Translations under genes and position numbers: made by a program
The notes under the pieces: model-generated
Databases searched by the model: none
Told to the model about the DNA's origin: nothing
Seen by the model: only the letters and a program-made list of their open reading frames with translations
Shown here: piece by piece, positions 1 to 64,000 of the stretch
Layout: the number at the start of each line of letters is the position of its first letter
Numbering within the stretch: position 1 is the stretch's first letter
Assembly (NCBI GenBank): GCA_050014195.1
Contig: JBEKDT010000013.1
Location: forward strand, 32,001-96,000
Source: Desulfomonilia bacterium
GTDB taxonomy: Bacteria > Desulfobacterota > Desulfomonilia > UBA1062
DNA: 64,000 bases
Direction: 5' to 3'

Positions 1-2946
1 AATGATGTCGTTGAGGTTCGATTCCAATATTTCGACGTATGCCCCCTGCTTTTCGTCAAGATTACCCAGTTTCAATTTATCCAGATAGGGGAGGGCAAGC
101 TCTTTTATGTTTGAGAGCACCTTCTCCTCAAGCTCATTCTTGTCCTGTTCGCCGCGCTTGAGAAGAACCTTCAGCGCGGTATTCGCTTCTTCGAGGTGAA
201 GCGATTCAAGTCTTAACTCTTCTTCTTTCTGCAAGAGGCTTTGCTCTGCCTGCTTGCGTTCTTCGATCTCCTTTTTAAGCCTGATATTTGCTTTAACCAG
301 CTCCTCTGTCCTTTCTTCCACCCGCTGCTCAAGGCTCTCATATGCCCTCTGGAGCTTCTGTTCGGTGATCTTGCGCTCTGTGATATCAACGAAAGAACAC
401 ATAAGGCAGATCGGTTTGCCGTCATCATTATTCACCATACTGGCAGTGATCTGCAAGGCGATGGGCTTGCCGTCCTTTCTGACTGCTATAATCTCGCCGA
501 ACCAATCCCCTTTCTCAAGGACGGAATGAAAAATCATATCCGCCTCATTCTTCGATTGGGCAAAACTCAAGGCTGATTTGCCAAGAACTTCTGATACGTC
601 ATTTCCACCCCAGAGACGCATGAAAGAATTGTTGACATAAGTGATGTTACCATTGAGATCGCCGATTGCGATCCCGTTGATAGAGGATGCAATGGCAAAG
701 TCCTTGATCTTGAGTTCCTCCTCCATGTGCTTGCGCTCTGTGATATCCACGAAAGAATCCATACCGTAGATGGGTTCACCTTTTTCATTGCGTACCATGT
801 TAACGGAGAGGTGGATGGTAATGGGTGAGCCGTCTTTCCGGTAACCTGATACCTCACCGGCCCAGCCTCCCTTCTCCCAGACAGTCTGATAGATCTCCAA
901 TGCCTCTTCTTGTGATTTGGCAAGGTTGAATGCAGATGTGCCGATTACCTCCGATGCATCATCGGCACCCCACATCTTAACTGCTGCATCGTTCACATAG
1001 ATGATATTACCTTCAACATCGGTAATACCGATGCCGACTATAGATGATGCAATAGCAAGATCCTTGATCCTGAGATCTTCCTCCATACGCTTGCGTTCGG
1101 TAACATCAACAAAGGAATCCATCAAACAGATCGGCTCGCCCTTTTCATTTCGCACAAGGCTCGCCGAGATGTGTACGGTTATGGGAGATCCGTCCTTCCT
1201 GTAGCCTGAAGCCTCGCCTGACCAGCTCCCTTTTTCAAAGATGGTCCTATAAATCTCGAGCGCCTCTTCCTCTGACTGAGCTAAGCTGAGCGCAGAGGTA
1301 CCGAGTACCTCTGCGGCATCTTCTGCCCCCCACATCTTAACTGCGGCGTTGTTCACATAAATAATGTTTCCTTCAAGATCACTGATCCCGATCCCATCGA
1401 TGGAAGATGCAATGGCAAAGTCTTTTATCCTGAATTCTTCCTCCATGCGTTTGCGTTCGGTAAGATCAACAAAGGAATCCATCATACAGATGGGCTCACC
1501 CTTTTCATTACGCACAAGGCTTGCGGTGAGATGTACTGTAATGGAGGACCCGTCCTTCCGGTACCCTGAAACCTCACCGGACCAACTTCCCTTTTCAAGG
1601 ACTGTCTGGTAGATCTCAATGGCCTCCTTTTCCGACTGGGCCAAGCTGAGTGCAGAGGTGCCGATCACCTCTGATATATTTTCTGCACCCCACATCTTGC
1701 GTGCAGCCTCATTGACATAGATGATGTTGCCTGCAAGGTCGCTGATGCCTATTCCATCGATAGAGGAAGCAATAGCGAAGTCTTTGACCTTGAGTTCTTC
1801 CTCCATTCGTTTGCGATCCGTTATGTCTACGAAGGAATCCATAGTGCAGATGGGTTCGCCTTTATCGTTGTGCACCAGGCTTGCGGTGAGGTGAACCGTG
1901 ATGGGGGAGCCATCTTTTCTTCTCCCAGTTATCTCACCTGACCATCCGCCCTTTTCCATGAATTCTTCAAACACCTTGAGTGCCTCTTCCTGGGAATCAG
2001 CGAATTCCAGGGCCGACATCCCGAGGACCTCGGAAGGATTATCCGCTCCCCACATCCTGAGGGCAGCCTCATTCATATAGATAATATTCCCCTCCAGATC
2101 ACCGAAGCCGATTCCATCGAGAGAGGAGGCTATAGCACTGTCTTTGATCCTCAGCTCGTTCTCAATACGCTTACGATCGGAGATATCGAGAAAGGAGCAC
2201 ATCAGGTTTATGGGTTCACCTTTTTCATTTCGCACGAGGCTTGCTGAAAGATGTACGGTAATCGGGGAACCGTCCATGATTTTACCGGTAATTTCTCCTG
2301 TCCAATAGCCTTGCTCATTGACAATATTCATGACCCGAATGGCCTCTTCCTCTGATTGAGCAAAAACGGTTATAGGTTTGCCCAGGATGTCAGCCGGGTT
2401 ATCTGTGCCCCACATCTTCAGCGCAGCTTTATTTACATAGGTGACATTTCCCTGGAGATCACCGATTGCTATTCCGTTGATGGATGATGCAATGGCGCTT
2501 TCTTTTATGCGGAGCTCTTCTTCGATATGCTTGCGGTCTGTTATATCAATAAAGGAGCACATCATACAGGTGGGCGTATCTGCCTCGTCGCGTACAAGGA
2601 ATGCAGACAGGAGAACGGTAATGGGCAAGCCATTCTTTCGTCTTCCAATGATCTCGCCTGACCACTCACCTTTTTCAAGAACGGTATGCATTATATTAAT
2701 CGCTTCCTGTTCTGACTGGGCAAAAACCGTAGCCGACTTGCCGATGATCTCGGATGGATCGTCAGTTCCCCACATCTTGAGGGCGGCATTATTCACATAA
2801 GTGACCACACCGTCGAGGCCGCCGATGGCGATACCATTTATGGAAGAAGCGATGGCATAGTCCTTGATGCGCGGGCCATCTTTATGAAATGATCTCTCGC
2901 TACCATTCATCAGTGAAATCTCTTTGGACGTTGATTCCTCAGCCAT
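1..2946 (-). CDS. Multi-PAS (7 x PAS/PAC) sensory transcriptional regulator, probably with a LuxR-type HTH beyond the window edge; 3' truncated
   Basis: Not in the ORF track. Read by hand: ATG at 2946 with GGAGG upstream; segments translated at the start, middle and end are all in one open frame. Seven 120-aa units of the type RIKDFAIASSIDGIGISDLEGNIIYVN..MWG..RKDGSPITVH..DVTERK. Ends LEEANTALKVLLKR..EEKVLSNIKELALPYL..ILESNLNDII, the linker I recognise from deltaproteobacterial PAS-LuxR proteins. Confidence 0.88.
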   Translation of the reverse strand, partial: MAEESTSKEISLMNGSERSFHKDGPRIKDYAIASSINGIAIGGLDGVVTYVNNAALKMWGTDDPSEIIGKSATVFAQSEQEAINIMHTVLEKGEWSGEIIGRRKNGLPITVLLSAFLVRDEADTPTCMMCSFIDITDRKHIEEELRIKESAIASSINGIAIGDLQGNVTYVNKAALKMWGTDNPADILGKPITVFAQSEEEAIRVMNIVNEQGYWTGEITGKIMDGSPITVHLSASLVRNEKGEPINLMCSFLDISDRKRIENELRIKDSAIASSLDGIGFGDLEGNIIYMNEAALRMWGADNPSEVLGMSALEFADSQEEALKVFEEFMEKGGWSGEITGRRKDGSPITVHLTASLVHNDKGEPICTMDSFVDITDRKRMEEELKVKDFAIASSIDGIGISDLAGNIIYVNEAARKMWGAENISEVIGTSALSLAQSEKEAIEIYQTVLEKGSWSGEVSGYRKDGSSITVHLTASLVRNEKGEPICMMDSFVDLTERKRMEEEFRIKDFAIASSIDGIGISDLEGNIIYVNNAAVKMWGAEDAAEVLGTSALSLAQSEEEALEIYRTIFEKGSWSGEASGYRKDGSPITVHISASLVRNEKGEPICLMDSFVDVTERKRMEEDLRIKDLAIASSIVGIGITDVEGNIIYVNDAAVKMWGADDASEVIGTSAFNLAKSQEEALEIYQTVWEKGGWAGEVSGYRKDGSPITIHLSVNMVRNEKGEPIYGMDSFVDITERKHMEEELKIKDFAIASSINGIAIGDLNGNITYVNNSFMRLWGGNDVSEVLGKSALSFAQSKNEADMIFHSVLEKGDWFGEIIAVRKDGKPIALQITASMVNNDDGKPICLMCSFVDITERKITEQKLQRAYESLEQRVEERTEELVKANIRLKKEIEERKQAEQSLLQKEEELRLESLHLEEANTALKVLLKRGEQDKNELEEKVLSNIKELALPYLDKLKLGNLDEKQGAYVEILESNLNDII
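361..2880 (-). repeat. Seven tandem 360-bp coding repeats (PAS domains)
   Basis: CACATC recurs at 971, 1331, 1691, 2051, 2411 and 2771. Units begin at 2880, 2520, 2160, 1800, 1440, 1080 and 720. Confidence 0.92.
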
Positions 2947-3131
2947 CAGTTTGTCCTCCGGGAAAAAGATACTATCTTTTCTTTTAACGAAACTCCATAT
3001 ACCTCTATAAATAGATTTTATTCTAAGTTGATATATACACAACAACTTGGAGATATGGGAAGTTTAACTTGAAGTTATGAAAGAAATCAGTTGTCTTACC
3101 CGATACCCTACGGCTGATTACCATATTCTTA

Positions 3132-4208
3132 TCAAAATGGCATGACAAGACCGACAGCAAAGTTTGCCACGAACACCTCGCTAAAGACTCCAACATGTTT
3201 GGGGTTCTCATAGCTATATGTGGTGACGTCATTACCGCCGATTGTTGGGGGGTTTGGGGTTGTTGCAATAGAGATCTGAAGGATCGGGTCGAATGTCTTC
3301 AGGTCATACCAGGTAGTACTCGCCTCTGCTACAAATTTAAGATTATTATATATTGGGACAGACATACCGCCAAGTAATTGCAGCAGCATGCCATTGACTG
3401 TCTGAGAATTATTCAGAGTGATTAAGTAATCAGGGCCTGCAAAATATTTATTTATTAGGTCCTTGCTGTCCGAGTGACGGGTTGCTATGCAGTACCCAAG
3501 GCCTCCACCCAAATAGGGACTGATCTTCCCGATTTGATCGAATTTGTACAGGGCGTTTAATGTGACAGGGAATATATAGAAGTCAGTGTGTACGTCGATC
3601 TGTTTCAGTGATTCGGAACTGGTGATCTGGTATACCCCTCCGCTACTGTACCCTATCCCAAGATTTTCCGCAGGCAAATCTTCGGCGTTAATAGTGGTTT
3701 GGCCTGCCTGGCCATAGTTACCTGGAGACCATTCCTCTGAGGCAACTTGAACGGATTTCCTGTCGCCCTTTATTGACCAATCGCCGGTAAGCATCATTGC
3801 ACCGAGACTAACACTTAGTGATAAATTTTCATCGATCTTTTGCCCAACACCGATTGATACGGATCCACCATAATTAAGGAATTCACGGAAAGTTCTGTCA
3901 AGGAGCGGTACAGCCACCCCGGTTTTCACAAAATAGAACATATTTTTTTCTTGAACAGTAGCCGCAAGAGCTTGATGAGATGGGTCAACCGTCTCGACCT
4001 GAGCTACCATAGTCCGGCTGTCTTTATCTTTGTGATCAATGGAGGTTGGTAATAAGGTATTACCGAGTGCATCAGTTGCTGGAGGCTGACCTATTGAGAT
4101 TGTTTGGCCATGCTGAGTTGCCGGGGTCGGTTGATCACCCTCTGATGCGGAAACAACCTGAGTTGAGGCTAAAATTAAAAATATTACAAATATGAGTTTT
4201 CTCTTCAT
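3132..4208 (-). CDS. Outer-membrane beta-barrel protein (OmpW/OmpA-like barrel with long insertions)
   Basis: Signal peptide MKRKLIFVIFLILASTQVVSA (start 4208; the ORF track starts at 4238), strand motif PVTLNALYKF..ISPYLGGGLGY, C-terminal Phe. Confidence 0.7.
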   Translation of the reverse strand: MKRKLIFVIFLILASTQVVSASEGDQPTPATQHGQTISIGQPPATDALGNTLLPTSIDHKDKDSRTMVAQVETVDPSHQALAATVQEKNMFYFVKTGVAVPLLDRTFREFLNYGGSVSIGVGQKIDENLSLSVSLGAMMLTGDWSIKGDRKSVQVASEEWSPGNYGQAGQTTINAEDLPAENLGIGYSSGGVYQITSSESLKQIDVHTDFYIFPVTLNALYKFDQIGKISPYLGGGLGYCIATRHSDSKDLINKYFAGPDYLITLNNSQTVNGMLLQLLGGMSVPIYNNLKFVAEASTTWYDLKTFDPILQISIATTPNPPTIGGNDVTTYSYENPKHVGVFSEVFVANFAVGLVMPF

Positions 4209-4487
4209 TCCCGAGACTCCAGAGTCTTGCACAGTCATTTCAATACCTTATATGGAATTATCGTTTATTATTATAATATACCACTAAAATTTATAGCAAA
4301 ATATGAGTATCTGTTAATGCATAGTTTTTTCATAGCAAAAAATATTCCTTAAATATGCATTTATAATTCATTGATATTGCGGTGATTATCTTATGATACT
4401 ATTACCTATTCATAACTGTAGGGAAAGTATATCCCTTATCAGGGAAAAACATTTCACACTCGGCACCCTGCCTAAAGAGGGTTTATG

Positions 4488-4515
4488 TTGACAAAAGACC
4501 AAGACTAAGGTCTTT
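4488..4515 (+). promoter_or_regulatory. Possible sigma70 -35 (TTGACA) abutting a palindromic operator AAAGACC-N8-GGTCTTT
   Basis: TTGACA at 4488-4493; perfect 7-bp inverted repeat at 4494-4500 and 4509-4515 in the divergent intergenic region. Confidence 0.35.
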
Positions 4516-4583
4516 AATGTCTTCAAATAAAGTTGTTCATATTATAAGAGAAAGAATTACTATGAAAACCTAACTGCGTAAAT

Positions 4584-5105
4584 ATGGAAATGAGTCTTCT
4601 TAAAAACTACACCATGCCGGGGCATACAGAAGGATCGTTTATGAAATTATATAAGTGGCCTGTTCGATTTATTATTATTGTGTTAGGATTATCGGTTTGT
4701 TTATATATTTTTTGGCCTAACGTAACGTTAGCTACAGGACAAAACCTCAACCCGAGAGAACCTTTTCATACATCATTTTTAATTCAAAACAAATCAATTT
4801 ATCCGATCTATGATGTTAAATGTGATTTTATATTTAATACTATTGAGGATGATAACCATCATGTATTCAGCAAATTGTCGGCCAATATCGATACGATGAA
4901 TTTAGAAAGTCTGGGCCGAACAGAAAGCAGGCCGATCATTTTCAAAGTGGCAATTAACGGGTTGGAAAAGGGCATACAAGGAGCTCATATTACTTTATTG
5001 TTATCATACAAATTACCAGTTATCGGCATAAAAATTTCAAAAATTATTCCTTTCACCGTTGAAAGAACCTCTACAAATACATACGAATGGTCCGAAAGCC
5101 ATTGA
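4584..5105 (+). CDS. Hypothetical membrane-anchored protein
   Basis: 173-aa ORF with one N-terminal hydrophobic helix and a beta-rich remainder; the true start may be later. Confidence 0.6.
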   Translation: MEMSLLKNYTMPGHTEGSFMKLYKWPVRFIIIVLGLSVCLYIFWPNVTLATGQNLNPREPFHTSFLIQNKSIYPIYDVKCDFIFNTIEDDNHHVFSKLSANIDTMNLESLGRTESRPIIFKVAINGLEKGIQGAHITLLLSYKLPVIGIKISKIIPFTVERTSTNTYEWSESH

Positions 5106-5216
5106 TGCTCATTACAAATTAGCTGTATTATAGATTTTGCTTGGTATGATGGTTTTGATTCTGTTAAACAATGGAGACGTTTCCTTGATAATATCTCTCA
5201 AAAAGGAGGGACTGAT

Positions 5217-6107
5217 ATGATAAAAGGTGGAAATAACAAAAGGTTCCTCGCTGTTTTTATTGTCTCTCTGCTCCTTATTGCAGGGTGCAGTTCAAGTAAT
5301 GGTACTGCGAACATTACCAACCCATATGAAACACAAGATGCTTCTGGTGTATGGCTGGGATATATAGGCAATGCTTTTGTTATAGGCATCATTACAACGG
5401 ATGATAATGAAAATTATTCGGGACGCTTTATGGGCCAATATAATGAAAGCAAAGTATTCACGCAATTTTTAACCCCGGATGGGTCTTATCTGACACAAAC
5501 ACCTGAGACGGCTATCTATACGGGAACTCTTGAAGAATGTGTATGGGACACTACTGGCCCTGATTACTACAATAAATTGCCACTTCAGACACTATCAATA
5601 TTAAGCAGTGTATCTGCGAAAAGTGTTTTTGGAGGGCCGCTTTTCAGTTCAGCAGTATATAATGAACAACCTTATATTCCAGAGCAAATACAGACAGGAG
5701 AATTGATATTATATTATAACACCACCTATGATCTATCGCCGAATGTCAACAATCTTTCTGGGCAGTGGGAAATAACGAATATATTAACGAAAGGTAATAC
5801 CCTAATCTTAACAATAACACCCGATACGGCAGGTACTAATGGGACAACGCATATTTCGGGTAGTGACACGAAGGGTAATCAATTCGACGGGACAATTACT
5901 ATTCATGTTACCCCGGTGCCTCATAACATATATGATGTGAGCCTCAAGATGAATAACAGTATTGACCTCACCGGCCTTGTCACGTATGTACTGGAAGAAA
6001 CATCGGCAGGAGAAGGAATATCACTCCCACAAAAGACACTTGTTATCGGTGCAACAGACAAGGATAAGAACTATTCCTTAAGCGGACTTGCAAATAAAAA
6101 GGAGTAA
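5217..6107 (+). CDS. Lipoprotein of unknown function
   Basis: AGGAGG RBS, lipobox LIAG-C followed by SSS, Thr/Gly-rich beta-type sequence. Confidence 0.8.
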   Translation: MIKGGNNKRFLAVFIVSLLLIAGCSSSNGTANITNPYETQDASGVWLGYIGNAFVIGIITTDDNENYSGRFMGQYNESKVFTQFLTPDGSYLTQTPETAIYTGTLEECVWDTTGPDYYNKLPLQTLSILSSVSAKSVFGGPLFSSAVYNEQPYIPEQIQTGELILYYNTTYDLSPNVNNLSGQWEITNILTKGNTLILTITPDTAGTNGTTHISGSDTKGNQFDGTITIHVTPVPHNIYDVSLKMNNSIDLTGLVTYVLEETSAGEGISLPQKTLVIGATDKDKNYSLSGLANKKE

Positions 6108-6150
6108 AATCAATCGGTGAGCAGAAGGTATCATCATAATGTAAAATATA

Positions 6151-6326
6151 TAGGGTATCTCTAAAAATTGATGATCTCGAAAAAGAATGAGCGATCTCAT
6201 CCTCAGTGTCATTCCCGCGGAAGCTTCGAATCCAGTTATTTTGAGTAGTTCTGGACCTCCGCTTTCGCGGGGGTGACAATAAAAATAAATTCGTATGAAA
6301 TCCCCTGCATTTTTAGAGGTACCTTA
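6151..6326. mobile_element. MITE/REP-like palindromic element, copy 1
   Basis: Outer inverted repeats TAGGGTATCTCTAAAAAT / ATTTTTAGAGGTACCTTA (16/18, TA ends) enclose core 6207-6278 TGTCATTCCCGCGGAAGCTTCGAATCCAG..CTGGACCTCCGCTTTCGCGGGGGTGACA. Confidence 0.7.
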
Positions 6327-6472
6327 TAGTGATTCAGTATGGTTGAAAGCCCGTGGTATCCGTGGAATGATGACCGGTTATAAGTAAAATATTTTTTGGA
6401 ACCCAGGTCACGTTAGTTGAAAAACTTTTCTCTGAAGCATGGCAATTTCTTTCCACTTTTCTTCGGCAGGAA

Positions 6473-6485
6473 CAATGCATTGATT
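6473..6485 (-). promoter_or_regulatory. IHF binding site
   Basis: Minus strand AATCAATGCATTG is a perfect WATCAA-N4-TTR, about 30 bp upstream of the sigma54 motif. Confidence 0.55.
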
Positions 6486-6515
6486 ATAACTAATTGAAAT
6501 ATAGATATTATTATA

Positions 6516-6531
6516 TGGCAAGCTTATTGCT
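6516..6531 (+). promoter_or_regulatory. Sigma54 (RpoN) -24/-12 promoter
   Basis: TGGCAAGCTTATTGCT: GG-N10-GC with TGGCA and TTGCT, directly upstream of the first operon gene. Confidence 0.72.
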
Positions 6532-6545
6532 ATTATCAAAGGCGT

Positions 6546-7268
6546 ATGACTATCAGACACCTTTTGGGCCTGTGGGTTTATAAGATGAATTGGAATAAGT
6601 GGATTAGAGGTTTCTTGACACTTATTCTTTCCATGGTTGTGATGATCATGTTATCCGCGCCCCTTTATGCTGATGTGAACGTCCAGGATCTGGAAATGGG
6701 GACCCACGATTATATCATTGACAAACAGCAGTCATTTAATTGTTCCATGGTCCAGATGAGTGATAATGAGCTTTCCGACGTGACTGCCGCCGGTTTTTCC
6801 AGTTTCACGTGGGATAATAGTATCCCAGATATTAGTGTCGCCACGGCATATCTCAATATCCAGACGAGCACGTTCACTGAGATCCAATCCCTTAAGATGG
6901 GTTATCATAATAGTGGCTGGGATGAAGACTGGACGAATGTTTCGCTTGGTTCATCAACGCAGGATCTTGTTTGCAAAGGGTTCACTATTCAGGCTAGTTT
7001 CTCAAACCTCACCGATCCGGCAACGAGAACACTCAACAGCCTCACAGTTGGCACCCCTTCGATGACCGGCCCCATCAGTGCCTACTTCAATTCGTTTACC
7101 GGGCATATAGGGAACGGTACAGATACAGGAGGGGTCGACTATACCCGGACAGACCTCTCAAGCTCCGGCACCGTCGTGAGGACGATCTATAGTAACAGTG
7201 ATAAGTTCTATATACAGCTTTCAAGCACAGGTTGGTTGTTTTACTGGAGAAATGGTACGCTCAATTGA
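6546..7268 (+). CDS. Secreted FilA/DUF6160-related minor subunit with C39-type leader
   Basis: Signal peptide ending APLYA; internal leader MVQMSDNELSDVTAA-G; Ser/Thr-rich beta sequence. Start may be 6585. Confidence 0.65.
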   Translation: MTIRHLLGLWVYKMNWNKWIRGFLTLILSMVVMIMLSAPLYADVNVQDLEMGTHDYIIDKQQSFNCSMVQMSDNELSDVTAAGFSSFTWDNSIPDISVATAYLNIQTSTFTEIQSLKMGYHNSGWDEDWTNVSLGSSTQDLVCKGFTIQASFSNLTDPATRTLNSLTVGTPSMTGPISAYFNSFTGHIGNGTDTGGVDYTRTDLSSSGTVVRTIYSNSDKFYIQLSSTGWLFYWRNGTLN

Positions 7269-7526
7269 GAAAGGCTTATAAAGAAGTTATGAAGACACAC
7301 AGGGCACTTACACTTAAAGTATGTAAATGCGATTCAATCGGGAGAGGGAGGTCTTTGCAGTGATTCTCCCAGCCCTGTGCATTTTATAAGGAAGGAAAAA
7401 TCGAAAAGGGGGTGATGCTTGGGTAGTAGGACTAAGTAGGACTAACCAATACAGACCAACAGGAAAAAAGGAAATGCATTAACAATGACGCAACTAAGAA
7501 AAAATAAAAAATGGAGGCAAAACGTT

Positions 7527-8756
7527 ATGAAGAGAGTATTGACTATTCTGGCTATTCTTCTCCTGCCCCTTTCCGTATGGGCAATGACCCCTGTCACTGA
7601 TTCCGACCTTTCCAATGTGACAGGCCAGGCTGGCGTGAGTATCAACCAGGATGTTATGATGAACATCCATATGGACGTCATGGCATGGGGTGATACTGAT
7701 GGCCTCGGTTTAGCAGGCATCGGCACCACTTCTGCACTTAAAACCGGTCTCAACCCATGGACCGACGTTACCACGGGCGGTTACATTGGTATCAAAGGCT
7801 TTGACATGGCTCTGAGGATAAAGGCACGTACCACTGATACATACGGTGCAGCCACTGGTTCAGACACGAACGCTGTTTATGGTGTTTATAACCCAACCAG
7901 TTATCCCGGCCTCAAGCCTCTGACCATCGATGTTGCGACTACGACTGCCGCCCAGGATCCCAACCTCTATGGCGCCGGCGTGACCTTTGTTCGCATCGGT
8001 CTTGGTTCCATGGAAATCGACGTGAGCGCAATGTCGTTTGATATCGGCCTCAGCTCACATGCTGGCGTTACTGCCACCAATGCCCCGACTCTTAATCAGA
8101 TTCTCGGCACCGTATCAATGGGTAACATCGGCATCTTCATCAGCCCCTACAGCTATGTTGACATCTACAATGGCGCCAGAGGAACAGGTTCTGGTGTAAC
8201 CTTCGGCATCCACTTCCAGATCGATCAGTTCAACATGGACTATATCTCATGGGGTGACAAGGATGGCTTTACCAACGTCGACACAAGCGATAATGCTGGT
8301 ATGCTACCAGGCTACACCAATACTAATCCGTTCCCCTGGGCCGCAGCAACTAAGGGCGGTTATATAGGGCTTGGCACGCTTAGGGTTGGTGGACCGATCA
8401 CGATCACAGGCACCGTGAATATTGACGTGGGTACTGTGACAACCGGTTACTATGCCTCGGCTGCCGCTATTCTGACCGGTGGTACAATAACAAATGTGCC
8501 GATGGTCCACATTACATTCGGGAATATGTCTGCTGCTGCTGGCGGACCCGCAGCGGGCCCAGCTTATGCTAACGGTGTAGGCCTTGAGGTGAATGTCCCC
8601 TCGATTATGGCAAACATAGCCCTTAGCGACACAGCAAATTTACTGAATAATTTTACTGGTTCCGTGCCGTCTGCAAATGTGTTGGGTGACATCTACATCA
8701 GCAACTTTAATTTCAAGATTATTAAAGGCAGCTGGGTAGACATCTTTGCCCACTAG
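7527..8756 (+). CDS. DUF6160/FilA-like secreted protein, probable major fibre subunit
   Basis: GGAGG RBS at 7513, start 7527 (ORF track 7485). Signal peptide LSVWA, then MTPVTDSDLSNVTGQAGVSI. Gly/Thr/Ala-rich, Cys-free, internal two-fold repeat, ends WVDIFAH. Confidence 0.8.
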   Translation: MKRVLTILAILLLPLSVWAMTPVTDSDLSNVTGQAGVSINQDVMMNIHMDVMAWGDTDGLGLAGIGTTSALKTGLNPWTDVTTGGYIGIKGFDMALRIKARTTDTYGAATGSDTNAVYGVYNPTSYPGLKPLTIDVATTTAAQDPNLYGAGVTFVRIGLGSMEIDVSAMSFDIGLSSHAGVTATNAPTLNQILGTVSMGNIGIFISPYSYVDIYNGARGTGSGVTFGIHFQIDQFNMDYISWGDKDGFTNVDTSDNAGMLPGYTNTNPFPWAAATKGGYIGLGTLRVGGPITITGTVNIDVGTVTTGYYASAAAILTGGTITNVPMVHITFGNMSAAAGGPAAGPAYANGVGLEVNVPSIMANIALSDTANLLNNFTGSVPSANVLGDIYISNFNFKIIKGSWVDIFAH

Positions 8757-8768
8757 TTGATTACTTGC

Positions 8769-8811
8769 GAGGAAACAGGGGGGCTTTGTCTCCCCTGTTC
8801 CTCCTTTTATT
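8769..8811 (+). terminator. Intrinsic terminator/attenuator after the major subunit gene
   Basis: GAGGAAACAGGGG..CCCCTGTTCCTC stem followed by CTTTTATT. Confidence 0.7.
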
Positions 8812-8859
8812 GATATGGAATGAAATGAGGATAAAGCGGAGGGATAATAAAAGGACATT

Positions 8860-9738
8860 ATGAAAAAAAACATTCTCCTATTTCTCGCAATCCTGATGCT
8901 GCCGGTTACCGCAGGTGCCATGACGCCTATCAGCGATCACGAGCTTTCGAATGTGACAGGCCAGGCCGGGGTGAGTATCAGCATGGATGTTATGATGAAC
9001 AGCACCTTTGGTTCATTCAAGTTTTCAGACACCGACAACGATCCTGTAAACTGGATCGAGTTCAACAACATAACAATCACAAGCCGATGGGAAACACTTC
9101 AGGGCAGCCCCCCAATTACCTTAGATATAGCTACCGGGAACAACATAGATAATACCGAGAGGACATGGGTTAACCTGGTTTTATCTCAGTATTCGCAGCC
9201 TGAAACATGGGATATCGGTAATTTCGTTTTCGTCAACCAGGACATCGGCAATCTCCAACTTGAAAATATGATGATGGCAGAGCCTGCTGTTTTGCGTTTC
9301 TCCGCGCATCCCGGCGTTGGAACATCAGGACTGGAATTTGAGTATTTGAGCAGTTGGATGGCCCAGGATATTTCCTATAATTATAATACATCTGGGGGCA
9401 ATCTCCAACTATCCGGCATACATTTTGCGGCATCAGCGAGCAGCCCCACCGATGACCCGAGCAATCCTTCTACCTGGCAGTTCACCGGATCGTTCCGCGT
9501 GGGAGATCTAATGGGAGGTAACATCCCTGTTGACAGCACCAACGCCTCTGTTCCTAACCCTGCAACCTTTGATGTAGGCACCACTTCAGACGGGTATACA
9601 TCCGTGTATCTTAATCTTCCGCTCAAGGGTACGATCAGGGTTGCGGATGTACAGTTCGGAGGTCAAGATCTCGGTCCTATCGCCATTGACGGTATTGTTG
9701 CGCACCATCTTTTTGTAAAGATCGGTGGAGCTAACTGA
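8860..9738 (+). CDS. DUF6160/FilA-like secreted protein, second paralogue
   Basis: Signal peptide VTAGA, then MTPISDHELSNVTGQAGVSI, nearly identical to the previous gene's N-terminus. Confidence 0.78.
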   Translation: MKKNILLFLAILMLPVTAGAMTPISDHELSNVTGQAGVSISMDVMMNSTFGSFKFSDTDNDPVNWIEFNNITITSRWETLQGSPPITLDIATGNNIDNTERTWVNLVLSQYSQPETWDIGNFVFVNQDIGNLQLENMMMAEPAVLRFSAHPGVGTSGLEFEYLSSWMAQDISYNYNTSGGNLQLSGIHFAASASSPTDDPSNPSTWQFTGSFRVGDLMGGNIPVDSTNASVPNPATFDVGTTSDGYTSVYLNLPLKGTIRVADVQFGGQDLGPIAIDGIVAHHLFVKIGGAN

Positions 9739-9758
9739 CCATTCATTAGTCAGACCTG

Positions 9759-10523
9759 ATGCCTATTGTTATCGGCTTTTTTATCATATTGACTTTCCTT
9801 GGAACCATGTATCCCCTCAGAGACATTCCCAAGGGAGACATGCAGATTTTTCCCCATATGGCCGGGATAGAGAACCTCCCGCTTAGATATAATGTACAAC
9901 CATTTACTGAAGAATTCAATTTCAAGAATGTTGTGAAACAGCAATATGATTATAGCTGTGGCTCCGCTGCCCTTGCCACGCTTCTCAACTATTACCTTGG
10001 GGAGCAATTCAGCGAGCAGCAGGTAATTCAGGGCCTCATGCACTATGGCGATGCCGAGAAAATCCAGGAGCGAAGGGCGTTCTCACTGCTCGATATGAAA
10101 CGTTTTTGTGAGGTGCTCGGGTATAAAGCTGAAGGGTATAAAGCGGATCTCGATGATCTCAAGGCCTTACATAAGTCTGCAATTGTCCCCATAGAATTAA
10201 CAGGATACAAACATTTCGTCGTATTCCGCGGCTTCTATAAAGACCACATTTTTTTTGCAGATCCATACAGAGGCAATTCAAGCTTTACTATTGATAAATT
10301 TCTTGAGATATGGAGCCAGAATGTCATCTTCGTTGTATCGAGTGAGACCGTGCAGACGAATGCCCTTCGGTTGAAGAACGAAGACTTGCGAATCATCGAC
10401 TATGACTTCACAAAAGATGCAATAGCACAAATACCCATTCCCCAAACCATCACGGAGCAGCAGCGATTGATCGAATCTCTGGGCGGGAAAGTATTTAAGA
10501 CCCAAAATGGGAATGTATATTGA
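9759..10523 (+). CDS. Stand-alone C39 family cysteine peptidase (FapD/FilB-like)
   Basis: QQYDYSCGSAALATLL (catalytic Cys), YKHFVV (His), FADP (Asp), FSLLDMKR; N-terminal hydrophobic segment; no ABC domain. Confidence 0.9.
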   Translation: MPIVIGFFIILTFLGTMYPLRDIPKGDMQIFPHMAGIENLPLRYNVQPFTEEFNFKNVVKQQYDYSCGSAALATLLNYYLGEQFSEQQVIQGLMHYGDAEKIQERRAFSLLDMKRFCEVLGYKAEGYKADLDDLKALHKSAIVPIELTGYKHFVVFRGFYKDHIFFADPYRGNSSFTIDKFLEIWSQNVIFVVSSETVQTNALRLKNEDLRIIDYDFTKDAIAQIPIPQTITEQQRLIESLGGKVFKTQNGNVY

Positions 10524-10611
10524 CGACACTTGATATTGTAAGATTAACGCTTTGTATTCGCAATTAAATAATGTATTAAATAAAATATTCATACTATGCG
10601 AGGGTCTATCA

Positions 10612-11679
10612 GTGAGACAAGCTTTGTTAGTAGGACTGATGGTCATGTTCATAATGGGTTCAAGCAGGGTTTTATATGCAGATGATCAGCCAAAGAATGA
10701 TAACTCCCAACAGGAGCTGCTTGATCGGATAGATACGCTGGAAAAGGAGCTGCAAAAGCTCGAGGAGGAAGGCAAGGCAAGAAAGAGCCTGGAAGTCACC
10801 GAAGAGGAAAAGGGTGAGAAAGAAAAAGAGGTGCTGGAGGCAGTAAGCAGGGAATATACCCTTTCGGCCAAAGGCACCTTGTCAATAGATTATGGTCTCA
10901 ATTATTCCTATTCCCCGAGTGAAACTATTTATACTACGGCACAGGCGCTCCAGTTGCAACGTGCTGTAAATCATACTATTACAAATTCCATTTACACCTC
11001 ATACAGTTTTCTGGACAACCTCACGACAAGCCTTAGCCTGCCCATTGTTTACCGTTATGACAAGGTGGGGACAGACCAAAGCCTTAGTGAAACAGATATC
11101 GGAGATATATCATTTGGGTTTGCCTTCCAACTCCCCCATCAGCTTAAAATACCTGGAGGTATTACTAGCACCTACAGCTTTGGCGCCGCATTTCCCACAG
11201 GCCGGAGCCCATACAAAATCAACCCGAATACCGAGCTCTCTACAGGTAGCGGAGAGTACTCGTATTCATTAGGGGGCAGCTTCAGCAAACAGATTGATCC
11301 TGTAGTTGTATTCTGGAGCCTTGGAATAGGATACCCATTAGGTCTCAAGAATCTCAATTACAAGATATCGGACACGTACACATTGGTTAAAGTAGACCCC
11401 CCACTTTCCTATAGTCTCAGCATGGGTATGGGGTATGCTCTATCATATGCCAACTCCATCAATATGTCATTCTCTTACGCATATGCACAATCAACAAAAC
11501 TGACCTATAAGGAATTAACATCACCTGTTAAAACGGGAGACAGTGTTTCTGCTTCATTTGGAGTGGGTATGGGCTTTATGGTTACACCCAAGACGACTGT
11601 ATCGGTCTCGCTTGCATACAGTCTGGTAAGTGCAGGGTTCTCGTTGTCCACCAGAATACCTTTTGATTTTGTGTTGTGA
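10612..11679 (+). CDS. FapF/FilC-like outer-membrane beta-barrel secretion channel
   Basis: Probable GTG start at 10612 (ORF track 10552). Signal peptide, acidic coiled coil (ELLDRIDTLEKELQKLEEE), barrel with GDISFG, FPTGRSPY, TGSG and KQIDPVV motifs. Confidence 0.78.
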   Translation: MRQALLVGLMVMFIMGSSRVLYADDQPKNDNSQQELLDRIDTLEKELQKLEEEGKARKSLEVTEEEKGEKEKEVLEAVSREYTLSAKGTLSIDYGLNYSYSPSETIYTTAQALQLQRAVNHTITNSIYTSYSFLDNLTTSLSLPIVYRYDKVGTDQSLSETDIGDISFGFAFQLPHQLKIPGGITSTYSFGAAFPTGRSPYKINPNTELSTGSGEYSYSLGGSFSKQIDPVVVFWSLGIGYPLGLKNLNYKISDTYTLVKVDPPLSYSLSMGMGYALSYANSINMSFSYAYAQSTKLTYKELTSPVKTGDSVSASFGVGMGFMVTPKTTVSVSLAYSLVSAGFSLSTRIPFDFVL

Positions 11680-11692
11680 GGAGGTTAGTCAG

Positions 11693-13390
11693 ATGAAGAG
11701 ATTCCGCTTTACCTTCCTTTTCATCCTGATTTTAATGACATATTTACCTTCCACACTGTTTGCAGCCCTGTACGAACAGCTTGCCATCTCGGCCCTTGGC
11801 GGCTCCATGGGCAATGCTGTGACCGCATATCCGGAAGAAGCCGGTGCTTTGTCTATACATTACAACCCGGCAGGACTTGCGGATATCCCGGGTACGCGTT
11901 TTGATAACGGTCTTGGGATAGTCGAAACTTATCGACAGGTTACCTTTCATCAGGCCATCGACCCCATTACAGGCAAGCCCTGGGCACCGTTCGGTCAGAA
12001 TAACATTCCTGGGTTCAATAATGGGGTAGATCCGCTTAACGGTGTGAAAGCCAAGCAGTCAAGCGGATTTATGATTGTACCTTATATTGATTTTGATTTG
12101 CCATATCTTATAACACCCTCTATGGGCATCTCATATAAGCCGCCTGAGCCGCAATACTCCCGATGGACCTTTGGGTTTGGTCAGTTTGCTCCCTTTGGGG
12201 CAGGGCTCAAGAACTCAGCAAACAGTCCGTTGAGCTTCTTGGGCCAGGAGGCCTGGTTTGTGAGGATGAGCTTCATAACACCTGCTGTTGCCTATAAGCT
12301 TTCTGATACTGTCTCAATAGGGGCATCGGTGGGGGTTGGTCCGTCAATGTTCATGCTCGAGACAAATTTAAGGACCCCCAACACCATGGTCGCACTGACC
12401 GGTGCCCTTGGAAATGCGACGAAAGGTCTCGAGATCCCGGTGGTATCCGAGCTCACATTACCACCGCCCTGGTTCAACGGCGGAATGACACCATATACAC
12501 CCCAGGGTCATCTCATGCTGCAAGTGGAAGACTATATCACCACCTCTTACAACTTAGGTATTCTCTGGAAACCCTACGATTGGTTCTCCTTTGGGGCATG
12601 TTACCAGAGCGAGTCCGAAGCCAATATGACAGGAACTTTCAAGTTATCATACGGTTACCAATTCCGCAGGACGGTTGACTGGTTTGGCAGATCACCTCTG
12701 ACGATTGTTACAGCAGCCATTTTTGACTTGCCGACCCAGTCGGTACCTTACCAGGCAGGTAACGCCTCCATGGACCTGACTTGGCCGGCCCGCCTCCAGA
12801 TGGGCATAATGCTCAATCCCATTAAACAGGTGAAATTTACTTGTGATGCAAACTGGACAGACTGGGCCGTGCAGCCGGATTGGAAGTTCGTTTTTGATCA
12901 AAAGATCCAACTCTACCGTTTCGCTCGGATGCTTGGGTATCGGTATTCAACTGATACCCAGGTAATAACGCAAGACTTTAAGGACACCTGGAACTTGAGT
13001 TATGGCTGTGAGCTCAAGCCCGATGCAAAGCACACACTGCGTTTCGGGTATGACGCACGGCCGACGTCAGTCAGGAACAATCTCTTCGGGCCTTTGCCCT
13101 TCTCGGATATCACGATCTACTCTGCAGGCCTCGGGATCGTGGTAGATGACAAGCCCAAGCCCAAACCGCGGAACTTCAATGAACGCTTGCAACAGCTCAA
13201 TAATCCAAATGAAATAAACATTACGGTGAGTTACATAAAACTTGCTGATAAGACCGTCTTGAGCAACACCAGTAAAAACCTCAACTCCACGACTTTCACC
13301 GACATTGTTTATAATCCCTATTCAGGGCTCGATTGGACTCAGAAGATGCACCTATGGTGGTTTTCAATAGATCAGGTTTTCAAGTGGTAG
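11693..13390 (+). CDS. FadL-family (FilD/AupA-like) outer-membrane transporter
   Basis: GAGGAGG RBS, start 11693. SMGNAVTA..SIHYNPAGL hatch motif, PAVAYKLSDTVSIGASVG, C-terminal FKW. Confidence 0.85.
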   Translation: MKRFRFTFLFILILMTYLPSTLFAALYEQLAISALGGSMGNAVTAYPEEAGALSIHYNPAGLADIPGTRFDNGLGIVETYRQVTFHQAIDPITGKPWAPFGQNNIPGFNNGVDPLNGVKAKQSSGFMIVPYIDFDLPYLITPSMGISYKPPEPQYSRWTFGFGQFAPFGAGLKNSANSPLSFLGQEAWFVRMSFITPAVAYKLSDTVSIGASVGVGPSMFMLETNLRTPNTMVALTGALGNATKGLEIPVVSELTLPPPWFNGGMTPYTPQGHLMLQVEDYITTSYNLGILWKPYDWFSFGACYQSESEANMTGTFKLSYGYQFRRTVDWFGRSPLTIVTAAIFDLPTQSVPYQAGNASMDLTWPARLQMGIMLNPIKQVKFTCDANWTDWAVQPDWKFVFDQKIQLYRFARMLGYRYSTDTQVITQDFKDTWNLSYGCELKPDAKHTLRFGYDARPTSVRNNLFGPLPFSDITIYSAGLGIVVDDKPKPKPRNFNERLQQLNNPNEINITVSYIKLADKTVLSNTSKNLNSTTFTDIVYNPYSGLDWTQKMHLWWFSIDQVFKW

Positions 13391-13458
13391 ATTGAATTTA
13401 GATATAAGGTTCATCACCGTAAAGCATACTCGGATCATTGAGGAGCACACAGAGGGAT

Positions 13459-13668
13459 TTCTCACCACGAAGGACACGAAGCATCAATTTGATGAACTCT
13501 CGACCCGGGTCATTGGCTGTGCCATCGAGGTACATCATATTCTAAATGAAGTTGGCAGGTGTTAAGACCGGCCTGCTGATCAACTTCAATGTGAAAGTGC
13601 TTCGGACGGGTGTTAAGCGTTTTGTCCTATGATCTTCTTCGTGCTCTTCGTGTCCTTCGTGGTGAGAA
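13459..13668 (+). pseudogene. Internally deleted GxxExxY-family gene bounded by perfect 23-bp inverted repeats
   Basis: N-terminal fragment FDELSTRVIGCAIEVHHIL (from 13488) joined out of frame to C-terminal fragment MKLAGVKTGLLINFNVKVLRTGVKRFVL* (13546-13632). Ends are TTCTCACCACGAAGGACACGAAG and its exact reverse complement at 13646-13668. Confidence 0.8.
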
Positions 13669-13795
13669 CAATAGGTTGGGAAAGGATGCAAACCATATTT
13701 CATGAGCTTGCTTCACAATAGCAAAACCTGTATAGGATAAATTGATCGTTATATCTGGTCATACTGAACTATCTGAGAAAAGGAGAAGGTCCAGC

Positions 13796-15304
13796 ATGAA
13801 AATTTCAATACACTATCTGGTTATAATCTGTGTATTTCTCTTTATGGTAAACGGGCCGGGCTTTGCGGCCGATAACACGATAATCAAAGAAGATGTATAT
13901 GTTGTTATAAAACCGATTCCGGGGTTTGGAATATATGCCAATTCAATGGTCCCTAGTCCCGATTCCAATCATTTGGCATGCGTTGCAAAGAAAGGGGATA
14001 AATATTGCACTATCTACGATGGAAAACCACTTACACTTTATGATTCGATTGCGAAAGGTACACCTACCTTCAGTCTTGATTCTGAACACATGTTATATAA
14101 AGCAAAAAAAAGGAATAAATGGGTAGTTAATCTAGATTCTAAAGAAGGAAAAACATACGCTGAGATCGGGATACCGTTTTTTACCCCCGATTGTAAACGG
14201 GTATATTATGTGGTTGAGGATTTGGGAAAACAATTTGTAGTCTTGGATGGGAAAGAGGGTGCCAAATATGATGGCATACCTCAAGAAAGGAACCTCACAT
14301 TCAGTCCGGATTCCAAACACATTGCTTATGCAGCATTTAAAAATAAGAAAATGATCGTTGTGTCGGACGGGAAGGAAGGGACGAGTTATGACCAGGTGTC
14401 TTCACCCCGCTTTAGTCCTGATTCAAAGGTATTAGTCTATCCTGCAGAGAAGAGTAAGAAGTGGCTTTTTGTAAAGAATGGAGTGGAGGATGGGAAGCAG
14501 TATGATACGATCGGCACATACACTTTTAGCCTTGATTCATCACATTTTGCATACTCTGCTAAAAAAGGTGACAAAAAATTCATGGTGCTTGACGGGAAAG
14601 AAGGGATTCCGTTCGATGATGTTGCAATGCCCATATTCAGTCCCGACTCTAAACAGCTGGCCTATCTCGGGATAGAAAATAAAAAATGGTTCATGGTATT
14701 CAACAATGAAAAAGGAAAGCCATATGATGAAATAAAAGACCTTAGCTTCAGCAGGGACTCGCTGCACCACAGCCTGACAGTAAGAAAAGGAAACAAGTGG
14801 TCCATTATTTCTGATGGCAAAGTAGGACCGAATTATGATGATATCGCTTTGCCGCTATATACCACTGATTCCAAACATCTGATTTATCTCACGAGTAACA
14901 ATAAAAAGGGGAGGATTGTTTTTGATGGGAAAGAAAGTCAACCGTATGATGTAGTATCACTCGTCGTATTCAGCAAAGACTCTCAACATATGATGTACAT
15001 GGCTAAAAAAGATGAGAAATGGTTTATCGTAAAGGATGGAAAAGAATCGGCCCACTATGATGGGGTTGCACTCCCTACATTCAGTCCTGATTCAAAGCAC
15101 TATGCATTTATCTGTTTGAAAAAAGGTGTATGGTCTATAGTATGTGACGGAGTGGAGGGGAAAGCGGAATTTGCCGGCTTCCTTAAAGACTCAAGTATCG
15201 AATTTGATTCGCCAACGCATATTCATATTCTTGCAATGCAGGTGGCGTCAGGAGGCACAACCCCTGAACTTAAATTTGTCAAGCTTACAGTAGATATAAA
15301 ATAG
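13796..15304 (+). CDS. Secreted WD40/PD40-like (TolB-type) beta-propeller repeat protein
   Basis: Start 13796 (ORF track 13742), signal peptide, about 11-12 repeats of DGKEGxxYDxIxxPxFSPDSKHxAY. Confidence 0.82.
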   Translation: MKISIHYLVIICVFLFMVNGPGFAADNTIIKEDVYVVIKPIPGFGIYANSMVPSPDSNHLACVAKKGDKYCTIYDGKPLTLYDSIAKGTPTFSLDSEHMLYKAKKRNKWVVNLDSKEGKTYAEIGIPFFTPDCKRVYYVVEDLGKQFVVLDGKEGAKYDGIPQERNLTFSPDSKHIAYAAFKNKKMIVVSDGKEGTSYDQVSSPRFSPDSKVLVYPAEKSKKWLFVKNGVEDGKQYDTIGTYTFSLDSSHFAYSAKKGDKKFMVLDGKEGIPFDDVAMPIFSPDSKQLAYLGIENKKWFMVFNNEKGKPYDEIKDLSFSRDSLHHSLTVRKGNKWSIISDGKVGPNYDDIALPLYTTDSKHLIYLTSNNKKGRIVFDGKESQPYDVVSLVVFSKDSQHMMYMAKKDEKWFIVKDGKESAHYDGVALPTFSPDSKHYAFICLKKGVWSIVCDGVEGKAEFAGFLKDSSIEFDSPTHIHILAMQVASGGTTPELKFVKLTVDIK

Positions 15305-15343
15305 AAACAGCTCCGATCTGGTCGCATAATTTTACATTACTCT

Positions 15344-15467
15344 AGAGGCAATTGCAAAACTTAAAAAAGGTGTCACCCCCGCGAAAGCGGGGGTCCAGAA
15401 GTTTTTGAAAAGACTGGATTCGAAGCTTCCGCGGGAATGACGATCTTGGTCTTTTGCAATCGGCTCT
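15344..15467. mobile_element. MITE/REP-like palindromic element, copy 2 (inverted relative to copy 1)
   Basis: Core 15371-15441 is the reverse complement of 6208-6278 apart from the loop and one stem base. Outer inverted repeat AGAGGCAATTGCAAAA / TTTTGCAATCGGCTCT. Confidence 0.72.
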
Positions 15468-15531
15468 TTATATTATTCAATATTATATAAAACGGAGCAA
15501 TACTATATTTTATTATATACCAACTATAAAG

Positions 15532-17835
15532 ATGCGCAGTTATCGTTTTAGTACCCTATTATTTCTTATTTTTCTTGCTATTGTAGTTCTTGCTACAATT
15601 GCTCTTAGATATGCAGAACCTATAAATGATGGAGATATCTGGTTTCACCTCGCATATGGCAGATATTTTATTGAACATCATACCTTGACGGTAGATCATT
15701 CCATTTTCAGCTGGACCCCTGCTAAAAGCCATTGGATATATTGTGCATGGATACCCCAGACCATTTTTTATCTGCTCTATGAAACATGCGGATTCTCTAG
15801 TCTATATGCATTGCGGTATCTGGTCATTATCACGTTTCTATTTTTTGTATTTTTAATAGCAGGAAAGAATCGGGCTAAATTTTTACCATACATCTTGCTC
15901 ATATGCCTTATAGGCTTACTGATGGCTCCTGCAGGTCTGCGCATCAAGGCTGATCTCTTTTCATTTTTATTCATGACCACCCTTGTATTCCTGTGGTTCA
16001 GATTCAAGATCAACCCTGATAAAAGCTGGCCTGTTCTTTATTTGTTGCCAGTGCTGTTCTTGTTCTGGGTGAATTCCCATCCTGGTTTCATCTTCGGGGC
16101 AATATTTCTCAGTCTTGTCTTTACAGGAGAGATTATTAATCGACTTGCCGGATCATCAGAAAAAATCCATCAGAAGATCTTGATCCATTTATTCATCGCC
16201 TGTGTTTTAAGCATGGTTTCAGTCTTTATAACCCCTTATGGATGGGAATATCCGATTTCTCTGGTAAATGAGCTTATTTTCAATTCAAAAGCTTTTTCCA
16301 GGGATATCCGGTCAATCGCTGAATATCAGTCTATCTTTTTACCCCAAGCATCTCATTTTCACTTCATCGATTACCTCACGGCTTCATCGGTCGTGCTTGC
16401 AATGCTTTTACTTGCCCAACTGAAAAGACATCGCATCGATTGGGGGGTTTTGCTTGTAACCGCCTTCTTCATGATCCTTTATATGAAATACATGAGATTA
16501 ACCTATTACTGGGCAATTATCTTTGTATTTTTAGCAAGTTACTTAGCAAGACAGGTTTACCAGAATGATCCAGGACCTTTAATAAAAAAACCGCTGAAAA
16601 TTGCAATCCATGGCATTACCTTTATTCTTTTGCTATTTTTTGCCGTGCGAGCGCAATATGAAACTTTCTGCGCCCCAACTATTGGATTTAACCCTAATTA
16701 TATAAGCCCAGAATCAGAAGCAGGCTATATACGCCAGAACTTCCCACATATGCTCATGGGGAATGATTACTATTGTGGCTCTTATCTTCTTTGGTCACTA
16801 TGGCCCACAAAAAAAGTATTCATTGATGCACGATATTTTCCCTATAGTGAATGGTATGATGAAGCACATAAATTCGAAGGTAGTAAAGATAAAGCCACAA
16901 TAGAATCTCTATTAAAAAAGTATAAATGCGATCTATGGTGCCTCTCCTATTATACGCCGGTACTCCAATATTTCATTACATCGCCGGATTGGAGGCTTGT
17001 TTACTATGGGCCTTCAGCCTGCATTTTCCTGTCAAATAGAGTAGATATATCTCAACAAACCCGTTCCGTTGCTGAATCTATATCTAAAGTCGGCATATAT
17101 CAGGCCTATCTTATCACCATGTTTGCATTACGAGTAGGTGATCTTGAAGTTGCGAATAATATCGTGAAGGCAATGAAGCCAAATCCGATTTGTCCCTTGC
17201 AGGCTAGTTGGGCAATTAATGCCAAGCTCAATGTCGGCGATAACCTTCTCAACCAAGGGAAATATTATGATGCTATCGGAGTTTACTCTGATGCTATCAT
17301 GCAAGTTCAGCAGCATCCTTTACTCAGTCATCTTTGGGGCCATGACTTTTATACTGATCTTGTCATGATTCACCAGAATCTTGGCAATTCACTTATGAAG
17401 GTAAATCAAATTGGTGAGGCAATCAAGCAGTACAATCAGGCCTTGAAAATAAAACCCGACCTTGCCACTGCCCAAAGTAATCTTGCTCTTGCAATGGCTC
17501 AGATGACAAAGATTGATGAATCCATATCAAAGCTCGAATACATCTTAAAAAACAATCCCTATCCTCTGAAGATACTTAACTCTTTGGCTGTATATTATTC
17601 AATGAAGGGACAATACGATAGAAGTATAGATTATTTAATGAAAGAGCTAAACATAACCCCCGAGAACCCTGGGGTCTATTATAATTTAGCATGTATATAC
17701 TCCAGACAGAATAGATTGGAGGAGTCAAAAATATTTCTGGATAAGGCTATCAAGAAAGGTTTCAATGATTGGGATATGCTGAAAAAAGATCATGATCTGG
17801 ACAACTTGAGGAATACAACAAACTATAAAAACTAA
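15532..17835 (+). CDS. Multi-TM GT-C-like membrane protein with C-terminal TPRs
   Basis: Likely start 15532 (ORF track 15454). DGDIWFHLAYGRY first loop, many TM helices, WVNSHPGF, VFIDARYFPY, TPRs and YYNLAC..KKGF..DLDNLR cap. Paralogue of 44910..47090. Confidence 0.72.
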   Translation: MRSYRFSTLLFLIFLAIVVLATIALRYAEPINDGDIWFHLAYGRYFIEHHTLTVDHSIFSWTPAKSHWIYCAWIPQTIFYLLYETCGFSSLYALRYLVIITFLFFVFLIAGKNRAKFLPYILLICLIGLLMAPAGLRIKADLFSFLFMTTLVFLWFRFKINPDKSWPVLYLLPVLFLFWVNSHPGFIFGAIFLSLVFTGEIINRLAGSSEKIHQKILIHLFIACVLSMVSVFITPYGWEYPISLVNELIFNSKAFSRDIRSIAEYQSIFLPQASHFHFIDYLTASSVVLAMLLLAQLKRHRIDWGVLLVTAFFMILYMKYMRLTYYWAIIFVFLASYLARQVYQNDPGPLIKKPLKIAIHGITFILLLFFAVRAQYETFCAPTIGFNPNYISPESEAGYIRQNFPHMLMGNDYYCGSYLLWSLWPTKKVFIDARYFPYSEWYDEAHKFEGSKDKATIESLLKKYKCDLWCLSYYTPVLQYFITSPDWRLVYYGPSACIFLSNRVDISQQTRSVAESISKVGIYQAYLITMFALRVGDLEVANNIVKAMKPNPICPLQASWAINAKLNVGDNLLNQGKYYDAIGVYSDAIMQVQQHPLLSHLWGHDFYTDLVMIHQNLGNSLMKVNQIGEAIKQYNQALKIKPDLATAQSNLALAMAQMTKIDESISKLEYILKNNPYPLKILNSLAVYYSMKGQYDRSIDYLMKELNITPENPGVYYNLACIYSRQNRLEESKIFLDKAIKKGFNDWDMLKKDHDLDNLRNTTNYKN

Positions 17836-17870
17836 ACGACCCTCGCCTTCCAGGAGAGGGTCGTTTAGTT
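17830..17870. terminator. Bidirectional terminator hairpin between convergent genes
   Basis: Perfect 15-bp stem AACTAAACGACCCTC / GAGGGTCGTTTAGTT. Confidence 0.75.
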
Positions 17871-17887
17871 AAAGTGCAGAATAAATT

Positions 17888-18958
17888 TTAGGTTTCTTGT
17901 CTTGCAATGCTCACCCAGAATAATCTTTTTTCGAGCAGATTATACAAGACCCATGCAATAAATATGGACAAGGAAAAGGATATAAGTGAAAAAATTGTAA
18001 GCCCTAAATATGGATGATCGATCATCATCCCTGCTCTGTTAAATATCGACTTCATAGGGTGCATAACAAAGGTATGTACGAGGAAAAAACTGTAGCTTAT
18101 ATTGCCAAGGAATATCATTACTGCATTATTAAAATTCGTGTTAATAGCCCATAAAAAGAAGACATACGCAAATACAGAAGAAGGAAAGATTAACAGTTCA
18201 TGGTTGGGCGCATAGCTGAAAATGCCAAGAGATAGCATGGAAAGCATTACCATGAGTGATATAATTCCTACCCAGGGATTAATCTTCTGCCGTGGGGTAT
18301 AATATACCAATATCCCCACAATGAAATATATAAACCTTGGAAACTGATAAATAAGAAGGGATACGATAAACAACAGTAAGGTCATCTGGACATAATATAT
18401 CCATGATTGCTTTCTGGTATTATAAGCCCTGTAAACAAGTCCCCATAAAATATAGAACATAAATATATAGCTTATGCACCATGCAACCGGTATCGCAATA
18501 GGAAAATCAAAGACACCAGGAAGCAGCAGAAGATTTATAAAAAGGCCCTTAAGCCATCCTGCTAATGAAACCTTACTCAACCAACTATGATCGGTAATAG
18601 GCCCTATAGAAAATATGAAGATGAGCATGGTAAGGTAAACGGGATAGATTCTCGCTATCCTTCTCCGTAAATAAAAGAAAAGGCCGCTTGACCTCTTTAT
18701 ACTTCCTACAGCAAGATACCCTGCAATGATGAAGAATATATCTACACCTGCGGCTCCACTCCCGAAAATGTAATAGAGCCAATAGCTTGAGGGTAAAAGG
18801 TTTGACCATACTCCAGTTGTACCAGCTCCATAGATATGGAACAGAAAAATAATGAGTATTGCAAACCCCCTCCAAAATTGAATTGAATTATTCATAATGC
18901 CTTTATATTGAGGTTTTGGACGAGAGTCTATATCCTGATATCTTTGCATATTCCGCAT
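17888..18958 (-). CDS. Acyltransferase family 3 (OafA-like O-acyltransferase)
   Basis: RGFAILIIFLFH, GVDIFFIIAGYL, RRIARIYP, LGNISYSFFLVH, LLEK. Likely start 18895. Confidence 0.88.
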   Translation of the reverse strand: MRNMQRYQDIDSRPKPQYKGIMNNSIQFWRGFAILIIFLFHIYGAGTTGVWSNLLPSSYWLYYIFGSGAAGVDIFFIIAGYLAVGSIKRSSGLFFYLRRRIARIYPVYLTMLIFIFSIGPITDHSWLSKVSLAGWLKGLFINLLLLPGVFDFPIAIPVAWCISYIFMFYILWGLVYRAYNTRKQSWIYYVQMTLLLFIVSLLIYQFPRFIYFIVGILVYYTPRQKINPWVGIISLMVMLSMLSLGIFSYAPNHELLIFPSSVFAYVFFLWAINTNFNNAVMIFLGNISYSFFLVHTFVMHPMKSIFNRAGMMIDHPYLGLTIFSLISFSLSIFIAWVLYNLLEKRLFWVSIARQET

Positions 18959-19201
18959 TTAAGATCGGGCCAAATATTTCAGGGTTATTTTTCATTCAAA
19001 ACTCTTGGATATGAGCTGTAGTAGCTCCGATCCGATCTGACAGAGTGTATCCTTTTAGTTCTCCTCTTGGTAACAGTTCAGTCCCCATTCTCAAGGCGGA
19101 TGAGTGAGGGCGCACCTGGGGGACGTCCATAAGCAATTAAGTTCTGAGCTTTTTACTTACATCAACAAATCTCATTTGAAAAGAGTAGTTAACTCAAATT
19201 A

Positions 19202-20365
19202 TCAATGTGTTGAGAAAATCGTTTTAAGTCTGATTTGCCATTTTCCGTTAGTAGTATAGCGGTCTCTTAATTTTTCATATATGAAATCTAAACACATAGG
19301 AATCGTTATACCTAAGGTTAAATAGGCAATCCACCAATAATGTTGTGATGTGATAACAGGAAATTTAGCCAAATAGATTAAAGGTTCTTTTTTATATAAT
19401 ACATAAAACAGATTTACTGCTTTGAAAGCAACAAACTGAAGAGCCATTATAGAAAGACTCCTCCGCCCTATATCTGAAAATAGGTTGGCAACATACTTAT
19501 ATCTTTGAATAATATTAGCCAAATACAGATTTACATATATGCCTGTAAAAGAACCTACAATAAAAACTAGTGGATTATTTAAGTTTCGATATACTAAAGC
19601 CAAGTATACGCTGCCATATTTATTGCAAGTATAAATTAATAGAAAAAAACTGATAACAGCAGGAAACCAGTGAATATATTTATTAAGATCTAGTCTCTTA
19701 AGGATATAACCAGCATAAAATACAAGCAAAGTTATAAATGCAACAAGTAAATGAAAATGATCACACCAATGATACTTTTCATGATCTAAATAGTAACCTA
19801 TAATGAATGCAAATAATACGACCCATGGAATAATATTGAGGTTATATCTTTTATTGATTTTAACATTAATAATTGATAAGATTAAAAACATAATATTAAC
19901 AACAAACAATGCAACCAAAAACCACAGAGCACCCACTAATGGCTCACCACTATGAAACACCATTATGCCTATAAATTTATAGAAAAACTTAAAGCAGTTA
20001 TACTTGTATACTCCCTCCGCATATCCATATAGATGAAGATTGTATAATATATTATGAAGAATGAGAAAAATAACATTATAAATCCAGTATGGGAAAAGAA
20101 GCCTTTTACATTTCTTTATTATAAACTCTCTTGGTTTATATGTATATTTATCTTCAAATAGATATCCGGAAACAAAAAAGAACAAAGACAAATGATACAT
20201 GTATAGATATGGTCCTATCGGTGTTCCAATATGACCAATAACAATAGCTATAATTCCTAAACCTTTTAAGATATCCCAATAATTGTTTCTATTCATATGA
20301 GCATTATACATATAAAAAGATTCACCTTTTGCAGGATAATACCATTCCTTTGAAATCGATATCAT
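19202..20365 (-). CDS. Acyltransferase family 3 (AT-rich gene)
   Basis: DILKGLGIIAIVIGH, LFFFVSGYLF, KRLLFPY, LWFLVALF, GRRSLSIMAL. Confidence 0.85.
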   Translation of the reverse strand: MISISKEWYYPAKGESFYMYNAHMNRNNYWDILKGLGIIAIVIGHIGTPIGPYLYMYHLSLFFFVSGYLFEDKYTYKPREFIIKKCKRLLFPYWIYNVIFLILHNILYNLHLYGYAEGVYKYNCFKFFYKFIGIMVFHSGEPLVGALWFLVALFVVNIMFLILSIINVKINKRYNLNIIPWVVLFAFIIGYYLDHEKYHWCDHFHLLVAFITLLVFYAGYILKRLDLNKYIHWFPAVISFFLLIYTCNKYGSVYLALVYRNLNNPLVFIVGSFTGIYVNLYLANIIQRYKYVANLFSDIGRRSLSIMALQFVAFKAVNLFYVLYKKEPLIYLAKFPVITSQHYWWIAYLTLGITIPMCLDFIYEKLRDRYTTNGKWQIRLKTIFSTH

Positions 20366-20508
20366 TTCTTGGGTAATGCATTTTACAGATAATATTTATG
20401 GACAAATCGTTCATTCATGGATGCTTGGATGGTTGACTGTAAATCACATTATCATTTATTGTACTATCTCTTATTAAAGAATAAAATGCAAAGTGAGAGG
20501 AAGATGTA

Positions 20509-21429
20509 ATGCAGAAGGAATTTTACTACGATGACAACCCTGAATGCAAGTTGTGGGATAACATGTGGGCATCCAGGACTATTGAACAGGAACTGGAAGC
20601 TTGTAGTATGGAGACCCCTCCCAGGGAATTATTTTTGAAGTATCTCACAAAGAAAGATAAGATTGTAGAGGCCGGGTGCGGGTTTGCAAAGTGGGTGATT
20701 TATCTGCATAGGCGCGGGTTTGACATTATAGGCATAGACAACAATGAGTTCGCAATATCCAAGCTGAAAGAGTTCGATGCATCGCTTCAGGTGGAAGTGG
20801 GAGACATACTGAATATCAAGTATCCTGACAACTATTTTGATGCGTACATATCAATGGGGGTGATTGAACACTTTGAAGAAGGGCCGCATGCGGCATTGAA
20901 TGAGGCATACCGGCTGCTGAAGCCGGGCGGTTTGGTCTTTGTATCAGTGCCGACGGTAAATACTATCAGGAGATTCTACAGACGGCCTGTCCGCAATGCT
21001 CTGAACATGTTTCTCAGATCCCTCATAATAGTCAAGAAAGGTTGGTCAGAATCCAAATCTAAAGCATGTATTGATGCGATTGATAATTTACTTCCCGAAA
21101 AGGTGAAAAATAACTTATTAGGAAGGAAAGATATATATTACCATTTCACCGAGTACCGGTATACGAAGGATGAGCTGGAGAATTTTTTGAGACAGTCCGG
21201 ATTTGAAATAATAAAAACCATACCTCATGACTTCTATGAATCCAATGACCATGCGATCGGGTTGTGGTTGGACTTTCCTTTTTTAAGGAATTTCAAGGGG
21301 GGGGCAAATTTCAGGCTCAATCCCATTGGGAAAGTATTTTCGCGAGTTCTAGACAGTATATCCCCATGGATTGCCTGTGCCAGTGTCATATGTGTAGCCA
21401 GGTCATTGAAGAATGCCCAGCCAAGATGA
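20509..21429 (+). CDS. Class I SAM-dependent methyltransferase
   Basis: IVEAGCGFAK, GIDNN, FDAYISMGVIEH, RLLKPGG. Confidence 0.88.
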   Translation: MQKEFYYDDNPECKLWDNMWASRTIEQELEACSMETPPRELFLKYLTKKDKIVEAGCGFAKWVIYLHRRGFDIIGIDNNEFAISKLKEFDASLQVEVGDILNIKYPDNYFDAYISMGVIEHFEEGPHAALNEAYRLLKPGGLVFVSVPTVNTIRRFYRRPVRNALNMFLRSLIIVKKGWSESKSKACIDAIDNLLPEKVKNNLLGRKDIYYHFTEYRYTKDELENFLRQSGFEIIKTIPHDFYESNDHAIGLWLDFPFLRNFKGGANFRLNPIGKVFSRVLDSISPWIACASVICVARSLKNAQPR

Positions 21430-21507
21430 ACTTCAACCCTGCCTAATGAAGGACAAAACTAATCTCCAGTCGCTGTAATAGTTTGATTGGAAAAGTGTTA
21501 GTCAATT

Positions 21508-24474
21508 ATGAATAAGTTCTTGCTCAAAAGGAAAATCAAGGCACTCCTAAGGCGGTTCTTAAAGGGTGTTAGTCAATATTCGACTATCCTATGGATAGGA
21601 CCACTCTCTATTCGAATTAATCGTTCCAGGAAAATCTGCTCTACGATAGCGAGCATGAACGGGGGTTGGTTGCATGGAATCAGGAAGGCACTGGAGATTG
21701 TCCTTACTGAAGGACTTGCAGGAATAGGCCCGTACATACTGAATGTCAAGATGCAAATACTGAAACAAAGTCTGGAGCCTCATTTCGGCAGACATTACAG
21801 AGAGGTTTATCACTCTGAAGCTGATTTTCTCTCTCATCCACCAGGGAAAATCGGTATATGTATCCGGTTAGGTCAAATGGAAATACTTGATGCGATGCTT
21901 GGATCTTTATCAGATGTGCCTTTTGAATACGACTTATATATAGCTGTTCCAGATAGGAAATCTAAATCTATAGCAAAAGGTAAACTGAATAAATTAATAA
22001 AGATCAAAAAGCTAAGGATATCAATCGTACCAGACCAGGCAAAAGATACAGTGCCCATGCTTCTGACATTTGCAAAAAGTATCCGGAACAATGATTTTAT
22101 TTGTCATATTCATACAACTGATTCATCACATGAAGTCAAAGGGCAGATTGACTGGCTAAATCATGCAGCAGATTATCTCTTGGGGTCGCAAAAGAATATT
22201 ATTAACATCTTCAAAATATTCGAAGATCATCCTGAGGTCGGGCTCATATACCCGGAGCCTTATCGGGACATGCCATATTGGAAGTATACCTGGCTTTCGA
22301 ATACCAAAGCAGCCGGGTTACTATTCAGCAGATTGGGGATGCATGCAGATTTTACTGGTTATACTGATTTTCCTGTAGGATCGATATTCTGGGCAAGGGT
22401 CAAAGCAATTGAACCATTGCTAAGCACGGGTTTAGCCGATAAAGATTTTTCCAGAGAAATGGAAAAAGCTGATGGAACTTTCGTCCATACAATGGAAAGA
22501 TCACTGGTCCATGTTCTCAGAAGCAGGGGGATGTCATTCAGCGAGATCAATCCTGAAAATAATTGTTACAGAATAAATTTTGGCTCAAAGAATCTATGGC
22601 AGTATTGGAACAAGAGCAGTGAAGAGCTTTGTAAAGCCATGGATAAGTTTGAAGTCATTTCATTTGACATATTCGATACGTTGATAACCAGGCCGGTGCT
22701 TGTCCCTGATACAGCGTTCGAGATTGTGGGGATTACAATCAACAAAAGTCTCATGTTGAAACTCGACTATGTCAAATGCAGGAAGCAGGCTGAATTCCGT
22801 ATCAGGATTAACAATGATTTCACCGGCGATTGTTCCATCGATGACATCTATGAAGAGTTCCGGAAAACAACCGGACTATCCGAGGCACAGTGCGAAGCGA
22901 TAAAGAAGATCGAGATACAAAATGAGATCGATCTCTGCACCCCGAGAGAAGAAATGATCGACATATTCAATTATGCAAGATCAAAAGGTAAACGAATAGT
23001 ACTAATCTCTGACATATATCTGAGAACACAAGACATCGAGGCAATGCTGTCAAAATGCGGAATCAGCGGCTATGATAAGATCCTTTTGTCTTCAGAATTG
23101 AATAAAAGAAAAGATACGGGCGAATTATGGGACTATTACAAGCACTGGATCAATACTCCCGGCTGCCTGCACATCGGAGACAATGAGTACTCCGACCAAT
23201 GTCTTGCAGCAGCTAGGGGGTTGGCCTGTTATCACGTGATGTCAGGCAGAAACATGTTTTATAACATTCATCTCGGGAATGGTTTTCACGGAAAATTTCA
23301 TGATGGAATCCATAGTGGAGATTCAGCCAGTGTAGGCACAATTATTTCGAAAGAGTTCAACAGCCCGTTTGCTTTGCATTTAACAGACGGGAGATATGCA
23401 ATAAATAGTTTAAAGAAACTAGGATACGTAATATTCGGGCCGATATTCATTACATTCATCACATGGCTTATCAGAAATGTCATGAATGATAAAAGAGATC
23501 TGCTGCTGTTCTTGGCCAGGGAAGGGTATGTCTTCGAGAAGTTTTATAATACGATAATTAAGAGCTATGGCCGCTATAACATTCCTTTCACCAAGATTGA
23601 CAGTAGATATCTTTTAGCTTCCAGGAGGGCTGTTTCTGTTGCTTCAATTATGAAAGAGGATGATATTCTGGATTTGATAGAAGCACCCTACAAGGGGACG
23701 GTTTCAAATCTGTTAGTTTCAAGATTCGGAATAACCAACGATAATACTCTTGATGGAAGCGAGAGTATTTCTTTGCCTGAGGATTACGGGAAAGTTAAGG
23801 ATATAATCGGGTTATATAAGGGTGAGATACTGCGGAACGCAAAAAGTGAAAGAGATAATTATATAAGCTATTGCCGGGAGCTGGGCTTGTTCAAATATGA
23901 CAATATTGCAGTAGTTGATCTGGGATATTCAGGCTCCATGCAGTATTATCTTTCGAAAATAATAAGCAAGCCCACTATCGGCTATTATTTTATGACGAGA
24001 AGCGACACTTTAAAAGGCATTCGATATGAAGGCAACTTGATGAAGGAATGTTTCAGTAATATTGATAAAGATGCCAACCACAGCATTAATACCATTTATG
24101 CCTTTATACTCATATTTGAAGGTTTGCTGACTTCTCCGGCCGGCCAATTCATAAAATTCAACTACGACAATGATGTGCTGAAACCGATATTCGACACGCC
24201 CGGGCATTCACAAAAAGTATTTGATTCATTAAATCAGATATATGAAGGGACCCTGGATTTTATGGAAGACATGGTGAAGTATCACGGCAACTATTTATTA
24301 GACCTCACATTCACACAAAAAATAACACAATTCATGTTGGAACATATAATGCTGGAGCACAACACAATTTCAGATGAAATAAAGAGTCTGTTTGCTGTCG
24401 AAGACAAGTATTGTTCTGATGGTGATATTTCGGTCTTTGACTATTATGCAAAATACTATGGTAAGACTGGATGA
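21508..24474 (+). CDS. RgpF-like (rhamnan synthesis F) glycosyltransferase fused to HAD phosphatase and PRT-like domain (probable ribofuranosyltransferase)
   Basis: N-terminal part FPVGSIFWAR..DGTFVHTMER (RgpF-like); HAD motifs SFDIFDTLI and HIGDNEYSD; C-terminal part FLAREG and VVDLGYSGS. Confidence 0.72.
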   Translation: MNKFLLKRKIKALLRRFLKGVSQYSTILWIGPLSIRINRSRKICSTIASMNGGWLHGIRKALEIVLTEGLAGIGPYILNVKMQILKQSLEPHFGRHYREVYHSEADFLSHPPGKIGICIRLGQMEILDAMLGSLSDVPFEYDLYIAVPDRKSKSIAKGKLNKLIKIKKLRISIVPDQAKDTVPMLLTFAKSIRNNDFICHIHTTDSSHEVKGQIDWLNHAADYLLGSQKNIINIFKIFEDHPEVGLIYPEPYRDMPYWKYTWLSNTKAAGLLFSRLGMHADFTGYTDFPVGSIFWARVKAIEPLLSTGLADKDFSREMEKADGTFVHTMERSLVHVLRSRGMSFSEINPENNCYRINFGSKNLWQYWNKSSEELCKAMDKFEVISFDIFDTLITRPVLVPDTAFEIVGITINKSLMLKLDYVKCRKQAEFRIRINNDFTGDCSIDDIYEEFRKTTGLSEAQCEAIKKIEIQNEIDLCTPREEMIDIFNYARSKGKRIVLISDIYLRTQDIEAMLSKCGISGYDKILLSSELNKRKDTGELWDYYKHWINTPGCLHIGDNEYSDQCLAAARGLACYHVMSGRNMFYNIHLGNGFHGKFHDGIHSGDSASVGTIISKEFNSPFALHLTDGRYAINSLKKLGYVIFGPIFITFITWLIRNVMNDKRDLLLFLAREGYVFEKFYNTIIKSYGRYNIPFTKIDSRYLLASRRAVSVASIMKEDDILDLIEAPYKGTVSNLLVSRFGITNDNTLDGSESISLPEDYGKVKDIIGLYKGEILRNAKSERDNYISYCRELGLFKYDNIAVVDLGYSGSMQYYLSKIISKPTIGYYFMTRSDTLKGIRYEGNLMKECFSNIDKDANHSINTIYAFILIFEGLLTSPAGQFIKFNYDNDVLKPIFDTPGHSQKVFDSLNQIYEGTLDFMEDMVKYHGNYLLDLTFTQKITQFMLEHIMLEHNTISDEIKSLFAVEDKYCSDGDISVFDYYAKYYGKTG

Positions 24475-24518
24475 ATGTATCAGATTGTGATGTGCTGAAA
24501 TTATCTGTTAAAAAGAGC

Positions 24519-25397
24519 TCAATGGTCATTTGGTCTCGGGATGAACACATAGTTGAATACATTCTGTGAGGCCCCTTTATTGGCAAGCGAGTTTTTAAAA
24601 CCTGCGGGAGTAATAAGGCTGTTATCTTTGTTTGCCAGTCGTACTTCATAATTATGTTGCCAGAACAGATCGAACGTGGCTTCATAATTCGGATTCCGCC
24701 CACCTGGACAAAATAAGCTCTGATTCACTTCTATGAACCAGGTAGGGCGTGGGTGCATGGTTAAGGTTTCCTCAGCACCCCTCAATACATCGAACTCTGC
24801 ACCTTCCACATCGATCTTTATGAACAGCTTTTTCCCCTGGAACCGATCACCGAGGATATTATCCAATGTGTTGACAGGAATAATCTGTTTGAATCTTTCG
24901 GAATAACCTGCCCAACCTTTGACCAGAGAAGCGCAGAGACCTGAAGCACCATATAATGTCAGCATGCCAGGCTTGCTGCTTAATCCTATAGGAAAAACCT
25001 CTGCATCCGTCCAGCCGTTGTTGCTTAAGTTGGCATAAAGGCATTCGAGGTTCTGCCATTGTGGCTCAACTGCAATGACATGTTTCCCAAGGGACAGGGC
25101 AACACAGGAATAATATCCGATGTTGGCCCCGACATCCACGAATACATCGGCAGTGTTCAAATGGTTTCTGATTATATCCAGCTCATCACTCTCGAATTTC
25201 CCCTTTAACATTAACCGGTGTTCCTTATAGTTTTTTGATACCAAGTCAAACCCGAAGGGTGTTGATGCTTTTATTTTTGATTTAAAAACATATGTATACA
25301 TAAAGTCAGAAAAGATATGTATTTTCCATCGCGTCGATAAGCGGAGATTATTTATATATGAAAACAGCCTGAAACGCTTCAATATTGACTTAATCAC
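24519..25397 (-). CDS. FkbM family methyltransferase
   Basis: FVDVGANIGYY, AVEP, IKIDVEGAEFDVLRG. Confidence 0.92.
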   Translation of the reverse strand: MIKSILKRFRLFSYINNLRLSTRWKIHIFSDFMYTYVFKSKIKASTPFGFDLVSKNYKEHRLMLKGKFESDELDIIRNHLNTADVFVDVGANIGYYSCVALSLGKHVIAVEPQWQNLECLYANLSNNGWTDAEVFPIGLSSKPGMLTLYGASGLCASLVKGWAGYSERFKQIIPVNTLDNILGDRFQGKKLFIKIDVEGAEFDVLRGAEETLTMHPRPTWFIEVNQSLFCPGGRNPNYEATFDLFWQHNYEVRLANKDNSLITPAGFKNSLANKGASQNVFNYVFIPRPNDH

Positions 25398-25533
25398 AAT
25401 AACGTCCCTCAGAGGATTTTAAACTTATTCTGGTTTCTATACTCCGTATAGACAGGTGTAGTAAAGAAACTGCTCTATCCAGGGCTTTAATAATAGGATC
25501 AACAGCAGAAGTAATCGCCTGAAAGCCTCATAT

Positions 25534-26406
25534 TCAAGGCTGTTCAACTGCCTTATGTATGAAGACCATCTTCTGTGTAATAATCATTTTCGAAAATTTT
25601 GATTTGACTGAGGGCTTACCCCTTGTGAGATCACCTGCCCCTTGTTCATCGATTAACTGTTTGACAAACCCCACCATCCCATAACCGTGTGATTCAAATG
25701 GAACTTTGAGTAAAAGATTATAAGGGGGAAGCAACCCTGATCTTATTGCTGCTGGGTTTATTTTATAGAGAATTTTGCTCAAAATTAAAAAGATTATTTT
25801 TGTTATCATATTGAAGAGGTGCATCAGTCCAGATCGTTTACCGGAAAATATTCTTCTTTCAATTATAAGAGGAATCTTTATTAAAAAGTTAATGCGGGGC
25901 CGCAAGCCTGATCGCAGTTTTGATAGAAGTCCTTCTTTCAGTTTATAATTTTTCCCATCCGCACAAAAGTCAAAATAACCGGTTATCCAATCTTCTATGA
26001 CAAATATGCCACCAGGCTTCAAATGATTATCAAAGAGATGCCAGAACGACTGTTTTGTATACTCTCCAATATGAGATGCATCGTCAATGATGATGTCAAA
26101 ACCTCCCGGAGTCATCTTGGTGGCAACTTCTGATAAGAACACTGTATCAGTCTGACTGCCCTCGAAGAGGGATATCCGTTCTTCCTGGGGGAAGTCTTTC
26201 GGGACGTTAATATCAATACCTACGATAGTCCCTTTTGGGAAGTAGTCTCTCCATAACAAGAGTGATTCTCCCTTATAAATACCAAGCTCGAGAAGCTTTA
26301 TATTTTCATTAACCCACGGTTCAAGAACTTGATCATAGTCTTCCATAAGTCGGCTTGAAATTTTATCGGAATTATATTTTTCCAAGGTCAGCTGCTTGCT
26401 TCGCAT
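25534..26406 (-). CDS. Class I SAM-dependent (sugar O-) methyltransferase
   Basis: LLELGIYKGESLLLWRDYFP, GIDI, GSQ, FDIIIDDASH, LKPGGIFVIED. Confidence 0.85.
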   Translation of the reverse strand: MRSKQLTLEKYNSDKISSRLMEDYDQVLEPWVNENIKLLELGIYKGESLLLWRDYFPKGTIVGIDINVPKDFPQEERISLFEGSQTDTVFLSEVATKMTPGGFDIIIDDASHIGEYTKQSFWHLFDNHLKPGGIFVIEDWITGYFDFCADGKNYKLKEGLLSKLRSGLRPRINFLIKIPLIIERRIFSGKRSGLMHLFNMITKIIFLILSKILYKINPAAIRSGLLPPYNLLLKVPFESHGYGMVGFVKQLIDEQGAGDLTRGKPSVKSKFSKMIITQKMVFIHKAVEQP

Positions 26407-26504
26407 CTTTAAAACCCCCTTCTAGGAATAGATCTAAATTTTCATAATAAAAGTTAATAAAAATAAACATCATGAGTATATCATTAAAAGGCATATGATT
26501 TCAT

Positions 26505-27341
26505 TTAATCTTTTCTCCAATACCTGCCGGTCCAGTCAATTTCCTTTATCTCAGAAACTATCCCGTTCTCCGTTCTAAAATCATCTACCGCTTTTCTGCA
26601 TCTGCCTATGCAACCATAATCGTCAATGATACAGAATCCACCTTTGGAGAGTTTTGGATACAGATTTGTAAGGGCATCCATGGTGGAGCTGTACATATCA
26701 CCATCAAGCCTGAGGACTGCAAGTTTGTCTATGAGTGCGTTTGGAAGTGTATCTTTGAACCATCCCTTCAGGAAAACAACCTGGTTATCAAGGAGGCCAT
26801 ATTTTTTGAAGTTGTCTTCGACATCCTTCTGAGCCACTGAAAAGTATTTCATTGTGTACATCTCATCACCTTTATCATCAAGATATCTCTCTGTATCCGG
26901 CTTCGGCAATCCTTCGAAAGAATCTGCCACATAGACTTTGCGGTCATTCACTCCATAGGCTGCAAGAACAGCACGCATAAATATGCAGGCTCCACCCCTC
27001 CACACACCTGTTTCAATCAGGTCGCCTTCTATCTTTTCTCTTATCGCTGTCTCAATACAGAATTGTATATTATCAAGGCGCTTTATTCCGATCATCGTAT
27101 CAGCATATCCTGGGTATGAAATAGTTCCATCTATTCTTTGAGATTGAGTATACGAAATTTCATGGACAAGTATCAGTTGTTTCAATTTGAGGATCCGATG
27201 AACAGTGGATAAGATCATTCTCATGATCGGGTTCAACCTGCTGTTGTAGAAAGAAAGAGGCCTTGGCGGTTCAGGCCATAAGGTAAAGGCAAGGGTCTTT
27301 TTCATTAAGTCCAGATAGAGTTCCGCAGGTGTTTTTTCCAT
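26505..27341 (-). CDS. TylF/MycF/NovP-family sugar O-methyltransferase
   Basis: TMIGIKRLDN, GDLIETGVWRGGA, ADSFEGLP, KGWFKDTL, LRLDGDMYSST, IIDDY. Confidence 0.93.
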   Translation of the reverse strand: MEKTPAELYLDLMKKTLAFTLWPEPPRPLSFYNSRLNPIMRMILSTVHRILKLKQLILVHEISYTQSQRIDGTISYPGYADTMIGIKRLDNIQFCIETAIREKIEGDLIETGVWRGGACIFMRAVLAAYGVNDRKVYVADSFEGLPKPDTERYLDDKGDEMYTMKYFSVAQKDVEDNFKKYGLLDNQVVFLKGWFKDTLPNALIDKLAVLRLDGDMYSSTMDALTNLYPKLSKGGFCIIDDYGCIGRCRKAVDDFRTENGIVSEIKEIDWTGRYWRKD

Positions 27342-27367
27342 TATAGTTTCCTTATGAATTAAAAAGG

Positions 27368-28150
27368 TTACTGCTTCAGACTCCTTAGTTTCCCGATCAG
27401 GTGAATGATGATAGGAGGAACAAAGAGCCTTAAGATATTAAGTATTGATGACTTATCTATCCTCATCATGGTTCGTTTCGGATAATCTGTATATACAGGG
27501 ATGGCATTGGAAGATATCCGTTTCAGATAACCCTTGGGGTTCCAGGTTATAAAAAAGTGTTCTCTGTCCCTATCGATCATGAAATCCTCATTTTCAGCTA
27601 TGAAAGTCGTAATCGCTTCATAAGGGCCTGGATCCGGTCCATGATCGAGCCCGTGATGGATGATGCTGTCTTCGACTATGAGATAGTCCCCGGGCTTAAT
27701 GAATGTTGAGTATGCTCGTAATACGTTTAACGTATTGTCATATGTGTGTGAGCTGTCTTCGATCACCAGAACCCTCTCTTCATTTGAAATAATCTTCTTT
27801 ACATCATCAAGCCTTTGACACGCATCTCCTTCGATCAGAGTTATTCTGGGATGGTTTTTTATAAATTCCGGTACCGTTTCATGAGATAGGTCGAGACCGA
27901 TAACCCTGCCTTTGCCGAGCAGGTCACAAAGATGTGCCAGGAACAGGGTGCTCCCGCCATTGAAGTTGCCGATTTCAATTATTACATCAGGCTGGGTTTC
28001 GTATATAATCTCCTGATAAACCCATGAATCCATGGGGCTCTTCATCGTCCATACGCCGAAATATTTTGTTTTCCCCAGTATACCATTACCGATGATTTGA
28101 AGGATGTTGCGCAGAGGTACAGCCAGGCCATCTTCCATATATTGAGCCAT
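27368..28150 (-). CDS. CmcI-family (rhamnosyl) O-methyltransferase
   Basis: KSPMDSWVYQEII..PDVIIEIG..GGS, VIEDSSHT, GDYLIVED, TWNPKGYLKR. Confidence 0.9.
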   Translation of the reverse strand: MAQYMEDGLAVPLRNILQIIGNGILGKTKYFGVWTMKSPMDSWVYQEIIYETQPDVIIEIGNFNGGSTLFLAHLCDLLGKGRVIGLDLSHETVPEFIKNHPRITLIEGDACQRLDDVKKIISNEERVLVIEDSSHTYDNTLNVLRAYSTFIKPGDYLIVEDSIIHHGLDHGPDPGPYEAITTFIAENEDFMIDRDREHFFITWNPKGYLKRISSNAIPVYTDYPKRTMMRIDKSSILNILRLFVPPIIIHLIGKLRSLKQ

Positions 28151-28295
28151 GCTTATGATCTCCTTTTACCTAATGATCAGGAAGCCAATTGGAAATGTGT
28201 ATATTCTATCAATTGATTGTATGAGGATAAATTCCTGGTTATTCTTGAATCGAGTAGTTTAAGATATTCTCAGATACTGATGAGAAGCCAGCCTA

Positions 28296-29309
28296 TTAAC
28301 ATTGGTCCTTTAAAAACTTTACTTGAAGTCCTCTGGCTATAATGTAGAATTGAATCAGATTCGGAGAAAATCCCGGCTGGCGGACCTTGAGAAATAACAT
28401 GAGGTTAAGGGTTTTCAGTACCCCACCTTTTTGAAGGGTATCAATAAAACTGTTCAGGTAGGGCGGGACATCACAGGAAAGGTCTATCAGGCGCTGTTTC
28501 AGTGCCTTTGCCTGATGATGGAGTTGCACCAGTATTCTTACAATCCAGTCAGTGTTCAATTGGATTCTTCTGGAAGCTTTTATAATTGTTTGAATAATCC
28601 CTTCTATATTTAAAATGAAAAGGGGGCGCGCCCTTCCCGTGACATTGTTTTCGTGCTGCCTGTAGAGGACTGTGGCTTCGGGTATGAATAGAATCTTCCC
28701 AATGCTTGCTGCAATCATGGCAATCCAGCCGTCATGGTTCATTAGGACATCAGGGAAGGGGAGGCTTTTCTTTATTAAAAGCCTGTTGCAGAGCATCGTA
28801 CAGCCTGAAACATAATTCTGTACCAACAGGGTCTTCAGGGGGTCGATATCACTATGTTTCCAACGCTTTACTATCATGTGGGAAGGGGCAATAACATGGT
28901 TCTCTTCATCAATGAGGCTAAGGTCGCTATGGACCAGCAAGGGAATATCCGGGCCGTACTTCTCCTCAGCCATTCTCATTCTCCGGCAACACGCCTCGAG
29001 CTTATCATGGAGCCAGATGTCGTCCTGGTCGGAAAATGCTACATAATCACCAGTGCAGAGGCTTGCTGCCTGTGAGAAATTTTTTATGAGGCCAAGTGTT
29101 TTCTCATTCCGGAAGATTCTCACCGGGAATGGCGCCGTTTTCGAGAATTCTTCCAATATATCAACTGTCGAGTCAGAAGAGGCATCGTCACAAGCAACCA
29201 GCTCATAGGGAGGCAATGTCTGCCTCACATAGCTTTCCAGCTGTTCTTTTAAATATCTTTCACCCTTATAGGTGGCTAGTGCAATGGATATCCTCGGATG
29301 TATGCTCAT
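28296..29309 (-). CDS. GT2 glycosyltransferase (rhamnosyltransferase-like)
   Basis: ALATYKGERYLKEQLES, DDASSD, FSDQDDIW, VSGCTM, HDGW, LYRQH. Confidence 0.9.
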   Translation of the reverse strand: MSIHPRISIALATYKGERYLKEQLESYVRQTLPPYELVACDDASSDSTVDILEEFSKTAPFPVRIFRNEKTLGLIKNFSQAASLCTGDYVAFSDQDDIWLHDKLEACCRRMRMAEEKYGPDIPLLVHSDLSLIDEENHVIAPSHMIVKRWKHSDIDPLKTLLVQNYVSGCTMLCNRLLIKKSLPFPDVLMNHDGWIAMIAASIGKILFIPEATVLYRQHENNVTGRARPLFILNIEGIIQTIIKASRRIQLNTDWIVRILVQLHHQAKALKQRLIDLSCDVPPYLNSFIDTLQKGGVLKTLNLMLFLKVRQPGFSPNLIQFYIIARGLQVKFLKDQC

Positions 29310-29361
29310 AGTTATTTCGTTTACATTCTTTTCAATACATTACTCAACTCATATTAATAGG

Positions 29362-30720
29362 TTATCTTGATCGATCGCCGTAGAATCTGGCTATATAGAG
29401 CATGTCACACAAAACATGCAGTACATAAGCTGCTGCCATTGCCAGGCTCAAGCCGATAGCTCCATAAAGCGGTACCAGAAAATACGATGCCGTGATTGAT
29501 GTTATTGCCCAGACCGCGGCTGTCGCAACCAAGAACCACATTTTCCCTATACTAAGTATGGCAACCCCGACAAAATTATCGATCACAATAATGACAGCAG
29601 AAAAAGACATGAACATCAATACGTACTTGCCGGACAAAAACCCAGCTCCATAAATCTTCATGATAAAGGGCGATGCCACCGCTATCGCTATTGCAACCCC
29701 CAGGGCGCTTATTCCAATCAATATAATACTATACCAGAATGTTTTCAGATATTGAATGCGCTGTTTTGTGCCATGGAAGTCCGAGAGCATAGGCAGGGCA
29801 ATTGCATTCAGGCATTGCGGAATGAAAAATATCACCTTTTGCCAGGAACCTGCAACGCCGAAGATTCCCATTTCCGCATACCCTTTTGGTATATTGACAA
29901 GCATTGCCATGCAGGCCCAGTTTGCCGGGGTGAACATAACACCTCCCAGCACAGCCGGCAGACTGAATTCAAGCAGGATGTACAGCTCCTTGGTGCAGCC
30001 GGTAAAGCGAATGGGCACACCAGCTTCCCGCGCCGCCTTATGGATCTCTATATTGCTGATGATACAGCCCACGGCCCCGGAAATGACATATCCTACAACT
30101 GCCCCGGGCAAGCCGAAAAAATAGACCCCTCCGACAAGGAGGGGGAACAAGAGCACTCCGTTCAGGATAGTTATCCAAGCGATGGTTCGAAATGCCTCAA
30201 GGCCTGCAAGGGTACCCATCTGGACGCTGCTGAAGGCACCGAAAAATATAATACCGGCTCCAATGCGCATGAGGTTTGCAAGGTGCGGGGCGGCAAGTGT
30301 CCTTTCAGCAAGCCAGGGTGCAGCAGGGATAAGGGCACCAATCATCAGGACCGCTGATCCTGCTGCCAGCAGATAGAAAAGTGCAATGATTCGCCCTGCC
30401 TTGGCCGGGTCATTTTTTCGGAATTCCGCTACATGTTTAATCGACGTCATTCCAATGCCGAAGAAAGCGAACATGTTGAACAGGCCGACAGTGCTTATGA
30501 CCATACCGTACTCGCCGAGAAGCTCTTTGCCGAGCAACCGCGCCACAAAGATCGATGAGATCATGGTAAGGGCCTGGGGTATCCCGGTGCCGATCATGGA
30601 CCAGAATGCCCCATGGGCGATTCGATATCCGACCGGGGAGGTGCTCCTGTTGTCCCAGTAGTACCGCAGGGGGGCAGGCATAAGTTTATCTGCTATTTTA
30701 CCAAAATCCAATTTCTTCAT
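29362..30720 (-). CDS. Wzx-type oligosaccharide flippase
   Basis: About 12 TM helices; ARLLGKELLGEYG, MATE-like pattern, FSLPAVL. Confidence 0.85.
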   Translation of the reverse strand: MKKLDFGKIADKLMPAPLRYYWDNRSTSPVGYRIAHGAFWSMIGTGIPQALTMISSIFVARLLGKELLGEYGMVISTVGLFNMFAFFGIGMTSIKHVAEFRKNDPAKAGRIIALFYLLAAGSAVLMIGALIPAAPWLAERTLAAPHLANLMRIGAGIIFFGAFSSVQMGTLAGLEAFRTIAWITILNGVLLFPLLVGGVYFFGLPGAVVGYVISGAVGCIISNIEIHKAAREAGVPIRFTGCTKELYILLEFSLPAVLGGVMFTPANWACMAMLVNIPKGYAEMGIFGVAGSWQKVIFFIPQCLNAIALPMLSDFHGTKQRIQYLKTFWYSIILIGISALGVAIAIAVASPFIMKIYGAGFLSGKYVLMFMSFSAVIIVIDNFVGVAILSIGKMWFLVATAAVWAITSITASYFLVPLYGAIGLSLAMAAAYVLHVLCDMLYIARFYGDRSR

Positions 30721-30799
30721 TGGGTCGCTAGTAAAACTTAGAAGTTGATACCATACTCAGTTTGTGGGATTGGAGAGATGATGCCTGCTCGACCGGTTA

Positions 30800-31663
30800 T
30801 TATTGATTGAAATGAGATGTCCTGCCTGTTAAACCGTCAAAGACACCACGAAGGGCAAAGGTAGCTATATATACTCCACGGATCACATGTATACCCGCAT
30901 AATGTATCAGGATATGTGCCATGACCATAGGCATGTATCTCAGATTATATTTTTTTGAAAGCAGCACCAGATTCCTGCTTGCATAGTACCACAATGCTTT
31001 GCCTGGTATACTTGGCACGATATAGTGGGTTACCAGCTTGTCGGAAAAGGTGCAGAGCCGGTAGTTTGTTTTTTTTCTTACCCTGAGCCCGAACTCAATA
31101 TCCTCATGATACATGATATAGTTCTCATCGAAAGATCCTATCCTGTCGAACACATCCTTCCTGTAGAAAGCCGCGGTGCCTGCTATAAACTCAACTGTGC
31201 GCACCCCTTGGAAGTCATCATGAAGGTTGTGTGGCACCCCACGCACATAGCGTCCACCGGTGAACCAGTTTTTTCCGGATTGATCCACCACAATACAGGT
31301 GACCCCGCCGATGGAGCTGTCTGAGTCCAGGATCTCCACATTCCTCTGGACGAACGTGCTCTCCACCCCGGTGTCGCTGTTGAGGAAGCATAGATATTCT
31401 CCTTTTGCCAATTTTATCCCCCTGTTGCAGGTCTTCACAAAGCGCAGGTTAACCTCATTGTGAACCAGTTTCATGTAGGGTCTATCCTTGATATATTCCT
31501 GCACAAATGAGATCGTTTCCTTGTCCGGTGTACAGTCGTCTATGATAATGACCTCAAAGTCTTTGTAGGTCTGGTTATCTAATGTGGGGAAGAGCCTCTG
31601 CAGGCATTCCTTCTGATTGTAGTGTGGGATTATGATGCTGACCTTGACCTTCTTATCTCCCAT
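30800..31663 (-). CDS. GT2 glycosyltransferase
   Basis: VSIIIPHYN, IIIDDC, FLNSDT, FDENYIMYHEDIEF. Confidence 0.88.
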   Translation of the reverse strand: MGDKKVKVSIIIPHYNQKECLQRLFPTLDNQTYKDFEVIIIDDCTPDKETISFVQEYIKDRPYMKLVHNEVNLRFVKTCNRGIKLAKGEYLCFLNSDTGVESTFVQRNVEILDSDSSIGGVTCIVVDQSGKNWFTGGRYVRGVPHNLHDDFQGVRTVEFIAGTAAFYRKDVFDRIGSFDENYIMYHEDIEFGLRVRKKTNYRLCTFSDKLVTHYIVPSIPGKALWYYASRNLVLLSKKYNLRYMPMVMAHILIHYAGIHVIRGVYIATFALRGVFDGLTGRTSHFNQ

Positions 31664-31725
31664 TCCTGCCTCCGATTATGGCGTATATTAATATTGAGAT
31701 AGGGGCATAATGTTGGCTAAGTATA

Positions 31726-32598
31726 TTAAACCTTGAGCGCTCCGATACCGTCCATATACCGTTTCAGCCCATCCTGCCAATCGGGCATGAGGTCTTTGCC
31801 CAGGGCCTTCAACCCAGCGTTCTCGAGGACCGAGTACTTTGGCCTTGGTACCTTCATCGGAAACTCATCCGGACCTGCGATCGACAGCTTTATCTGAATA
31901 CCCGACAGTTCGAAGATCTTAGCTGCGAACCTGTACCACGAGCAGCTCCCCTGCGCTGTAGCGTGATAGAGGCCGTATGTGTCCATATCGGTCATGGCAA
32001 CGATCTGCCTAGCGACATCACCGGTGAAGGTGGGAGTCAACACCTCGTCGTCAACGACCCGGATCTCATCTCTTTCATTGCCCAGTTTCAGCATCAGCTT
32101 GACGAAGTTGTTTCCGCCTTTTGCGCGGCAAGGGTTTGCACCGTAAAGTCCCGATACCCTGACAACAAAGTGTTTCTTCGCCATCGTCCTTACAAAGGAC
32201 TCGCCGGCAAGCTTGCTGTTCCCGTACGCGTTGAGGGGAAGGGGATAATCGGTCTCTACGTAGGGCGCCTTTTTTTTGCCGTCGAATACGTAGTCAGTGC
32301 TCAGGTAAAACAGGATAGCATCGAGCTCGTTGGCTATCAGAGACAGATTCCTCGCCCCCAGCCCGTTCACCTGGAATGACTTCAAGGGGTCGTCCTCGCA
32401 CTTCTCCACATTGTGCATGGCAGCAGTATTCACGATCACACCCGCATCAGCCTGCTGTAAGGCGGTCCTTATAGATGCATAGTCTGCAATATCGATAGTT
32501 TCATGGTTCAATGGAATTACATCGCGGCCGCCGGCTGAGAATGCTGCACACACATCACACCCCAGTTGACCGTTTGCTCCGATCACGGCTACTCTCAT
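31726..32598 (-). CDS. rfbD: dTDP-4-dehydrorhamnose reductase
   Basis: GANGQLG, STDYVFDG, YGNSKLAGE, PRPKYSVL. Confidence 0.93.
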   Translation of the reverse strand: MRVAVIGANGQLGCDVCAAFSAGGRDVIPLNHETIDIADYASIRTALQQADAGVIVNTAAMHNVEKCEDDPLKSFQVNGLGARNLSLIANELDAILFYLSTDYVFDGKKKAPYVETDYPLPLNAYGNSKLAGESFVRTMAKKHFVVRVSGLYGANPCRAKGGNNFVKLMLKLGNERDEIRVVDDEVLTPTFTGDVARQIVAMTDMDTYGLYHATAQGSCSWYRFAAKIFELSGIQIKLSIAGPDEFPMKVPRPKYSVLENAGLKALGKDLMPDWQDGLKRYMDGIGALKV

Positions 32599-32602
32599 AT
32601 TC

Positions 32603-33568
32603 TTATCTCTTAGCCTCGTCCATCATCTTGAAAACTTTAATATTGTAGTAGTTGGGGTTGTCCACGTCTTTGAACTTTTCCATATTTTCCGCCAGGTTTT
32701 TTACGATGTCCTTGACAGTGTATCGCGGGTTGAAGCTCAAGACGTTGCGTGCCTTTTCCAGGCTGACCTTGTAGTTCCTGAAGTCCTCCAGAAACTTGAT
32801 GTTCAATTTGGCATCAATACCCAGATGCTCCTTGACTCCTTCTCTGACATAGTCGGCTATCTCGCCGATGGTATAGTTGGCGGATGCCACGTTGAATATG
32901 CCGGAAAGATGGTAATCCGCATCGATGGAGCGTATGTATGCCGAGGCTGCATCCCGGATATCCAGCATGGGCCTCCAGATCGAGGCATTGTTGACCGTGA
33001 TCGTTCTGTCTGCGATGGCGCTCTTGAACATGGTGTTCACCACCAGGTCCAGACGCATCCTTGGACTGTAACCGCTGATAGTACCTTTTCGCAGGCAGAT
33101 GGCAGAGAATGTATCGTCCTGAAGGCTCAGGCAGGCAAACTCCCCCTGGAGCTTGGAGATTCCATAGGGATAGCTGGATACGGCAAGAGAATCCTCGTCG
33201 CAGAGCTTATCAACGGAATAGCCGTAAACCGAACATGAGCTCCCGAAAATGAAGCGTTTGATTCCGGCTTTCTTGGATATATATGCAAGATAGGCAGGTG
33301 TTGCGGCATTACCCGTGAAGTTCTGGGACGGAGAATATTCAGCCATAGGGTCATTGGACAGTCCGCCAAGGAAGACCACCTGATCGTACCCTGTGATATC
33401 CTTCTCTCCCAGTGACATGATATCCCGTTTCATGACATTGACTTCCTTGGGCAGATGGTTCCCGAACCACAATAAATCGACAACATCCACCTGGTAATCG
33501 CGTTCCAAGAGACGAGGTACCAAGACCGACCCGACATAGCCGGCTCCGCCTGCAACCAGTATCTTCAT
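32603..33568 (-). CDS. NAD-dependent epimerase/dehydratase (extended SDR)
   Basis: GGAGYVG, LSNDP, SSCSVYG, YGISK, RMRLDLVVN. Confidence 0.85.
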   Translation of the reverse strand: MKILVAGGAGYVGSVLVPRLLERDYQVDVVDLLWFGNHLPKEVNVMKRDIMSLGEKDITGYDQVVFLGGLSNDPMAEYSPSQNFTGNAATPAYLAYISKKAGIKRFIFGSSCSVYGYSVDKLCDEDSLAVSSYPYGISKLQGEFACLSLQDDTFSAICLRKGTISGYSPRMRLDLVVNTMFKSAIADRTITVNNASIWRPMLDIRDAASAYIRSIDADYHLSGIFNVASANYTIGEIADYVREGVKEHLGIDAKLNIKFLEDFRNYKVSLEKARNVLSFNPRYTVKDIVKNLAENMEKFKDVDNPNYYNIKVFKMMDEAKR

Positions 33569-33635
33569 TGTCTAAACTCCTTTTGGGATTTCAATTATGT
33601 TTCGAGCGCTTTTTAGCCCGCGAGTATCAGCGCCT

Positions 33636-34202
33636 CTAGTAGGGAAAGAAGCGCGACTCATCTCTCTGCAGCCAATCTGCCAGGGTCTGCGCGGACTGGT
33701 CCTTCTGGGATAGGATTGGGGTTTGTGTCGGCCACTTGATCCCGATCGCCGGATCGTCCCAGCGGATACCCGATTCAGCCTTATTACTGTATATACCCGT
33801 ACAGAGATACTGTACTTCCGCATAATCACTGAGCACACAGAAACCCCTGGCGCAACCGGCAGGCGCCCAGACCTGCAGCCGGTTCTCGCTGGATGCCTCG
33901 ACCCCGAACCATTTCCCCAAGGTGGGAGACCCCTTGCGGATGTCGACAGCTACGAGAAAGGCCTTCCCGTTTGTTACCCGCATCAGCTTACCCATTGGCG
34001 GGTCCCATTGAAAATGCAGCCCTCGGACGATGTCTTTCGCTGAGCCTGAATGGTTGAGTTGAACAAAAACCTCGGGGAGACCCAGCGCCTTGAATTTGTC
34101 CTGGCGGTATACCTCGCTGAAGAAGCCCCGGTGGTCCCCGAAGACTTCCGGTTTGACGATGATTACGTCCCGTATCGGCGTTTTCTCAACAGTGAACTCC
34201 AT
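33636..34202 (-). CDS. rfbC: dTDP-4-dehydrorhamnose 3,5-epimerase
   Basis: DHRGFFSE, RGLHFQ, AVDIRKGSPT, IRWDDP, LSQKD. Confidence 0.93.
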   Translation of the reverse strand: MEFTVEKTPIRDVIIVKPEVFGDHRGFFSEVYRQDKFKALGLPEVFVQLNHSGSAKDIVRGLHFQWDPPMGKLMRVTNGKAFLVAVDIRKGSPTLGKWFGVEASSENRLQVWAPAGCARGFCVLSDYAEVQYLCTGIYSNKAESGIRWDDPAIGIKWPTQTPILSQKDQSAQTLADWLQRDESRFFPY

Positions 34203-34557
34203 GAATCTTTCCTCCTACGTATTAAAGGACTTCGAGATAGTCTGATGTATATATGTGAGCATTACTTTTTATCCATCCTGCACGGCTTGTGTCTGATCGT
34301 TTCTCAGCACGCTTGTCATGTTGTTGTTTCAAGTAACCTCGCATGCCCCCGTCTTATATGGGAAGACCGTATAGTCCCACCGCTAGCTGATAAAACCGAG
34401 ATCCTTAATTTAGCGGTCTCACCGCCATCCAGGATGAATTGTACTGCAAATCCAATATATACAGTTTATTATAGGATCCATTTCTTGTCAAGCGCCCGTG
34501 CTTCTCTTCGTCGGGGCAGGTCAAAGCAGAGAGGGAAAGGCTCCTTAAGTTGTACTG

Positions 34558-35241
34558 CTATGGTTCCCATATAACGTTATCCTTGATCTTTCTTGCCGGT
34601 ACACCGGCAACCATGGTATGGGCTTCCACATCCTTTGTCACAACCGAATGCGCTCCGACTATGGAGCCTTCTCCTATGGTAACTCCCTTGAGAATGGTCA
34701 CGTTGTGCCCGACCCAGCAATGGTCTTTGATTATGATCTCTTTTGCGATGTCCTGAGGTGTCTCACCGGCGAAGGCATGTTTATGCATATCGCAATCCAA
34801 TATTGTTGTGTTCATGGCAATATGACAATGTTCCCCAATCCTTACTCCGCCTTTTGATATTATACTTGTTGGACCGTTTATCACAGTACCATTACCGATC
34901 ATCACAGTCGAATTCTGCGCTCCAATGGCAGCGTGAGGATGTAATTTAACACTGCCCATGATATGTAGGGTAGAGTTGTCCAGACCAATACCACAAACGC
35001 CTTTTGATTCAAAAACTGTGTCGTAACCTACAGATAAGACACCATTCTCCACAATTATCCTTGAGTTGTGAATATTTAGGCGAGTTGAAGGATGTATTCT
35101 GATACCTGAATTCCCAATGAGTACAATGTTACTGCCGTAGAAAAACCTGAAAAAGAACCGATTGTACAGTCTATCATAGGCATGGCTCACCAGCCTTGGC
35201 TGTAACCGAAGCAGCTTTAGGAGAGACTCCCGATAACTCAT
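34558..35241 (-). CDS. Hexapeptide-repeat (LbH) O-acetyltransferase
   Basis: DCDMH, WVGHNVTILKGVTIGEGSIVGAHSVVTKDV..AGVPA. Confidence 0.88.
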   Translation of the reverse strand: MSYRESLLKLLRLQPRLVSHAYDRLYNRFFFRFFYGSNIVLIGNSGIRIHPSTRLNIHNSRIIVENGVLSVGYDTVFESKGVCGIGLDNSTLHIMGSVKLHPHAAIGAQNSTVMIGNGTVINGPTSIISKGGVRIGEHCHIAMNTTILDCDMHKHAFAGETPQDIAKEIIIKDHCWVGHNVTILKGVTIGEGSIVGAHSVVTKDVEAHTMVAGVPARKIKDNVIWEP

Positions 35242-35502
35242 ATGATCACCATTACCCCAGATTACCTAAATTGAAGTTGTAGTGAGTAAATAGATGGAAC
35301 ATGATAATAGCTAAGGCCGAGATTCCACGCAAAGCTGATATGTATTCAGAACATTTAATGTTGGTTTCCGCCATACGGTATTTCCTCAAAAAGTGTGTAA
35401 AAGTCTCCTTATCTGGTGGATATATGCTGCTCTATATTGTATGACATCCATACATTTCCTAAATATAATAAGTTTGAGTTGTTGAAAAAAGGTGCGCCTC
35501 AC

Positions 35503-36492
35503 ATGATAAAAAGTATTCAATCCCTTCGTGCAATTGCTGCTATCAGTGTTGTCCTTTTCCACTGCGGTGCAAAAATTGCTGAGATATCTCCTGGAGTACA
35601 TTACAATCTATTTCACTTGTTTGATAGTGGGGTGGATCTCTTTTACATAATAAGCGGGTTTGTCATACCGCTTTCAATAAAATCAAACTCTTCAGACAGT
35701 GCCTGGAGATTCCTGATACATCGATTCATCCGGATTGTTCCTCTCTACTGGTTTACTACATCCCTTTTCATTGGATTATTACTTTTTTCCCCTCATATCT
35801 TTCAAACCTATAAGTTTGATTTCTGGCATAGTATATATTCATATCTTTTCTTGCCCCAATTACGTCGCCCAGTAATAAGTATTGGTTGGACCCTTGTATA
35901 TTTAATGTATTTTTATATAGTATTCGCTCTCACTCTTGCGATAGTCGGTAAGTCAAAGGTAAACTGGTTAATATTTGTATTCGTATGTTCTTACTTAATC
36001 GGCCTGTATTTTCCTTATTATAAAAGATATCCCGCATTTGAGTTGATAACTTCAGAACTGCTTTTAGAGTTTGGCATGGGTTTATTATTTTATTTCCTCT
36101 ATCAAAAGAATATTAGGATCAACTTTACGGTAGCAGCAGGGATGATAATATCAGGCATATTCTTATGTTATTTGTTGCAAGGTATGCCTCGGTTATACAG
36201 CTATGGCATGCCTATGGCGCTCATTTTCTGCGGAGTTGTTTTAAGCCCGAAAGAACTTCTCAATGTAACTTTACTCCAATACATGGGTAATTTATCTTAT
36301 TCTCTTTATTTAGTACAGGTCTTCACCGTACCGGCTTGCGGTATATTGACTAAAAAACTATCATTTAATCCTGTGGGCCTTTCGATTCCCTATTTTATTT
36401 TCTACTTATGTGTGACAGTATTCGCAGGCATGGTTTTATATATTCTTATTGAAAGACCTGCCACGAACTATCTCAGAAAATGTTTTTACTAA
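35503..36492 (+). CDS. Acyltransferase family 3 (ExoZ-like)
   Basis: Start 35503 (ORF track 35416). SIQSLRAIAA..FH, GVDLFYIISGF, RFIRIVPLYW, GNLSYSLYL, IERP. Confidence 0.88.
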   Translation: MIKSIQSLRAIAAISVVLFHCGAKIAEISPGVHYNLFHLFDSGVDLFYIISGFVIPLSIKSNSSDSAWRFLIHRFIRIVPLYWFTTSLFIGLLLFSPHIFQTYKFDFWHSIYSYLFLPQLRRPVISIGWTLVYLMYFYIVFALTLAIVGKSKVNWLIFVFVCSYLIGLYFPYYKRYPAFELITSELLLEFGMGLLFYFLYQKNIRINFTVAAGMIISGIFLCYLLQGMPRLYSYGMPMALIFCGVVLSPKELLNVTLLQYMGNLSYSLYLVQVFTVPACGILTKKLSFNPVGLSIPYFIFYLCVTVFAGMVLYILIERPATNYLRKCFY

Positions 36493-36586
36493 GGCTATGG
36501 AAGTTTTTTTGAGGTTAACTTTCAAGAATATTCTTGTTAAGCCGTTTTCAACATATAATTGCACGCCCATTCCATTATCAGTTCCA

Positions 36587-37591
36587 TCATCTCCTTGAAT
36601 CCAAGACTTCCTCAAATAACTGTTTATAACCTTCAACCATCTGATCCAGCCGGAACATTCTTACGGCCTTATCGCGGTTATATTCACCCATCTCTTTTCT
36701 AAGTGAGGGATTGGCTGCAAGGAAGTTGATTTTTTCTGCAAATGCACCAACGTCTCCAACAGGGCATAGATAGCCGCCTTCTCCGTTATCAACAAGCTCC
36801 GGTATAGAGGAACAGTCGCTCGCCACCACCGGTAGTGCTGTTGCCATGGCTTCCGCTACACTAAGACCGAATCCTTCACGAACCGTGGGCATGAGGAGGA
36901 TGTCCATCTCGCGATATCTATCCGGCATGTTCTCATAGGTGACTGCACCTATGGGTTGCAGATTCGGTGCGGCAGGGATGTCATTTTTTCCCCGAAGCCC
37001 CTGGGTGTAATAGATCGTGATGTTCTTGTCCAGACGTTGTGCAATTTCCGGAAGCCATTGCGCGCCCTTGCGGAGACTAATATTCCCCGAGAAAAATACC
37101 TTTATTTCTCTTTGGGGGGAGGCAGGGCGTATTGGTGGGGTAAAACGGTCAGTGTCGATTCCATCGTATATCACCCTGATGGGTTTGGAAATCCGAAGGT
37201 CTTCTTGTGCGATCGCGGCGGTATAGTGGCTCACTGCAGTTATTGCATCCGCATGATTGAGTGATATCCATGTGAACAGGCGAAGATCGGTGGAGTAATG
37301 AACACGTTGGGCCCATGTGCTGTAAGAATGCATCCAGTGGTCAAGGACATAGTTGTGAAGTGTGAGTACTAAAGGGACGTTTCTCTTTTGAAAGAACAAC
37401 CCATAATCCGGGTTTGTATGAATAAGGGCTGCGCCCTTTGTTGGGGCGGCCATTCTTAGGGCAAACGGGAATAGCGTCCAATAGGGGTGATATGATACGA
37501 CCCGATAGTTCGGCAGATGAGCTTCCAGAAGTTTGTGCACTACATATGCCCCATTCCCCCAGCCCATAGGTGAAATAATCTTGGGATTCAT
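36587..37591 (-). CDS. GT4 glycosyltransferase
   Basis: GIDTDRF, EGFGLSVAEAMATALPVVAS. Confidence 0.9.
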   Translation of the reverse strand: MNPKIISPMGWGNGAYVVHKLLEAHLPNYRVVSYHPYWTLFPFALRMAAPTKGAALIHTNPDYGLFFQKRNVPLVLTLHNYVLDHWMHSYSTWAQRVHYSTDLRLFTWISLNHADAITAVSHYTAAIAQEDLRISKPIRVIYDGIDTDRFTPPIRPASPQREIKVFFSGNISLRKGAQWLPEIAQRLDKNITIYYTQGLRGKNDIPAAPNLQPIGAVTYENMPDRYREMDILLMPTVREGFGLSVAEAMATALPVVASDCSSIPELVDNGEGGYLCPVGDVGAFAEKINFLAANPSLRKEMGEYNRDKAVRMFRLDQMVEGYKQLFEEVLDSRR

Positions 37592-37686
37592 CGGTACGAT
37601 CTTATGGTTGTTTAGTATACACCTAAGTACAAGGTGAAGAGGCTGCTATTTTTTGGTAACCCGGCATGCAGAAGAAACCAGGTTTG

Positions 37687-38553
37687 TCAGTATTTGACAA
37701 GATTCTTCAAATACCGACCGTATCCTGTATTCTTCATCGGTTCGGCAATCTTCAACAGCTTTTCAGTGTCTATATACCCGAGGAGATATGCAATCTCCTC
37801 TACACAGGCTATCTTCAGGCCTTGCCTTCTCTCGATAGTCTCGATAAACATGCCCGCTTCGAGAAGCGATTCATGAGTGCCCGTATCCAGCCATGCATAT
37901 CCTCTTCCCAGCTTTTCAACCTGAAATTCGCCCATCCGGAGGTAGGCCCTGTTTACATCGGTTATCTCAAGCTCTCCCCGCTTGGACGGTTTGAGGTTTT
38001 TTGCAATGTCCAGGACTTGATTGTCGTAGAAGTACAGTCCTGTTACGGCCCAGTTTGATTTCGGGCTGGCAGGTTTTTCAACGATTTCGATGGGATTACC
38101 TGATTCATCGAAGCTAACGACACCGTAGCGTTCGGGATCATTAACCCAATATCCAAAGACAAGACATCCTTTCTTTAAAGAACCGGAACTCTGAAGTTTG
38201 TTATATAAACCACTGCCATAGAAGATATTGTCACCAAGCACCAGGCAGACATTATCATTCCTGACAAAATTGCGGCCTAAGATGAATGCCTGTGCGATAC
38301 CCTCCGGTTTAGGCTGTTCTTCAAAGGAAAATGATATCCCCCACTGAGAGCCATCACCCAGCAATTCTTCAAATCGTGGAAGGTCGGCCGGGGTTGAAAT
38401 TATGAGAATGTCCCGAATCCCTGCCAGCATAAGTACTGAGAGGGGGTAGTATATCATCGGTTTATCGAATATAGGTAAAAGCTGTTTGCTGATTACCTTG
38501 GTTATCGGGTAGAGGCGCGTACCTGAACCCCCGGCCAGGATAATTCCTTTCAT
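37687..38553 (-). CDS. rfbA: Glucose-1-phosphate thymidylyltransferase
   Basis: [46 protein letters not shown]; GGAGG RBS before 38553. Confidence 0.96.
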
Positions 38554-38619
38554 GTTACCTCCTGGTTTGATCAAAGATCAGAAAGTCTATCATCATGATC
38601 TATCTTAAGGAAATGAATG

Positions 38620-39495
38620 CTATCCCCGCTTGTTTTTTATTTCCAAAGGGAACCAGCATAAGAAGAAGGCCGTGATCGGTATAAGGTTGCGGTATCTTAA
38701 TGAACGAATGATTGAGCGGGATGATAGATAGAGCATTCTCCCTATGATGAAGAGAGGAAGCTCATGCAAGTGCTCCCAGGTTTTCAATGCCATCAGGATA
38801 TGTCCGCGCGAGACATGATATTCATAAAATAACCCACCTTGAGATGAAGAGCCGATGCCCTCGTGAATAATGTGGATGCCAACCGCGCTGTATATTTTAA
38901 GTCCCTTACTATGCAGCCTCCACGACAAGAAAGCATCCTCACCATACATGAAGAAATCTTCATCGAATAAGAGTTCTCGATCTATAAGGCTTCTTCTGAA
39001 TAATAGGCAGGAGCCGCTAAGAAAGGCAAAGCAAAATGGTCTTTCTTTAAGTGTGACGCTACCGAACAGCTTATTGTACCAGAAGTAACCTATTTCACCA
39101 TGTCCGGTCACTATCCGCGGTGCTATCAAAGAAATATCAGGGTTCTGGTCCATTTTATCCAGCAGTTTTCGGACCATATCCGGAGTTGCTTCAGTATCGT
39201 TGTTCAAAAGCATATAAAAGTCATGGCCCCCGAATTCCTTGATATCGTGTTCCAAGGCTTTATTCATTGCCTTGCCGAATCCAAGATTCTCATCATTGAA
39301 AAGGAGCCTGAGTTCCGCATGAGAAACTGTATTGGAGAACTTCTCAACCAGTTTTGTGAGCTTTTGTGCTTCAGGGCCGGAAGCTGAATTGTCCACGATA
39401 TAAATGGTGTCGAGGAGCTGATTTACAAGTGATCTGATACACTTCTCTGTTTTATGCACACCGAAATAATTAAGAACGATTGCGCAGACTTTCAT
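38620..39495 (-). CDS. GT2 glycosyltransferase
   Basis: IVDNS, NLGFGKAMN, LLNND, FDEDFFMYGED. Confidence 0.88.
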   Translation of the reverse strand: MKVCAIVLNYFGVHKTEKCIRSLVNQLLDTIYIVDNSASGPEAQKLTKLVEKFSNTVSHAELRLLFNDENLGFGKAMNKALEHDIKEFGGHDFYMLLNNDTEATPDMVRKLLDKMDQNPDISLIAPRIVTGHGEIGYFWYNKLFGSVTLKERPFCFAFLSGSCLLFRRSLIDRELLFDEDFFMYGEDAFLSWRLHSKGLKIYSAVGIHIIHEGIGSSSQGGLFYEYHVSRGHILMALKTWEHLHELPLFIIGRMLYLSSRSIIRSLRYRNLIPITAFFLCWFPLEIKNKRG

Positions 39496-39586
39496 TCAGT
39501 GAGTTTTCTCCCACGTATTATATGCTTCTTCAAAAACATCTTAAAACAGTACTTCTAAATTTCCCAAAGACATCGTTTTTTGATAT

Positions 39587-40783
39587 CTATTTCTGAACAA
39601 TCAGATTTTTATAAATTTCAATAAGTTCTTTGGCTTTTGTATCCCAGGAGTAGTTGTTTTCCACAAAGCGTCTAGCGTTTTTACCCATTTCTCTTCGTAG
39701 ACGTTCATCCCTCAGAAGGATCGTGATGCTTTCGGCAAGCTGGGTGGGGTCAGCAGGATCAACTAGAAACCCATTCTCTCCATCTTTAATAATGTCGAGG
39801 ATACCACCGACCCTGGAACCTATACAGGGTTTCTCACAAGCCATAGCCTCGAGCAGTGTCACTCCAAGACCTTCCGTGGTACCATCCCTATCGATTATGG
39901 AAGGCTGAACATAGATATCCGCCAGTGAAAAATATTTGGAAATGAGATTTCCGGGTATGTGACCAAGAAAGGTGACTCTATCAGATAGATTCATTTTCTG
40001 AACCTTGGTTGTCAATTCTTGATAAAGGGTGCCTTCACCCCCGATCAGAAGATGGGGCAGGGGGACTTCGTTCATAAGGCTTATTGCATCGATAAGATAT
40101 GTATGGCCTTTCCACTCCACTAATCTTCCGAGTGAAAAGATTATGAATTTATCTCTCGATTTCTCTGGCAGCAGATTTTTATCTTCCTCTTGCATGATAT
40201 GTGGCTGGAATTTCGTGATATCAACGCTGGGCGGGATAATCTTGATACGTTTCGGCTGTGCCGACTTGAGTACATGAGATTGAGTATATGAGCTGTTACA
40301 TATTACATAGTCGACTTGTTCAAGCAGGATTTTTTCAATCTTTGAAAGTGAACGAGTTGTACCCTGATGCATGAAAAGAACTATGGGCTTTCCATACAGT
40401 TTTGCTGCAATAAACCCTGCCAGTCCGGCGATAGACCAATGAGCATTTACAACATCACAATCACGTGCATGGATTATTGCCTGGATAGTGAACAATGCAA
40501 GGAGGATCGGCAGTTGAACCCTGGTCCAGGGAAATTCTCTTATATTATTTGGTATGCCGCTTCCATAACATAATTTTTGGAGAGTCTCCGGGAAAAAGTA
40601 TCTGAAACGGCGAACTTCAATCCCATCGATTACCTCATTGAGAGGGGCACCAGGGTAATGGGGTGTAATAACCCTGACCTTGATACCCTGCTTGGCAAGA
40701 TGCCGGCATTTTTCAAGAACAAACATTCCTGAGATATCGCCTTTACCTAGGGGAAATGAAGTGGTGAGTACGCATACTTTCAT
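39587..40783 (-). CDS. GT4 glycosyltransferase
   Basis: TTSFP, GRLVEWKG, EGLGVTLLEAMAC, GSRVGGI. Confidence 0.9.
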   Translation of the reverse strand: MKVCVLTTSFPLGKGDISGMFVLEKCRHLAKQGIKVRVITPHYPGAPLNEVIDGIEVRRFRYFFPETLQKLCYGSGIPNNIREFPWTRVQLPILLALFTIQAIIHARDCDVVNAHWSIAGLAGFIAAKLYGKPIVLFMHQGTTRSLSKIEKILLEQVDYVICNSSYTQSHVLKSAQPKRIKIIPPSVDITKFQPHIMQEEDKNLLPEKSRDKFIIFSLGRLVEWKGHTYLIDAISLMNEVPLPHLLIGGEGTLYQELTTKVQKMNLSDRVTFLGHIPGNLISKYFSLADIYVQPSIIDRDGTTEGLGVTLLEAMACEKPCIGSRVGGILDIIKDGENGFLVDPADPTQLAESITILLRDERLRREMGKNARRFVENNYSWDTKAKELIEIYKNLIVQK

Positions 40784-40848
40784 AAAACGATATCTCTTGA
40801 ATTAAACACGTTTATCAGCTGGAGCACTTGAGTACAAAAGAAAGAGGG

Positions 40849-41802
40849 TTATTTCCCTTTGAGATCTTTATTCGCTTCCATGTCGAACCACATGGCAAAA
40901 AGAATAAATAGGCTTGCAGACATGAACGAGAACATAGCAGCCAAGGCATTTAACGGTGGGATTCGTCCGAATTCGACCCAGACCCAGATGAGCCTTATAA
41001 AAAGGATGATCGTGAGAAAATTAAACATAATACCTATGGTATAAAAGAAAATGAGGGGGTGAAAATCACGTATGATGTACTTCTCCTTCATCCTCCACAA
41101 GAACATATTCAGCAACAGCCAACTTATTGTGAACATTACCTTAAGTATATTTATACTCGACCTTTCTCCTACATTGTAAACTGGTTCGATCGGGATGTCC
41201 GCAACACGAAAGTTGTAGACATTGAGCCGCACCAAGAGATCATTAGGCTGTCCGAATCGTTTGTACATCTTGTCCCAGTCAATGAGATGAAGTGCCCTCT
41301 TATTGATCACCGTGTACCCCGATTGGAAGTCTGCCACATGCCAATAACCGGATGCTATTTTGGTGAACAGGGAAAGTAAGGCATTTCCATAATACCTGAC
41401 CCTTGGGATTTTCTTATATGCCTCGCCGGTAAAGAGCCGATTACCCTTGGAGTAGTCGGCCTTGTCTTCCACCACCGGGTCGAGCAGGGCAGGGAGGTCG
41501 TCAGGATTCATCTGACCGTCACCTGCCATGACAGCTGCCGCATCGTATCCATTATCGCGGGCCCACTTATAACCGGAGGCGATGGCGCCGCCAACGCCCT
41601 GATTCTTATCATGAGCAATGAGTTCAAGCTTGGAATTATTTTGTTTATACCCCTTGATAATCTCTACTGTATGGTCTTTGCTGCTGTCATCGATGATGAC
41701 CATCTTGTCCACATATGATGGCATCGTCTCAATGACATTTCCAATCTGGGTCTCTTCATTATATGCCGGAATCACAACGCAGATTCTTTTGTCTTTGTAC
41801 AT
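40849..41802 (-). CDS. GT2 polyprenol-phosphate glycosyltransferase (DPM1-like, with C-terminal TMs)
   Basis: VIPAYNEE, IDDSSKD, NQGVGGAI, MAGDGQM, KGNRL, two C-terminal TM helices. Confidence 0.82.
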   Translation of the reverse strand: MYKDKRICVVIPAYNEETQIGNVIETMPSYVDKMVIIDDSSKDHTVEIIKGYKQNNSKLELIAHDKNQGVGGAIASGYKWARDNGYDAAAVMAGDGQMNPDDLPALLDPVVEDKADYSKGNRLFTGEAYKKIPRVRYYGNALLSLFTKIASGYWHVADFQSGYTVINKRALHLIDWDKMYKRFGQPNDLLVRLNVYNFRVADIPIEPVYNVGERSSINILKVMFTISWLLLNMFLWRMKEKYIIRDFHPLIFFYTIGIMFNFLTIILFIRLIWVWVEFGRIPPLNALAAMFSFMSASLFILFAMWFDMEANKDLKGK

Positions 41803-42230
41803 GATTTCTCCTGATAAATGGCGTTGGGCACGAAAGTATAAATAAAGGAATTCCTACTACGGGCTGGTCCCTTATGGTCATAGACCAGAACTGATACTAT
41901 TTTACGAATCCCACTCATTCGGCACCTTTCATTGACAAGGCAAACTCCGTGCCTTGCAGGTGAAATAAGTATAATTTCCGAAAAATCCCACAGCAGTCTA
42001 TTCGTTATAATTATCGAGCGAGATCATTAATAATCATTAACGATTATCAAATAGTTTCTCATGAGGAAAGCAGCTTTGTCCAATACTTTTTGAACAAGGT
42101 ATATAAATGAATTCACTTTCATATTGAATGATGCTAACACACATACAGGTGTGTAATATATAGGTTTGTGAATTAATAATGATAAGAGTACCTTTAACTA
42201 AGAAGGATATTGTGAGAATTCATTTTTGCT

Positions 42231-42260
42231 ATCACCCTTCGCAAAGCGGAGGGCCGGAAT
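42231..42260. repeat. Degenerate partial copy of the REP-like palindrome
   Basis: ATCACCCTTCGCAAAGCGGAGGGCCGGAA resembles GTCACCCCCGCGAAAGCGGGGGTCCAGAA at 15372. Confidence 0.4.
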
Positions 42261-42286
42261 TATTTTATAACAATTGAGAAAAAGCT

Positions 42287-44860
42287 ATGAATGAGATAAA
42301 CAAGCATCACGAATCTGTCGAAAAAGAGCTTTTGAACAATCAAACTCCATTTTCCATAAAGAATCCAGGTTTAAAATTGTTATACTTTCTTTTGGCATTA
42401 TTACCGGTAATTCTTGTCTTTGCCATATATGCCAATACTTTTGAAGGTCCATATATATTTGATGATTTGCCGAATATCACAGGCAACTATCATATTCGCC
42501 TTACCCAGATATCCCTTAAAGGCCTTATGGATGCGGGGTTTAAAAGTATTGCTTCAAACAGGCCGATACCCAACATCAGTTTTGCCCTTAATTTCTATTT
42601 TCACCAATACCATGTTTTTGGTTATCACCTGGTTAACATTATTATTCATCTCTTAGCAGGACTTTCCCTTTTTTTAGTTTTAAGAGAAACTTTAAGGATC
42701 AGCCTGAAAATACAGGCAGGCTCTTTTCCAGAATCAATAAAACCATCACTGCTGGCTTACATCGTAACAATTGTCTGGCTCGTTCACCCACTCCATACGC
42801 AGTCCATCACATATATTGTTCAAAGAATGAACAGCATGGCTTCTATGTTCTATGTATTGTCATTGTGGTTTTATATCAAAGGCCGCCTCACAAGCGGCAA
42901 TCGGAGATGGGGTTTCTTTGCAGGCTGTCTGATATCCGGGCTTCTTGCGTTTGGCTCTAAGGAGATGACTGCAACACTACCTATCTTTATATTTCTTTAT
43001 GAATGGTATTTCTTCCAGGATCTTGACAAGTCATGGATTACAAAAAAGATATTACCGGTCACATTCGTCTTGGTTTTATTATCATTGCTTACATTATTAT
43101 TTCATCCGCTGCTAGGTATTTTAGGAGGTTATAGTTTCAGGCCATTCACTCTTACGCAGAGATTATTTACCGAGTTGCGCGTAGTAATGCTCTACATCAG
43201 CCTAATCTTTTTCCCTCATCCGATGCGGCTTAATCTTGACTATGATTTTCCACTTTCCCTTTCTTTAGTAAATCCTGTTACCACGCTTTTCTCGTTTGTC
43301 TTTTTATTTTGTATTTTTGTTGCGGCAATTGTGTTGGCAAAGAAGGAAAGGTTGATTTCATTTTGCATACTTTGGTTTCTTGGTAACCTTGTTATAGAAT
43401 CATCCGTAATACCACTTGAATTAGTATATGAACATAGAACATATTTGCCATCAATGTTTTTTGTACTTCTTATTATCGTGGTATTTTATCGTTTCATCCG
43501 TATGGCAAAAGTAAGGATAGGAATTATTTGCATAATTGTTGTCATTTTCTCTGTATGGACATATCAGCGAAATACGGTTTGGAGCGATGAAGGTGACTTG
43601 CTGCGAGACATCGTAATGAAATCACCCTATAAAGCAAGATGTTATAATAATCTCGCTGCATCTTATATAAAAAAGTCAGAATATGAAAAGGCCCTCGATC
43701 AGCTTTATAAGGCGTTAGAACTCCCTAATAATAACGATTGTTTAGACCTTGTTTATGAGAACATAGGGCTTAGTTATCTTAATATGAAACAGTATGAGAA
43801 AGCGATATATTATCTAAACAAATCGATAGGAACAGTTGGCTACGATGCAAGGTTCAACCGTGCTCGGACATTACTTGGACTAGCCCTTGAAAAAACAGGA
43901 AGGGTTTCTGAGGCCATCGTTCAATATAAGGAGGCTGTCAAGGAATACCCGACTTCCCATGAAGCACAAAACTTTCTTGGTAAATATCTGGCAAAAAATG
44001 GGATGATTGAGGAAGGCAAGACTCATATCTTAGAAGCCTTGAGATTAGACCCTGCCTACAATGAAGCATATAATAATATTGCCAATATTCTTATACAAGA
44101 GGGCAAAACCGATGAGGCAATCAATTATTACAAGGAAGCATTAGCACATAATCCTCTTTATGCAGATGCATACTATAATCTTGGTATTGTAATGGCGGAG
44201 CAAGGAAGGGATATCGAAGCAATAGACTATTTCACTCATGCTATTCAGATAAGTAGATCATATTTCCCGAGTGCACGGGAAAATCTGGCAGTGCTTTTTT
44301 ACAAGAGGGGAGAATTACAGAAGGCCATTGAACAGTGCCGGCAGTTACAGCTTGCCAACCTTGCTGATGCAAAAGTTAAACAGATTCTCGCTGTCGCTGT
44401 TGATCGTAAAAATAAGATAGATACAAATATTAGCAAAGTACGCAATGCTGTTGAACGTAGCGCACAAGATCCTAAGTTATACTATCAACTCGGTGACTTA
44501 TTAAGAATGGAAGGCAATTTTGACGATGCAATTAAAAGCTATGAAAAAGCAATCTCATTTATGCCTGGTTTCTCTCAAGCATACCAACAGATCGCTATAG
44601 TTTATTCACTGAAAGGAGATAATAACAGAGCCGGATCGTATTTTCGAAAAAGCGTTGATATAGATCCTAATAACCCGGATTCATATTATAATTTAGCATG
44701 TTTGTATGCAAAGATGAACAATGTTGAAGAATCCACACGATGGTTGAAGATTGCAGTAGAAAAGGGGTTTCACAACATTGACTTGTTGAAAACAGATAGA
44801 GATCTCACAAACATAAGAAATACCTCATACTATAAGGAACTGATTCAACGCGGTGGTTGA
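42287..44860 (+). CDS. TMTC-like GT-C glycosyltransferase with long TPR array
   Basis: YIFDD, NRP, HLVNIIIH, HPLHTQSITYIVQR, SKE, EHRTYLPS, RNTVWSD, then about 10 TPRs and YYNLAC..KGF..DRDL cap. Confidence 0.8.
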   Translation: MNEINKHHESVEKELLNNQTPFSIKNPGLKLLYFLLALLPVILVFAIYANTFEGPYIFDDLPNITGNYHIRLTQISLKGLMDAGFKSIASNRPIPNISFALNFYFHQYHVFGYHLVNIIIHLLAGLSLFLVLRETLRISLKIQAGSFPESIKPSLLAYIVTIVWLVHPLHTQSITYIVQRMNSMASMFYVLSLWFYIKGRLTSGNRRWGFFAGCLISGLLAFGSKEMTATLPIFIFLYEWYFFQDLDKSWITKKILPVTFVLVLLSLLTLLFHPLLGILGGYSFRPFTLTQRLFTELRVVMLYISLIFFPHPMRLNLDYDFPLSLSLVNPVTTLFSFVFLFCIFVAAIVLAKKERLISFCILWFLGNLVIESSVIPLELVYEHRTYLPSMFFVLLIIVVFYRFIRMAKVRIGIICIIVVIFSVWTYQRNTVWSDEGDLLRDIVMKSPYKARCYNNLAASYIKKSEYEKALDQLYKALELPNNNDCLDLVYENIGLSYLNMKQYEKAIYYLNKSIGTVGYDARFNRARTLLGLALEKTGRVSEAIVQYKEAVKEYPTSHEAQNFLGKYLAKNGMIEEGKTHILEALRLDPAYNEAYNNIANILIQEGKTDEAINYYKEALAHNPLYADAYYNLGIVMAEQGRDIEAIDYFTHAIQISRSYFPSARENLAVLFYKRGELQKAIEQCRQLQLANLADAKVKQILAVAVDRKNKIDTNISKVRNAVERSAQDPKLYYQLGDLLRMEGNFDDAIKSYEKAISFMPGFSQAYQQIAIVYSLKGDNNRAGSYFRKSVDIDPNNPDSYYNLACLYAKMNNVEESTRWLKIAVEKGFHNIDLLKTDRDLTNIRNTSYYKELIQRGG

Positions 44861-44909
44861 TAGAACATTTATAAAATGAGCAGGCATATTCTCCCTAGAT
44901 GATAACACT

Positions 44910-47090
44910 ATGACACAAGGTGATTTACCTTATAGTTATACGAGAGCATGGATCTGTCCTTTTCTCATAATACTTATTTTCATAACACTTGCAGTGAAAT
45001 ATGCAGAACCTCTCAAGGATGGGGACCTTTGGTTTCAAATGGCTTATGGCCAATATTTATTAGAGAACCATACATTAGTACCCGACCATACAATCTATAG
45101 CTGGACTCCAACAGATGGAAAACAGATATACTGTGCATGGATAGCAGAAATTTTATTTTATACTTTATACAAAATTGGTGGTTTAAACCTTCTCTTTGCT
45201 TTCAGATATATATGTTTATTGGTTTTTCTTGTTTTCGTTATTCTTCATGCCCAAAGATACAAGGTTGCCCAAAATCCTGTTACTTGGCTGATCTGCCTGA
45301 TAGGGTCATTTATGATTCAGGCTGGTGTTCAAATCAAACCCGAAATATTCTCTTTATTATTCATGACCTTCACAGTATGGACCTGGTGGTTCGTAAAGAT
45401 TTCTCCTGAAAAAGGGTGGATGCGATGTTATCTATTCCCAGCAATTGTATTGGTCTGGGTAAACACCCATGGTGGTGTGATATTCGGCATCGCATACCTG
45501 GGCCTGCTTTTCATCGGAGAAGTATTGAATGGTTTCATATCTCAAAAGGAGAAACTTACATCAAAGACAAGAAAGCATTTTTTCATATCAATGTCTCTGT
45601 GCGTTATTGCCGTATTTCTTACCCCCTATGGATGGAGATATCCATATGATATAATCCAGAATTTTATTATAAATAGTGAATCTCAAGTTAGAGATTTCAA
45701 GACAGTCTTGGCTTATCAGACAATTTTCTTTCAAGGGGCAAGATGGCAGCATTATTTAGAATACTTCATTCTAGGAAGTGCAATCCTGGGTATTCTTTTA
45801 TGGCCAAGCCTTAAAAAGGGAAAGCTTGATTGGCCATTGGTCCTGACAAATATTGGTTTCGGATTTCTTTATATGGAATTTGTCAGAACTACCTACTTCT
45901 GGGGAATAATTTTTATATTCAGTGCAATATATCTCATTCATGACGGGTTTGTATGGTGGAGCAGGAATAAAGTCTTTTCAAAATATGCCACGATCATCAG
46001 TATCATTTTGTGTATAATCCTTTCTGGAAGAGAGATGATAGAATCAATTTGTAAACCATTATTCGGATTCTGGATCAATTATAACAGCCCTATAGAGGAG
46101 GCTGAATATATACGGAAAAACTTTGAAGGTCATCATATAGGTAATGATTATGATACAGGTTCTTATTTATTATGGTCTCTTAAGCCAGAGAAAAAGGTAT
46201 TTATTGATGCCCGTTATTTTCCTTATAAACCATGGTATCATGAATATGCTGAGTTTGAGTATGGAAGAAGTAAGAAATATAAAGATCAATTTATCAACAA
46301 GTATCGATGTGATTTGTGGTGTGTAACATATGATTTCCCTCAACTTTCTTATTTTCTAAAATCACCGGATTGGAAGTTGGTGCATTACGGCCCCGCGGCT
46401 TGTATTTTTGTTCGCAAGGATATGAATATAACCCAAGATGGTTTTGATCTAAGCAAGATTTCTCATGATAATTTACAACCTCATCAAGCATATAAACTCA
46501 TACATTTCTCATTGCAGGTCGGTGAGATAGACACAGCAGTTGCAATAGCCCAAAAAATAAATACCAGCTATTTCTGTCCCCAAAAGGAGAAGCTTATTGC
46601 TTATGCTTATATAGAATTGGGAGAGGCATTTTCAAGGAAGGGCTCTGTTGATAGATCCATAGAATATTACTTAAAAGCCCTGCATATCGGGAAAATCAAT
46701 GATCCTGAAATTTATAACAGGTTAGGCGGGTTATATTGTAAAAAGCAGGAATTTATCAAAGCCATTGAACAATATAACAAAGCATTAGCATATAAAAAGG
46801 ATTATACCCCGGCACTCCATAACTTGTCTGTTGTCTATTCACAGATGGGTAAATTTAACTATGCACTCTATTACCTGCAAAGAATGATCGAGTTGCAACC
46901 CAATGATTCTGAAGCCTATTACAATGTTGCCTGCATATATTCCAGGCAGAAAAAGGTTGATGAAGCAATCGATTGGTTGAATAAAGCTATAGAGAGAGGA
47001 TTTAACAATTGGAATCTTATGAAGTCAGATAATGATTTGGCCAATATTAGGCAATCATTGTACTATCAAAATATTATAAAGAATCATTGA
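44910..47090 (+). CDS. Multi-TM GT-C-like membrane protein with TPRs (paralogue of 15532..17835)
   Basis: DGDLWFQMAYGQY, WVNTHGG, LTPYGW, VFIDARYFPY, CDLWC, TPRs and cap. Confidence 0.75.
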   Translation: MTQGDLPYSYTRAWICPFLIILIFITLAVKYAEPLKDGDLWFQMAYGQYLLENHTLVPDHTIYSWTPTDGKQIYCAWIAEILFYTLYKIGGLNLLFAFRYICLLVFLVFVILHAQRYKVAQNPVTWLICLIGSFMIQAGVQIKPEIFSLLFMTFTVWTWWFVKISPEKGWMRCYLFPAIVLVWVNTHGGVIFGIAYLGLLFIGEVLNGFISQKEKLTSKTRKHFFISMSLCVIAVFLTPYGWRYPYDIIQNFIINSESQVRDFKTVLAYQTIFFQGARWQHYLEYFILGSAILGILLWPSLKKGKLDWPLVLTNIGFGFLYMEFVRTTYFWGIIFIFSAIYLIHDGFVWWSRNKVFSKYATIISIILCIILSGREMIESICKPLFGFWINYNSPIEEAEYIRKNFEGHHIGNDYDTGSYLLWSLKPEKKVFIDARYFPYKPWYHEYAEFEYGRSKKYKDQFINKYRCDLWCVTYDFPQLSYFLKSPDWKLVHYGPAACIFVRKDMNITQDGFDLSKISHDNLQPHQAYKLIHFSLQVGEIDTAVAIAQKINTSYFCPQKEKLIAYAYIELGEAFSRKGSVDRSIEYYLKALHIGKINDPEIYNRLGGLYCKKQEFIKAIEQYNKALAYKKDYTPALHNLSVVYSQMGKFNYALYYLQRMIELQPNDSEAYYNVACIYSRQKKVDEAIDWLNKAIERGFNNWNLMKSDNDLANIRQSLYYQNIIKNH

Positions 47091-47108
47091 AAGATATAGG
47101 GGGATACA

Positions 47109-47858
47109 TTGTATCGCAATAAAAAAGTTATTGTCGTAATGCCGGCATATGAGGCAGAGGAGACTTTGAAGAGGACTTATGATGAGGTGATGGCGCAGGG
47201 GGTAGTGGACCTGGTGATCATAGTGGATGACAATAGCAAAGACCAAACTGTCGAGATTGCCAAATCCCTTGCCGACACCATGGTTCACAAGCATAATAAA
47301 AATTCCGGTTATGGCGGCAACCAAAAGACCTGTTATAAACTTGCACTTCAACAGGGTGGAGACATTGTTATTATGGTGCATCCCGACTATCAGTATACCC
47401 CCAAGCTCATACCCAGTATGGTTTCGATGATCGGTAGCGGCCTGTATCACTGTGTGCTCGGTTCGCGAATCCTTGGCGGATACGCTCTCAATGGTGGAAT
47501 GCCCTTGTGGAGGTATGTCTCAAACCGGTTTCTCACATTTGTTGAGAATATCCTTATGAATGCAAAACTCTCGGAGTATCATACCGGTTATCGGGCATTT
47601 TCACGAGAGTTGCTTGAAAGGGTTCCATTTCAGAAGAACTCCGACGACTTTGTATTTGATAACCAGATGCTCGCTCAAATTCTCTGGTTAGGCTATACTA
47701 TTGCAGAAGTAAGTTGTCCCACGAATTATTTTGAAGAAGCATCTTCCATTAATTTTATGAGAAGCATCAAGTACGGTTTCAGTTGCTTAAATACTGCACT
47801 TTCTTTCAGGCTTGCCAGAATGGGGCTTATCAAATCCGCTCTTTTTACTTCTGCTTAA
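47109..47858 (+). CDS. DPM1-like GT2 polyprenol-phosphate glycosyltransferase
   Basis: TTG start; VVMPAY, VDDNSKD, GYGGNQK, MVHPDYQY, VLGSR, HTGYRAFS, FVFD. Confidence 0.88.
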   Translation: MYRNKKVIVVMPAYEAEETLKRTYDEVMAQGVVDLVIIVDDNSKDQTVEIAKSLADTMVHKHNKNSGYGGNQKTCYKLALQQGGDIVIMVHPDYQYTPKLIPSMVSMIGSGLYHCVLGSRILGGYALNGGMPLWRYVSNRFLTFVENILMNAKLSEYHTGYRAFSRELLERVPFQKNSDDFVFDNQMLAQILWLGYTIAEVSCPTNYFEEASSINFMRSIKYGFSCLNTALSFRLARMGLIKSALFTSA

Positions 47859-47895
47859 TACTTTTTGCATTCAGAGTAGATTAAAGAGCGTACTC

Positions 47896-49779
47896 ATGAA
47901 TAAATATTGGATCAAGAGTATTATTGTCATAATCATCGCTGCATGTGTGTTTACAGCATATTGGCAAGTTAATGGATTTAATTTTGTTAACTTCGATGAT
48001 CCAGTGTACATAACTACAAACAAGGACATCAGACACGGGTTGACCCTCGATGGCCTTGAGTTTGCTTTCACCTGTGTTTATGCCTCCAACTGGCACCCCC
48101 TCACATGGATCTCCCATATGCTGGATGTTGAAATGTTCGGGCTTAATCCAGGCATGCATCACCTTACCAATGTGTTTCTTCACATCTTAAACAGCATTCT
48201 CTTGTTTCTTGTGTTCGAACGTATGACAGGTGCGATCTGGAGGAGCGCTGCAGTCGCAGCCCTGTTCGCGCTCCATCCTATCCATGTCGAGTCAGTAGCG
48301 TGGATATCTGAACGTAAGGATGTGCTGAGCACTTTCTTCTGGATGCTCACCATGTTGGCCTATCATTGGTATGTCATGAATAAAACAATCTCAAGATACC
48401 TTCTGGTAGCATTGCTCTTCGGGCTTGGACTTATGGCAAAACCCATGTTGGTAACGCTTCCCTTTGTACTGCTGCTCCTGGATTTCTGGCCGCTTAGGAG
48501 AAATGAACTCGCCTTTCGATTGATTGCGACCGATTCCAAGCATGAACAAAACATATGGTCTCATATAAACCTGCATGGAGCATTACCGTTGATTCTTGAG
48601 AAGATCCCTCTCATAATTATGGCCATCATAGCCGGCAGTGAGACTTTCTATGCACAGTGGGTAGGCGGGGCGGTAAATTCCTTAGGGCAAGTGCATTTAG
48701 CAATGAGGGTACAAAACGCCATTACCTCTTATGTGGCCTACCTCTGGAAAATGATATGGCCGATGCATTTGTCGGTTTTTTATCCATATCCGTGGCACTT
48801 CAACATCGCTGTCGTGGCTTCATGCCTTATATTCCTCACCGTAGTAACCTTTACTGTTCTTATTGTTGGAAAGAAAATGCCCTATCTTGCAACAGGCTGG
48901 CTTTGGTATCTGGGTACACTGGTGCCTGTTATCGGCATCATAAAGGTCGGCTCTCAGGCGATGGCTGACCGATATACCTATATCCCGCTCATTGGAATAT
49001 TTGTCATGGTTGTTTGGGGTTTAAGAGACATATTCTATAGATGGAGTTATGGTAAAGTTGCCCTTGGATCGCTGGCATTGATTATCCTGGCGTTGCTCAC
49101 TTGGGCAACATCAATCCAGGTGGCTACCTGGAAGAACAGTGAAATTCTGTTCAGTCATGCCCTGGCTGTAACCGGAGACAACTACTTAGCCCATGATAAT
49201 CTTGGGGTGGCTCTTTTTGATAGGGGTGATGTGGATGGTGCTATCAAACATTATAGGGAATCCATCAGGCTCAGAAAAAATTACGTGAATGCACAATGCA
49301 ACCTGGGGGTGGCACTGGCGAAGAAGAAGCAGTATGCCGAGGCATTTACCCACTATCGCGAATGCCTGAGGATCAAACCGGGATATTCAGAGGCATATTA
49401 CAACATGGGAGTAGCTCTTGCTGACCTTGGCAGGAAAGATGAAGCCGTCAAACAATACACAGAGGTCCTGAAGAACTATCCCCAGCATGAAAATGCCCAC
49501 AGAAATTTAGGCCTTCTGCTGGCTGAAAAGGGCAATTTTGATGAGGCAATAGCGCATTATTATAAGGCCCTTGATGCTAATCCTGACAACGTCGGGACAC
49601 GTATCAACCTTGCCGATTCACTATTGAAGCAGGGCAATATTGAAAGAGCACTGATTCAAATTGAAGAGGCTCTCAAAATCGATCCCAAAAACCTGAACCT
49701 GCATACAAAGTTCGAAGAGATTCAAATGAAGAAAAGAGGCTCTTGCACGACCTACAAAAATTTGCCGCCACCCAAGTGA
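47896..49779 (+). CDS. TMTC-like GT-C glycosyltransferase with TPRs
   Basis: Likely start 47896 (ORF track 47812). FVNFDD, WHPLTWISH, HPIHVESVAWISERKD, AKPM, EKIP, ADRYTYIP, WKNS, about 5 TPRs. Confidence 0.82.
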   Translation: MNKYWIKSIIVIIIAACVFTAYWQVNGFNFVNFDDPVYITTNKDIRHGLTLDGLEFAFTCVYASNWHPLTWISHMLDVEMFGLNPGMHHLTNVFLHILNSILLFLVFERMTGAIWRSAAVAALFALHPIHVESVAWISERKDVLSTFFWMLTMLAYHWYVMNKTISRYLLVALLFGLGLMAKPMLVTLPFVLLLLDFWPLRRNELAFRLIATDSKHEQNIWSHINLHGALPLILEKIPLIIMAIIAGSETFYAQWVGGAVNSLGQVHLAMRVQNAITSYVAYLWKMIWPMHLSVFYPYPWHFNIAVVASCLIFLTVVTFTVLIVGKKMPYLATGWLWYLGTLVPVIGIIKVGSQAMADRYTYIPLIGIFVMVVWGLRDIFYRWSYGKVALGSLALIILALLTWATSIQVATWKNSEILFSHALAVTGDNYLAHDNLGVALFDRGDVDGAIKHYRESIRLRKNYVNAQCNLGVALAKKKQYAEAFTHYRECLRIKPGYSEAYYNMGVALADLGRKDEAVKQYTEVLKNYPQHENAHRNLGLLLAEKGNFDEAIAHYYKALDANPDNVGTRINLADSLLKQGNIERALIQIEEALKIDPKNLNLHTKFEEIQMKKRGSCTTYKNLPPPK

Positions 49780-49801
49780 GTTGGAATTTACGGTTCATCA
49801 C

Positions 49802-50908
49802 TTACTGTTGAAGGGGTTCTTCTTTTGCTATGTTTTCTTGAGAATGCAACCCGGTCTGCATGATGTTCACCCCTATCACCCATGCAGATAATATCCCAAC
49901 GAAGATAAGTGGGATAACAGCTATGAAATGAAAGGTGAGAGCCAACCCTGCAGCCTCCGTTTTCGGTATCCCAAAAATCATCAAACCATAGATACCCCCA
50001 ACCTCCCAGATGCCCCAATACCCGGGCACCGAAGGTAGCATGATAAAAAAGCACACAATGATGATCGATGCGGAAGCCTGAAGAAAGGTAAGGCTTACCC
50101 CCTTGCAGCCAAATAAAAAGACATAGAATGATAAAAAGGTCAGAAGCCACACCCCAGCTGAAAGCAGAAGACAGGTCATGATCTTAGATGGATCTTTCAG
50201 AACCTCAAAACCGAGAGCGATGTTGTCAAGAATGGCATGAGACCTGGCATGAAGCCTTTCAGACAGGTGCTGTCTGAAATGGGTCGTTGTGAAGAAAAGC
50301 AATCGGGGAAACCAGGATATGCTCCGGCTGATTGCACGTCTGGTAATGGGTAACATGAATAGAAAGATAAAACCTAATAATATAAAGCTGGCAATAATGG
50401 TTTTTCCCCTTATATCTTGGAGTGTTTTTTGGTTTATTTGGTATCCGTTGAACGATAGGCTTAATGATGGGTCGATTTGAATACTTCCTATAATAAAGAT
50501 GAAGAACAAGAGCAAAGTAACGATATCGAAAATCCTCTCTACGGCAACGGTTGCAAGCACCTTCGAAAACTGAATGTTGTCTCTCTTGTAAAGTATGGCG
50601 GGCCTTGCAAGCTCGCCCATGCGACCGGGCAGGATGCAGTTGATGGTGAATGCGATAACAACAGGATGGAATGAATTCCAGAAGCCTATTTTTTTAATGG
50701 GTTTCAAGATCACCTTCCACCTCAGTGCCCTGACCAGATAGGTGGAGAGGGCTATGAGTGTTGCAGGGATGATCCACCAGAGATTTATCGTAGCTACATA
50801 GCCCAGGAGTTGCGCAAGAGGGACATTCCTGAAAGAGATGAAAATTGCCGTACCGGAGAAGGCAATGCCGATCATGAGTGAGAGTATGATTCTTCTATTC
50901 AGCTGCAT
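49802..50908 (-). CDS. Lysylphosphatidylglycerol-synthase TM-domain (UPF0104/AglD2-like) putative flippase
   Basis: RALRWKVIL, NCILPGRMGELARP, TVAVERIFD, LPSVPGYWGIWE. Confidence 0.85.
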   Translation of the reverse strand: MQLNRRIILSLMIGIAFSGTAIFISFRNVPLAQLLGYVATINLWWIIPATLIALSTYLVRALRWKVILKPIKKIGFWNSFHPVVIAFTINCILPGRMGELARPAILYKRDNIQFSKVLATVAVERIFDIVTLLLFFIFIIGSIQIDPSLSLSFNGYQINQKTLQDIRGKTIIASFILLGFIFLFMLPITRRAISRSISWFPRLLFFTTTHFRQHLSERLHARSHAILDNIALGFEVLKDPSKIMTCLLLSAGVWLLTFLSFYVFLFGCKGVSLTFLQASASIIIVCFFIMLPSVPGYWGIWEVGGIYGLMIFGIPKTEAAGLALTFHFIAVIPLIFVGILSAWVIGVNIMQTGLHSQENIAKEEPLQQ

Positions 50909-51202
50909 TTCCCGTCACAGTCTTGATAAGCAATCTTAATACAGAAGAGAAACAGTGTTGGCAAATAAAATGGTGATGAGATAGATAGAAGATGAAAGGA
51001 AATATTTCTTCCGCATAGTGGACAGAGTATACATTATGAAAATTGGTGATAAAGAAATTAATATGTTAGCCCTAATAGACGTCAACGTTATAGTGTTCGC
51101 AAAATACATTTACAAGTGTGTATTATTAGTAAGTAACAACAAATCAGTTAAATGATACCTGAAATAGTTCCGAGAAGATGGTGTGAGTGAAAGGGGTGTT
51201 AC

Positions 51203-52321
51203 ATGAAAAAAGCCTTAATTACCGGAGTCACCGGCCAAGATGGAGCATACCTGGCTGAGTTTCTCATGGATAAGGGTTATATGGTACACGGCATCAAGAG
51301 GAGATCCTCAAGTTTTAATACCTATCGTGTTGACCACCTCTATCAGGATCCGCATGAGAAGGATGTACGGTTCATCATGCACTATGGTGACCTTACCGAT
51401 TCCACCAACATTATTCGCATCATCCAGGATGTTGAGCCTGATGAGATATATAATCTGGGGGCACAAAGTCATGTCCAGGTCTCCTTTGAGACCCCGGAGT
51501 ATACGGCCCAGGCTGATGCCCTTGGAACATTACGGGTTCTCGAAGCATTACGTATCCTTAAAATGGAGAAGAAGGTGAGGTTTTATCAGGCATCCACCAG
51601 TGAACTCTTCGGCAAGGTACAGAAGATTCCCCAGGATGAAGAAACACCGTTTTATCCCCGTAGCCCTTACGGTGTGGCGAAGCTTTACGCCTTTTGGATA
51701 ACAGTGAATTACCGCGAAGCCTATGGCATGTATGCATGCAATGGCATACTTTTTAATCACGAGTCCCCCATACGTGGTGAGACCTTTGTTACACGCAAGG
51801 TAACCAGAGCAGCCAGCAGGATAGCCCTGGGGTTACAGACAAGACTCTATGTAGGGAACTTGGATTCGCTTCGCGACTGGGGCCATGCAAAAGATTTTGT
51901 AAGAGCCCAGTGGCTCATGCTTCAACAGGACAAGCCTGAAGACTATGTAATCGCAACAGGAAAACAGTATTCGGTGCGACAATTATGCACACTCGCTTTT
52001 ACAAACGTCGGTATCGAGATCAATTGGCAAGGAAAAGGAGTTGATGAGAAAGGTGTGGTAAACTCAGTAACGCCCCTGGATGGGAAGAAAAATGTCAAAT
52101 CGGGAGATGTGGTTGTTCAGGTGGATCCACACTACTTCAGACCTACCGAAGTGGAAACTTTGCTTGGAGACCCGTCAAAGGCACGAAAGAAACTTGGATG
52201 GGAACCAGTGATTACCTTTGAGGAAATGATCGCCGAGATGGTGGAGCACGATATAAAAGAAGCCCAAATGGATGTCCTATGTAAAAACAGCGGGTATAGA
52301 GTGATGGAGAGGCATGAGTAG
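51203..52321 (+). CDS. gmd: GDP-mannose 4,6-dehydratase
   Basis: [57 protein letters not shown]. Confidence 0.97.
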
Positions 52322-52395
52322 GATGTATTTCGAATTTAAAAATCCGAAATAGTAGCAAGTTGATCAGCACCACAACGTGTTATGAGTGAAAAGCA

Positions 52396-53343
52396 ATGGA
52401 TAAGAATGATAAGATATTTATTGCCGGACATGCCGGTCTTGTAGGCTCTGCGGTAAAACGGAAACTTGAGAGCGAGGGGTATGGGAATGTGATTGTTCGT
52501 TCCTATCCTGACCTCGACCTTACGAACCAGCAGGATGTCGAATCATTTTTCTCAAGCGAGCACCCTGAATACGTATTCCTTTGTGCAGCCAAGGTCGGGG
52601 GGATTCTCGCAAACAGTATCTATCCGGCTGAGTTTATCTACGAGAATATTATGATCGCTGCAAATGTTATTCATGCAAGCTATAGGCATGATGTGAGAAA
52701 GCTTCTCAACCTAGGATCATCCTGCATCTATCCGAAGCTTGCACCTCAACCGCTCACGGAAGATTACCTCCTTACCGGTGAACTGGAACCGACAAACGAG
52801 CCCTATGCCATTGCCAAAATCGCTGCCATAAAATTGTGCAGATATTACAATAAACAGTATGAGACCGATTTCATATCGGTCATGCCTACGAACCTGTACG
52901 GCCCGGGAGACAACTTCGACCTCGAAACATCGCACGTGCTTCCTGCCCTGATCAGGAGATTTCATGAGGCAAAAGAACAAGGGAAGCCTGCAGTCACTCT
53001 ATGGGGGACAGGCAAGCCTAAGAGGGAATTTCTCTATGTTGACGACCTCGCAGAAGCCTTAGTGTATCTCATGAGTAGATGTGATGCCTCGACTATAGGA
53101 GAGTTTGTGAACATAGGCGTAGGCAAAGATATGACAATAATGGAACTTGCTGTGCTCGTTAAAGGTATTGTTGGATATCAAGGAGATATACAGTGGGATA
53201 CATCCAAACCCGATGGAACACCCCAAAAGTTACTCGATGTAACAAGGATTGAGGGACTGGGATGGAAAGCCAGGATCGGTCTTAAAGAGGGCATTCAAAA
53301 TACCTATAATTGGTATTTAGGGAAGATGAACAGCTCAAGGTGA
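52396..53343 (+). CDS. fcl: GDP-L-fucose synthase
   Basis: GHAGLVGSA, AAKVGGILAN, LGSSCIYP, EPTNEPYAIAK, MPTNLYGPGDNF, SHVLPAL, KPDGTP. Confidence 0.96.
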   Translation: MDKNDKIFIAGHAGLVGSAVKRKLESEGYGNVIVRSYPDLDLTNQQDVESFFSSEHPEYVFLCAAKVGGILANSIYPAEFIYENIMIAANVIHASYRHDVRKLLNLGSSCIYPKLAPQPLTEDYLLTGELEPTNEPYAIAKIAAIKLCRYYNKQYETDFISVMPTNLYGPGDNFDLETSHVLPALIRRFHEAKEQGKPAVTLWGTGKPKREFLYVDDLAEALVYLMSRCDASTIGEFVNIGVGKDMTIMELAVLVKGIVGYQGDIQWDTSKPDGTPQKLLDVTRIEGLGWKARIGLKEGIQNTYNWYLGKMNSSR

Positions 53344-53349
53344 TATAAA

Positions 53350-54801
53350 ATGAAATCAAGAGATGAAACCTTTGCAAAATTGAATGCCGCCCTGAAATAC
53401 CAAAAGAAGAGACAGACCCACTGGGACAATATCGCCCGAAAGAAAGACCATTGGCAGTCTATAGGTGCCTATTACCATTCAAGGTTAAGCCATATCTATA
53501 CCCACTTGGTCTCGCCTGGCCAAAAGGTGCTTGAGCTGGGCTGCGGCACAGGTGAATTGCTGGCTTCACTCAAACCATCCTTGGGTGTTGGTGTCGATCT
53601 TTCTGGTGAGATGGTGAAGCGTGCAGCCACGAAATTTCCTGATTTGCGTTTTATCCAGGCTGATTCCCATGATTTGGTATTGAATGAAACTTTTGATATT
53701 ATTATTTTATCAGACATTTTGAATGAGCTCTGGGATGTCCAGAGTGTATTCGAGAGACTTCAGAGTGTGTCGGACTCGAGGACACGCATTATAATTAACA
53801 GCTATAGCCAAGTATGGCAGCTTCCCTTGGCATTCGGTCAAATATTTGGTCTATCCACACCGCTTTTGACCCAGAATTGGCTTACCGTAGATGACATTGA
53901 GAATATGCTTGGTCTAACGGGGTTTGAGGTGATAAGGCACTGGCCTGAGATTCTCTGGCCATTCAATACTCCGATTGTTTCAGAAATATTTAACAAATAT
54001 GTTGTAAGATTGTGGCCGTTTTTTTACCTTGCACTCACCAATTTCATTATTGCACGGAAGCGGCAAGTTCCTTCTGAAAAGGAAAGCCTTGTCTCCGTGA
54101 TCATACCCGCCCGAAATGAGGCGGGTAATATCGAGGAGATCATCCGACGTACACCTGAGATGGGTAGGGAAACCGAATTGGTCTTTGTAGAAGGCAATTC
54201 CAGAGACCACACCTATGAAGCAATCGAGAGGGCCATCGCTCACCATCCTGAGAAAAAAATCAAACTTTTTAAGCAAAAGGGCAAGGGGAAGGGTGATGCC
54301 GTTCGTCTAGGCTTTCAGAATGCATCGGGGGATATCTTTATGATCCTTGATGCTGATATGACTGTACCACCTGAAGATCTCCCTAGGTTCTATAATGCCA
54401 TTATCTCAGGTGAAGGGGAATTCATCAACGGAGTAAGACTGATCTATCCCATGGAAAAACAGGCCATGCGTTATTTGAACCTTGTGGGAAACAAATTCTT
54501 CTCCATGGCCTTTTCCTGGTTGCTTGGCCAGCCCATCAAAGACACCTTATGCGGAACGAAGGTGCTCAGAAAACAGGACTATGAGAAGATAGTACGAAAT
54601 AGGTCTTACTTTGGTGACTTCGATCCTTTCGGTGACTTCGACCTCCTTTTTGGTGCAGCCAAACAGAATCTGAAGATAGTCGAGATGCCTATCCGCTATG
54701 CAGAGAGGATGTACGGTACGACGAATATTGATCGTTGGCGACACGGCTTAGTCCTTCTCAGGATGGTGTTGTTTGCATTAAAACGTATCAAATTCTTATG
54801 A
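53350..54801 (+). CDS. Bifunctional SAM-methyltransferase / DPM-like GT2 glycosyltransferase fusion
   Basis: N-terminal VLELGCGTG, GVDLS; C-terminal VSVIIPARNE, GKGDAV, ILDADM, DTLCGTK. Confidence 0.88.
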   Translation: MKSRDETFAKLNAALKYQKKRQTHWDNIARKKDHWQSIGAYYHSRLSHIYTHLVSPGQKVLELGCGTGELLASLKPSLGVGVDLSGEMVKRAATKFPDLRFIQADSHDLVLNETFDIIILSDILNELWDVQSVFERLQSVSDSRTRIIINSYSQVWQLPLAFGQIFGLSTPLLTQNWLTVDDIENMLGLTGFEVIRHWPEILWPFNTPIVSEIFNKYVVRLWPFFYLALTNFIIARKRQVPSEKESLVSVIIPARNEAGNIEEIIRRTPEMGRETELVFVEGNSRDHTYEAIERAIAHHPEKKIKLFKQKGKGKGDAVRLGFQNASGDIFMILDADMTVPPEDLPRFYNAIISGEGEFINGVRLIYPMEKQAMRYLNLVGNKFFSMAFSWLLGQPIKDTLCGTKVLRKQDYEKIVRNRSYFGDFDPFGDFDLLFGAAKQNLKIVEMPIRYAERMYGTTNIDRWRHGLVLLRMVLFALKRIKFL

Positions 54802-54895
54802 GCCGAGTAAACATACTCATGGTAGGTAATAAGCTCACACGCCGATACACTTCTGAGCATTTATATAAATTTTTTTAAGGGAAAAGAACTGATAG

Positions 54896-56911
54896 ATGAA
54901 CTTACTTCATAGCCTTAAGGACAGGAATGTTCCGGCATCAGTCATACCAATCTTGATTGTTCTGCTCATTATTGTCAGCATCCTATTCGTATATGCACAG
55001 GTCGGAAGCCATGAATTTATTAATTTTGATGATCAATTGTATGTAACGGACAATCCTATAGTAAAAGCCGGTGTTACTTGGAATGGTATTAAATGGGCAT
55101 TCAGTTTTTCTGATAGAACATATTGGCATCCGCTCACATGGCTTTCCCATATGGTGGACTGTGAGTTGTTCGGCCTTAACCCTGGAAAGCATCATCTCGT
55201 GAATGTTTTCTTGCATATCATCAACAGTATTTTGTTGTTTTTGGTTTTTATGATGATGACAGGAACTCTTTGGAGGAGTGCTTTTGTAGCTTTTTTATTT
55301 GCTTTGCATCCTATCAATGTAGATTCTGTGGCTTGGATTGCCGAAAGAAAAAATCTATTAAGCACATTATTCTGCATGTTAACCATAATGGCATATATCT
55401 ATTACTCACGCAGACCTTCTTTTTATAAATATATTCTCATTCTATTTGTTTTCACGCTTGGACTTCTTTCAAAACCCATGCTTATCTCTATTCCTTTTGT
55501 TCTCATATTACTTGATTTTTGGCCGCTTAAAAGAATTAATTTTGATTCTTTGTTGACCAGAGAACAAATATCAATAGGAATCAGCAATGGAAGACGAGCC
55601 CAAAGAACACAAGCGCTCAAATTGATAATTGAAAAAATTCCACTTCTCATTCTATCTCTTGTAATTATCGGTACATCTATCATCTCATTTCAGCACCATA
55701 GTGATGTTATTTCATCAAACTTAATAAGTACAAAGTTACGTGTGGCTAATGCCATGGTTTCTTATGTTAACTATATGGGTAAACTGATTTGGCCGAGAAA
55801 CTTGACAATATACTATCCATATCCAGCCAGTCTGCCCATGTGGGAAGTGATTGGAGCCAGTGTTTTTATTTGTACTGTGACTATTCTGGCGGGCCTTTAT
55901 GCAAAAAAATTACCATACCTAATCGTTGGGTGGCTCTGGTACCTAGGAACTTTGGTGCCTGTGAGTGGGTTGATCCAGGTGGGGCTCTGGCCTGCCATGG
56001 CTGAGCGATGGGTTTACATCCCTGCAATTGGATTATTTATGCTGGTAGCATGGTTGATTCCCGACTTGGTTTCAGAGTTCAGGTTTAAAAAACTTGTCTT
56101 GAGTACACTGGCTGTTATGGTGATCTGTATACTAATGATCTTAACATGGAGGCAAACCGGATATTGGAAAAATGATTTTATATTGTTTTCCCATGCACTA
56201 CAGGTCAATGAAAGAAACAGTATTGCATACAGTAATTTGGGCGATTATTACTTAAATATCAATAGGCCTGGAGAAGCGATAGAATATTACGATAAATCTA
56301 TAAAAATAAATCCATATGACCCTCTCGTTCAGAACAACTTTGCAATAGCCTTGCTCAAAGAAGGGCGTTATGAAGAATCTATTAAATACTTTAAAAAAGC
56401 TATCTTGAGTTATCCCAGAGATCCGCAATTATATAGTGGTCTCGGGATTGCATCTGCTCATCAGAATAGAAATACAGAGGCAATAGAATATTTTTCGAAA
56501 TCCTTAGATATTGACCCCGGCAATGCTGAAGTACATTTTGAGCTTGCTTATATTCTCAGTGAAGAGAGAAGATTTGATGAAGCCATAATTAATTTTAAAA
56601 AAGTCCTTTCTATAAATTCTTCTCATGTTGGATCATTGTTTGGGCTATCAGCCGCATATAGCCAAAAAAAGGACTATAATGCATCGATGACTTTATTAAA
56701 GAAACTTCTTGATATTCAACCTGATAACCCCAATGTTTATTATAACATAGCCTGTATCTATGCTAAACAGAACAAGGCAGATGAATCTGTTAGTTGGTTG
56801 AATAAAGCTGTTCAGAAGGGATTCAACAAATGGAACCTTATGAAATCGGATAGTGATCTGGATAATATTCGGGGGAACAGGGAATATTTTGATATTATTA
56901 AGGGAAAATGA
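54896..56911 (+). CDS. TMTC-like GT-C glycosyltransferase with TPRs
   Basis: FINFDD, WHPLTWLSH, HPINVDSVAWIAERK, SKPM, AERWVYIP, TPRs and YYNIAC..KGF..DSDL cap. Paralogue of 47896..49779. Confidence 0.82.
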   Translation: MNLLHSLKDRNVPASVIPILIVLLIIVSILFVYAQVGSHEFINFDDQLYVTDNPIVKAGVTWNGIKWAFSFSDRTYWHPLTWLSHMVDCELFGLNPGKHHLVNVFLHIINSILLFLVFMMMTGTLWRSAFVAFLFALHPINVDSVAWIAERKNLLSTLFCMLTIMAYIYYSRRPSFYKYILILFVFTLGLLSKPMLISIPFVLILLDFWPLKRINFDSLLTREQISIGISNGRRAQRTQALKLIIEKIPLLILSLVIIGTSIISFQHHSDVISSNLISTKLRVANAMVSYVNYMGKLIWPRNLTIYYPYPASLPMWEVIGASVFICTVTILAGLYAKKLPYLIVGWLWYLGTLVPVSGLIQVGLWPAMAERWVYIPAIGLFMLVAWLIPDLVSEFRFKKLVLSTLAVMVICILMILTWRQTGYWKNDFILFSHALQVNERNSIAYSNLGDYYLNINRPGEAIEYYDKSIKINPYDPLVQNNFAIALLKEGRYEESIKYFKKAILSYPRDPQLYSGLGIASAHQNRNTEAIEYFSKSLDIDPGNAEVHFELAYILSEERRFDEAIINFKKVLSINSSHVGSLFGLSAAYSQKKDYNASMTLLKKLLDIQPDNPNVYYNIACIYAKQNKADESVSWLNKAVQKGFNKWNLMKSDSDLDNIRGNREYFDIIKGK

Positions 56912-57111
56912 ATATATATTACAATATAGCATGTGTTTATGCGAAGCAAAATATGGTTACTGAATCAGTGTCATGGTTAGGCAAGGCGATTCAAATGGGA
57001 TTCAGCAATTACGATTTGATAAAGACAGACCCTGATCTTGCTCATATCAGAGATACCGAACTCATGAATAATATTTTGAAATCTGTTAATGCCAAGAGTA
57101 TAATAAAATAG
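56908..57111 (+). CDS. Stand-alone copy of the TPR C-terminal cap domain (remnant or frameshift extension)
   Basis: NIYYNIACVYAKQN..ESVSWL.KA...GF..YDLIKTDPDL repeats the last about 55 aa of the upstream gene; ATGA overlap. Confidence 0.6.
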   Translation: MNIYYNIACVYAKQNMVTESVSWLGKAIQMGFSNYDLIKTDPDLAHIRDTELMNNILKSVNAKSIIK

Positions 57112-57210
57112 TAAGCAGAGAATAATTTTCTTATTGATGTTCTATTAAAAGGTTTGAATGGAATTAACCGATTAGAAGGATGAGAGCCATTTAAAACTGC
57201 AGGTGGAATA

Positions 57211-58158
57211 ATGAATGTCACAATAGTCGTACCTGTCTACAACAGCAGTACCATACTTCCCGATCTCGTAGTACGGCTGAATCCTGTCCTAGCAGCCAAC
57301 TATGAAACATATGAGCTTATTCTTGTGAATGATGGGAGTAGGGATGAAAGCTGGAATGTTATATGCTCTTTGGTTTCCCAGCATTCTTGGATCCGGGGAG
57401 TAAATCTCATGAGGAACTATGGACAGCACAATGCTATTCTCTGCGGCATCCGTTTGGCTCAATTTGAAGCCATCGTGACCATGGATGATGACCTTCAGCA
57501 TCCGCCCGAAGAGATTCCTCGGCTCACAAATAAGCTGAGCGAAGGATATGATGTCGTTTACGGAACGCCCATAGAACAGAAGCATGGATTATGGAGGGAC
57601 ATGGCCTCCATCATCACGAAGGCATCACTGCAAGCCGCTATCGGGGCTGAAACGGCAAGAATGGTAAGCGCGTTCAGGGTATTTCGAACACAAGTCAGAA
57701 AAGCCTTTGAAGATTATCGTGGGTCTTTTGTTTCATTGGATGTTTTGCTCACCTGGGGCACGACGCACTTTACTGCTGTTCCGGTCAGACATGACCAAAG
57801 AAAGAAGGGGATCTCAAACTATACTATCTGGAAATTGATTAACCATGCCGTGAACATGATGACCGGATTCAGCCCTGTGCCGCTTCAGCTTGCAAGCATT
57901 ATAGGGTTCCTGTTCACAATCTTTGGATTTGTAATACTCGTATATGTAGTAGGGAATTATTTTATTCATGGAGGCAGTGTACCGGGATTCTCCTTCCTGG
58001 CATGCATGATAGCCATATTCTCCGGGGTTCAGCTCCTGATGCTTGGCATCTTCGGCGAGTACCTTGCCCGTGTCCATTTCCGCACCATGGATCGGCCCAG
58101 CAGCATCATCCGAGAAATCAGAGAGCCGCGATCTAACGTTGAAGAAGACCGTATATGA
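57211..58158 (+). CDS. ArnC/GtrB-like undecaprenyl-phosphate glycosyltransferase
   Basis: VVPVYN, VNDGSRD, RNYGQHNA, TMDDDLQHPPEEI, two C-terminal TMs, GEYLAR. Confidence 0.9.
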   Translation: MNVTIVVPVYNSSTILPDLVVRLNPVLAANYETYELILVNDGSRDESWNVICSLVSQHSWIRGVNLMRNYGQHNAILCGIRLAQFEAIVTMDDDLQHPPEEIPRLTNKLSEGYDVVYGTPIEQKHGLWRDMASIITKASLQAAIGAETARMVSAFRVFRTQVRKAFEDYRGSFVSLDVLLTWGTTHFTAVPVRHDQRKKGISNYTIWKLINHAVNMMTGFSPVPLQLASIIGFLFTIFGFVILVYVVGNYFIHGGSVPGFSFLACMIAIFSGVQLLMLGIFGEYLARVHFRTMDRPSSIIREIREPRSNVEEDRI

Positions 58159-58925
58159 GTAAAGAACAAAACCCGATCTCGCTCTCAGTCCTTGATGAAG
58201 AACGTTTCGGTATAAGGATTGCTAAGGCTCCACTGGTGAAGATCGAGGCCATCCCCCATATGCTGGATTTTTGCAAAGCGAATCAGGTGGAACTCCTTAT
58301 TTCCCGCTGCTCCACAGAAGACCTGAAAGCAGCCCAGGAAATGGAGAGATTAGGTTTCTCTCTCATGGACACGCTCATATATTTTATCCGCGACCTTAAT
58401 ATAAAACCGATTTCCAATGAAGATCCAGAAGTTCATGTGAGGAATTTTGAACAGGGTGAAGAACATTCAGTCAAGTCCATAGCCAGAGAATCCTTCCATG
58501 GCTATCTCAGCCATTATCATGCAGACAGCAGGCTCGATAAAAAGAAATGTGATGAAGTCTATACTGACTGGGCTTACAGGTCTTGTGTCTCTACAATGGT
58601 AGCCGATCAAGTACTTGTTGCAGAGAAAAATGGAGAGATAATCGGTTTTGGAACCATGCGTATGAACAACGCGATAGAAGGGGAAGGCCTTCTCTTCGGG
58701 GTTGTCCCTTCATTACAGAGGCAAGGTGTTTATCGGTCAATTATAGTGAAATGCTTGCAATGGTGTACTGTAAGAAAACTTCATGTCATGACTATCTCAA
58801 CACAGATCACTAATTTGGCTAGTCAGAAGGTATGGATCCGCCTTGGATTCGAGCCGAACCATTCATACTATACTTTTCACAAGTGGTTTTCTGAGCTTGA
58901 AAACAGAGACTTTAAGAGGTCATGA
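58155..58925 (+). CDS. GNAT N-acetyltransferase, WecD/RffC-like (dTDP-4-amino-sugar acetylase)
   Basis: SHYHADSRL..Y.DW, GV.PSLQRQG, STQITN; adjacent to wecE. Confidence 0.75.
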   Translation: MSKEQNPISLSVLDEERFGIRIAKAPLVKIEAIPHMLDFCKANQVELLISRCSTEDLKAAQEMERLGFSLMDTLIYFIRDLNIKPISNEDPEVHVRNFEQGEEHSVKSIARESFHGYLSHYHADSRLDKKKCDEVYTDWAYRSCVSTMVADQVLVAEKNGEIIGFGTMRMNNAIEGEGLLFGVVPSLQRQGVYRSIIVKCLQWCTVRKLHVMTISTQITNLASQKVWIRLGFEPNHSYYTFHKWFSELENRDFKRS

Positions 58926-59803
58926 GAGTCTGTACCTTCTGTGGGCAGCGATTTGCATCGAATGACTGGCAGTGCCCCCGGTGTGGATGGGCACCTTTAA
59001 TTCGCAAGGGGTTCATTTCTTTTCTTAATGAAGATCCACTATCCGGAGAGTCCTTTGATTCAGAATATTTTGCCAGGTTACACCATCTAGAAAAGGAAAA
59101 TTTCTGGTTTCAGCACCGCACAAGGCTCATTATCAGGGCTATCGAGGAGTACTTCCCCTATAGTAAGAAAATTCTTGAGATCGGATGTGGTACAGGTCTT
59201 GTCCTCTCCGAGGTCGGACGAAGTTTCTCGGATGTGTCCCTGTCAGGAAGCGATTTATTTGTGGAAGGGCTCCATTTTGCTAAGTCAAGGATGCCGGATG
59301 CTGCCTTCTACCAGATGGATGCTTGCTGCATGCCCTTTGAAGATGAATTTGACCTTATCTTGGCACTGGATGTACTCGAACATATTGAAGACGATTCCAG
59401 GGCGATAAATGAGTTATGCAGATCGCTTAAATATGGTGGAGGGTTGATCATAACTGTTCCCCAGCACCAGTGGCTCTGGTCGATTCAGGATGAGAAGGCT
59501 TATCATAAAAGAAGATATGCCAGGAAAGAGTTAATGGATAAGTTGGTAAAAAACGGATTCCAGGTTATTTATGCAACTTCCTTTATTACACTATTGCTTC
59601 CAGTATTGGTCTTTTCAAGGATTTATGGCAGGATTATTACAAGAACCCAGTATGAGTATGACCCAATGAGGGAATTAAAGATTGCTTATTCACTCAATAG
59701 GATTCTTTGTATCATATCCAAGACTGAAGAACTTTTATTGAGAGCTGGTATTTCTTTTCCTGCTGGGGGGTCGCTGCTCTGCATTGGGAGAAAAGGACGT
59801 TGA
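58922..59803 (+). CDS. Class I SAM methyltransferase with N-terminal zinc-ribbon
   Basis: CTFC..CPRC, NFWF..R, LEIGCGTG, LDVLEHIEDD, TVP..WS..D...H.RRY. Confidence 0.88.
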   Translation: MRVCTFCGQRFASNDWQCPRCGWAPLIRKGFISFLNEDPLSGESFDSEYFARLHHLEKENFWFQHRTRLIIRAIEEYFPYSKKILEIGCGTGLVLSEVGRSFSDVSLSGSDLFVEGLHFAKSRMPDAAFYQMDACCMPFEDEFDLILALDVLEHIEDDSRAINELCRSLKYGGGLIITVPQHQWLWSIQDEKAYHKRRYARKELMDKLVKNGFQVIYATSFITLLLPVLVFSRIYGRIITRTQYEYDPMRELKIAYSLNRILCIISKTEELLLRAGISFPAGGSLLCIGRKGR

Positions 59804-59804
59804 T

Positions 59805-60953
59805 ATGGGAGATGAAAGGATAAGGATACCGTTTAACAAACCCTTCATTGCAGGCAAGGAGCTCTACAACATCGCCCAGGCAGTGCTCAAGGGACACCTT
59901 GCCGGAGATGGGCACTTTACAAAACTCTGTCATACTTGGCTAGAAGAAAAGCTTGGCACAAGGAAAGCCCTGCTTACCCATTCTTGTACAGCAGCCCTTG
60001 AGATGTGCGCGATCCTGTGTGACATCACCCCGGGTGATGAGATCATAGTGCCATCATTCACTTTTGTTTCAACGGTCAATGCCTTTGTGCTCAGGGGAGG
60101 TGTACCGGTATTCGTAGATATAAGGTCCGATACCCTGAACATAGATGAAAAGAGGATTGATGACGCAATCACCAGGAAAACCAAGGTGATCGTTCCTGTA
60201 CATTACGCAGGTGTCCCTTGTGCCATGGATGAGATAATGCGCCTGGCCGAAAAACATAATCTGCTCGTTGTGGAAGATGCTGCACAGGCCCTGCTTTCTA
60301 CCTACAAGGGAAAGTGTCTGGGTGCAATAGGGCATTTGGGTGCATTGAGTTTTCACGAAACAAAGAACATTATCAGCGGAGAGGGTGGGGCGCTGCTGGT
60401 GAACGATGATCGATTCATAAAACGTTCTGAGATCATCAGGGAAAAAGGCACTGACAGGGCACAGTTTTTCAGGGGGGAGATCGACAAATACAGTTGGGTG
60501 GACATTGGCTCCTCATATCTTCCCAGTGAACTTATTGGCGCATTCCTCTATGCACAGATGGAACAGGCTGAGCAAATTATAGCCAAACGCCGAGGTATTT
60601 TCGATCTGTATTATTCTTTGCTAAGACCCCTTGAAGAGAAGGAACTTATCCGACTTCCATATATAACAACCAGTGATTGCTCATGTAACGGGCACATATT
60701 CTATATCATCATGAATTCTCTTGGAGACCGCACTAAACTTATAAAATATTTGAAGAAGAATGACATATTATCAGTCTTTCACTATGTGCCCTTACATTCA
60801 TCTCCTGCCGGAATTAAATATGGCAGAATTGCTGGGAGTATGGATGTTACGAATGACATCAGCGAAAGATTGCTCAGGTTGCCAATTTATTATGAGATGG
60901 AAGATGTTGATGTCATATATGTTGTTGATAGGGTTAAGAACTTTTTTAGCTGA
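59805..60953 (+). CDS. rffA: dTDP-4-amino-4,6-dideoxygalactose transaminase (WecE/RffA)
   Basis: IPFNKP, GDGHFT, SCTAALEM, PSFTFVST, VHYAG, EDAAQ, SFHETKN, GSSYLPSE, VFHYVPLH. Start 59805 (ORF track 59784). Confidence 0.92.
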   Translation: MGDERIRIPFNKPFIAGKELYNIAQAVLKGHLAGDGHFTKLCHTWLEEKLGTRKALLTHSCTAALEMCAILCDITPGDEIIVPSFTFVSTVNAFVLRGGVPVFVDIRSDTLNIDEKRIDDAITRKTKVIVPVHYAGVPCAMDEIMRLAEKHNLLVVEDAAQALLSTYKGKCLGAIGHLGALSFHETKNIISGEGGALLVNDDRFIKRSEIIREKGTDRAQFFRGEIDKYSWVDIGSSYLPSELIGAFLYAQMEQAEQIIAKRRGIFDLYYSLLRPLEEKELIRLPYITTSDCSCNGHIFYIIMNSLGDRTKLIKYLKKNDILSVFHYVPLHSSPAGIKYGRIAGSMDVTNDISERLLRLPIYYEMEDVDVIYVVDRVKNFFS

Positions 60954-60979
60954 ATGGTCAAATTTTAATAGAATATATA

Positions 60980-63742
60980 ATGGTGGGATCACCAAGTACT
61001 AGTATTAGTGAGAAGAATTTATGTTATGAGGGGATATGCTTGGACAATAGCCATAGTAGCAAAGAAATGAATAATTCTAATTCTATCTTACCCAAGCCCT
61101 TCATTTTCTATTTCATTATCATTATTCTTCCTTTTCTAATGTTTTTTTGGATGATACCTTTTATTGGCAACATTACTTTAGGTAATGATTATACTCTTTA
61201 CCCAACTGCACATCAAATGGAGCTTATGTTCTCCATAAAGACTGGATCTTTTCCTCTTTACATTCCTGGCTTCGCAGGTGGTCAATCTTCTTCAGCACTA
61301 ACTCTAGGGCAAATATTTCATCCCATATCCTGGATCTCTGCGCATATGCCTGGATATTGGGATGGGAAAGCCTTGGAATGGAATACTCTTTTCCGATTGC
61401 TCTCTCTCGGTTTAACCCAATTATTGTTATTTGAATTTTTACGGAGATTGAAATTTAATAACCTTGTCTCTTTTTTACTTTCCTTTGTGACAGTTTATAA
61501 TCTTCGAATGCTCGATTTATTTCGTTATGGAGCATCACTTGAAAGTTGGACAGGGCATCTGCTTCTTTGTACTGCAATCGGATTATATTATCTTAACCAG
61601 AAGGGCGGTTGGAAAGAACCTTTATTTATCATCGGATCAACGTACTGGCTTGTCTGTAGTGGTCATCCACAAATGATGTATTACGGTTTGCTCGGTGCCG
61701 GTCTTTTTGCTTTAATAATACCATATTTTGTGTCGATTTTCTTGCCGGAAAAAGGTGTTGAGATAAAAAATCTGATCAGATTTTGGGGGAAGACGGCCCT
61801 TTTTTGTTGTGCAGGGATTGTACTATCATCTGCATACATAGTTCCCTTTTATTTTGACTTTATGACAACTTCAGCAAGGATTGGAAAGAGTTATGAATGG
61901 GCCAATATGTATTATACTGACACATTTATAGGAACAATAAACAATTTTTTCCAGCCCCTCAGGACTACAGTGGACGGGAATTTCGGTGGAACATCATTAT
62001 TCATCATTCCTGCACTAATACCTTTATTATTATTTCTTCGTGTAAGAGTTCCACGTGTCATTTGGGCAACATGGATATTAGTCCTTTTTGCATTTTTACA
62101 TATGCAGGGTGATAGAACACCGGTTCATTATATTGTTTGGAAATGCTTGCCCTTAGCTTCTTCATTTAGGGTTGCAGGTAGGATCGCAATGATCATCCCT
62201 ATATTGTTAATGTTAATGCTTGCTTGGTTATTTCGATCAAATTCTCCTGCATCAACATCAATAAATAAAAAATTAAAAGTTAATCCTGTAATGATCTTAG
62301 CTTGCATAGGTATGCTATTAATCACAGTGTACAACTTAATCCCAAACTCTATTACTTCGAATACACATGAGTTCTGTCCGGCAAATATACATCTAATTCC
62401 AAACAGTATAATGATACTTTACATTATATTGGGGATGCTTGCTCTCCTAACATTTTGTATACATAATATCTTTAGTAACAAAAAATACATTACAGAATTT
62501 ATATTGTGCATAATTACTTGCATACAGGTTATGATACTTTTGGGATGTGGTACATGGATGGAATACAAGAAGGATACTCCCAATTTCCAGTCGATGACCT
62601 TTCAAAAAATTAAGGGGCTTGATTACCAAGGTAAAACAGGGGTGGGATTAAATCAAGCCATCATTATGAAGCAAGTAGAACGATCATATCTGGAACCCTT
62701 TCTTGGGAAGTTTTATTCTCAGCATATTAATGCTCAAAGCAATGAAGATGCCTATTCAATAATGGAAAGAGGTCGTACTCCAGATCAAGTTGTTTTAGAA
62801 GGATATAACCCTAAGAATAATAAACTAGAAAATAGGCAATTAGCTGAGAAAACTTCAGGCCATGTGAAATTGATTTATAGTTCTTTTAACCGGTTGATCT
62901 TTGAAGTCTCTTCCTTAAAACCTGGCTTTTTAGGCCTTTCCTACCCATACAATGGGCATTGGAGAGCAATACTTAAGAAGCAGTATGTTCCAGTTTATAG
63001 GGCTAATGGTGCTTCACATGCTGTATATGTACCTGCTGGTACCAATCTTGTTGAATTCAGATATTGGAGCACTGCTGCTTTTGTTGGAATAGTTTTAAGC
63101 TGTTCTATGATTATCATTATTGGATTTATTTTCATGCATAGATTTTCAACAAAAAATGTAGGATATGTATTCACAATTTTATCCCTTATTTTTAGTATAA
63201 GTATTTTTATTATTTGGTATTATAGCTTGTATACAGGCAAAAACCTTAATACGGTTTATACATGGGAATCTTCTCCTGAAACTTATAATAATCTTGCTTA
63301 TAGTAAGAGGACTGAAATGTCGTCTTCAACACTAATACCTGATTCTTTACTCAATGATCCAGGTACAGCTTATCTAAAACAATATCCATATCTGTATACT
63401 AGTGGCAAAGCTGTCGATGGTGATCGATCTCCAAAATCTGGTTTTATTACAGCTTTAGTAAACCAACCATGGTGGAGGGTAGATCTAAATCGTGTAGAGA
63501 ATATTGGTTCTATCGTTATTTATGAATCTCTTATAGGCGATAACTGGAATGTACGTCCGTTGATGTTGGCATATTCAAATGATAAAATCACATGGGGAGT
63601 AATGAAATTTTCTAATTCTGGGCCAAAAATTTGGCTTCATTTTAATAAACCTATAACTGCTCGATATGTTGAGATAATGTCTTCTGGATATTGTAAGCTC
63701 TCCTTTGATGAAGTAGAGATTTATCCCCTAATTGAAAGATAA
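60980..63742 (+). CDS. YfhO-like GT-C membrane protein with C-terminal discoidin (F5/8 type C)-like domain
   Basis: Multi-TM with GND, SGHPQ; YfhO-like YNGHWRA..VYRAN..AVYVPAGTNLVEFRY; C-terminal KAVDGD..PWWRVDL..ARYV..EVEIY. Start uncertain (possibly 61067). Confidence 0.72.
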   Translation: MVGSPSTSISEKNLCYEGICLDNSHSSKEMNNSNSILPKPFIFYFIIIILPFLMFFWMIPFIGNITLGNDYTLYPTAHQMELMFSIKTGSFPLYIPGFAGGQSSSALTLGQIFHPISWISAHMPGYWDGKALEWNTLFRLLSLGLTQLLLFEFLRRLKFNNLVSFLLSFVTVYNLRMLDLFRYGASLESWTGHLLLCTAIGLYYLNQKGGWKEPLFIIGSTYWLVCSGHPQMMYYGLLGAGLFALIIPYFVSIFLPEKGVEIKNLIRFWGKTALFCCAGIVLSSAYIVPFYFDFMTTSARIGKSYEWANMYYTDTFIGTINNFFQPLRTTVDGNFGGTSLFIIPALIPLLLFLRVRVPRVIWATWILVLFAFLHMQGDRTPVHYIVWKCLPLASSFRVAGRIAMIIPILLMLMLAWLFRSNSPASTSINKKLKVNPVMILACIGMLLITVYNLIPNSITSNTHEFCPANIHLIPNSIMILYIILGMLALLTFCIHNIFSNKKYITEFILCIITCIQVMILLGCGTWMEYKKDTPNFQSMTFQKIKGLDYQGKTGVGLNQAIIMKQVERSYLEPFLGKFYSQHINAQSNEDAYSIMERGRTPDQVVLEGYNPKNNKLENRQLAEKTSGHVKLIYSSFNRLIFEVSSLKPGFLGLSYPYNGHWRAILKKQYVPVYRANGASHAVYVPAGTNLVEFRYWSTAAFVGIVLSCSMIIIIGFIFMHRFSTKNVGYVFTILSLIFSISIFIIWYYSLYTGKNLNTVYTWESSPETYNNLAYSKRTEMSSSTLIPDSLLNDPGTAYLKQYPYLYTSGKAVDGDRSPKSGFITALVNQPWWRVDLNRVENIGSIVIYESLIGDNWNVRPLMLAYSNDKITWGVMKFSNSGPKIWLHFNKPITARYVEIMSSGYCKLSFDEVEIYPLIER

Positions 63743-63831
63743 AAATGATATGGGATTCATCATAATCTAGCATGAAACTCAGGCCATCACCTATCAAGTA
63801 ATAATTGTTTTATGAAGCTAAGGATGCAGAG

Positions 63832-64000
63832 ATGCCAGGTTCCTATCTGAAAGATAAGAAAATGTTATTTCACGATGAGCTGGGATCGAAAAAAATTTGG
63901 GATGATTTTGCAAACAACTATGAGACAGTTCGAAGGTTGCATCTAGTCTTTGGAACATTTATTAACCCATCTGATTTGAATGGGAGTCTTTTCCTTGATG
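63832..64000 (+). CDS. Partial ORF, probable class I methyltransferase, cut by the window edge
   Basis: MPGSYLKDKKMLFHDELGSKKIWDDFANNYETVRRLHLVFGTFINPSDLNGSLFLD.. stays open to the end and stops where a motif I (LDxG) would begin. Confidence 0.5.
   Translation, partial: MPGSYLKDKKMLFHDELGSKKIWDDFANNYETVRRLHLVFGTFINPSDLNGSLFLD

Follow-up and report, generated by a model that had tools for sequence, protein, structure and literature searches.

A probable Fil-type surface pilus locus combining a C39 peptidase with two outer-membrane barrels in a Desulfobacterota genome

A compact locus in a Desulfobacterota genome probably builds a surface pilus of the Fil type. The window analysed, a 64,000-nt stretch of contig JBEKDT010000013.1, carries at 6546-13390 six open reading frames (ORFs), all on the + strand, that encode three beta-rich secreted subunits (A, B and C), a C39 peptidase (D), a FapF-like barrel (E) and a FadL-like barrel (F) (Table 1). 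An earlier note on this DNA had described six co-oriented ORFs with Gly/Thr/Ser-rich secreted subunits, and both observations hold: all six are found on that strand where they were placed, G, S, T and N together make up 35-37% of A, B and C, and signal peptides are predicted for them. The six genes form a real operon for a little-studied type of bacterial surface fibre. The extent previously given to the operon is right for these six genes but not for its end at 13390, which omits a seventh, propeller-encoding gene that co-occurs with them in relatives. Searches of 11 ORFs (3132-17835) against Pfam and NCBIfam returned no usher, periplasmic chaperone or type IV pilin or ATPase domain, and the locus likewise lacks an ABC transporter gene.

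Table 1. Features of the locus. Coordinates are positions in the 64,000-nt window (JBEKDT010000013.1, 32,001-96,000, forward strand).
Feature	Position	Strand	Length (aa)	Start	Family match or remark
Subunit A	6546..7268	+	240	alternative start 6585	ORF; no DUF6160 match, no family in Pfam or NCBIfam
Subunit B	7485..8756	+	423	likely start 7527	DUF6160 44.7 bits, E 1.7e-11
G+C-rich hairpin, then T run	8774..8799	+			directly 3' of B stop; best terminator-like site
Subunit C	8860..9738	+	292		DUF6160 65.4 bits, E 5.7e-18
D, stand-alone C39 cysteine peptidase, FilB-like	9759..10523	+	254		Peptidase_C39 69.3 bits
E, FilC/FapF-like outer-membrane barrel	10552..11679	+	375	exact start uncertain	
F, FilD-like FadL/OmpP1/TodX-family outer-membrane barrel	11630..13390	+		likely start 11693	Toluene_X 116.4 bits, E 1.5e-33
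PD40-type beta-propeller, secreted	13742..15304	+		likely start 13796	PD40 E 1.1e-10

The best NCBIfam matches are FilA for B and C, FilB for D, FilC for E and FilD for F, with the Fap models scoring lower, which agrees with the Fil/Fap relationship proposed earlier. These scores fall far under the cut-offs of the models, which are of the NCBI 'exception' type (FilA 35.2 against 220 bits, FilB 211.9 against 475, FilC 153.2 against 630 and FilD 244.8 against 970; E 8.5e-9 for B to FilA, 1.2e-44 for E to FilC and 1.4e-72 for F to FilD), and therefore indicate a distant relative, not an orthologue. No NCBIfam match named FilE or FilF was found among the 11 ORFs scanned, for either of which the library may hold no model. 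Judged by these sequence matches, the locus belongs, as a distant relative, with the Acinetobacter Fil "putative pilus" genes and not with the Fap amyloid operon. The Acinetobacter fil locus is known chiefly through expression and vaccine studies, and PMC11784438 cites FilA as a Fil pilus subunit in Acinetobacter sp. Tol 5.

This kind of fibre system is widespread. In a survey of 80 related loci (31 Desulfobacterota, 49 gammaproteobacterial), the genes for the peptidase, the FapF-like barrel and the FadL-like barrel stand next to one another in the same order in 72, and four of the remaining eight are contig ends; the gene-neighbourhood survey suggested in the earlier note accordingly finds the gene set recurring across two phyla, Desulfobacterota and Gammaproteobacteria. 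Of 301 Desulfobacterota genomes sampled, 27 have the FilC-like barrel. The note had also placed a Fil/Fap-related pathway in a different lineage; the Fil kinship stands, but the lineage is not unusual, since at least 593 species genomes carry a relative of peptidase D, and the window is therefore one member of a large family. Its further view that the assembly mechanism is undescribed is consistent with the literature searched, in which we found no description (subscription papers lay outside the search).

The subunits fall into three classes. B and C exceed the gathering cut-off of DUF6160 (Pfam PF19657; 27 bits), a family with five matches in the whole genome, and each comprises a signal peptide, a leader and two pilin-like modules, in tandem in the alignment of B, which ends in ...F-A-H. 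Neither B nor C contains Cys, and A contains two. A is the third subunit class, with 12 homologues (phmmer, E<1e-8) that adjoin the C39 genes of other loci and a nearest Atlas cluster (score 0.92) in which 11% of members bear DUF6160. Profile comparisons with hhalign link both other classes to the FilA-type family (98.3%, E 1.2e-14 for the B-type profile; 98.8%, E 8.5e-17 for C), and through the FilA-type profile tie them by homology to a solved filament, PDB 9XFV. This entry is 'pilus-like-alpha', an environmental cryo-EM filament (PNAS 2026, PMC12956863), and is a helical pilus of folded subunits with a rise of 11.70 A, each subunit (UniProt A0A257CJ09) being a single module of 173 residues. 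In the main-text passages of PMC12956863, it serves solely as a handedness control and no biogenesis genes are named for it.

The Pseudomonas FilA-type profile matches 9XFV with E 5.2e-15, its +1 position, the residue after G-Q, falling on residue 1 of the 9XFV chain and the C-termini coinciding. The chain is numbered 38..210, and 37 precursor residues are therefore absent; these could be disordered, not removed. Direct comparisons gave a weak match for the C-type profile (E 0.0055) and a Z of 4.9 for the C model (VIA; rmsd 2.7 A over 88 residues, rank 26), and neither the sequence of B nor a 13-row B-type profile matched any PDB entry at E<=1. A solved pilus that the profiles place in the same subunit family supports the earlier reading of the product as an extracellular fibre.

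AF2 models C (pLDDT 82.5) as an antiparallel beta-meander that is curved and has its first strand beginning at residue 37. Structurally it comes closest to the barrels of Omp85, TamA and autotransporters (Z 7.7-8.1), and the second-ranked Atlas cluster of subunit A is 'Porin family protein' (0.91), as would be expected if the locus exported surface or outer-membrane proteins that form no filaments (adhesins, a surface layer or integral beta-barrels, for instance), with the C39 step serving maturation only. We consider this unlikely, however: the Z values for the monomer model lie within the background of the tool (typical best Z 7-8), the homology of B and C to a family that includes a helical pilus extends over whole modules, and the subunit genes, from 1 to 6 in a locus, share a common leader, like pilin sets.

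Among the three, B is a candidate major subunit. The hairpin behind its gene has an intergenic fold z of -2.13, and in 7 of the 8 regions tested in relatives, hairpins of -20 to -33 kcal/mol lie 3' of B-type genes, compared with -9 to -14 kcal/mol 3' of A-type genes, all being raw folding energies uncorrected by shuffling. The hairpin is possibly an attenuator or an mRNA stabiliser that fixes subunit stoichiometry.

The shared leader is a propeptide of 15-16 residues that follows the Sec signal peptide, keeps the spacing of double-glycine leaders and ends in G/A-Q. In C it has 15 residues and ends in G-Q, with a predicted mature start of A-G-V-S-I; in A the motif lies deeper, behind the signal peptide and a 28-residue spacer, and ends in V-T-A-A before G-F-S-S-F. 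Across 100 aligned leader-bearing ORFs, position -12 is M/L/I/V, position -7 is L/M and position -2 is G/A in every case (100/100 each), with L/M at -15 in 76/100, V/I at -4 in 89/100, Q at -1 in 81/99 and G at +2 in 91/96. In 57 of the 80 loci, at least one such ORF precedes the peptidase gene on its own strand at a distance of no more than 6 kb, in most cases immediately before it, and a leader-bearing ORF is missing from 20. Q at position -1 is outside the known specificity of C39 peptidases.

Peptidase D clears the Pfam cut-off for Peptidase_C39 (22 bits) by a wide margin. Its Gln61, Cys67, His152 and Asp168 are invariant in 14/14 aligned homologues and correspond in alignment to the catalytic positions of 6MPZ and 4RY2, two solved double-glycine peptidases (E 5.9e-10 to 9.2e-10), bearing out the description of a stand-alone C39 peptidase with intact Cys, His and Asp. 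Because it is a stand-alone peptidase behind a hydrophobic N-terminal segment, D is presumed to face the periplasm. When the leader of C was docked on D, three runs gave a median ipSAE of 0.73 (0.75, 0.73, 0.73), compared with a best of three of 0.00 for controls; the docking mark is one that 116 of 157 solved complexes reach, as do 2 of 215 mismatched pairs, and the pass may stem from likeness to solved C39-leader complexes (6MPZ, PCAT1 entries). The runs have at least 56% of contacts in common, with partner pLDDT of at least 53, and their interface involves, on the side of D, Cys67-Gly68 and residues 150-153 and, on the side of C, residues 20-24, 26 and 29-36, that is, positions -16 to +1. 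These models support binding of the leader at the active site of D.

A slightly more doubtful alternative than non-filamentous export is that the leader is a retained targeting or assembly signal and that the peptidase acts on a part of the export machinery, perhaps the linker of the FapF-like barrel, an idea put forward at one time for FapD and FapF. The Q at -1 is unusual for a C39 substrate, the leader could be missing from 9XFV through disorder, and Rouse et al. 2017 consider cleavage of FapF possible without settling on a target for FapD (PMC5557850). Against this, the full double-glycine spacing is kept with no exception at -2, the leader docks with the Cys67 and His152 region in the interface where controls do not, the first modelled strand of C begins right behind the predicted cut, and the 9XFV chain begins at +1.

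Both barrels match the types assigned to them in the earlier note. E aligns with FapF in the PDB (E 1.2e-7), including the PTG motif, and its AF2 model (pLDDT 84.1), in which long helices near the N-terminus (54-79 and 84-100) precede a barrel, superposes on FapF crystal structures (Foldseek E 2.5e-21, rmsd 2.7-4.0 A). E is accordingly modelled as a FapF-like transporter fold, a plugged beta-barrel with N-terminal helices; FapF itself is described in parts of PMC5557850 as a 12-stranded plugged barrel with periplasmic helices. The FadL-type assignment of F rests on a Toluene_X match that spans residues 51-507 and far exceeds the gathering cut-off of 29.7 bits. The PD40 propeller gene counts as an accessory of the Desulfobacterota form: homologues (E<1e-20) occur in 14 of 31 Desulfobacterota loci and in 0 of 49 gammaproteobacterial loci, and in L015, L020 and L021 the gene is flanked by those for the C-type subunit and the peptidase.

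It is very improbable that the subunits form cross-beta amyloid after export, as in Fap, although D matches the FapD model (127.4 of 330 bits, E 4.6e-37) and E, with its FapF fold, the FapF model (49.2 of 700 bits, E 3.4e-13), since these scores fall well short of the Fap cut-offs and also lie under the Fil scores, A, B and C match no FapB/FapC-type or other Fap subunit model in NCBIfam or Pfam (non-FapC subunits, as already proposed), C is modelled with confidence as a globular beta protein, folded subunits make up the helical pilus of the solved relative, 5/5 Pseudomonas genomes checked with a Fil-like locus also carry a separate true FapF (735-767 bits), and Fap operons are not known to include a FadL-like gene. 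The presence of both loci in these five genomes indicates that the Fil-like and Fap systems are distinct.

For a Fil-type pilus, we propose the following pathway. Subunits A, B and C, together with leader-bearing paralogues encoded elsewhere in the genome, would cross the inner membrane by Sec, as their signal peptides suggest. Periplasmic D would then bind the leader and cut after G-Q, leaving a mature end A/D-G-V/I-S-I, as the docking model and the solved relative indicate. By analogy with Fap biology, the Cys-free subunits would pass unfolded through the FapF-like barrel E and, if they behave like their homologue 9XFV, polymerise outside the cell into a similar helical fibre. The hairpin gives a faint hint that B is probably the major subunit, with A and C minor. 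F would act as an obligate partner of E. More speculatively, it might serve at its lateral opening to anchor or nucleate the fibre, and the PD40 propeller might hold subunits in the periplasm. As for pili in general, the role of the locus in its host is probably attachment or aggregation.

The known Gram-negative pilus assembly pathways form a short and well-studied list, which would be extended by a pathway that combines a C39 peptidase for leader cleavage with two outer-membrane barrels of unrelated type. The precise mature N-terminus predicted here offers a testable cleavage site, and the orphan cryo-EM fibre 9XFV is linked to candidate biogenesis genes. A broader reading, to which we give slightly less than even weight, is that Fil-type loci constitute a separate and widespread Gram-negative pilus pathway, that 9XFV is its unrecognised fibre, that FapE is the substrate of FapD and that the window holds a Desulfobacterota elaboration. 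If true, the pathway would combine Sec export, periplasmic C39 cleavage of a minimal double-glycine-type leader after G-Q and a FapF-like barrel paired with a FadL-like one, and the elaboration would consist of tandem-module pilins, three subunit classes, the PD40 propeller and additional subunit genes at dispersed sites in the genome. Sections of PMC5557850 place FapD, which is the homologue of D in the Fap system, in the periplasm and report that secretion requires its catalytic Cys; the portions of the Fap literature to October 2026 that we consulted name no FapD substrate. FapE, which carries a canonical leader ending in G-R/K right behind its signal peptide, is a concrete candidate.

Compared with known systems, the locus is closest to Acinetobacter fil (A1S_0690-0695), with which it shares the gene order of subunit, C39 peptidase, FapF-like barrel and FadL-like barrel as well as a DUF6160 N-terminus in the subunits. 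On the other hand, in place of one FilA it has subunits of three classes, of which two are two-module proteins of tandem build, and it carries a PD40 propeller and resides in a Desulfobacterota genome. Pseudomonas Fap likewise uses a C39 peptidase, FapD, and a FapF barrel of the same fold as E (TM 0.77-0.84 by target length), but the subunits here are unrelated to FapB/FapC, FapA is absent and a second barrel, of FadL-like type, accompanies the first. The C39 domains of bacteriocin ABC exporters (LahT150, 6MPZ; PCAT1, 4RY2) have the catalytic Gln, Cys, His and Asp in common with D, and the double-glycine leaders of such exporters show the same hydrophobic residues at -4, -7, -12 and -15 and small residue at -2; unlike LahT150 and PCAT1, D is stand-alone and its substrates also bear a Sec signal peptide, and position -1 of the leader is Q rather than the G, A or S of double-glycine peptidases. 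Finally, F is by sequence a clear member of the FadL/OmpP1/TodX family of hydrophobic-compound channels, but unlike these it is always paired with a FapF-like barrel, whose gene it follows, and with pilin-like genes (72/80 loci), a pairing that speaks for a function in fibre biogenesis and not in uptake.

Six open reading frames on the forward strand, separated by short gaps, form at 6546-13390 the co-oriented operon that the earlier note had described: three secreted subunits (A, B and C), a C39 peptidase (D), a FapF-like barrel (E) and a FadL-like barrel (F). The locus probably builds a Fil-type pilus. The NCBIfam 'putative pilus system' supplies the best models for five of the proteins, with FilA for B and C (E-values 8.5e-9 and 8.1e-5), FilB for D (1.1e-62), FilC for E (1.2e-44) and FilD for F (1.4e-72), all at scores far under the curated cut-offs, and models of the Pseudomonas amyloid system Fap are weaker (FapD, 4.6e-37; FapF, 3.4e-13). 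These HMM searches bear out the proposed relation to Fil and Fap, as do the DUF6160 matches of B and C, which A lacks.

Coordinates of the operon genes and of related features. Positions refer to the window unless a contig of its genome (G000) or a Pseudomonas fap locus (L094, L095) is named.
Feature	Position	Strand	Description
Subunit A	6546-7268	+	ORF, 240 aa; no Pfam match
Subunit B	7485-8756	+	ORF, 423 aa; Pfam DUF6160, 44.7 bits (cut-off 27)
G+C-rich hairpin and T run	8774-8799	+	directly 3' of B
Subunit C	8860-9738	+	ORF, 292 aa; Pfam DUF6160, 65.4 bits (cut-off 27)
Peptidase D	9759-10523	+	ORF, 254 aa; Pfam Peptidase_C39, 69.3 bits (cut-off 22)
Barrel E	10552-11679	+	ORF, 375 aa; Pfam barrel matches, all sub-threshold
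Barrel F	11630-13390 (likely start 11693)	+	ORF; Pfam Toluene_X/FadL, 116.4 bits (cut-off 29.7)
PD40-type propeller	13742-15304	+	signal peptide; next gene after F
Membrane and TPR protein	15454-17835	+	multi-pass membrane N-terminal part, C-terminal TPR repeats
Orphan subunit gene	G000 C12:141476-141892		full leader (leader model)
Orphan subunit gene	G000 C2:119918-120538		full leader (leader model, DUF6160)
Orphan subunit gene	G000 C22:29237-29815		full leader (leader model)
Variant-leader paralogue	G000 C17:99428-100048	+	~205 aa; outside the window
Variant-leader paralogue	G000 C13:131094-131711	+	~205 aa; outside the window
FapE gene	L095:2244-3038	-	between FapD and FapF genes
FapE gene	L094:6832-7671	+	between FapD and FapF genes

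The peptidase is a stand-alone protein with an intact active site, as had been read from the sequence: none of Gln61, Cys67, His152 and Asp168 varies among 14 homologues, and these catalytic residues line up with their counterparts in LahT150 and PCAT1, two double-glycine peptidases of solved structure. The assignment of F as a FadL-type barrel and of E as a barrel with a PTG motif likewise held, and the operon as described is confirmed in all its details. In the PDB, the match to E is FapF (E-value 1.2e-7), in an alignment that pairs the PTG motif, and the AF2 model of E (pLDDT 84.1) superposes on the FapF crystal structures (Foldseek E 2.5e-21; TM 0.77-0.84 by target length). The whole genome carries one peptidase gene and one FilC-like gene.

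Of 6326 candidates, 6067 are homologues of the peptidase at E<=1e-10. Scanning one genome per species with a pattern yielded at least 601 stretches. At least 593 of these encode a peptidase relative, and the ORFs of the best 80 loci were searched with the window's proteins. These 80 come from Desulfobacterota (Smithella, Syntrophaceae, Desulfobacteraceae, Desulfoluna and Geobacteraceae) and Gammaproteobacteria (Pseudomonas, Marinobacter, Oleiphilaceae, Bermanella and Kistimonas). Homologues of D, E and F are adjacent in that order in 72 of these best 80 of at least 593 loci. In four of the eight exceptions the sequence stops no more than 260 bases from the peptidase gene; the remaining four (L017, L022, L024 and L032) have a common synteny, with purine-synthesis and other housekeeping genes after the peptidase gene. 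These four syntrophic-type MAG loci carry four to six leader-bearing subunit genes and a peptidase gene without adjacent barrel genes, and RmuC, purine-synthesis and histidine-kinase genes occupy the barrels' place. Among 301 genomes sampled from the window's phylum, 27 carry the FilC-like barrel, spread over 20 of 200 genera, as does one of the genus's two other genomes, so the system is patchy and accessory. Public DNA runs holding 76-100% of the sampled words of the interval 6400-15400 number 24, from 23 studies with peat or wetland metagenome labels; of these, 12 are flagged as potential sources of the DNA, and no RNA run is among the 24.

Behind a signal peptide that ends A-x-A, the subunits share a leader of 15-16 residues. 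With residues 1-55 of C as the query, jackhmmer collected 100 ORFs from 60 of the best 80 loci. In 57 of the 80, at least one leader-bearing ORF precedes the peptidase gene on its strand by no more than 6 kb, in most cases directly. Counting back from the last leader residue (-1), the leader has L/M at -15 (76 of 100 ORFs), M/L/I/V at -12 (100 of 100), L/M at -7 (100 of 100), V/I at -4 (89 of 100), T at -3 (77 of 100), G/A at -2 (100 of 100) and Q at -1 (81 of 99), followed by A/D at +1 of the mature protein (73 of 97) and G at +2 (91 of 96). Double-glycine leaders cut by C39 peptidases have hydrophobic residues spaced at -15, -12, -7 and -4 and a small residue at -2. The Fil-type leader has the same hydrophobic spacing and small -2 residue, but Q at -1. 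The leader of C runs from M21 to Q35, giving a predicted mature start of A-G-V-S-I; the AF2 model (pLDDT 82.5) shows C disordered over this stretch, with the first strand beginning at residue 37. In A the motif lies 28 residues past the signal peptide and ends V-T-A-A; most A-type homologues have it directly behind the signal peptide. Ten loci from Marinobacter, Oleiphilaceae and Bermanella (L054, L058, L062, L072, L073, L077, L080, L081, L084 and L085) contain peptidase, FilC-like and FilD-like genes; the leader model found no leader-bearing ORF in them despite upstream room, and their subunits may be encoded at another site or have diverged too far.

Docking of D (residues 45-254) with the leader region of C (residues 19-62), each with an alignment, supports a model in which D binds the leader in the expected register. 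The complex exceeded the tool's mark, which 116 of 157 complexes of known structure and 2 of 215 mismatched pairs reach, with ipSAE of 0.75, 0.73 and 0.73 where each of three controls gave 0.00, at least 56% of contacts agreeing between runs and a partner pLDDT of at least 53. The confident interface comprises Cys67-Gly68 and residues 150-153 of D and residues 20-24, 26 and 29-36 of C, that is, positions -16 to +1 and nothing past. Because solved C39-leader complexes exist, this pass may reflect likeness to known complexes.

The earlier proposal of an extracellular fibre pathway gains from the predicted homology of the subunits to a solved pilus. PDB entry 9XFV is named "pilus-like-alpha" in its paper, where this helical filament from cave water, with a rise of 11.70 Å and a sequence assigned to UniProt A0A257CJ09, serves as a handedness control (PMC12956863). 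A C-type subunit profile matched a single PDB chain, 9xfv_A, "bacteria pilus (like)" (E 0.0055). One Pseudomonas FilA-type ORF directly upstream of a C39 gene matched it at E 5.7e-8 and a profile of 16 ORFs of this kind at E 5.2e-15, the latter placing the position after G-Q on chain residue 1 and the final W-G-H on the chain's final W-A-H. In hhalign comparisons, the B-type (98.3%, E 1.2e-14) and C-type (98.8%, E 8.5e-17) profiles align with this FilA-type profile over whole modules. B and C each have two such pilin-like modules, and the F/W-A-H ending of the family is present in B. Neither B alone nor a 13-row B-type profile matched any PDB chain at E<=1, so neither reached 9XFV. Foldseek found no PDB match to the C model at E<=0.001. 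The model resembles 9XFV modestly (Z 4.9, rmsd 2.7 Å over 88 residues, 19% identity, rank 26) and this match is outranked by generic barrel-like matches that the tool treats as background (Z 7.7-8.1); a VIA-align wide search likewise gave barrel matches at background level (best Z 7.7 at rmsd 6.9 Å). The 9XFV chain has 173 residues numbered 38 to 210, so the chain lacks the first 37 residues of the precursor, about 15 beyond a signal peptide alone; this fits leader removal, with disorder as the alternative. Six metagenome proteins of 489-504 aa (P0136-P0141) are natural fusions of B-type and C-type modules behind one leader, the second module beginning G-S-G-V/I-S, and subunit modules seem to have been shuffled as units.

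Homologues of the propeller encoded after F (E<1e-20) occur in 14 of 31 Desulfobacterota and 0 of 49 gammaproteobacterial loci among the best 80, and in three loci the gene lies between the C-type subunit and peptidase genes; we count it as a putative part of the Desulfobacterota variant. In three of four gammaproteobacterial loci scanned (both Pseudomonas and one Kistimonas), the ORF after the FadL-like gene encodes ~380-410 aa with a weak MalM-like match (E ~5e-5); the corresponding Marinobacter and Oleiphilaceae ORFs gave no match. A MalT/LuxR-type regulator lies upstream in L031, the one Pseudomonas locus scanned there. TPR-repeat proteins of ~370-900 aa are found near nine loci (L008, L009, L014, L017, L022, L025, L028, L032 and L034); the window's membrane and TPR protein was left out of the system, its likeness to these neighbours being confined to the TPR part. 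Conservation of the upstream ORFs (3132-6107) is limited to L008 and L009, the two closest loci, and was taken as plain synteny.

The hairpin behind B hints that B is the abundant subunit; B-type genes are followed by hairpins of -20 to -33 kcal/mol in seven of eight tested regions of relatives, counted without a shuffled control. Beside B and C, the leader model found three more subunit genes elsewhere in the genome, on other contigs, each with a full leader. These orphans stand among unrelated housekeeping genes, far from peptidase and barrel genes, and the DUF6160 match of the C2 copy spans an in-frame TGA. Two further paralogues, on C17 and C13, have the family signal peptide and leader start followed by S/N-N-P instead of T-G-Q, end B-like in S-W-V-D-I-R/K-T-H, and may be uncleavable variants.

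In the mechanism we propose, subunits would leave the cytoplasm by Sec, and the periplasmic C39 peptidase would recognise the leader and cut after G-Q. The unfolded, Cys-free subunits would then pass the FapF-like barrel and assemble extracellularly into a helical pilus like 9XFV, with the FadL-like barrel F as an obligate partner. We rejected a role in bacteriocin or toxin export, since the locus lacks an ABC transporter and the putative substrates are beta proteins of 200-420 residues that carry Sec signals. The literature searched gave nothing on the leader, on what the peptidase cuts or on a tie to 9XFV, nothing relevant under DUF6160, and nothing on a periplasmic C39 peptidase with FadL and a pilus. 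The mechanism had been called undescribed, which fits the literature searched.

The Fap system offers a parallel to D: FapD is periplasmic, and secretion requires its catalytic Cys (PMC5557850). Fil and Fap are distinct systems: in all five Pseudomonas genomes checked, a true FapF scoring 735-767 bits and a FilC-like gene scoring 61-74 bits stand in different places. FapE, reported as the only Fap protein without N-terminal peptides (Rouse 2017, PMC5557850), is encoded between FapD and FapF in L094, L095 and also L088-L090. Right behind its signal peptide it has a canonical double-glycine-type leader, L-S/K-D-Q-E-L-x-Q-L-R-G and then R or K, found by pattern in three of five fap loci. Applied to two fap loci, the Fil leader model ranked FapE top among all L095 ORFs, weakly (E 0.0056), and gave E 0.19 in L094; Pfam does not call FapE DUF6160. 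FapE may be FapD's substrate.

Fil pili were reportedly the subject of a study by Hori et al. in 2011. In Acinetobacter, A1S_0690-0695 are called "putative type III pili", and pellicle cells have raised levels of their proteins (PMC4256060; PMC5376624; PMC7273844); FilA is cited as a Fil pilus subunit of strain Tol 5 (PMC11784438). The kind of system is already known by name, as NCBIfam FilA-D, and the window's locus is a distant, multi-subunit Desulfobacterota variant of it.

Follow-up and report, generated by a model that had tools for sequence, protein, structure and literature searches.

Does a bacterium that builds surface fibres mature its subunits through a second leader, placed behind the Sec signal peptide and removed by a C39 peptidase? 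This question is raised by a 64,000-nucleotide stretch of Desulfomonilia bacterium DNA (positions 32,001–96,000 of contig JBEKDT010000013.1; hereafter the window, to which all coordinates refer). A sequence-only reading had located motifs resembling double-glycine leaders behind the Sec signal peptides of three subunits. All three 15-residue motifs were confirmed, in consecutive exported proteins encoded just upstream of a stand-alone C39 peptidase (Table 1). The canonical double-glycine leader has the consensus L-S-x-x-E-L-x-x-I-x-G-G.

A Fil-type operon

The genes run from the subunits through the C39 peptidase and a FapF-like channel to a FadL-like protein. This is the order of Acinetobacter-type Fil loci (subunits, FilB, FilC, FilD), and Fil models, which NCBIfam describes as a 'putative pilus system', are the best NCBIfam matches for all four components, with scores far below the model cut-offs (score/cut-off: FilA NF050077, 35.2/220; FilB NF050078, 211.9/475; FilC NF050079, 153.2/630; FilD NF050080, 244.8/970). 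Judged by gene content and order, positions 6546–13390 of the window are a Fil-type surface-fibre operon, distantly related to Acinetobacter filABCD and the Pseudomonas Fap amyloid system. The FilC-like protein matches NF050079 at E = 1.2e-44 and FapF at E = 3.4e-13, and an NCBIfam scan of the window proteins found no FilE or FilF match. A gammaproteobacterial fil operon (L098) has the same gene order and contains four FilA-like genes, in each of which the signal peptide is immediately followed by the same leader.

ORF2 and ORF3 both pass the DUF6160 (PF19657) cut-off of 27 bits, scoring 44.7 and 65.4 bits, respectively. ORF2, which also matches NCBIfam FilA weakly (35 bits), is probably the major subunit of the fibre. 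ORF1 matched no Pfam or NCBIfam family and showed no DUF6160 match.

With Fap, the locus shares a periplasmic stand-alone C39 peptidase adjoining a FapF-type channel, together with Sec-exported fibre subunits; it differs in having DUF6160 β-proteins in place of FapB/FapC-type amyloid repeat subunits, and an added FadL-type FilD. Scores against the Fap equivalog models fall below cut-off (FapD, 127/330; FapF, 49/700), and FapB, FapC and FapE had no match among the ten window proteins scanned (3132–15304). The same ten proteins yielded no match to the periplasmic chaperones or outer-membrane ushers of chaperone-usher pili, which use donor-strand exchange; strand donation may still proceed by another route.

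Table 1 Coordinates of the Fil-type locus and its leaders within the window
Feature	Position	Strand	Remarks
ORF1	6546..7268	+	Exported leader-bearing 'GFSSF'-type protein; likely start 6585
ORF1 signal peptide	6585-6671	+	Likely signal-peptidase site after L-Y-A
ORF1 spacer	6672-6746	+	25 residues between signal-peptidase site and leader
Leader 1 (ORF1), MVQMSDNELSDVTAA	6747..6791	+	Ends A-A; predicted cut after 6791; leader-HMM E 1.7e-4
ORF2, DUF6160 subunit	7485..8756	+	423 aa; 409 aa from likely start 7527; signal peptide 7527-7583
Leader 2 (ORF2), MTPVTDSDLSNVTGQ	7584..7628	+	Ends G-Q; predicted cut after 7628; leader-HMM E 1.2e-8
Terminator-like hairpin, ORF2/ORF3 gap	8774..8799	+	10 pairs, then T-rich tail
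ORF3, DUF6160 subunit	8860..9738	+	292 aa; signal peptide 8860-8919
Leader 3 (ORF3), MTPISDHELSNVTGQ	8920..8964	+	Ends G-Q; predicted cut after 8964; leader-HMM E 1.5e-8
Stand-alone C39 cysteine peptidase, FilB/FapD type	9759..10523	+	254 aa, N-terminal hydrophobic anchor
FilB catalytic codons	Gln61 9939-9941; Cys67 9957-9959; His152 10212-10214; Asp168 10260-10262	+	
FilC/FapF-like outer-membrane channel	10552..11679	+	N-terminal region rich in charged residues
FilD, OmpP1/FadL-family outer-membrane protein	11630..13390	+	PF03349 1.5e-33; NF050080 1.4e-72

Three leaders in one register

In agreement with the sequence-only reading, all three leaders share a register in which position −12 is M, V or I, −8 is E or D, −7 is L and −4 is V. 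S/T at −11 and D at −10 are further common features. Likewise correct were the replacement of the terminal double glycine, by A-A in ORF1 and by G-Q in ORF2 and ORF3, and the start of the ORF2 and ORF3 leaders right after signal peptides ending V-W-A and A-G-A (−3/−1 rule judged by eye). The spacer of ORF1 is shared only with its closest relative (L006) in the ORF1-family alignment (A6), in which an invariant G-F-S directly follows the leader. In 103 of 110 relatives, the leader begins within nine residues of the hydrophobic core of the signal peptide. The predicted mature proteins would start with A-G-V-S-I in ORF2 and ORF3 and with G-F-S-S-F in ORF1.

Compared with the leaders of class II bacteriocins and related peptides, whose ABC transporters (PCAT1, LahT, ComA) cut them with domains of the same C39 family, the register agrees at −12, −11, −8, −7, −4 and −2. 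All three leaders have the hydrophobic residues at −12, −7 and −4 and the acid at −8 of a double-glycine leader; at −1, where Gly, Ala or Ser is expected, ORF1 has Ala whereas ORF2 and ORF3 have Gln. A bacteriocin leader forms the extreme N-terminus of a cytoplasmic precursor and has no Sec signal, whereas here a hydrophobic signal peptide precedes it. The cargo differs as well (a small peptide there, a 120–400-residue fibre subunit here), and the bacteriocin C39 domain is fused to an ABC transporter, whereas FilB stands alone and would act outside the cytoplasm.

The leader as a separate module

A leader HMM built from loci of other genomes was scanned against stop-to-stop ORFs of at least 60 aa (threshold E < 0.001). 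It matched 6 of the 27,009 ORFs of this genome: the three described here and three paralogues that lie as orphans on different contigs. The match ranked next had an E-value of 3.2. The earlier statement that all three subunits carry the leader is right for the operon and an understatement for the genome, where no fewer than three further paralogues bear the leader and FilB has only one copy. An NCBIfam scan of the leader regions for known leader families (E up to 10) returned only FilA.

Across 110 distinct relatives, the consensus reads I/L/M/V, S/T and D/E at −12 to −10; E/D and L/M occupy −8 and −7, and the leader closes with V/I, T, G/A and Q at −4 to −1. L/M is found at −7 in 100% of these relatives, I/M/L/V at −12 in 98% and V/I at −4 in 93%, with E/D at −8 in 71%, G or A at −2 in 62% and 38%, Q at −1 in 84%, and G at +2 in 88%.

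Placement of the leader was examined with profile A5, which spans the 70 residues that follow the Gln and collected 150 representatives from 1.84 billion proteins; because the profile holds no leader, this test is not circular. In the collected proteins, leaders stand before 124 of the 135 N-terminal-most modules and before none of the 122 internal ones. Simple leader criteria fit 200 of 53,713 positions in the 150 family proteins, including these 124 directly before the first module, whose −1 residue is Q 116 times, E six times, and A and R once each. A profile comparison between the ORF1 and ORF3 families aligned 29 columns only (probability 93.9%, E = 1.5e-7); the matched columns cover the last part of the signal peptide together with the leader and stop exactly at −1. 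By these comparisons, the leader is a module of its own, placed only before a protein's first module.

A same-register motif in FapE

A motif of the same register, with R-G-R/K at its end and then F or Y, is present in all ten FapE-like proteins examined; six were found by pattern and four by eye with one or two departures. In three Fap operons, the motif occurs in FapE only and not in the major subunit. From the shared register and the R-G-R/K ending, we nominate FapE as a candidate substrate of FapD.

FilB as the probable leader peptidase

The peptidase encoded at 9759–10523 scores 69.3 bits against PF03412 (cut-off 22) and matches FilB at E = 1.1e-62 and FapD at E = 4.6e-37. Its domain score and its Cys, His, Asp and oxyanion Gln place it in peptidase family C39 (MEROPS C39/PF03412). 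All 20 homologues compared retain Gln61, Cys67, His152 and Asp168, and the FilB profile matches the C39 domains of LahT and PCAT1 at E-values of 1e-9 to 5e-9, with Cys and His aligned to theirs. It is not a PCAT: the 254-aa protein matches only N-terminal parts of transporter models (through residues 64–212), and the operon contains no ABC gene. FilB is the only copy in the genome. Its N-terminal hydrophobic segment lacks a positive n-region, and we therefore infer its topology from FapD and from the logic of the system. Sequence alone establishes that the leaders and the operon are present and that FilB has a complete set of catalytic residues.

Linkage between FilB and the leader was assessed in 80 loci of other genomes, fetched with a FilB alignment (a single-protein FilB query found no relative). 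Fifty of them contain 113 leader-bearing ORFs, mostly in tandem just upstream of FilB. The 30 loci without an HMM match include 12 with less than 2 kb upstream of FilB; the remaining 18 comprise 6 with divergent leaders by eye, 11 with no leader gene within 8 kb, and an ambiguous one (L085). Of 301 sampled genomes of the phylum, 15 encode DUF6160; these include all 12 genomes whose FilB match reaches 178 bits or more, which span eight families; these locus and genome counts overstate the association, because kin are not independent. Three DUF6160-positive genomes (G418, G346 and G539) have no FilB match, and weaker FilB-like peptidases (84–146 bits) occur without DUF6160 in 23 genomes of the sample. 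The intact Gln/Cys/His/Asp set and this co-occurrence, together with the Fap precedent, in which secretion requires the catalytic Cys of FapD and its periplasmic location (PMC5557850, in the passages on FapD), suggest that FilB is most likely the enzyme that cuts the leader.

Another periplasmic or outer-membrane protease might instead remove the leader, leaving FilB to process something else, such as the FilC channel. Canonical C39 domains accept Gly, Ala or Ser at P1; Gln, like the Arg/Lys of FapE, departs from this rule, so that the FilB pocket would have to differ, and this unusual P1 residue would fit a different protease. The three DUF6160-positive genomes without a FilB match point the same way, as does the Fap literature, where the passages on FapD call its substrate unknown (PMC5557850, 2017; PMC6173800, 2018) and propose FapF as one candidate; the relevant part of a 2026 preprint describes FapD only as 'involved in precursor processing'. 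We nevertheless regard this explanation as unlikely. The leader follows the double-glycine register at six positions, every genome with a strong FilB match also has DUF6160, and Pfam and NCBIfam scans found no protease gene other than FilB in the operon. In addition, FapE, which carries the motif, is the only Fap protein without N-terminal peptides in published mass-spectrometry data.

Predicted removal of the leader and position of the cut

Profile A5 gives a modest match to a solved filament, PDB 9xfv_A (E = 5.7e-5, 26.9 bits; profile residues 2–57 to chain residues 2–46). The common module runs from G-V-S-I to Y-T-D-T-D, and the chain starts at +1, the residue right after the Gln position. 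It comprises 173 residues numbered 38 to 210 in the entry; 37 N-terminal residues are thus absent, corresponding to a signal peptide plus 15. PDB sequence searches with ORF2, ORF3, a full-length small-subunit profile (A3) and a profile of the four FilA-like proteins (A4) returned nothing relevant, A5 alone finding 9XFV. A VIA comparison of 9xfv_A with the small-subunit model aligned 92 residues (Z 4.8, rmsd 5.2 Å).

The entry represents 'pilus-like-alpha', a native cryo-EM filament from karst-cave water made by an environmental bacterium; its sequence was derived from the map, with a UniProt entry as an aid (PMC12956863). The structure served there only for handedness validation, and the passages that describe it mention no signal peptide, N-terminal feature or DUF family. 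The start of the chain may just mark the first ordered residue. Among the 150 representatives, none has the Y-T-D-T-D signature at a matching length that would identify the 9XFV precursor.

The AF2 model of ORF3 is all-β (mean pLDDT 78.9), with a short helix inside the leader (residues 26–30) and low confidence at residues 33–36, around the predicted cut. No Foldseek match was found for it at E up to 0.001. Its best VIA matches are outer-membrane β-barrels, led by the NalP translocator (Z 8.8, rmsd 6.4 Å, 163 residues), a level that VIA rates as common. The small-subunit model had no Foldseek match, and its best VIA Z was 5.2. On these results no fold is named.

The structure of this relative supports a mature subunit starting at +1. 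The proposal of the sequence-only reading, a second double-glycine-type leader behind the Sec signal that is removed after its last residue (the Q of G/A-Q, or the final A of A-A), gains indirect backing from several independent lines: modularity, restriction to the first module, co-occurrence with FilB and the 9XFV start.

The motif could also stay uncleaved, acting as a docking or secretion signal for a chaperone-like FilB or for FilC/FilD and persisting as a flexible tail that cryo-EM does not see. Disordered termini are routinely absent from filament models, AF2 assigns the leader low confidence, and some C39-like domains are chaperones only, according to the passages on them in PMC6173800. 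A chaperone role sits poorly with the retention of all four catalytic residues in every FilB homologue compared, and a disordered tail with a 9XFV chain that begins at exactly +1 rather than a few residues to either side; similarity between the ORF1 and ORF3 families also stops exactly at −1. We hold an uncleaved motif to be improbable.

Cleavage at a different bond, either just before the Q or just after the conserved +2 glycine, has in its favour the variable −1 residue (Q, E, A, H or R), the G found at +2 in most relatives, and the invariably small −2 residue (G/A), typical of a C39 P1 site. It is very unlikely: only a cut after −1 puts the hydrophobic residues (−4, −7 and −12) and the acid (−8) into the canonical spacing, and the first residue of the 9XFV chain, at +1, immediately precedes G-V-S-I. 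The motif resemblance is more than chance: although the motif is short and conservation runs on into +1 to +5, its rarity among the ORFs of the genome, its absence before internal copies of the same module and its presence in ORF1-type and FapE-type proteins without detectable similarity in their mature parts leave almost no weight for a coincidence or for a motif that is simply the conserved beginning of the mature fold and has no part as a leader.

Proposed maturation pathway

We propose that the Sec signal peptide carries the subunit precursor across the inner membrane, where the next ~15 residues would serve as a double-glycine-type leader. Membrane-anchored, periplasm-facing FilB would bind this leader and cut after −1, freeing subunits that begin with A-G-V-S-I (G-F-S-S-F for ORF1). 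Export through FilC, the FapF-like channel, would probably be coupled to this cleavage, and the subunits would assemble outside the cell. We give this whole scheme (a Fil operon, a two-part N-terminus, a leader cut by FilB, export via FilC and fibre assembly) a probability of roughly 0.7. Within it, we infer that FilB is the cutting enzyme, that it faces the periplasm and that cleavage gates export. In the monomer models, A-G-V-S-I forms the first β-strand; use of this new N-terminal strand for polymerization by strand donation, as raised in the sequence-only reading, is speculative.

A broader reading joins the two systems. Periplasmic FilB/FapD-class C39 peptidases may define a widespread two-step route to fibres, Sec export and then leader removal. 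The last two residues of the leader would be G/A and a long polar residue, which is Q in Fil and R/K in FapE, and cleavage would both license passage through FapF/FilC and free the fibre-building N-terminal strand. FapE would then be the FapD substrate, cut after R-G-R/K, and 9XFV the first solved Fil-type fibre. We offer this reading tentatively, rating it somewhat below even odds.

Literature searches found no published description of this leader or of Fil maturation; the Fil papers found concern only FilF, as a vaccine antigen, or pellicle expression. Papers on a cyanobacterial tubular pilus (PMC12397347) and on Xanthomonas secretion (PMC12448352) were considered and proved irrelevant to this leader.

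Implications

Stand-alone periplasmic C39 peptidases are very common: 6,068 clusters are related to FilB at E up to 1e-5, and 39 of 301 sampled gammaproteobacteria have a FapD-like match, a count that takes in three genomes flagged unpublished, without use of their sequences. With the leader and its cut site defined, the class would gain a testable substrate rule, covering Fap in Pseudomonas biofilms and Fil in Acinetobacter, and the leader signature could serve to find fibre subunits of otherwise unrelated folds. Such a definition would also open a way to block fibre assembly or to export engineered proteins. If FilB does the cutting, a bacteriocin-type pair of leader and peptidase would have been recruited anew outside the cytoplasm, downstream of a Sec signal.

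Results

The sequence-only reading had placed a second, double-glycine-type leader of about 15 residues behind the Sec signal peptide of each of three exported proteins (ORF1–ORF3), and on re-reading the sequence all three motifs are present, at 6747–6791, 7584–7628 and 8920–8964. Those of ORF2 and ORF3 start, as claimed, right behind signal peptides ending in V-W-A and A-G-A (-3/-1 rule, by eye). In ORF1, a 25-residue spacer separates the likely signal-peptidase site from the leader; within the ORF1-family alignment this spacer is shared only by ORF1's closest relative, and five other members carry the leader directly behind the signal peptide. Numbered back from the last leader residue (-1), each leader is hydrophobic at -12 and has E/D at -8, L at -7 and V at -4; the endings are G-Q or A-A. 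All three additionally share S/T at -11, D at -10 and T at -3.

ORF1, ORF2 and ORF3 are consecutive and are followed directly by genes for a C39 peptidase (FilB), a FilC-like channel and FilD, each of the latter three being single-copy in this genome. FilB is matched best by the NCBIfam families FilB (1.1e-62) and FapD (4.6e-37). Because the Fil and Fap scores of the operon all lie far under the curated NCBI cut-offs, it is, at the level of sequence, distant kin of the Acinetobacter-type fil locus and the Pseudomonas fap operon and a member of neither. A locus search with the FilB alignment disclosed the closest FilB relatives in genomes of uncultured 'Deltaproteobacteria', Smithella/Syntrophaceae and Desulfobacterales.

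Coordinates of the operon, its surroundings and related loci of the same genome
Feature	Coordinates	Strand	Remarks
Multi-PAS frame	1–3063	-	Open to window edge
Tandem repeat	631–1911		Inside multi-PAS frame
Exported protein	4584–5105	+	No family
Exported protein	5217–6107	+	No family
ORF1	6546–7268	+	Likely start 6585; no family
ORF2	7485–8756	+	Likely start 7527; DUF6160, weak FilA match
Terminator-like hairpin	8774–8799	+	Between ORF2 and ORF3
ORF3	8860–9738	+	DUF6160, weak FilA match
C39 peptidase (FilB), stand-alone, 254 residues	9759–10523	+	PF03412 69.3 bits (cut-off 22)
FilC/FapF-like outer-membrane protein	10552–11679	+
FilD/FadL-family protein	11630–13390	+
Exported repeat protein	13742–15304	+	520 residues
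Orphan leader-bearing DUF6160 paralogues (L003–L005)	C12:141470–141889; C2:119918–120535; C22:29192–29812		No adjoining peptidase
N-terminal-like pieces (tblastn)	C13:131124–131309; C17:99461–99631

Several neighboring features were also recorded. The hairpin (10 pairs, 6 G-C, T-rich tail) would fit ORF2 as an abundant major subunit with partial read-through. The two exported proteins encoded 5' of ORF1, the second bearing a lipoprotein-like L-I-A-G-C signal, might be stand-ins for the FilE/FilF lipoproteins, which in the gammaproteobacterial fil operon L098 are located 3' of FilD. Directly 3' of FilD, the repeats of the exported protein match the TmcD family (2e-37, under cut-off) and PD40/TolB-type beta-propeller repeats. 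The frame at the window edge probably encodes a multi-PAS sensor; it spans 1,021 residues or more, among them six or seven PAS domains (PAS_9 1.8e-104), and contains 3.6 copies of a 360-bp repeat.

The specificity of the leader was assessed with a hidden Markov model (HMM) built from 30 pattern-found seeds from loci of other genomes and then iterated. It matched 6 of the 27,009 stop-to-stop ORFs of this genome (at least 60 aa) at E < 0.001, the next match having E 3.2; the six are ORF1–ORF3 and the three orphan DUF6160 paralogues. The paralogue on contig C2 has one in-frame TGA within its family match and may be truncated, and tblastn recovered two further N-terminal-like pieces.

A leader-independent search used an alignment of the 70 residues after the Gln in 84 proteins, leader excluded, against 1.84 billion representative proteins, yielding 296 matches at E ≤ 0.001. 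Among the best 150 of these 296, a pattern fixed beforehand (hydrophobic at -12, -7 and -4; G/A at -2; acid at -10 or -8) immediately preceded 124 of the 135 N-terminal-most modules and none of the 122 internal copies of that module; scanned over their whole length, these 150 proteins carry it at 200 of 53,713 positions. The other 11 first modules comprise one truncated and ten failing cases, at least four of the latter being near misses with an obvious leader. In the same best 150, the first residue after the predicted cut (+1) lies most often at protein position 35, 36 or 38, and the -1 residue of the 124 is Q (116), E (6), A (1) or R (1). A sequence logo of 110 distinct relatives leans towards the motif, since these were HMM-selected. 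Comparison of the ORF1-family alignment with the ORF3-family profile aligned 29 columns only (probability 93.9%, E 1.5e-7), which span the signal-peptide end and the leader and end exactly at -1. In two-module ORF3 homologues, the second module begins G-S-G-V-S-I with no leader before it. Judged from these alignments, the leader is a separate module.

The same 70-residue alignment, whose first position is +1, gave a modest match to PDB 9xfv_A, 'bacteria pilus (like)' (E 5.7e-5, 26.9 bits). Its positions 2–57 align to chain residues 2–46, so that residue 1 of the chain corresponds to +1. Structural alignment of the small-subunit model with 9xfv_A gave Z 4.8 and an rmsd of 5.2 Å over 92 residues. 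The entry is numbered 38 to 210 (173 residues), and therefore 37 N-terminal residues are absent, as many as a signal peptide and 15 further residues would take up, with the caveat that a modelled chain can begin at its first ordered residue. 9XFV, called 'pilus-like-alpha', comes from direct imaging of karst-cave water, and a UniProt entry helped to assign the filament's sequence from the map; signal peptide, N-terminal feature and DUF family go unmentioned in the passages found of that paper (PMC12956863). AF2 models of ORF3 (pLDDT 78.9) and the small subunit (pLDDT 80.6) are all-beta meanders with a short helix within the leader and a first strand beginning 2–3 residues past the predicted cut, around which the ORF3 model has low confidence (residues 33–36). 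Fold searches with both models returned no convincing match. With 9xfv_A starting at +1 and family similarity ending at -1, the proposed removal of a second leader behind the Sec signal, after G/A-Q, is well supported. The sequence-only reading further proposed that the N-terminal strand freed by the cut could be donated to a neighbouring subunit.

FilB is likely the enzyme that cuts the leader. Gln61, Cys67, His152 and Asp168 are invariant in 20/20 FilB homologues and line up with the LahT and PCAT1 C39 domains, and all homologues begin with a hydrophobic segment without a positive n-region. FapD acts in the periplasm and its catalytic Cys is needed for secretion (PMC5557850); by this analogy, and because a cytoplasmic cut would also strip the Sec signal from the substrate, we infer that the FilB domain faces the periplasm.

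Linkage was examined in 80 loci, fetched from named genome records by searching with 20 aligned FilB homologues. The HMM found 113 leader-bearing ORFs in 50 of these loci, usually 2–5 in tandem just upstream of FilB. Twelve of the 30 match-less loci have <2 kb upstream of FilB; inspection of the remaining 18 by eye showed divergent leaders in six (L013, L036, L067, L070, L076, L084), an ambiguous case (L085) and no leader within 8 kb in 11. In a phylum sample of 301 genomes, DUF6160 occurs in 15 and a FilB-like match (E ≤ 1e-15) in 35. All genomes scoring 178 bits or more for FilB (12/12) are among the 15; they represent eight families, with the caveat that kin are not independent. Three of the 15 have no FilB match, and in two of these three a DUF6160 gene reaches a contig end. 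Weaker FilB-like periplasmic C39 peptidases (84–146 bits) occur in 23 of the 301 genomes together with no DUF6160 protein; their substrates may bear other leaders or come from other cargo families.

Discussion

In L098, four FilA-like genes each carry this leader right behind the signal peptide. Three Fap operons of gammaproteobacterial genomes (FapB/C/D/E/F-like by NCBIfam) and 10/10 FapE-like proteins found in a further sample of 301 genomes (loci L111–L123, gammaproteobacterial) have a motif in the same register shortly behind the signal peptide. The FapE form, [LVI]-[STP]-[DE]-x-[ED]-L-x-x-[MLI]-R-G-[RK] and then F or Y, was detected by pattern in six; the other four, which depart from it at one or two points, were recognised by eye. 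A weaker version stands in two small ORFs that precede the FapA-like gene of L111 and L112. FapD-like matches occur in 39/301 sampled gammaproteobacterial genomes, a tally including three genomes flagged unpublished, whose sequences were left out of the analysis. In the mass spectrometry of Rouse et al., N-terminal peptides were missing for FapE alone among the Fap proteins, and the FapD substrate was reported as unknown (PMC5557850), as repeated in a 2018 review (PMC6173800). Together with the motif, these reports suggest FapE, cut after R-G-R/K, as a specific candidate substrate of FapD.

In the literature on DUF6160, Fil proteins, FapD and periplasmic C39 peptidases, we found no account of the leader or of Fil subunit maturation; the Fil papers found treat FilF as an antigen or report on pellicle expression. 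In this operon the pairing of double-glycine leader and C39 peptidase probably operates in a variant form, in the periplasm after Sec export. In this organism, the orphan paralogues and N-terminal-like pieces would all depend on the single FilB.

Follow-up and report, generated by a model that had tools for sequence, protein, structure and literature searches.

A Fil-type fibre operon beside a glycan island with GT-C-TPR genes in a Desulfomonilia bacterium: a candidate glycosylated fibre

The stretch of DNA analysed here (64,000 nucleotides, called the window) comes from a peat-bog bacterium and encodes a Fil/Fap-like fibre operon at 6546-15304. The adjoining glycan island, about 53 kb long, begins 150 bp 3' of this operon and reaches about 4.6 kb beyond the window end. 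The linkage between operon and island is conserved yet not universal. The pairing of the operon with GT-C genes recurs in relatives, which makes the fibre a plausible candidate target for the adjoining GT-C enzymes. Periplasmic O-glycosylation of the fibre subunits, by analogy with TfpW and type IV pilin, is the best reading, on which belief and doubt are about evenly balanced.

The fibre operon

The sequence-only reading placed the fibre operon and the glycosylation genes in the window, and both are found where it put them (Table 1). The 240-aa product of the first gene matches no Pfam or NCBIfam family; its homologues (51-54% identity) are operon-first in the six same-family loci which show them. 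Subunit A, probably the main component of the fibre, starts with a Sec signal, after which comes the conserved leader-like motif D-L-S-x-V-T-G-Q-A-G; a terminator-like hairpin (8774-8799) lies directly 3' of its stop codon. The DUF6160 family profile matches the solved pilus 9xfv (E 8.5e-5, subunit B family). In the C39 peptidase the residues Q61, C67, H152 and D168 are invariant across 23 homologues.

Eight same-family loci reach beyond FilD. In seven of them the PD40 gene lies directly 3' of it; in the eighth, that of G008, a 991-aa TMTC-like ORF on the operon strand separates the two. The PD40 gene thus belongs to the operon as conserved in relatives, and the first membrane-TPR gene (15454) therefore begins 150 bp 3' of it. 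The sequence-only reading was right about the strand of this gene, but its distance of about 2 kb is to be shortened accordingly. There is no terminator-like site between the operon and this gene, in a scan which overall was not above its shuffles.

The core order (subunits, stand-alone C39 peptidase, FilC/FapF-like barrel, FadL-like FilD) is that of the Fil pili of Acinetobacter (filA-F; NCBIfam NF050077-NF050080) and the Fap exporter of Pseudomonas (FapD/FapF), and a FilB-FilC-FilD core was present in 71 of 80 loci fetched from Pseudomonadota and Desulfobacterota. For Acinetobacter sp. Tol 5, the subunit of the Fil pilus is given as FilA (PMC11784438). It should be noted that all four models match far under their curated cut-offs here (FilB, for example, with 212 bits against 475) and that no window ORF matched the other Fil-named models. 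Further differences are the PD40 protein and the larger mature subunits (median about 290 aa against about 150 aa).

The subunits had been called Ser/Thr-rich, which holds in so far as the content is raised but not extreme. Ser+Thr makes up 17.6-23.3% of the three subunits (23.3% in the 240-aa protein) against a genome mean of 11.4% over crude long ORFs, which places them at the 96th-99th percentile; the FilC barrel is as rich (20.8%). Mature subunits from linked and unlinked loci do not differ in Ser+Thr (0.175 and 0.183).

Table 1. Features of the fibre operon and the glycan island. Positions are those of the window.
Feature	Position	Strand	Evidence and remarks
Small exported protein, 240 aa	6546..7268	+	First gene of fibre operon; leader-like motif
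DUF6160 subunit A, 409 aa from inner ATG	7527..8756	+	Pfam DUF6160, E 1.7e-11
DUF6160 subunit B, 292 aa	8860..9738	+	Pfam DUF6160, E 5.7e-18; leader-like motif as in subunit A
Stand-alone membrane-anchored C39 cysteine peptidase, FilB/FapD-like	9759..10523	+	Pfam Peptidase_C39 3.7e-19; NCBIfam FilB 1.1e-62, FapD 4.6e-37, both under curated cut-offs
FilC/FapF-like outer-membrane barrel	10552..11679	+	NCBIfam FilC 1.2e-44, FapF 3.4e-13
FilD, FadL/Toluene_X-family outer-membrane barrel	11630..13390	+	Pfam Toluene_X 1.5e-33; NCBIfam FilD 1.4e-72
PD40/TolB-like beta-propeller protein	13742..15304	+	Pfam PD40; NCBIfam TmcD_fam 2e-37, under cut-off; last operon gene in this lineage
GT-C-TPR, second subtype, 793 aa	15454..17835	+	150 bp 3' of operon; C-terminal TPR
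Sugar-building block	17888..41802	.	Pfam and NCBIfam matches: 3 Acyl_transf_3, about 6 methyltransferases, RgpF-like 988-aa GT, 3 GT2, 2 GT4, rmlA/C/D, hexapeptide acetyltransferase
Wzx-like flippase	29362-30720		Within sugar-building block; Polysacc_synt 2.1e-16
Dpm1/AglJ-like GT2	40849-41802		End of sugar-building block
TMTC-like GT-C-TPR, 857 aa	42287..44860	+	Divergent from GT2 at 40849-41802; TPR matches
GT-C-TPR, second subtype, 726 aa	44910..47090	+	41% identity to 15454-17835
Dpm1/AglJ-like GT2, putative polyprenyl-phosphate sugar synthase	47109..47858	+	Glycos_transf_2 7.2e-23; NCBIfam AglJ, dolichyl-P hexose transferase, PgfS and PpgS, all under cut-off
TMTC-like GT-C-TPR, 655 aa	47812..49779	+	Modelled example
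LPG_synthase_TM/TIGR00374 flippase-like membrane protein	49802..50908	-	Pfam 7.5e-45; TIGR00374 3.1e-25
gmd, fcl (GDP-fucose synthesis) and methyltransferase-GT2 (Dpm1-like) fusion	51203..54801	+	TIGR01472 9.3e-176; GDP-L-fucose synthase 7.5e-147; fusion with Methyltransf and Glycos_transf_2 domains
TMTC-like GT-C-TPR, 671 aa	54896..56911	+	40% identity to 47812-49779, motifs in common
ArnC/PgfS-like GT2, WecD-like GNAT, methyltransferase, WecE-like aminotransferase	57211..60953	+	4-amino-4,6-dideoxyhexose branch; NCBIfam ArnC 1.6e-53, PgfS 4.4e-44, WecD 1.6e-18; dTDP-4-amino-4,6-dideoxygalactose transaminase 1.2e-179, over its cut-off
920-aa polytopic membrane protein, C-terminal F-type-lectin-like domain	60980..63742	+	F5_F8_type_C_2 1.3e-9; phmmer, residues 806-915 to fucolectin-related protein 2j1r, E 2e-5
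Island continuation: methyltransferase, GT2, sixth GT-C-TPR (753 aa)	63805-68309 (window-equivalent)	+	Pfam matches; ORFs 406-1140, 1199-2113 and 2649-4910 of flanking stretch L008

The island and its membrane-TPR proteins

The island had been taken to end at 63742 with a length of 48 kb; it continues to about 68309 with a methyltransferase, a GT2 and a further membrane-TPR gene. It encodes six such proteins of two subtypes, four of them TMTC-like, and five of the six genes lie less than 500 bp from a Dpm1/ArnC-like GT2 gene, either directly or via a neighbouring GT-C-TPR gene. Homologues of the GT2 at 47109..47858 in relatives (74-81% identity) also adjoin GT-C-TPR genes. The product of 49802..50908 is a candidate lipid-sugar flippase on the basis of its family matches, and its gene accompanies the GT-C/GT2/Gmd-Fcl module in relatives. 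Weak matches to the NCBIfam models BcsC and PgaA were also seen in the window.

The GT-C label was initially a guess. A Pfam search of the N-domains of the membrane-TPR proteins gave no match, TMTC_DUF1736 included; structure models support a GT-C fold for both subtypes. In the AF2 model of the 47812..49779 product (pLDDT 82, pTM 0.79) the membrane domain (residues 4-409) resembles the oligosaccharyltransferase AglB (3waj_A; Z 17.4 over 315 residues), and its Atlas matches are PMT_2 clusters (0.98) and a TMTC_DUF1736 cluster (0.95). The model of the second subtype (15454..17835, pLDDT 65) was made from an alignment that included the 44910..47090 product; it resembles STT3 (Z 18.2, 448 aligned residues) and ArnT (Z 17.3, 403), and in a VIA-wide comparison ranks 1-20 were all GT-C enzymes or the GT-C-like PIGU, with Z at most 7.8 thereafter. 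Among Atlas clusters it matches one called RgtA/B/C/D-like (0.98).

Seventeen TMTC-like sequences, the sixth protein from beyond the window among them, share the motifs DD, HP and K..T.PF without variation; the 42287..44860 product can be aligned with this set and has the invariant DD and HP motifs. The DD and HP(I/L)H motifs agree with those described for the animal TMTC1-4 protein O-mannosyltransferases (GT-C/PMT clan), where they also lie in loop 1 and an early helix, and in which a multi-helix membrane domain is likewise followed by a lumenal or periplasmic TPR domain. The TMTCs differ in using Dol-P-Man, whereas the donors in the bacterial host studied here would probably be undecaprenyl-P deoxyhexoses.

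Linkage across genomes

The sequence-only reading suggested that co-occurrence be followed across genomes, and the pairing does recur. Nine same-family genomes have a full Fil-like operon, and seven of their contigs reach past it; all seven run on into island genes and six into GT-C-TPR genes, in varying gene order. These counts overstate independence because the relatives are kin. In Fil-bearing genomes, most of the strong TMTC-like matches are on the contig with the Fil operon (about 12 of 18 in G002, 5 of 8 in G008, 5 of 7 in G011, 3 of 4 in G005, 2 of 2 in G018). Extra full-length DUF6160 paralogues occur within GT-C arrays at three loci (L024, L027, L031), and DUF6160 paralogues form separate mini-islands with GT-C-TPR genes on contigs G008:C1 and G002:C22. 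A strong TMTC-like match lies within 15 kb of 14/34 large DUF6160 frames as against 3/46 small ones.

Outside the family but within the phylum, 13 strong Fil loci were compared: five, from three genera, have a TMTC-like gene no more than about 10 kb away, and eight are unlinked. Among named delta/Desulfobacterota loci 6/17 are linked; three of these (L062, L065 and L117, contigs of G002, G140 and G100) are counted in the preceding linkage tallies too. Three DUF6160_A paralogue loci have no GT-C gene nearby. None of 63 Pseudomonadota Fil loci has any island gene within 10 kb, and glycosylation is therefore not intrinsic to Fil fibres.

Island genes are also found in genomes where the fibre was not detected. 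G025 (99% complete) has the GT2-TMTC-flippase-Gmd-Fcl module and no DUF6160 or FilB match, from which it follows that the enzymes also act on other acceptors. In G012 (91% complete) the island is present in full, and FilB was not found. Strong TMTC-like genes are present in 8 of 27 Fil-lacking family genomes.

Possible acceptors of the glycans

The proposed pathway may be outlined as follows. The operon encodes a Fil-type surface fibre, whose subunits begin with a Sec signal and, after it, a double-glycine-like leader; the leader would probably be trimmed by the periplasmic C39 peptidase and the subunits would leave through the FilC/FilD barrels. The island would be a periplasmic glycosylation factory dependent on a lipid carrier. 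Its cytoplasmic enzymes are predicted to make dTDP-rhamnose, GDP-fucose and dTDP-4-acetamido-4,6-dideoxyhexose, five Dpm1/ArnC-like GT2 enzymes would put single sugars on polyprenyl phosphate, and the flippase-like protein would carry the lipid-linked sugars outward. The six GT-C enzymes, with periplasmic TPR domains, would then pass the sugars to an acceptor, most likely Ser/Thr of the DUF6160 subunits during their periplasmic transit.

The closest precedent is TfpW of Pseudomonas aeruginosa group IV (Pa5196/PA7), by description a polytopic GT-C enzyme whose first periplasmic loop bears a DDX motif and whose C-terminus forms a periplasmic TPR domain; its gene lies just 3' of pilA, pilin glycosylation needs TfpW, and separate genes make the lipid-linked donor (bioRxiv 10.1101/2020.04.19.049825). 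The likeness is one of described features. TfpW is a single GT-C acting on a type IV pilus with D-arabinofuranose, whereas here six GT-C-TPR genes of two subtypes and deoxyhexose pathways adjoin a Sec/C39/FilC-FilD fibre. The GtrABC, ArnC/ArnT and streptococcal PgfS/PgfM systems follow the proposed scheme, in which the polyprenyl-P-monosaccharide made by a GT2 is moved by a flippase and its sugar is then transferred by a GT-C outside the cytoplasm, and GT2s of the window match the ArnC and PgfS models. They differ in that no GtrA or ArnE/F homologue was seen here, the TIGR00374 flippase-like protein being present instead, and in the TPR domains of the present GT-C enzymes, whose genes form an array of six. 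In streptococci, Ser/Thr-rich regions of membrane-associated proteins are reported to be glycosylated (PMC12041528).

That glycans are attached to the DUF6160 subunits, as first proposed, is thus partly supported by the conserved linkage, the paralogues in GT-C arrays, near flanks free of polymerase and export genes, and the TfpW precedent. A dedicated role fares less well: six of the 12 GT-C-TPR paralogues in this genome are scattered among housekeeping genes, which weighs against it together with the G025 module and the Pseudomonadota loci. The description of 9xfv, which presents this DUF6160-type pilus as a plain protein pilus, also counts against a glycosylated fibre, as do the equal Ser+Thr content at linked and unlinked loci and the distant Fil loci and DUF6160_A paralogue loci that have no GT-C gene nearby.

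The GT-C-TPR array could instead perform general periplasmic protein O-glycosylation or serve several envelope proteins, with the fibre subunits at most one substrate of many and the adjacency arising because surface-structure genes gather in a variable island of low GC. We find this rather unlikely but hold it to be the most serious alternative, and it competes with the dedicated reading only, being compatible with a glycosylated fibre. The module of G025, G012 and six other family genomes with no Fil operon detected agrees with it, as do the scattered paralogues, the 12-15 copies in four of five genomes checked from other families (the fifth has one) and the base composition (contig GC 45.7% against about 50% genome-wide; island mosaic, 34-52%). 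It leaves unexplained why most of the paralogues cluster at the Fil operon in Fil-bearing genomes, the GT-C gene within the operon of G008 and the DUF6160 paralogues in the arrays.

It is improbable that the island builds or decorates a non-protein glycan, that is LPS O-antigen, capsule or a rhamnan-type polysaccharide made via Wzx and the RgpF-like enzymes, to which the GT-C enzymes would add periplasmic side-branch sugars like GtrC/ArnT while the TPR domains docked export machinery. GtrABC- and ArnC/ArnT-type logic would fit the GT2-GT-C pairs; the Wzx-like flippase, which the sequence-only reading had recognised, the RgpF-like GT, the rml genes, the GT2/GT4 set and the many O-methyl- and acyltransferases point the same way, and TPR domains occur also in polysaccharide export proteins, to which the weak BcsC and PgaA matches may be added. 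Against this, the lack of Wzy, Wzz, Wza, Wzm/Wzt and WaaL noted for the window has been borne out and extends to the flanks. Wzy_C, Wzz, Poly_export, ABC-2 and Bac_transf gave no match at E <= 1e-3 among 47 scanned non-shadow window ORFs (drawn from 67 of at least 100 aa) and none at E <= 1e-5 in 48 ORFs from 16.6 kb upstream and about 38 kb downstream; nor were WaaL, Wza, Wzm/Wzt or an initiating transferase found in these regions. The sole exception, a TetR/HlyD/ABC-2 block, lies about 63 kb beyond the window end and resembles an efflux system. In a genome-wide search every Wzy_C, Bac_transf and Poly_export match lay on other contigs, and a conventional locus, separate from the island, is on contig C9 and includes Wzy_C and two Bac_transf genes. 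Moreover, the TMTCs, the closest sequence relatives of the enzymes, act on proteins, and the conserved tie to the fibre operon would be unexplained.

Chance adjacency of genes merely numerous in the phylum (up to 18 TMTC-like matches per genome, and eight of the 13 distant Fil loci unlinked) is already disfavoured and very improbable, since by our own estimate from copy numbers it would give about 5-9% per 20-kb window against the six of seven in the family and five of 13 beyond, with linkage in at least three further genera and differing gene orders.

Glycosylation of the fibre subunits in the periplasm thus stays our preferred reading. The membrane sugar-transferases of the island are relatives of the enzymes by which animals mannosylate cadherins, and their genes adjoin those of a little-studied surface fibre which may be their target.

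The fibre operon and its subunits

The window belongs to a 4.2-Mb genome in 29 contigs, and near-identical DNA is present in 24 peat and wetland metagenome runs, with no RNA run among those listed. Of the window's 67 ORFs with a length of 100 aa or more, 47 non-shadow ones were scanned against Pfam and NCBIfam; the features are collected in the table. The seven-gene fibre operon keeps the gene order of the Acinetobacter Fil pili, that is subunit(s), C39 peptidase, FilC barrel and FadL-like FilD, and this core recurs in relatives and was seen at 71 of the 80 loci fetched. The scores stay below the curated NCBIfam cut-offs (NF050077-NF050080) for FilA (35 bits vs 220), FilB (212 vs 475), FilC (153 vs 630) and FilD (245 vs 970), and below those of the Pseudomonas Fap amyloid models FapD (127 vs 330) and FapF (49 vs 700); no further Fap model matched any scanned window ORF at E <= 1e-5. 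Because all Fil and Fap scores lie far under their cut-offs the operon is, as judged from sequence, a distant and homologous Fil-type system rather than an equivalog.

Features of the window and of the adjoining glycan island (window positions)
Feature	Position	Strand	Details
Protein with seven PAS domains	1-3045	-	>1015 aa, runs off the window
Three Ser/Thr-rich exported proteins	3132-6107		OMP-like 368 aa; 173 aa; lipoprotein-like 296 aa
Fibre operon, seven genes	6546-15304	+	
Exported protein, first listed	in 6546-15304	+	240 aa
DUF6160 protein	7527-8756	+	Pfam E 1.7e-11
Signal and leader of first subunit	7527-7640		
Hairpin	8774-8799		10 bp, GC-rich, T-rich tail
DUF6160 protein	8860-9738	+	Pfam E 5.7e-18
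Signal and leader of second subunit	8860-8975		
Stand-alone C39 peptidase	in 6546-15304	+	FilB 1.1e-62, FapD 4.6e-37
FilC/FapF-like barrel	in 6546-15304	+	FilC 1.2e-44, FapF 3.4e-13
FadL-family FilD	in 6546-15304	+	FilD 1.4e-72
PD40 propeller	in 6546-15304	+	
Glycan island	15454 to ~68309		
Six membrane-TPR proteins	in island		modelled: 47812-49779 (subtype 1), 15454-17253 (subtype 2)
Five Dpm1/ArnC/PgfS-like GT2 genes	in island		
TIGR00374 flippase-like protein	in island		
Wzx-like flippase	29362-30720		Polysacc_synt 2.1e-16
rmlA, rmlC, rmlD	31726-38574		
gmd, fcl	in island		
WecE-like aminotransferase, WecD-like GNAT	in island		
Further transferases	in island		three GT2, two GT4, RgpF-like 988-aa protein
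Modifying enzymes	in island		about eight methyltransferases, three Acyl_transf_3, one hexapeptide acetyltransferase
Polytopic membrane protein	60980-63742		920 aa

Both subunits have a Sec signal followed by the conserved motif D/E-L-S-x-V-T-G-Q-A-G. A profile of 15 DUF6160 family members matches, over part of the subunit, the helical pilus 9xfv ('pilus-like-alpha'; E 8.5e-5), which passages of PMC12956863 describe as a cave-water pilus made of protein; the window subunits taken singly gave no PDB match by phmmer. In 9xfv the chain's first residue is the one that follows G-Q-A in the leader motif, which points to the cut site of the C39 peptidase. A leader D/E-L-S-x-V-x-G-Q-A-G, of the bacteriocin-like double-glycine type, occurs in every DUF6160 protein of the window and of the fetched loci L003-L005 and L024-L048.

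Small orphan DUF6160 genes (frames of ~115-280 aa) are numerous and lie far from Fil operons, in the window's own genome (G000) for example at C12:141476, C17:99461 and C22:29324; at least one was found in 14/14 genomes of the genus, FilB-less genomes included. In one such frame (G000:C2:119912-120166) there is an in-frame TGA, and in a weak paralogue of the TMTC-like enzymes treated below (G000:C3:109644-110873) an in-frame TAG; pseudogene status, recoding or an error of assembly could explain either.

The three Ser/Thr-rich proteins before the operon belong to no family, and homologues of two of them also precede the operon in relatives. The PAS-domain protein upstream of the locus may regulate the region. 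The hairpin, which follows the first DUF6160 stop codon by 18 nt, looks like an attenuator behind a major-subunit gene, in a promoter and terminator scan whose totals were no higher than those of shuffled sequence.

The island and its membrane-TPR enzymes

The island ends about 4.3 kb beyond the window. Five of its six membrane-TPR genes lie less than 500 bp from a Dpm1/ArnC/PgfS-like GT2 gene, directly or via a neighbouring membrane-TPR gene. Pfam at E <= 1 found no glycosyltransferase family in the N-terminal halves of the six proteins, only a weak TPR at the end of one cut. The proteins form two subtypes: four belong to subtype 1 (genes starting at 42287, 47812 and 54896, and the one past the window end) and two to subtype 2 (15454 and 44910). 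Residues 4-409 of an AF2 model of subtype 1 (pLDDT 82, pTM 0.79) match the oligosaccharyltransferase AglB (3waj_A; Z 17.4, rmsd 5.0, 315 residues), which among the 50 matches listed (VIA-wide) is the only one to cover the membrane domain contiguously, the rest being TPR or other helical-repeat proteins; a PDB profile search with the full alignment A2 of 17 TMTC-like sequences, and Foldseek with the full model, returned TPR proteins only. The model of subtype 2 is weaker (pLDDT 65). Its structural ranks 1-20 are all GT-C proteins or the GT-C-like PIGU (Z 18.2 to 8.9), among them STT3 (Z 18.2 over 448 residues), ArnT (Z 17.3 over 403), PglB and Pmt1/4, and from rank 21 on Z is <= 7.8. The membrane domain as modelled thus has a GT-C fold in both subtypes. 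By sequence, homology between the two membrane domains is not shown: hhalign of the subtype 2 alignment (A3) against A2 aligned the C-terminal TPR end alone.

In subtype 1 a DD in the first loop, HP(I/L)H and K..T.PF are invariant in 17/17 sequences of A2, and in subtype 2 the G-D of a D-G-D is invariant in 5/5 sequences; these acidic loop-1 residues are probably catalytic. Animal TMTCs, the protein O-mannosyltransferases TMTC1-4, have DD and the HP(I/L)H segment according to the accessible part of PMC7801869, and by predicted topology subtype 1 shares with them the architecture of a multi-pass N-domain carrying both motifs and a C-terminal TPR. The Atlas neighbours of its N-domain include PMT_2 clusters (0.98) and a eukaryotic TMTC_DUF1736 cluster (0.95), and there is a weak PMT_2 match (1.3e-5; 25.9 bits vs a cut-off of 26.1). 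Pfam TMTC_DUF1736, the loop that links TM7 to TM8, has no match at E <= 1e-3 in the full proteins or at E <= 1 in the N-domains, and we therefore call the proteins TMTC-like and not members of the TMTC family.

Beside rmlA, rmlC and rmlD there is no clear copy of rmlB (dTDP-glucose 4,6-dehydratase); gmd and fcl apart, the best TIGR01181 matches fall far under the cut-off. The gene of the 920-aa protein ends an operon opened by an ArnC-like GT2, and GDP-fucose genes adjoin. The C-terminal domain of this protein matches fucose-binding F-type lectins (2j1r, E 2e-5), and its membrane part, which matched no family and gave a probability of 0.9% by hhalign against alignment A4, might be another lipid-sugar transferase. 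The contig (C13) has a GC content of 45.7% vs ~50% in the other large contigs, and from 15454 to 64000 the island has a mosaic make-up, with blocks of 34-52% GC, like horizontally exchanged surface-glycan loci.

Linkage of operon and island among genomes

The FilB model matches 11 of 60 relatives, all of the window's family, and nine of these have the full Fil-like operon. Seven of the nine contigs run past the operon; island genes follow in 7/7 and GT-C-TPR genes in 6/7, counts which overstate the support since kin are not independent. In G024, the one of the seven that differs, a Dpm1-like GT2 and sugar genes occur without GT-C-TPR. The gene order at the junction varies among genomes, and in G008 FilD and PD40 are separated by a 991-aa TMTC-like ORF of the same strand as the operon. 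In Fil-bearing genomes most strong TMTC-like matches are on the Fil contig. Extra full-length DUF6160 paralogues occur within GT-C arrays and in two separate GT-C-TPR mini-islands (G008:C1, G002:C22), and three other paralogue loci are without GT-C-TPR genes. A strong TMTC-like match lies within 15 kb of 14/34 large DUF6160 frames vs 3/46 small ones.

Outside the family, 400 genomes of the phylum supplied a sample of 13 strong Fil loci. The co-occurrence across genomes on which the sequence-only reading would stand or fall holds for six of the seven evaluable family contigs and for five of these 13 loci, in three genera, with a TMTC-like gene within ~10 kb; it fails for the other eight and for the Pseudomonadota. 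Among 80 named loci a TMTC-like gene was found in 6/17 from delta/Desulfobacterota, three of which (L062, L065, L117) are contigs of G002, G140 and G100 and already counted, and in 0/63 from Pseudomonadota. Within the phylum linked and unlinked subunits could not be told apart by Ser+Thr content; a Ser/Thr and size comparison with Pseudomonadota was unusable, the leader regex having found 5 subunit candidates in 63 loci.

Possible targets of the enzymes

A direct precedent by analogy is TfpW of Pseudomonas, which according to the available portion of the preprint (bioRxiv 10.1101/2020.04.19.049825) is a GT-C protein that carries a DDX motif and, in the periplasm, a TPR domain, has its gene directly after pilA and is needed for pilin glycosylation; here too a GT-C-TPR gene lies beside a fibre subunit gene. 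In the mechanism we propose, the GT2s would load nucleotide sugars onto polyprenyl phosphate, and the products would be flipped, a step for which the TIGR00374 protein is a candidate. The GT-C enzymes, with TPR domains binding the substrate, would then pass the sugars to Ser/Thr of the Sec-exported DUF6160 subunits, either ahead of or close to the time of C39 trimming and passage through FilC/FilD. A polyprenyl-phosphate-linked donor is suggested by the five Dpm1/ArnC/PgfS-like GT2 genes adjoining GT-C genes, and the logic of this GT2-flippase-GT-C route is common to the streptococcal Pgf and the ArnC/ArnT-type systems. Gene content, folds, motifs and linkage are what the analysis shows, and the route itself is inferred; we put the chances about even that the fibre is a real substrate of the GT-C-TPR enzymes.

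The enzymes may instead serve a broader protein glycosylation system, which we regard as rather unlikely. Several observations, the undiscriminating Ser+Thr content among them, tell against enzymes reserved for the fibre. G025 (99% complete) carries a GT2-TMTC-flippase-Gmd-Fcl module and has no DUF6160 or FilB match, and in G012 the whole island is present and FilB was not found. Across the family's 36 genomes eight have both a Fil operon and a strong TMTC-like match, one the operon only, eight the TMTC-like match only and 19 neither. Six of the 12 GT-C-TPR genes of the window's genome are scattered among housekeeping genes, and their neighbours include no common partner. On the other side stands the linkage within and beyond the family.

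That the island builds a non-protein glycan is improbable. The Wzx-like flippase speaks for it, and, in line with the sequence-only reading, no recognisable polymerase or export genes accompany it: Wzy_C, Wzz, Poly_export, ABC-2 and Bac_transf are absent from the 47 ORFs scanned. That reading would also have suffered from export genes immediately beyond the window, and these families are absent from 48 flank ORFs as well (16.6 kb upstream, ~38 kb downstream), the sole exception being a TetR/HlyD/ABC-2 block ~63 kb past the window end. The genome's matches to Wzy_C (C17, C1, C9), Bac_transf (two on C9) and Poly_export (C25) are on other contigs. Of a Wzx/Wzy-type locus the initiating transferase, Wzy, Wzz/Wzc, Wza and WaaL have no Pfam match in these ORFs, an absence that is not firm, Wzy proteins being divergent and the 920-aa membrane protein without family. 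Adjacency by chance is very improbable, since four out of five other genomes checked have 12-15 GT-C-TPR copies in 3-6.5 Mb (one copy in the fifth, 12 in the window's own), for an estimated chance rate of ~5-9%, vs the observed 6/7 and 5/13.

Returning to the fibre as substrate, a more specific version can be held only tentatively, namely that it is a heavily and combinatorially glycosylated filament, decorated stepwise in the periplasm by six dedicated GT-C-TPR enzymes. Each enzyme would have its own polyprenyl-phosphate-sugar synthase and add fucose, rhamnose or a 4-acetamido-dideoxyhexose, which would in addition be methylated or acylated; subtype 2, with oligosaccharyltransferases as the best matches of its model, might move a Wzx-flipped oligosaccharide en bloc. 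If true, bacterial TMTC-like enzymes would have a substrate identified for the first time, and the cadherin O-mannosylation pathway a counterpart in prokaryotes.

The literature searched (DUF6160, FilA/FilB, Fil pili and Fap with glycosylation) described no Fil or Fap fibre as glycosylated, named no substrate for bacterial TMTC-like enzymes and mentioned DUF6160 in passing only; the Fil/DUF6160 fibre class is barely studied. The principle is already known from TfpW, and a Fil-type fibre as target would be new. Bacterial TMTC-like GT-C-TPR proteins are numerous and the linkage offers a testable enzyme-substrate hypothesis. A conserved tie would extend GT-C-TPR fibre glycosylation, which TfpW exemplifies for type IV pilin, to a second, unrelated fibre pathway; should the role prove to be protein O-glycosylation in general, the locus would even so mark a periplasmic multi-enzyme system for glycosylation that is as yet uncharacterised. 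The linkage could help to explain the surface fibres and matrix of peat and wetland anaerobes.
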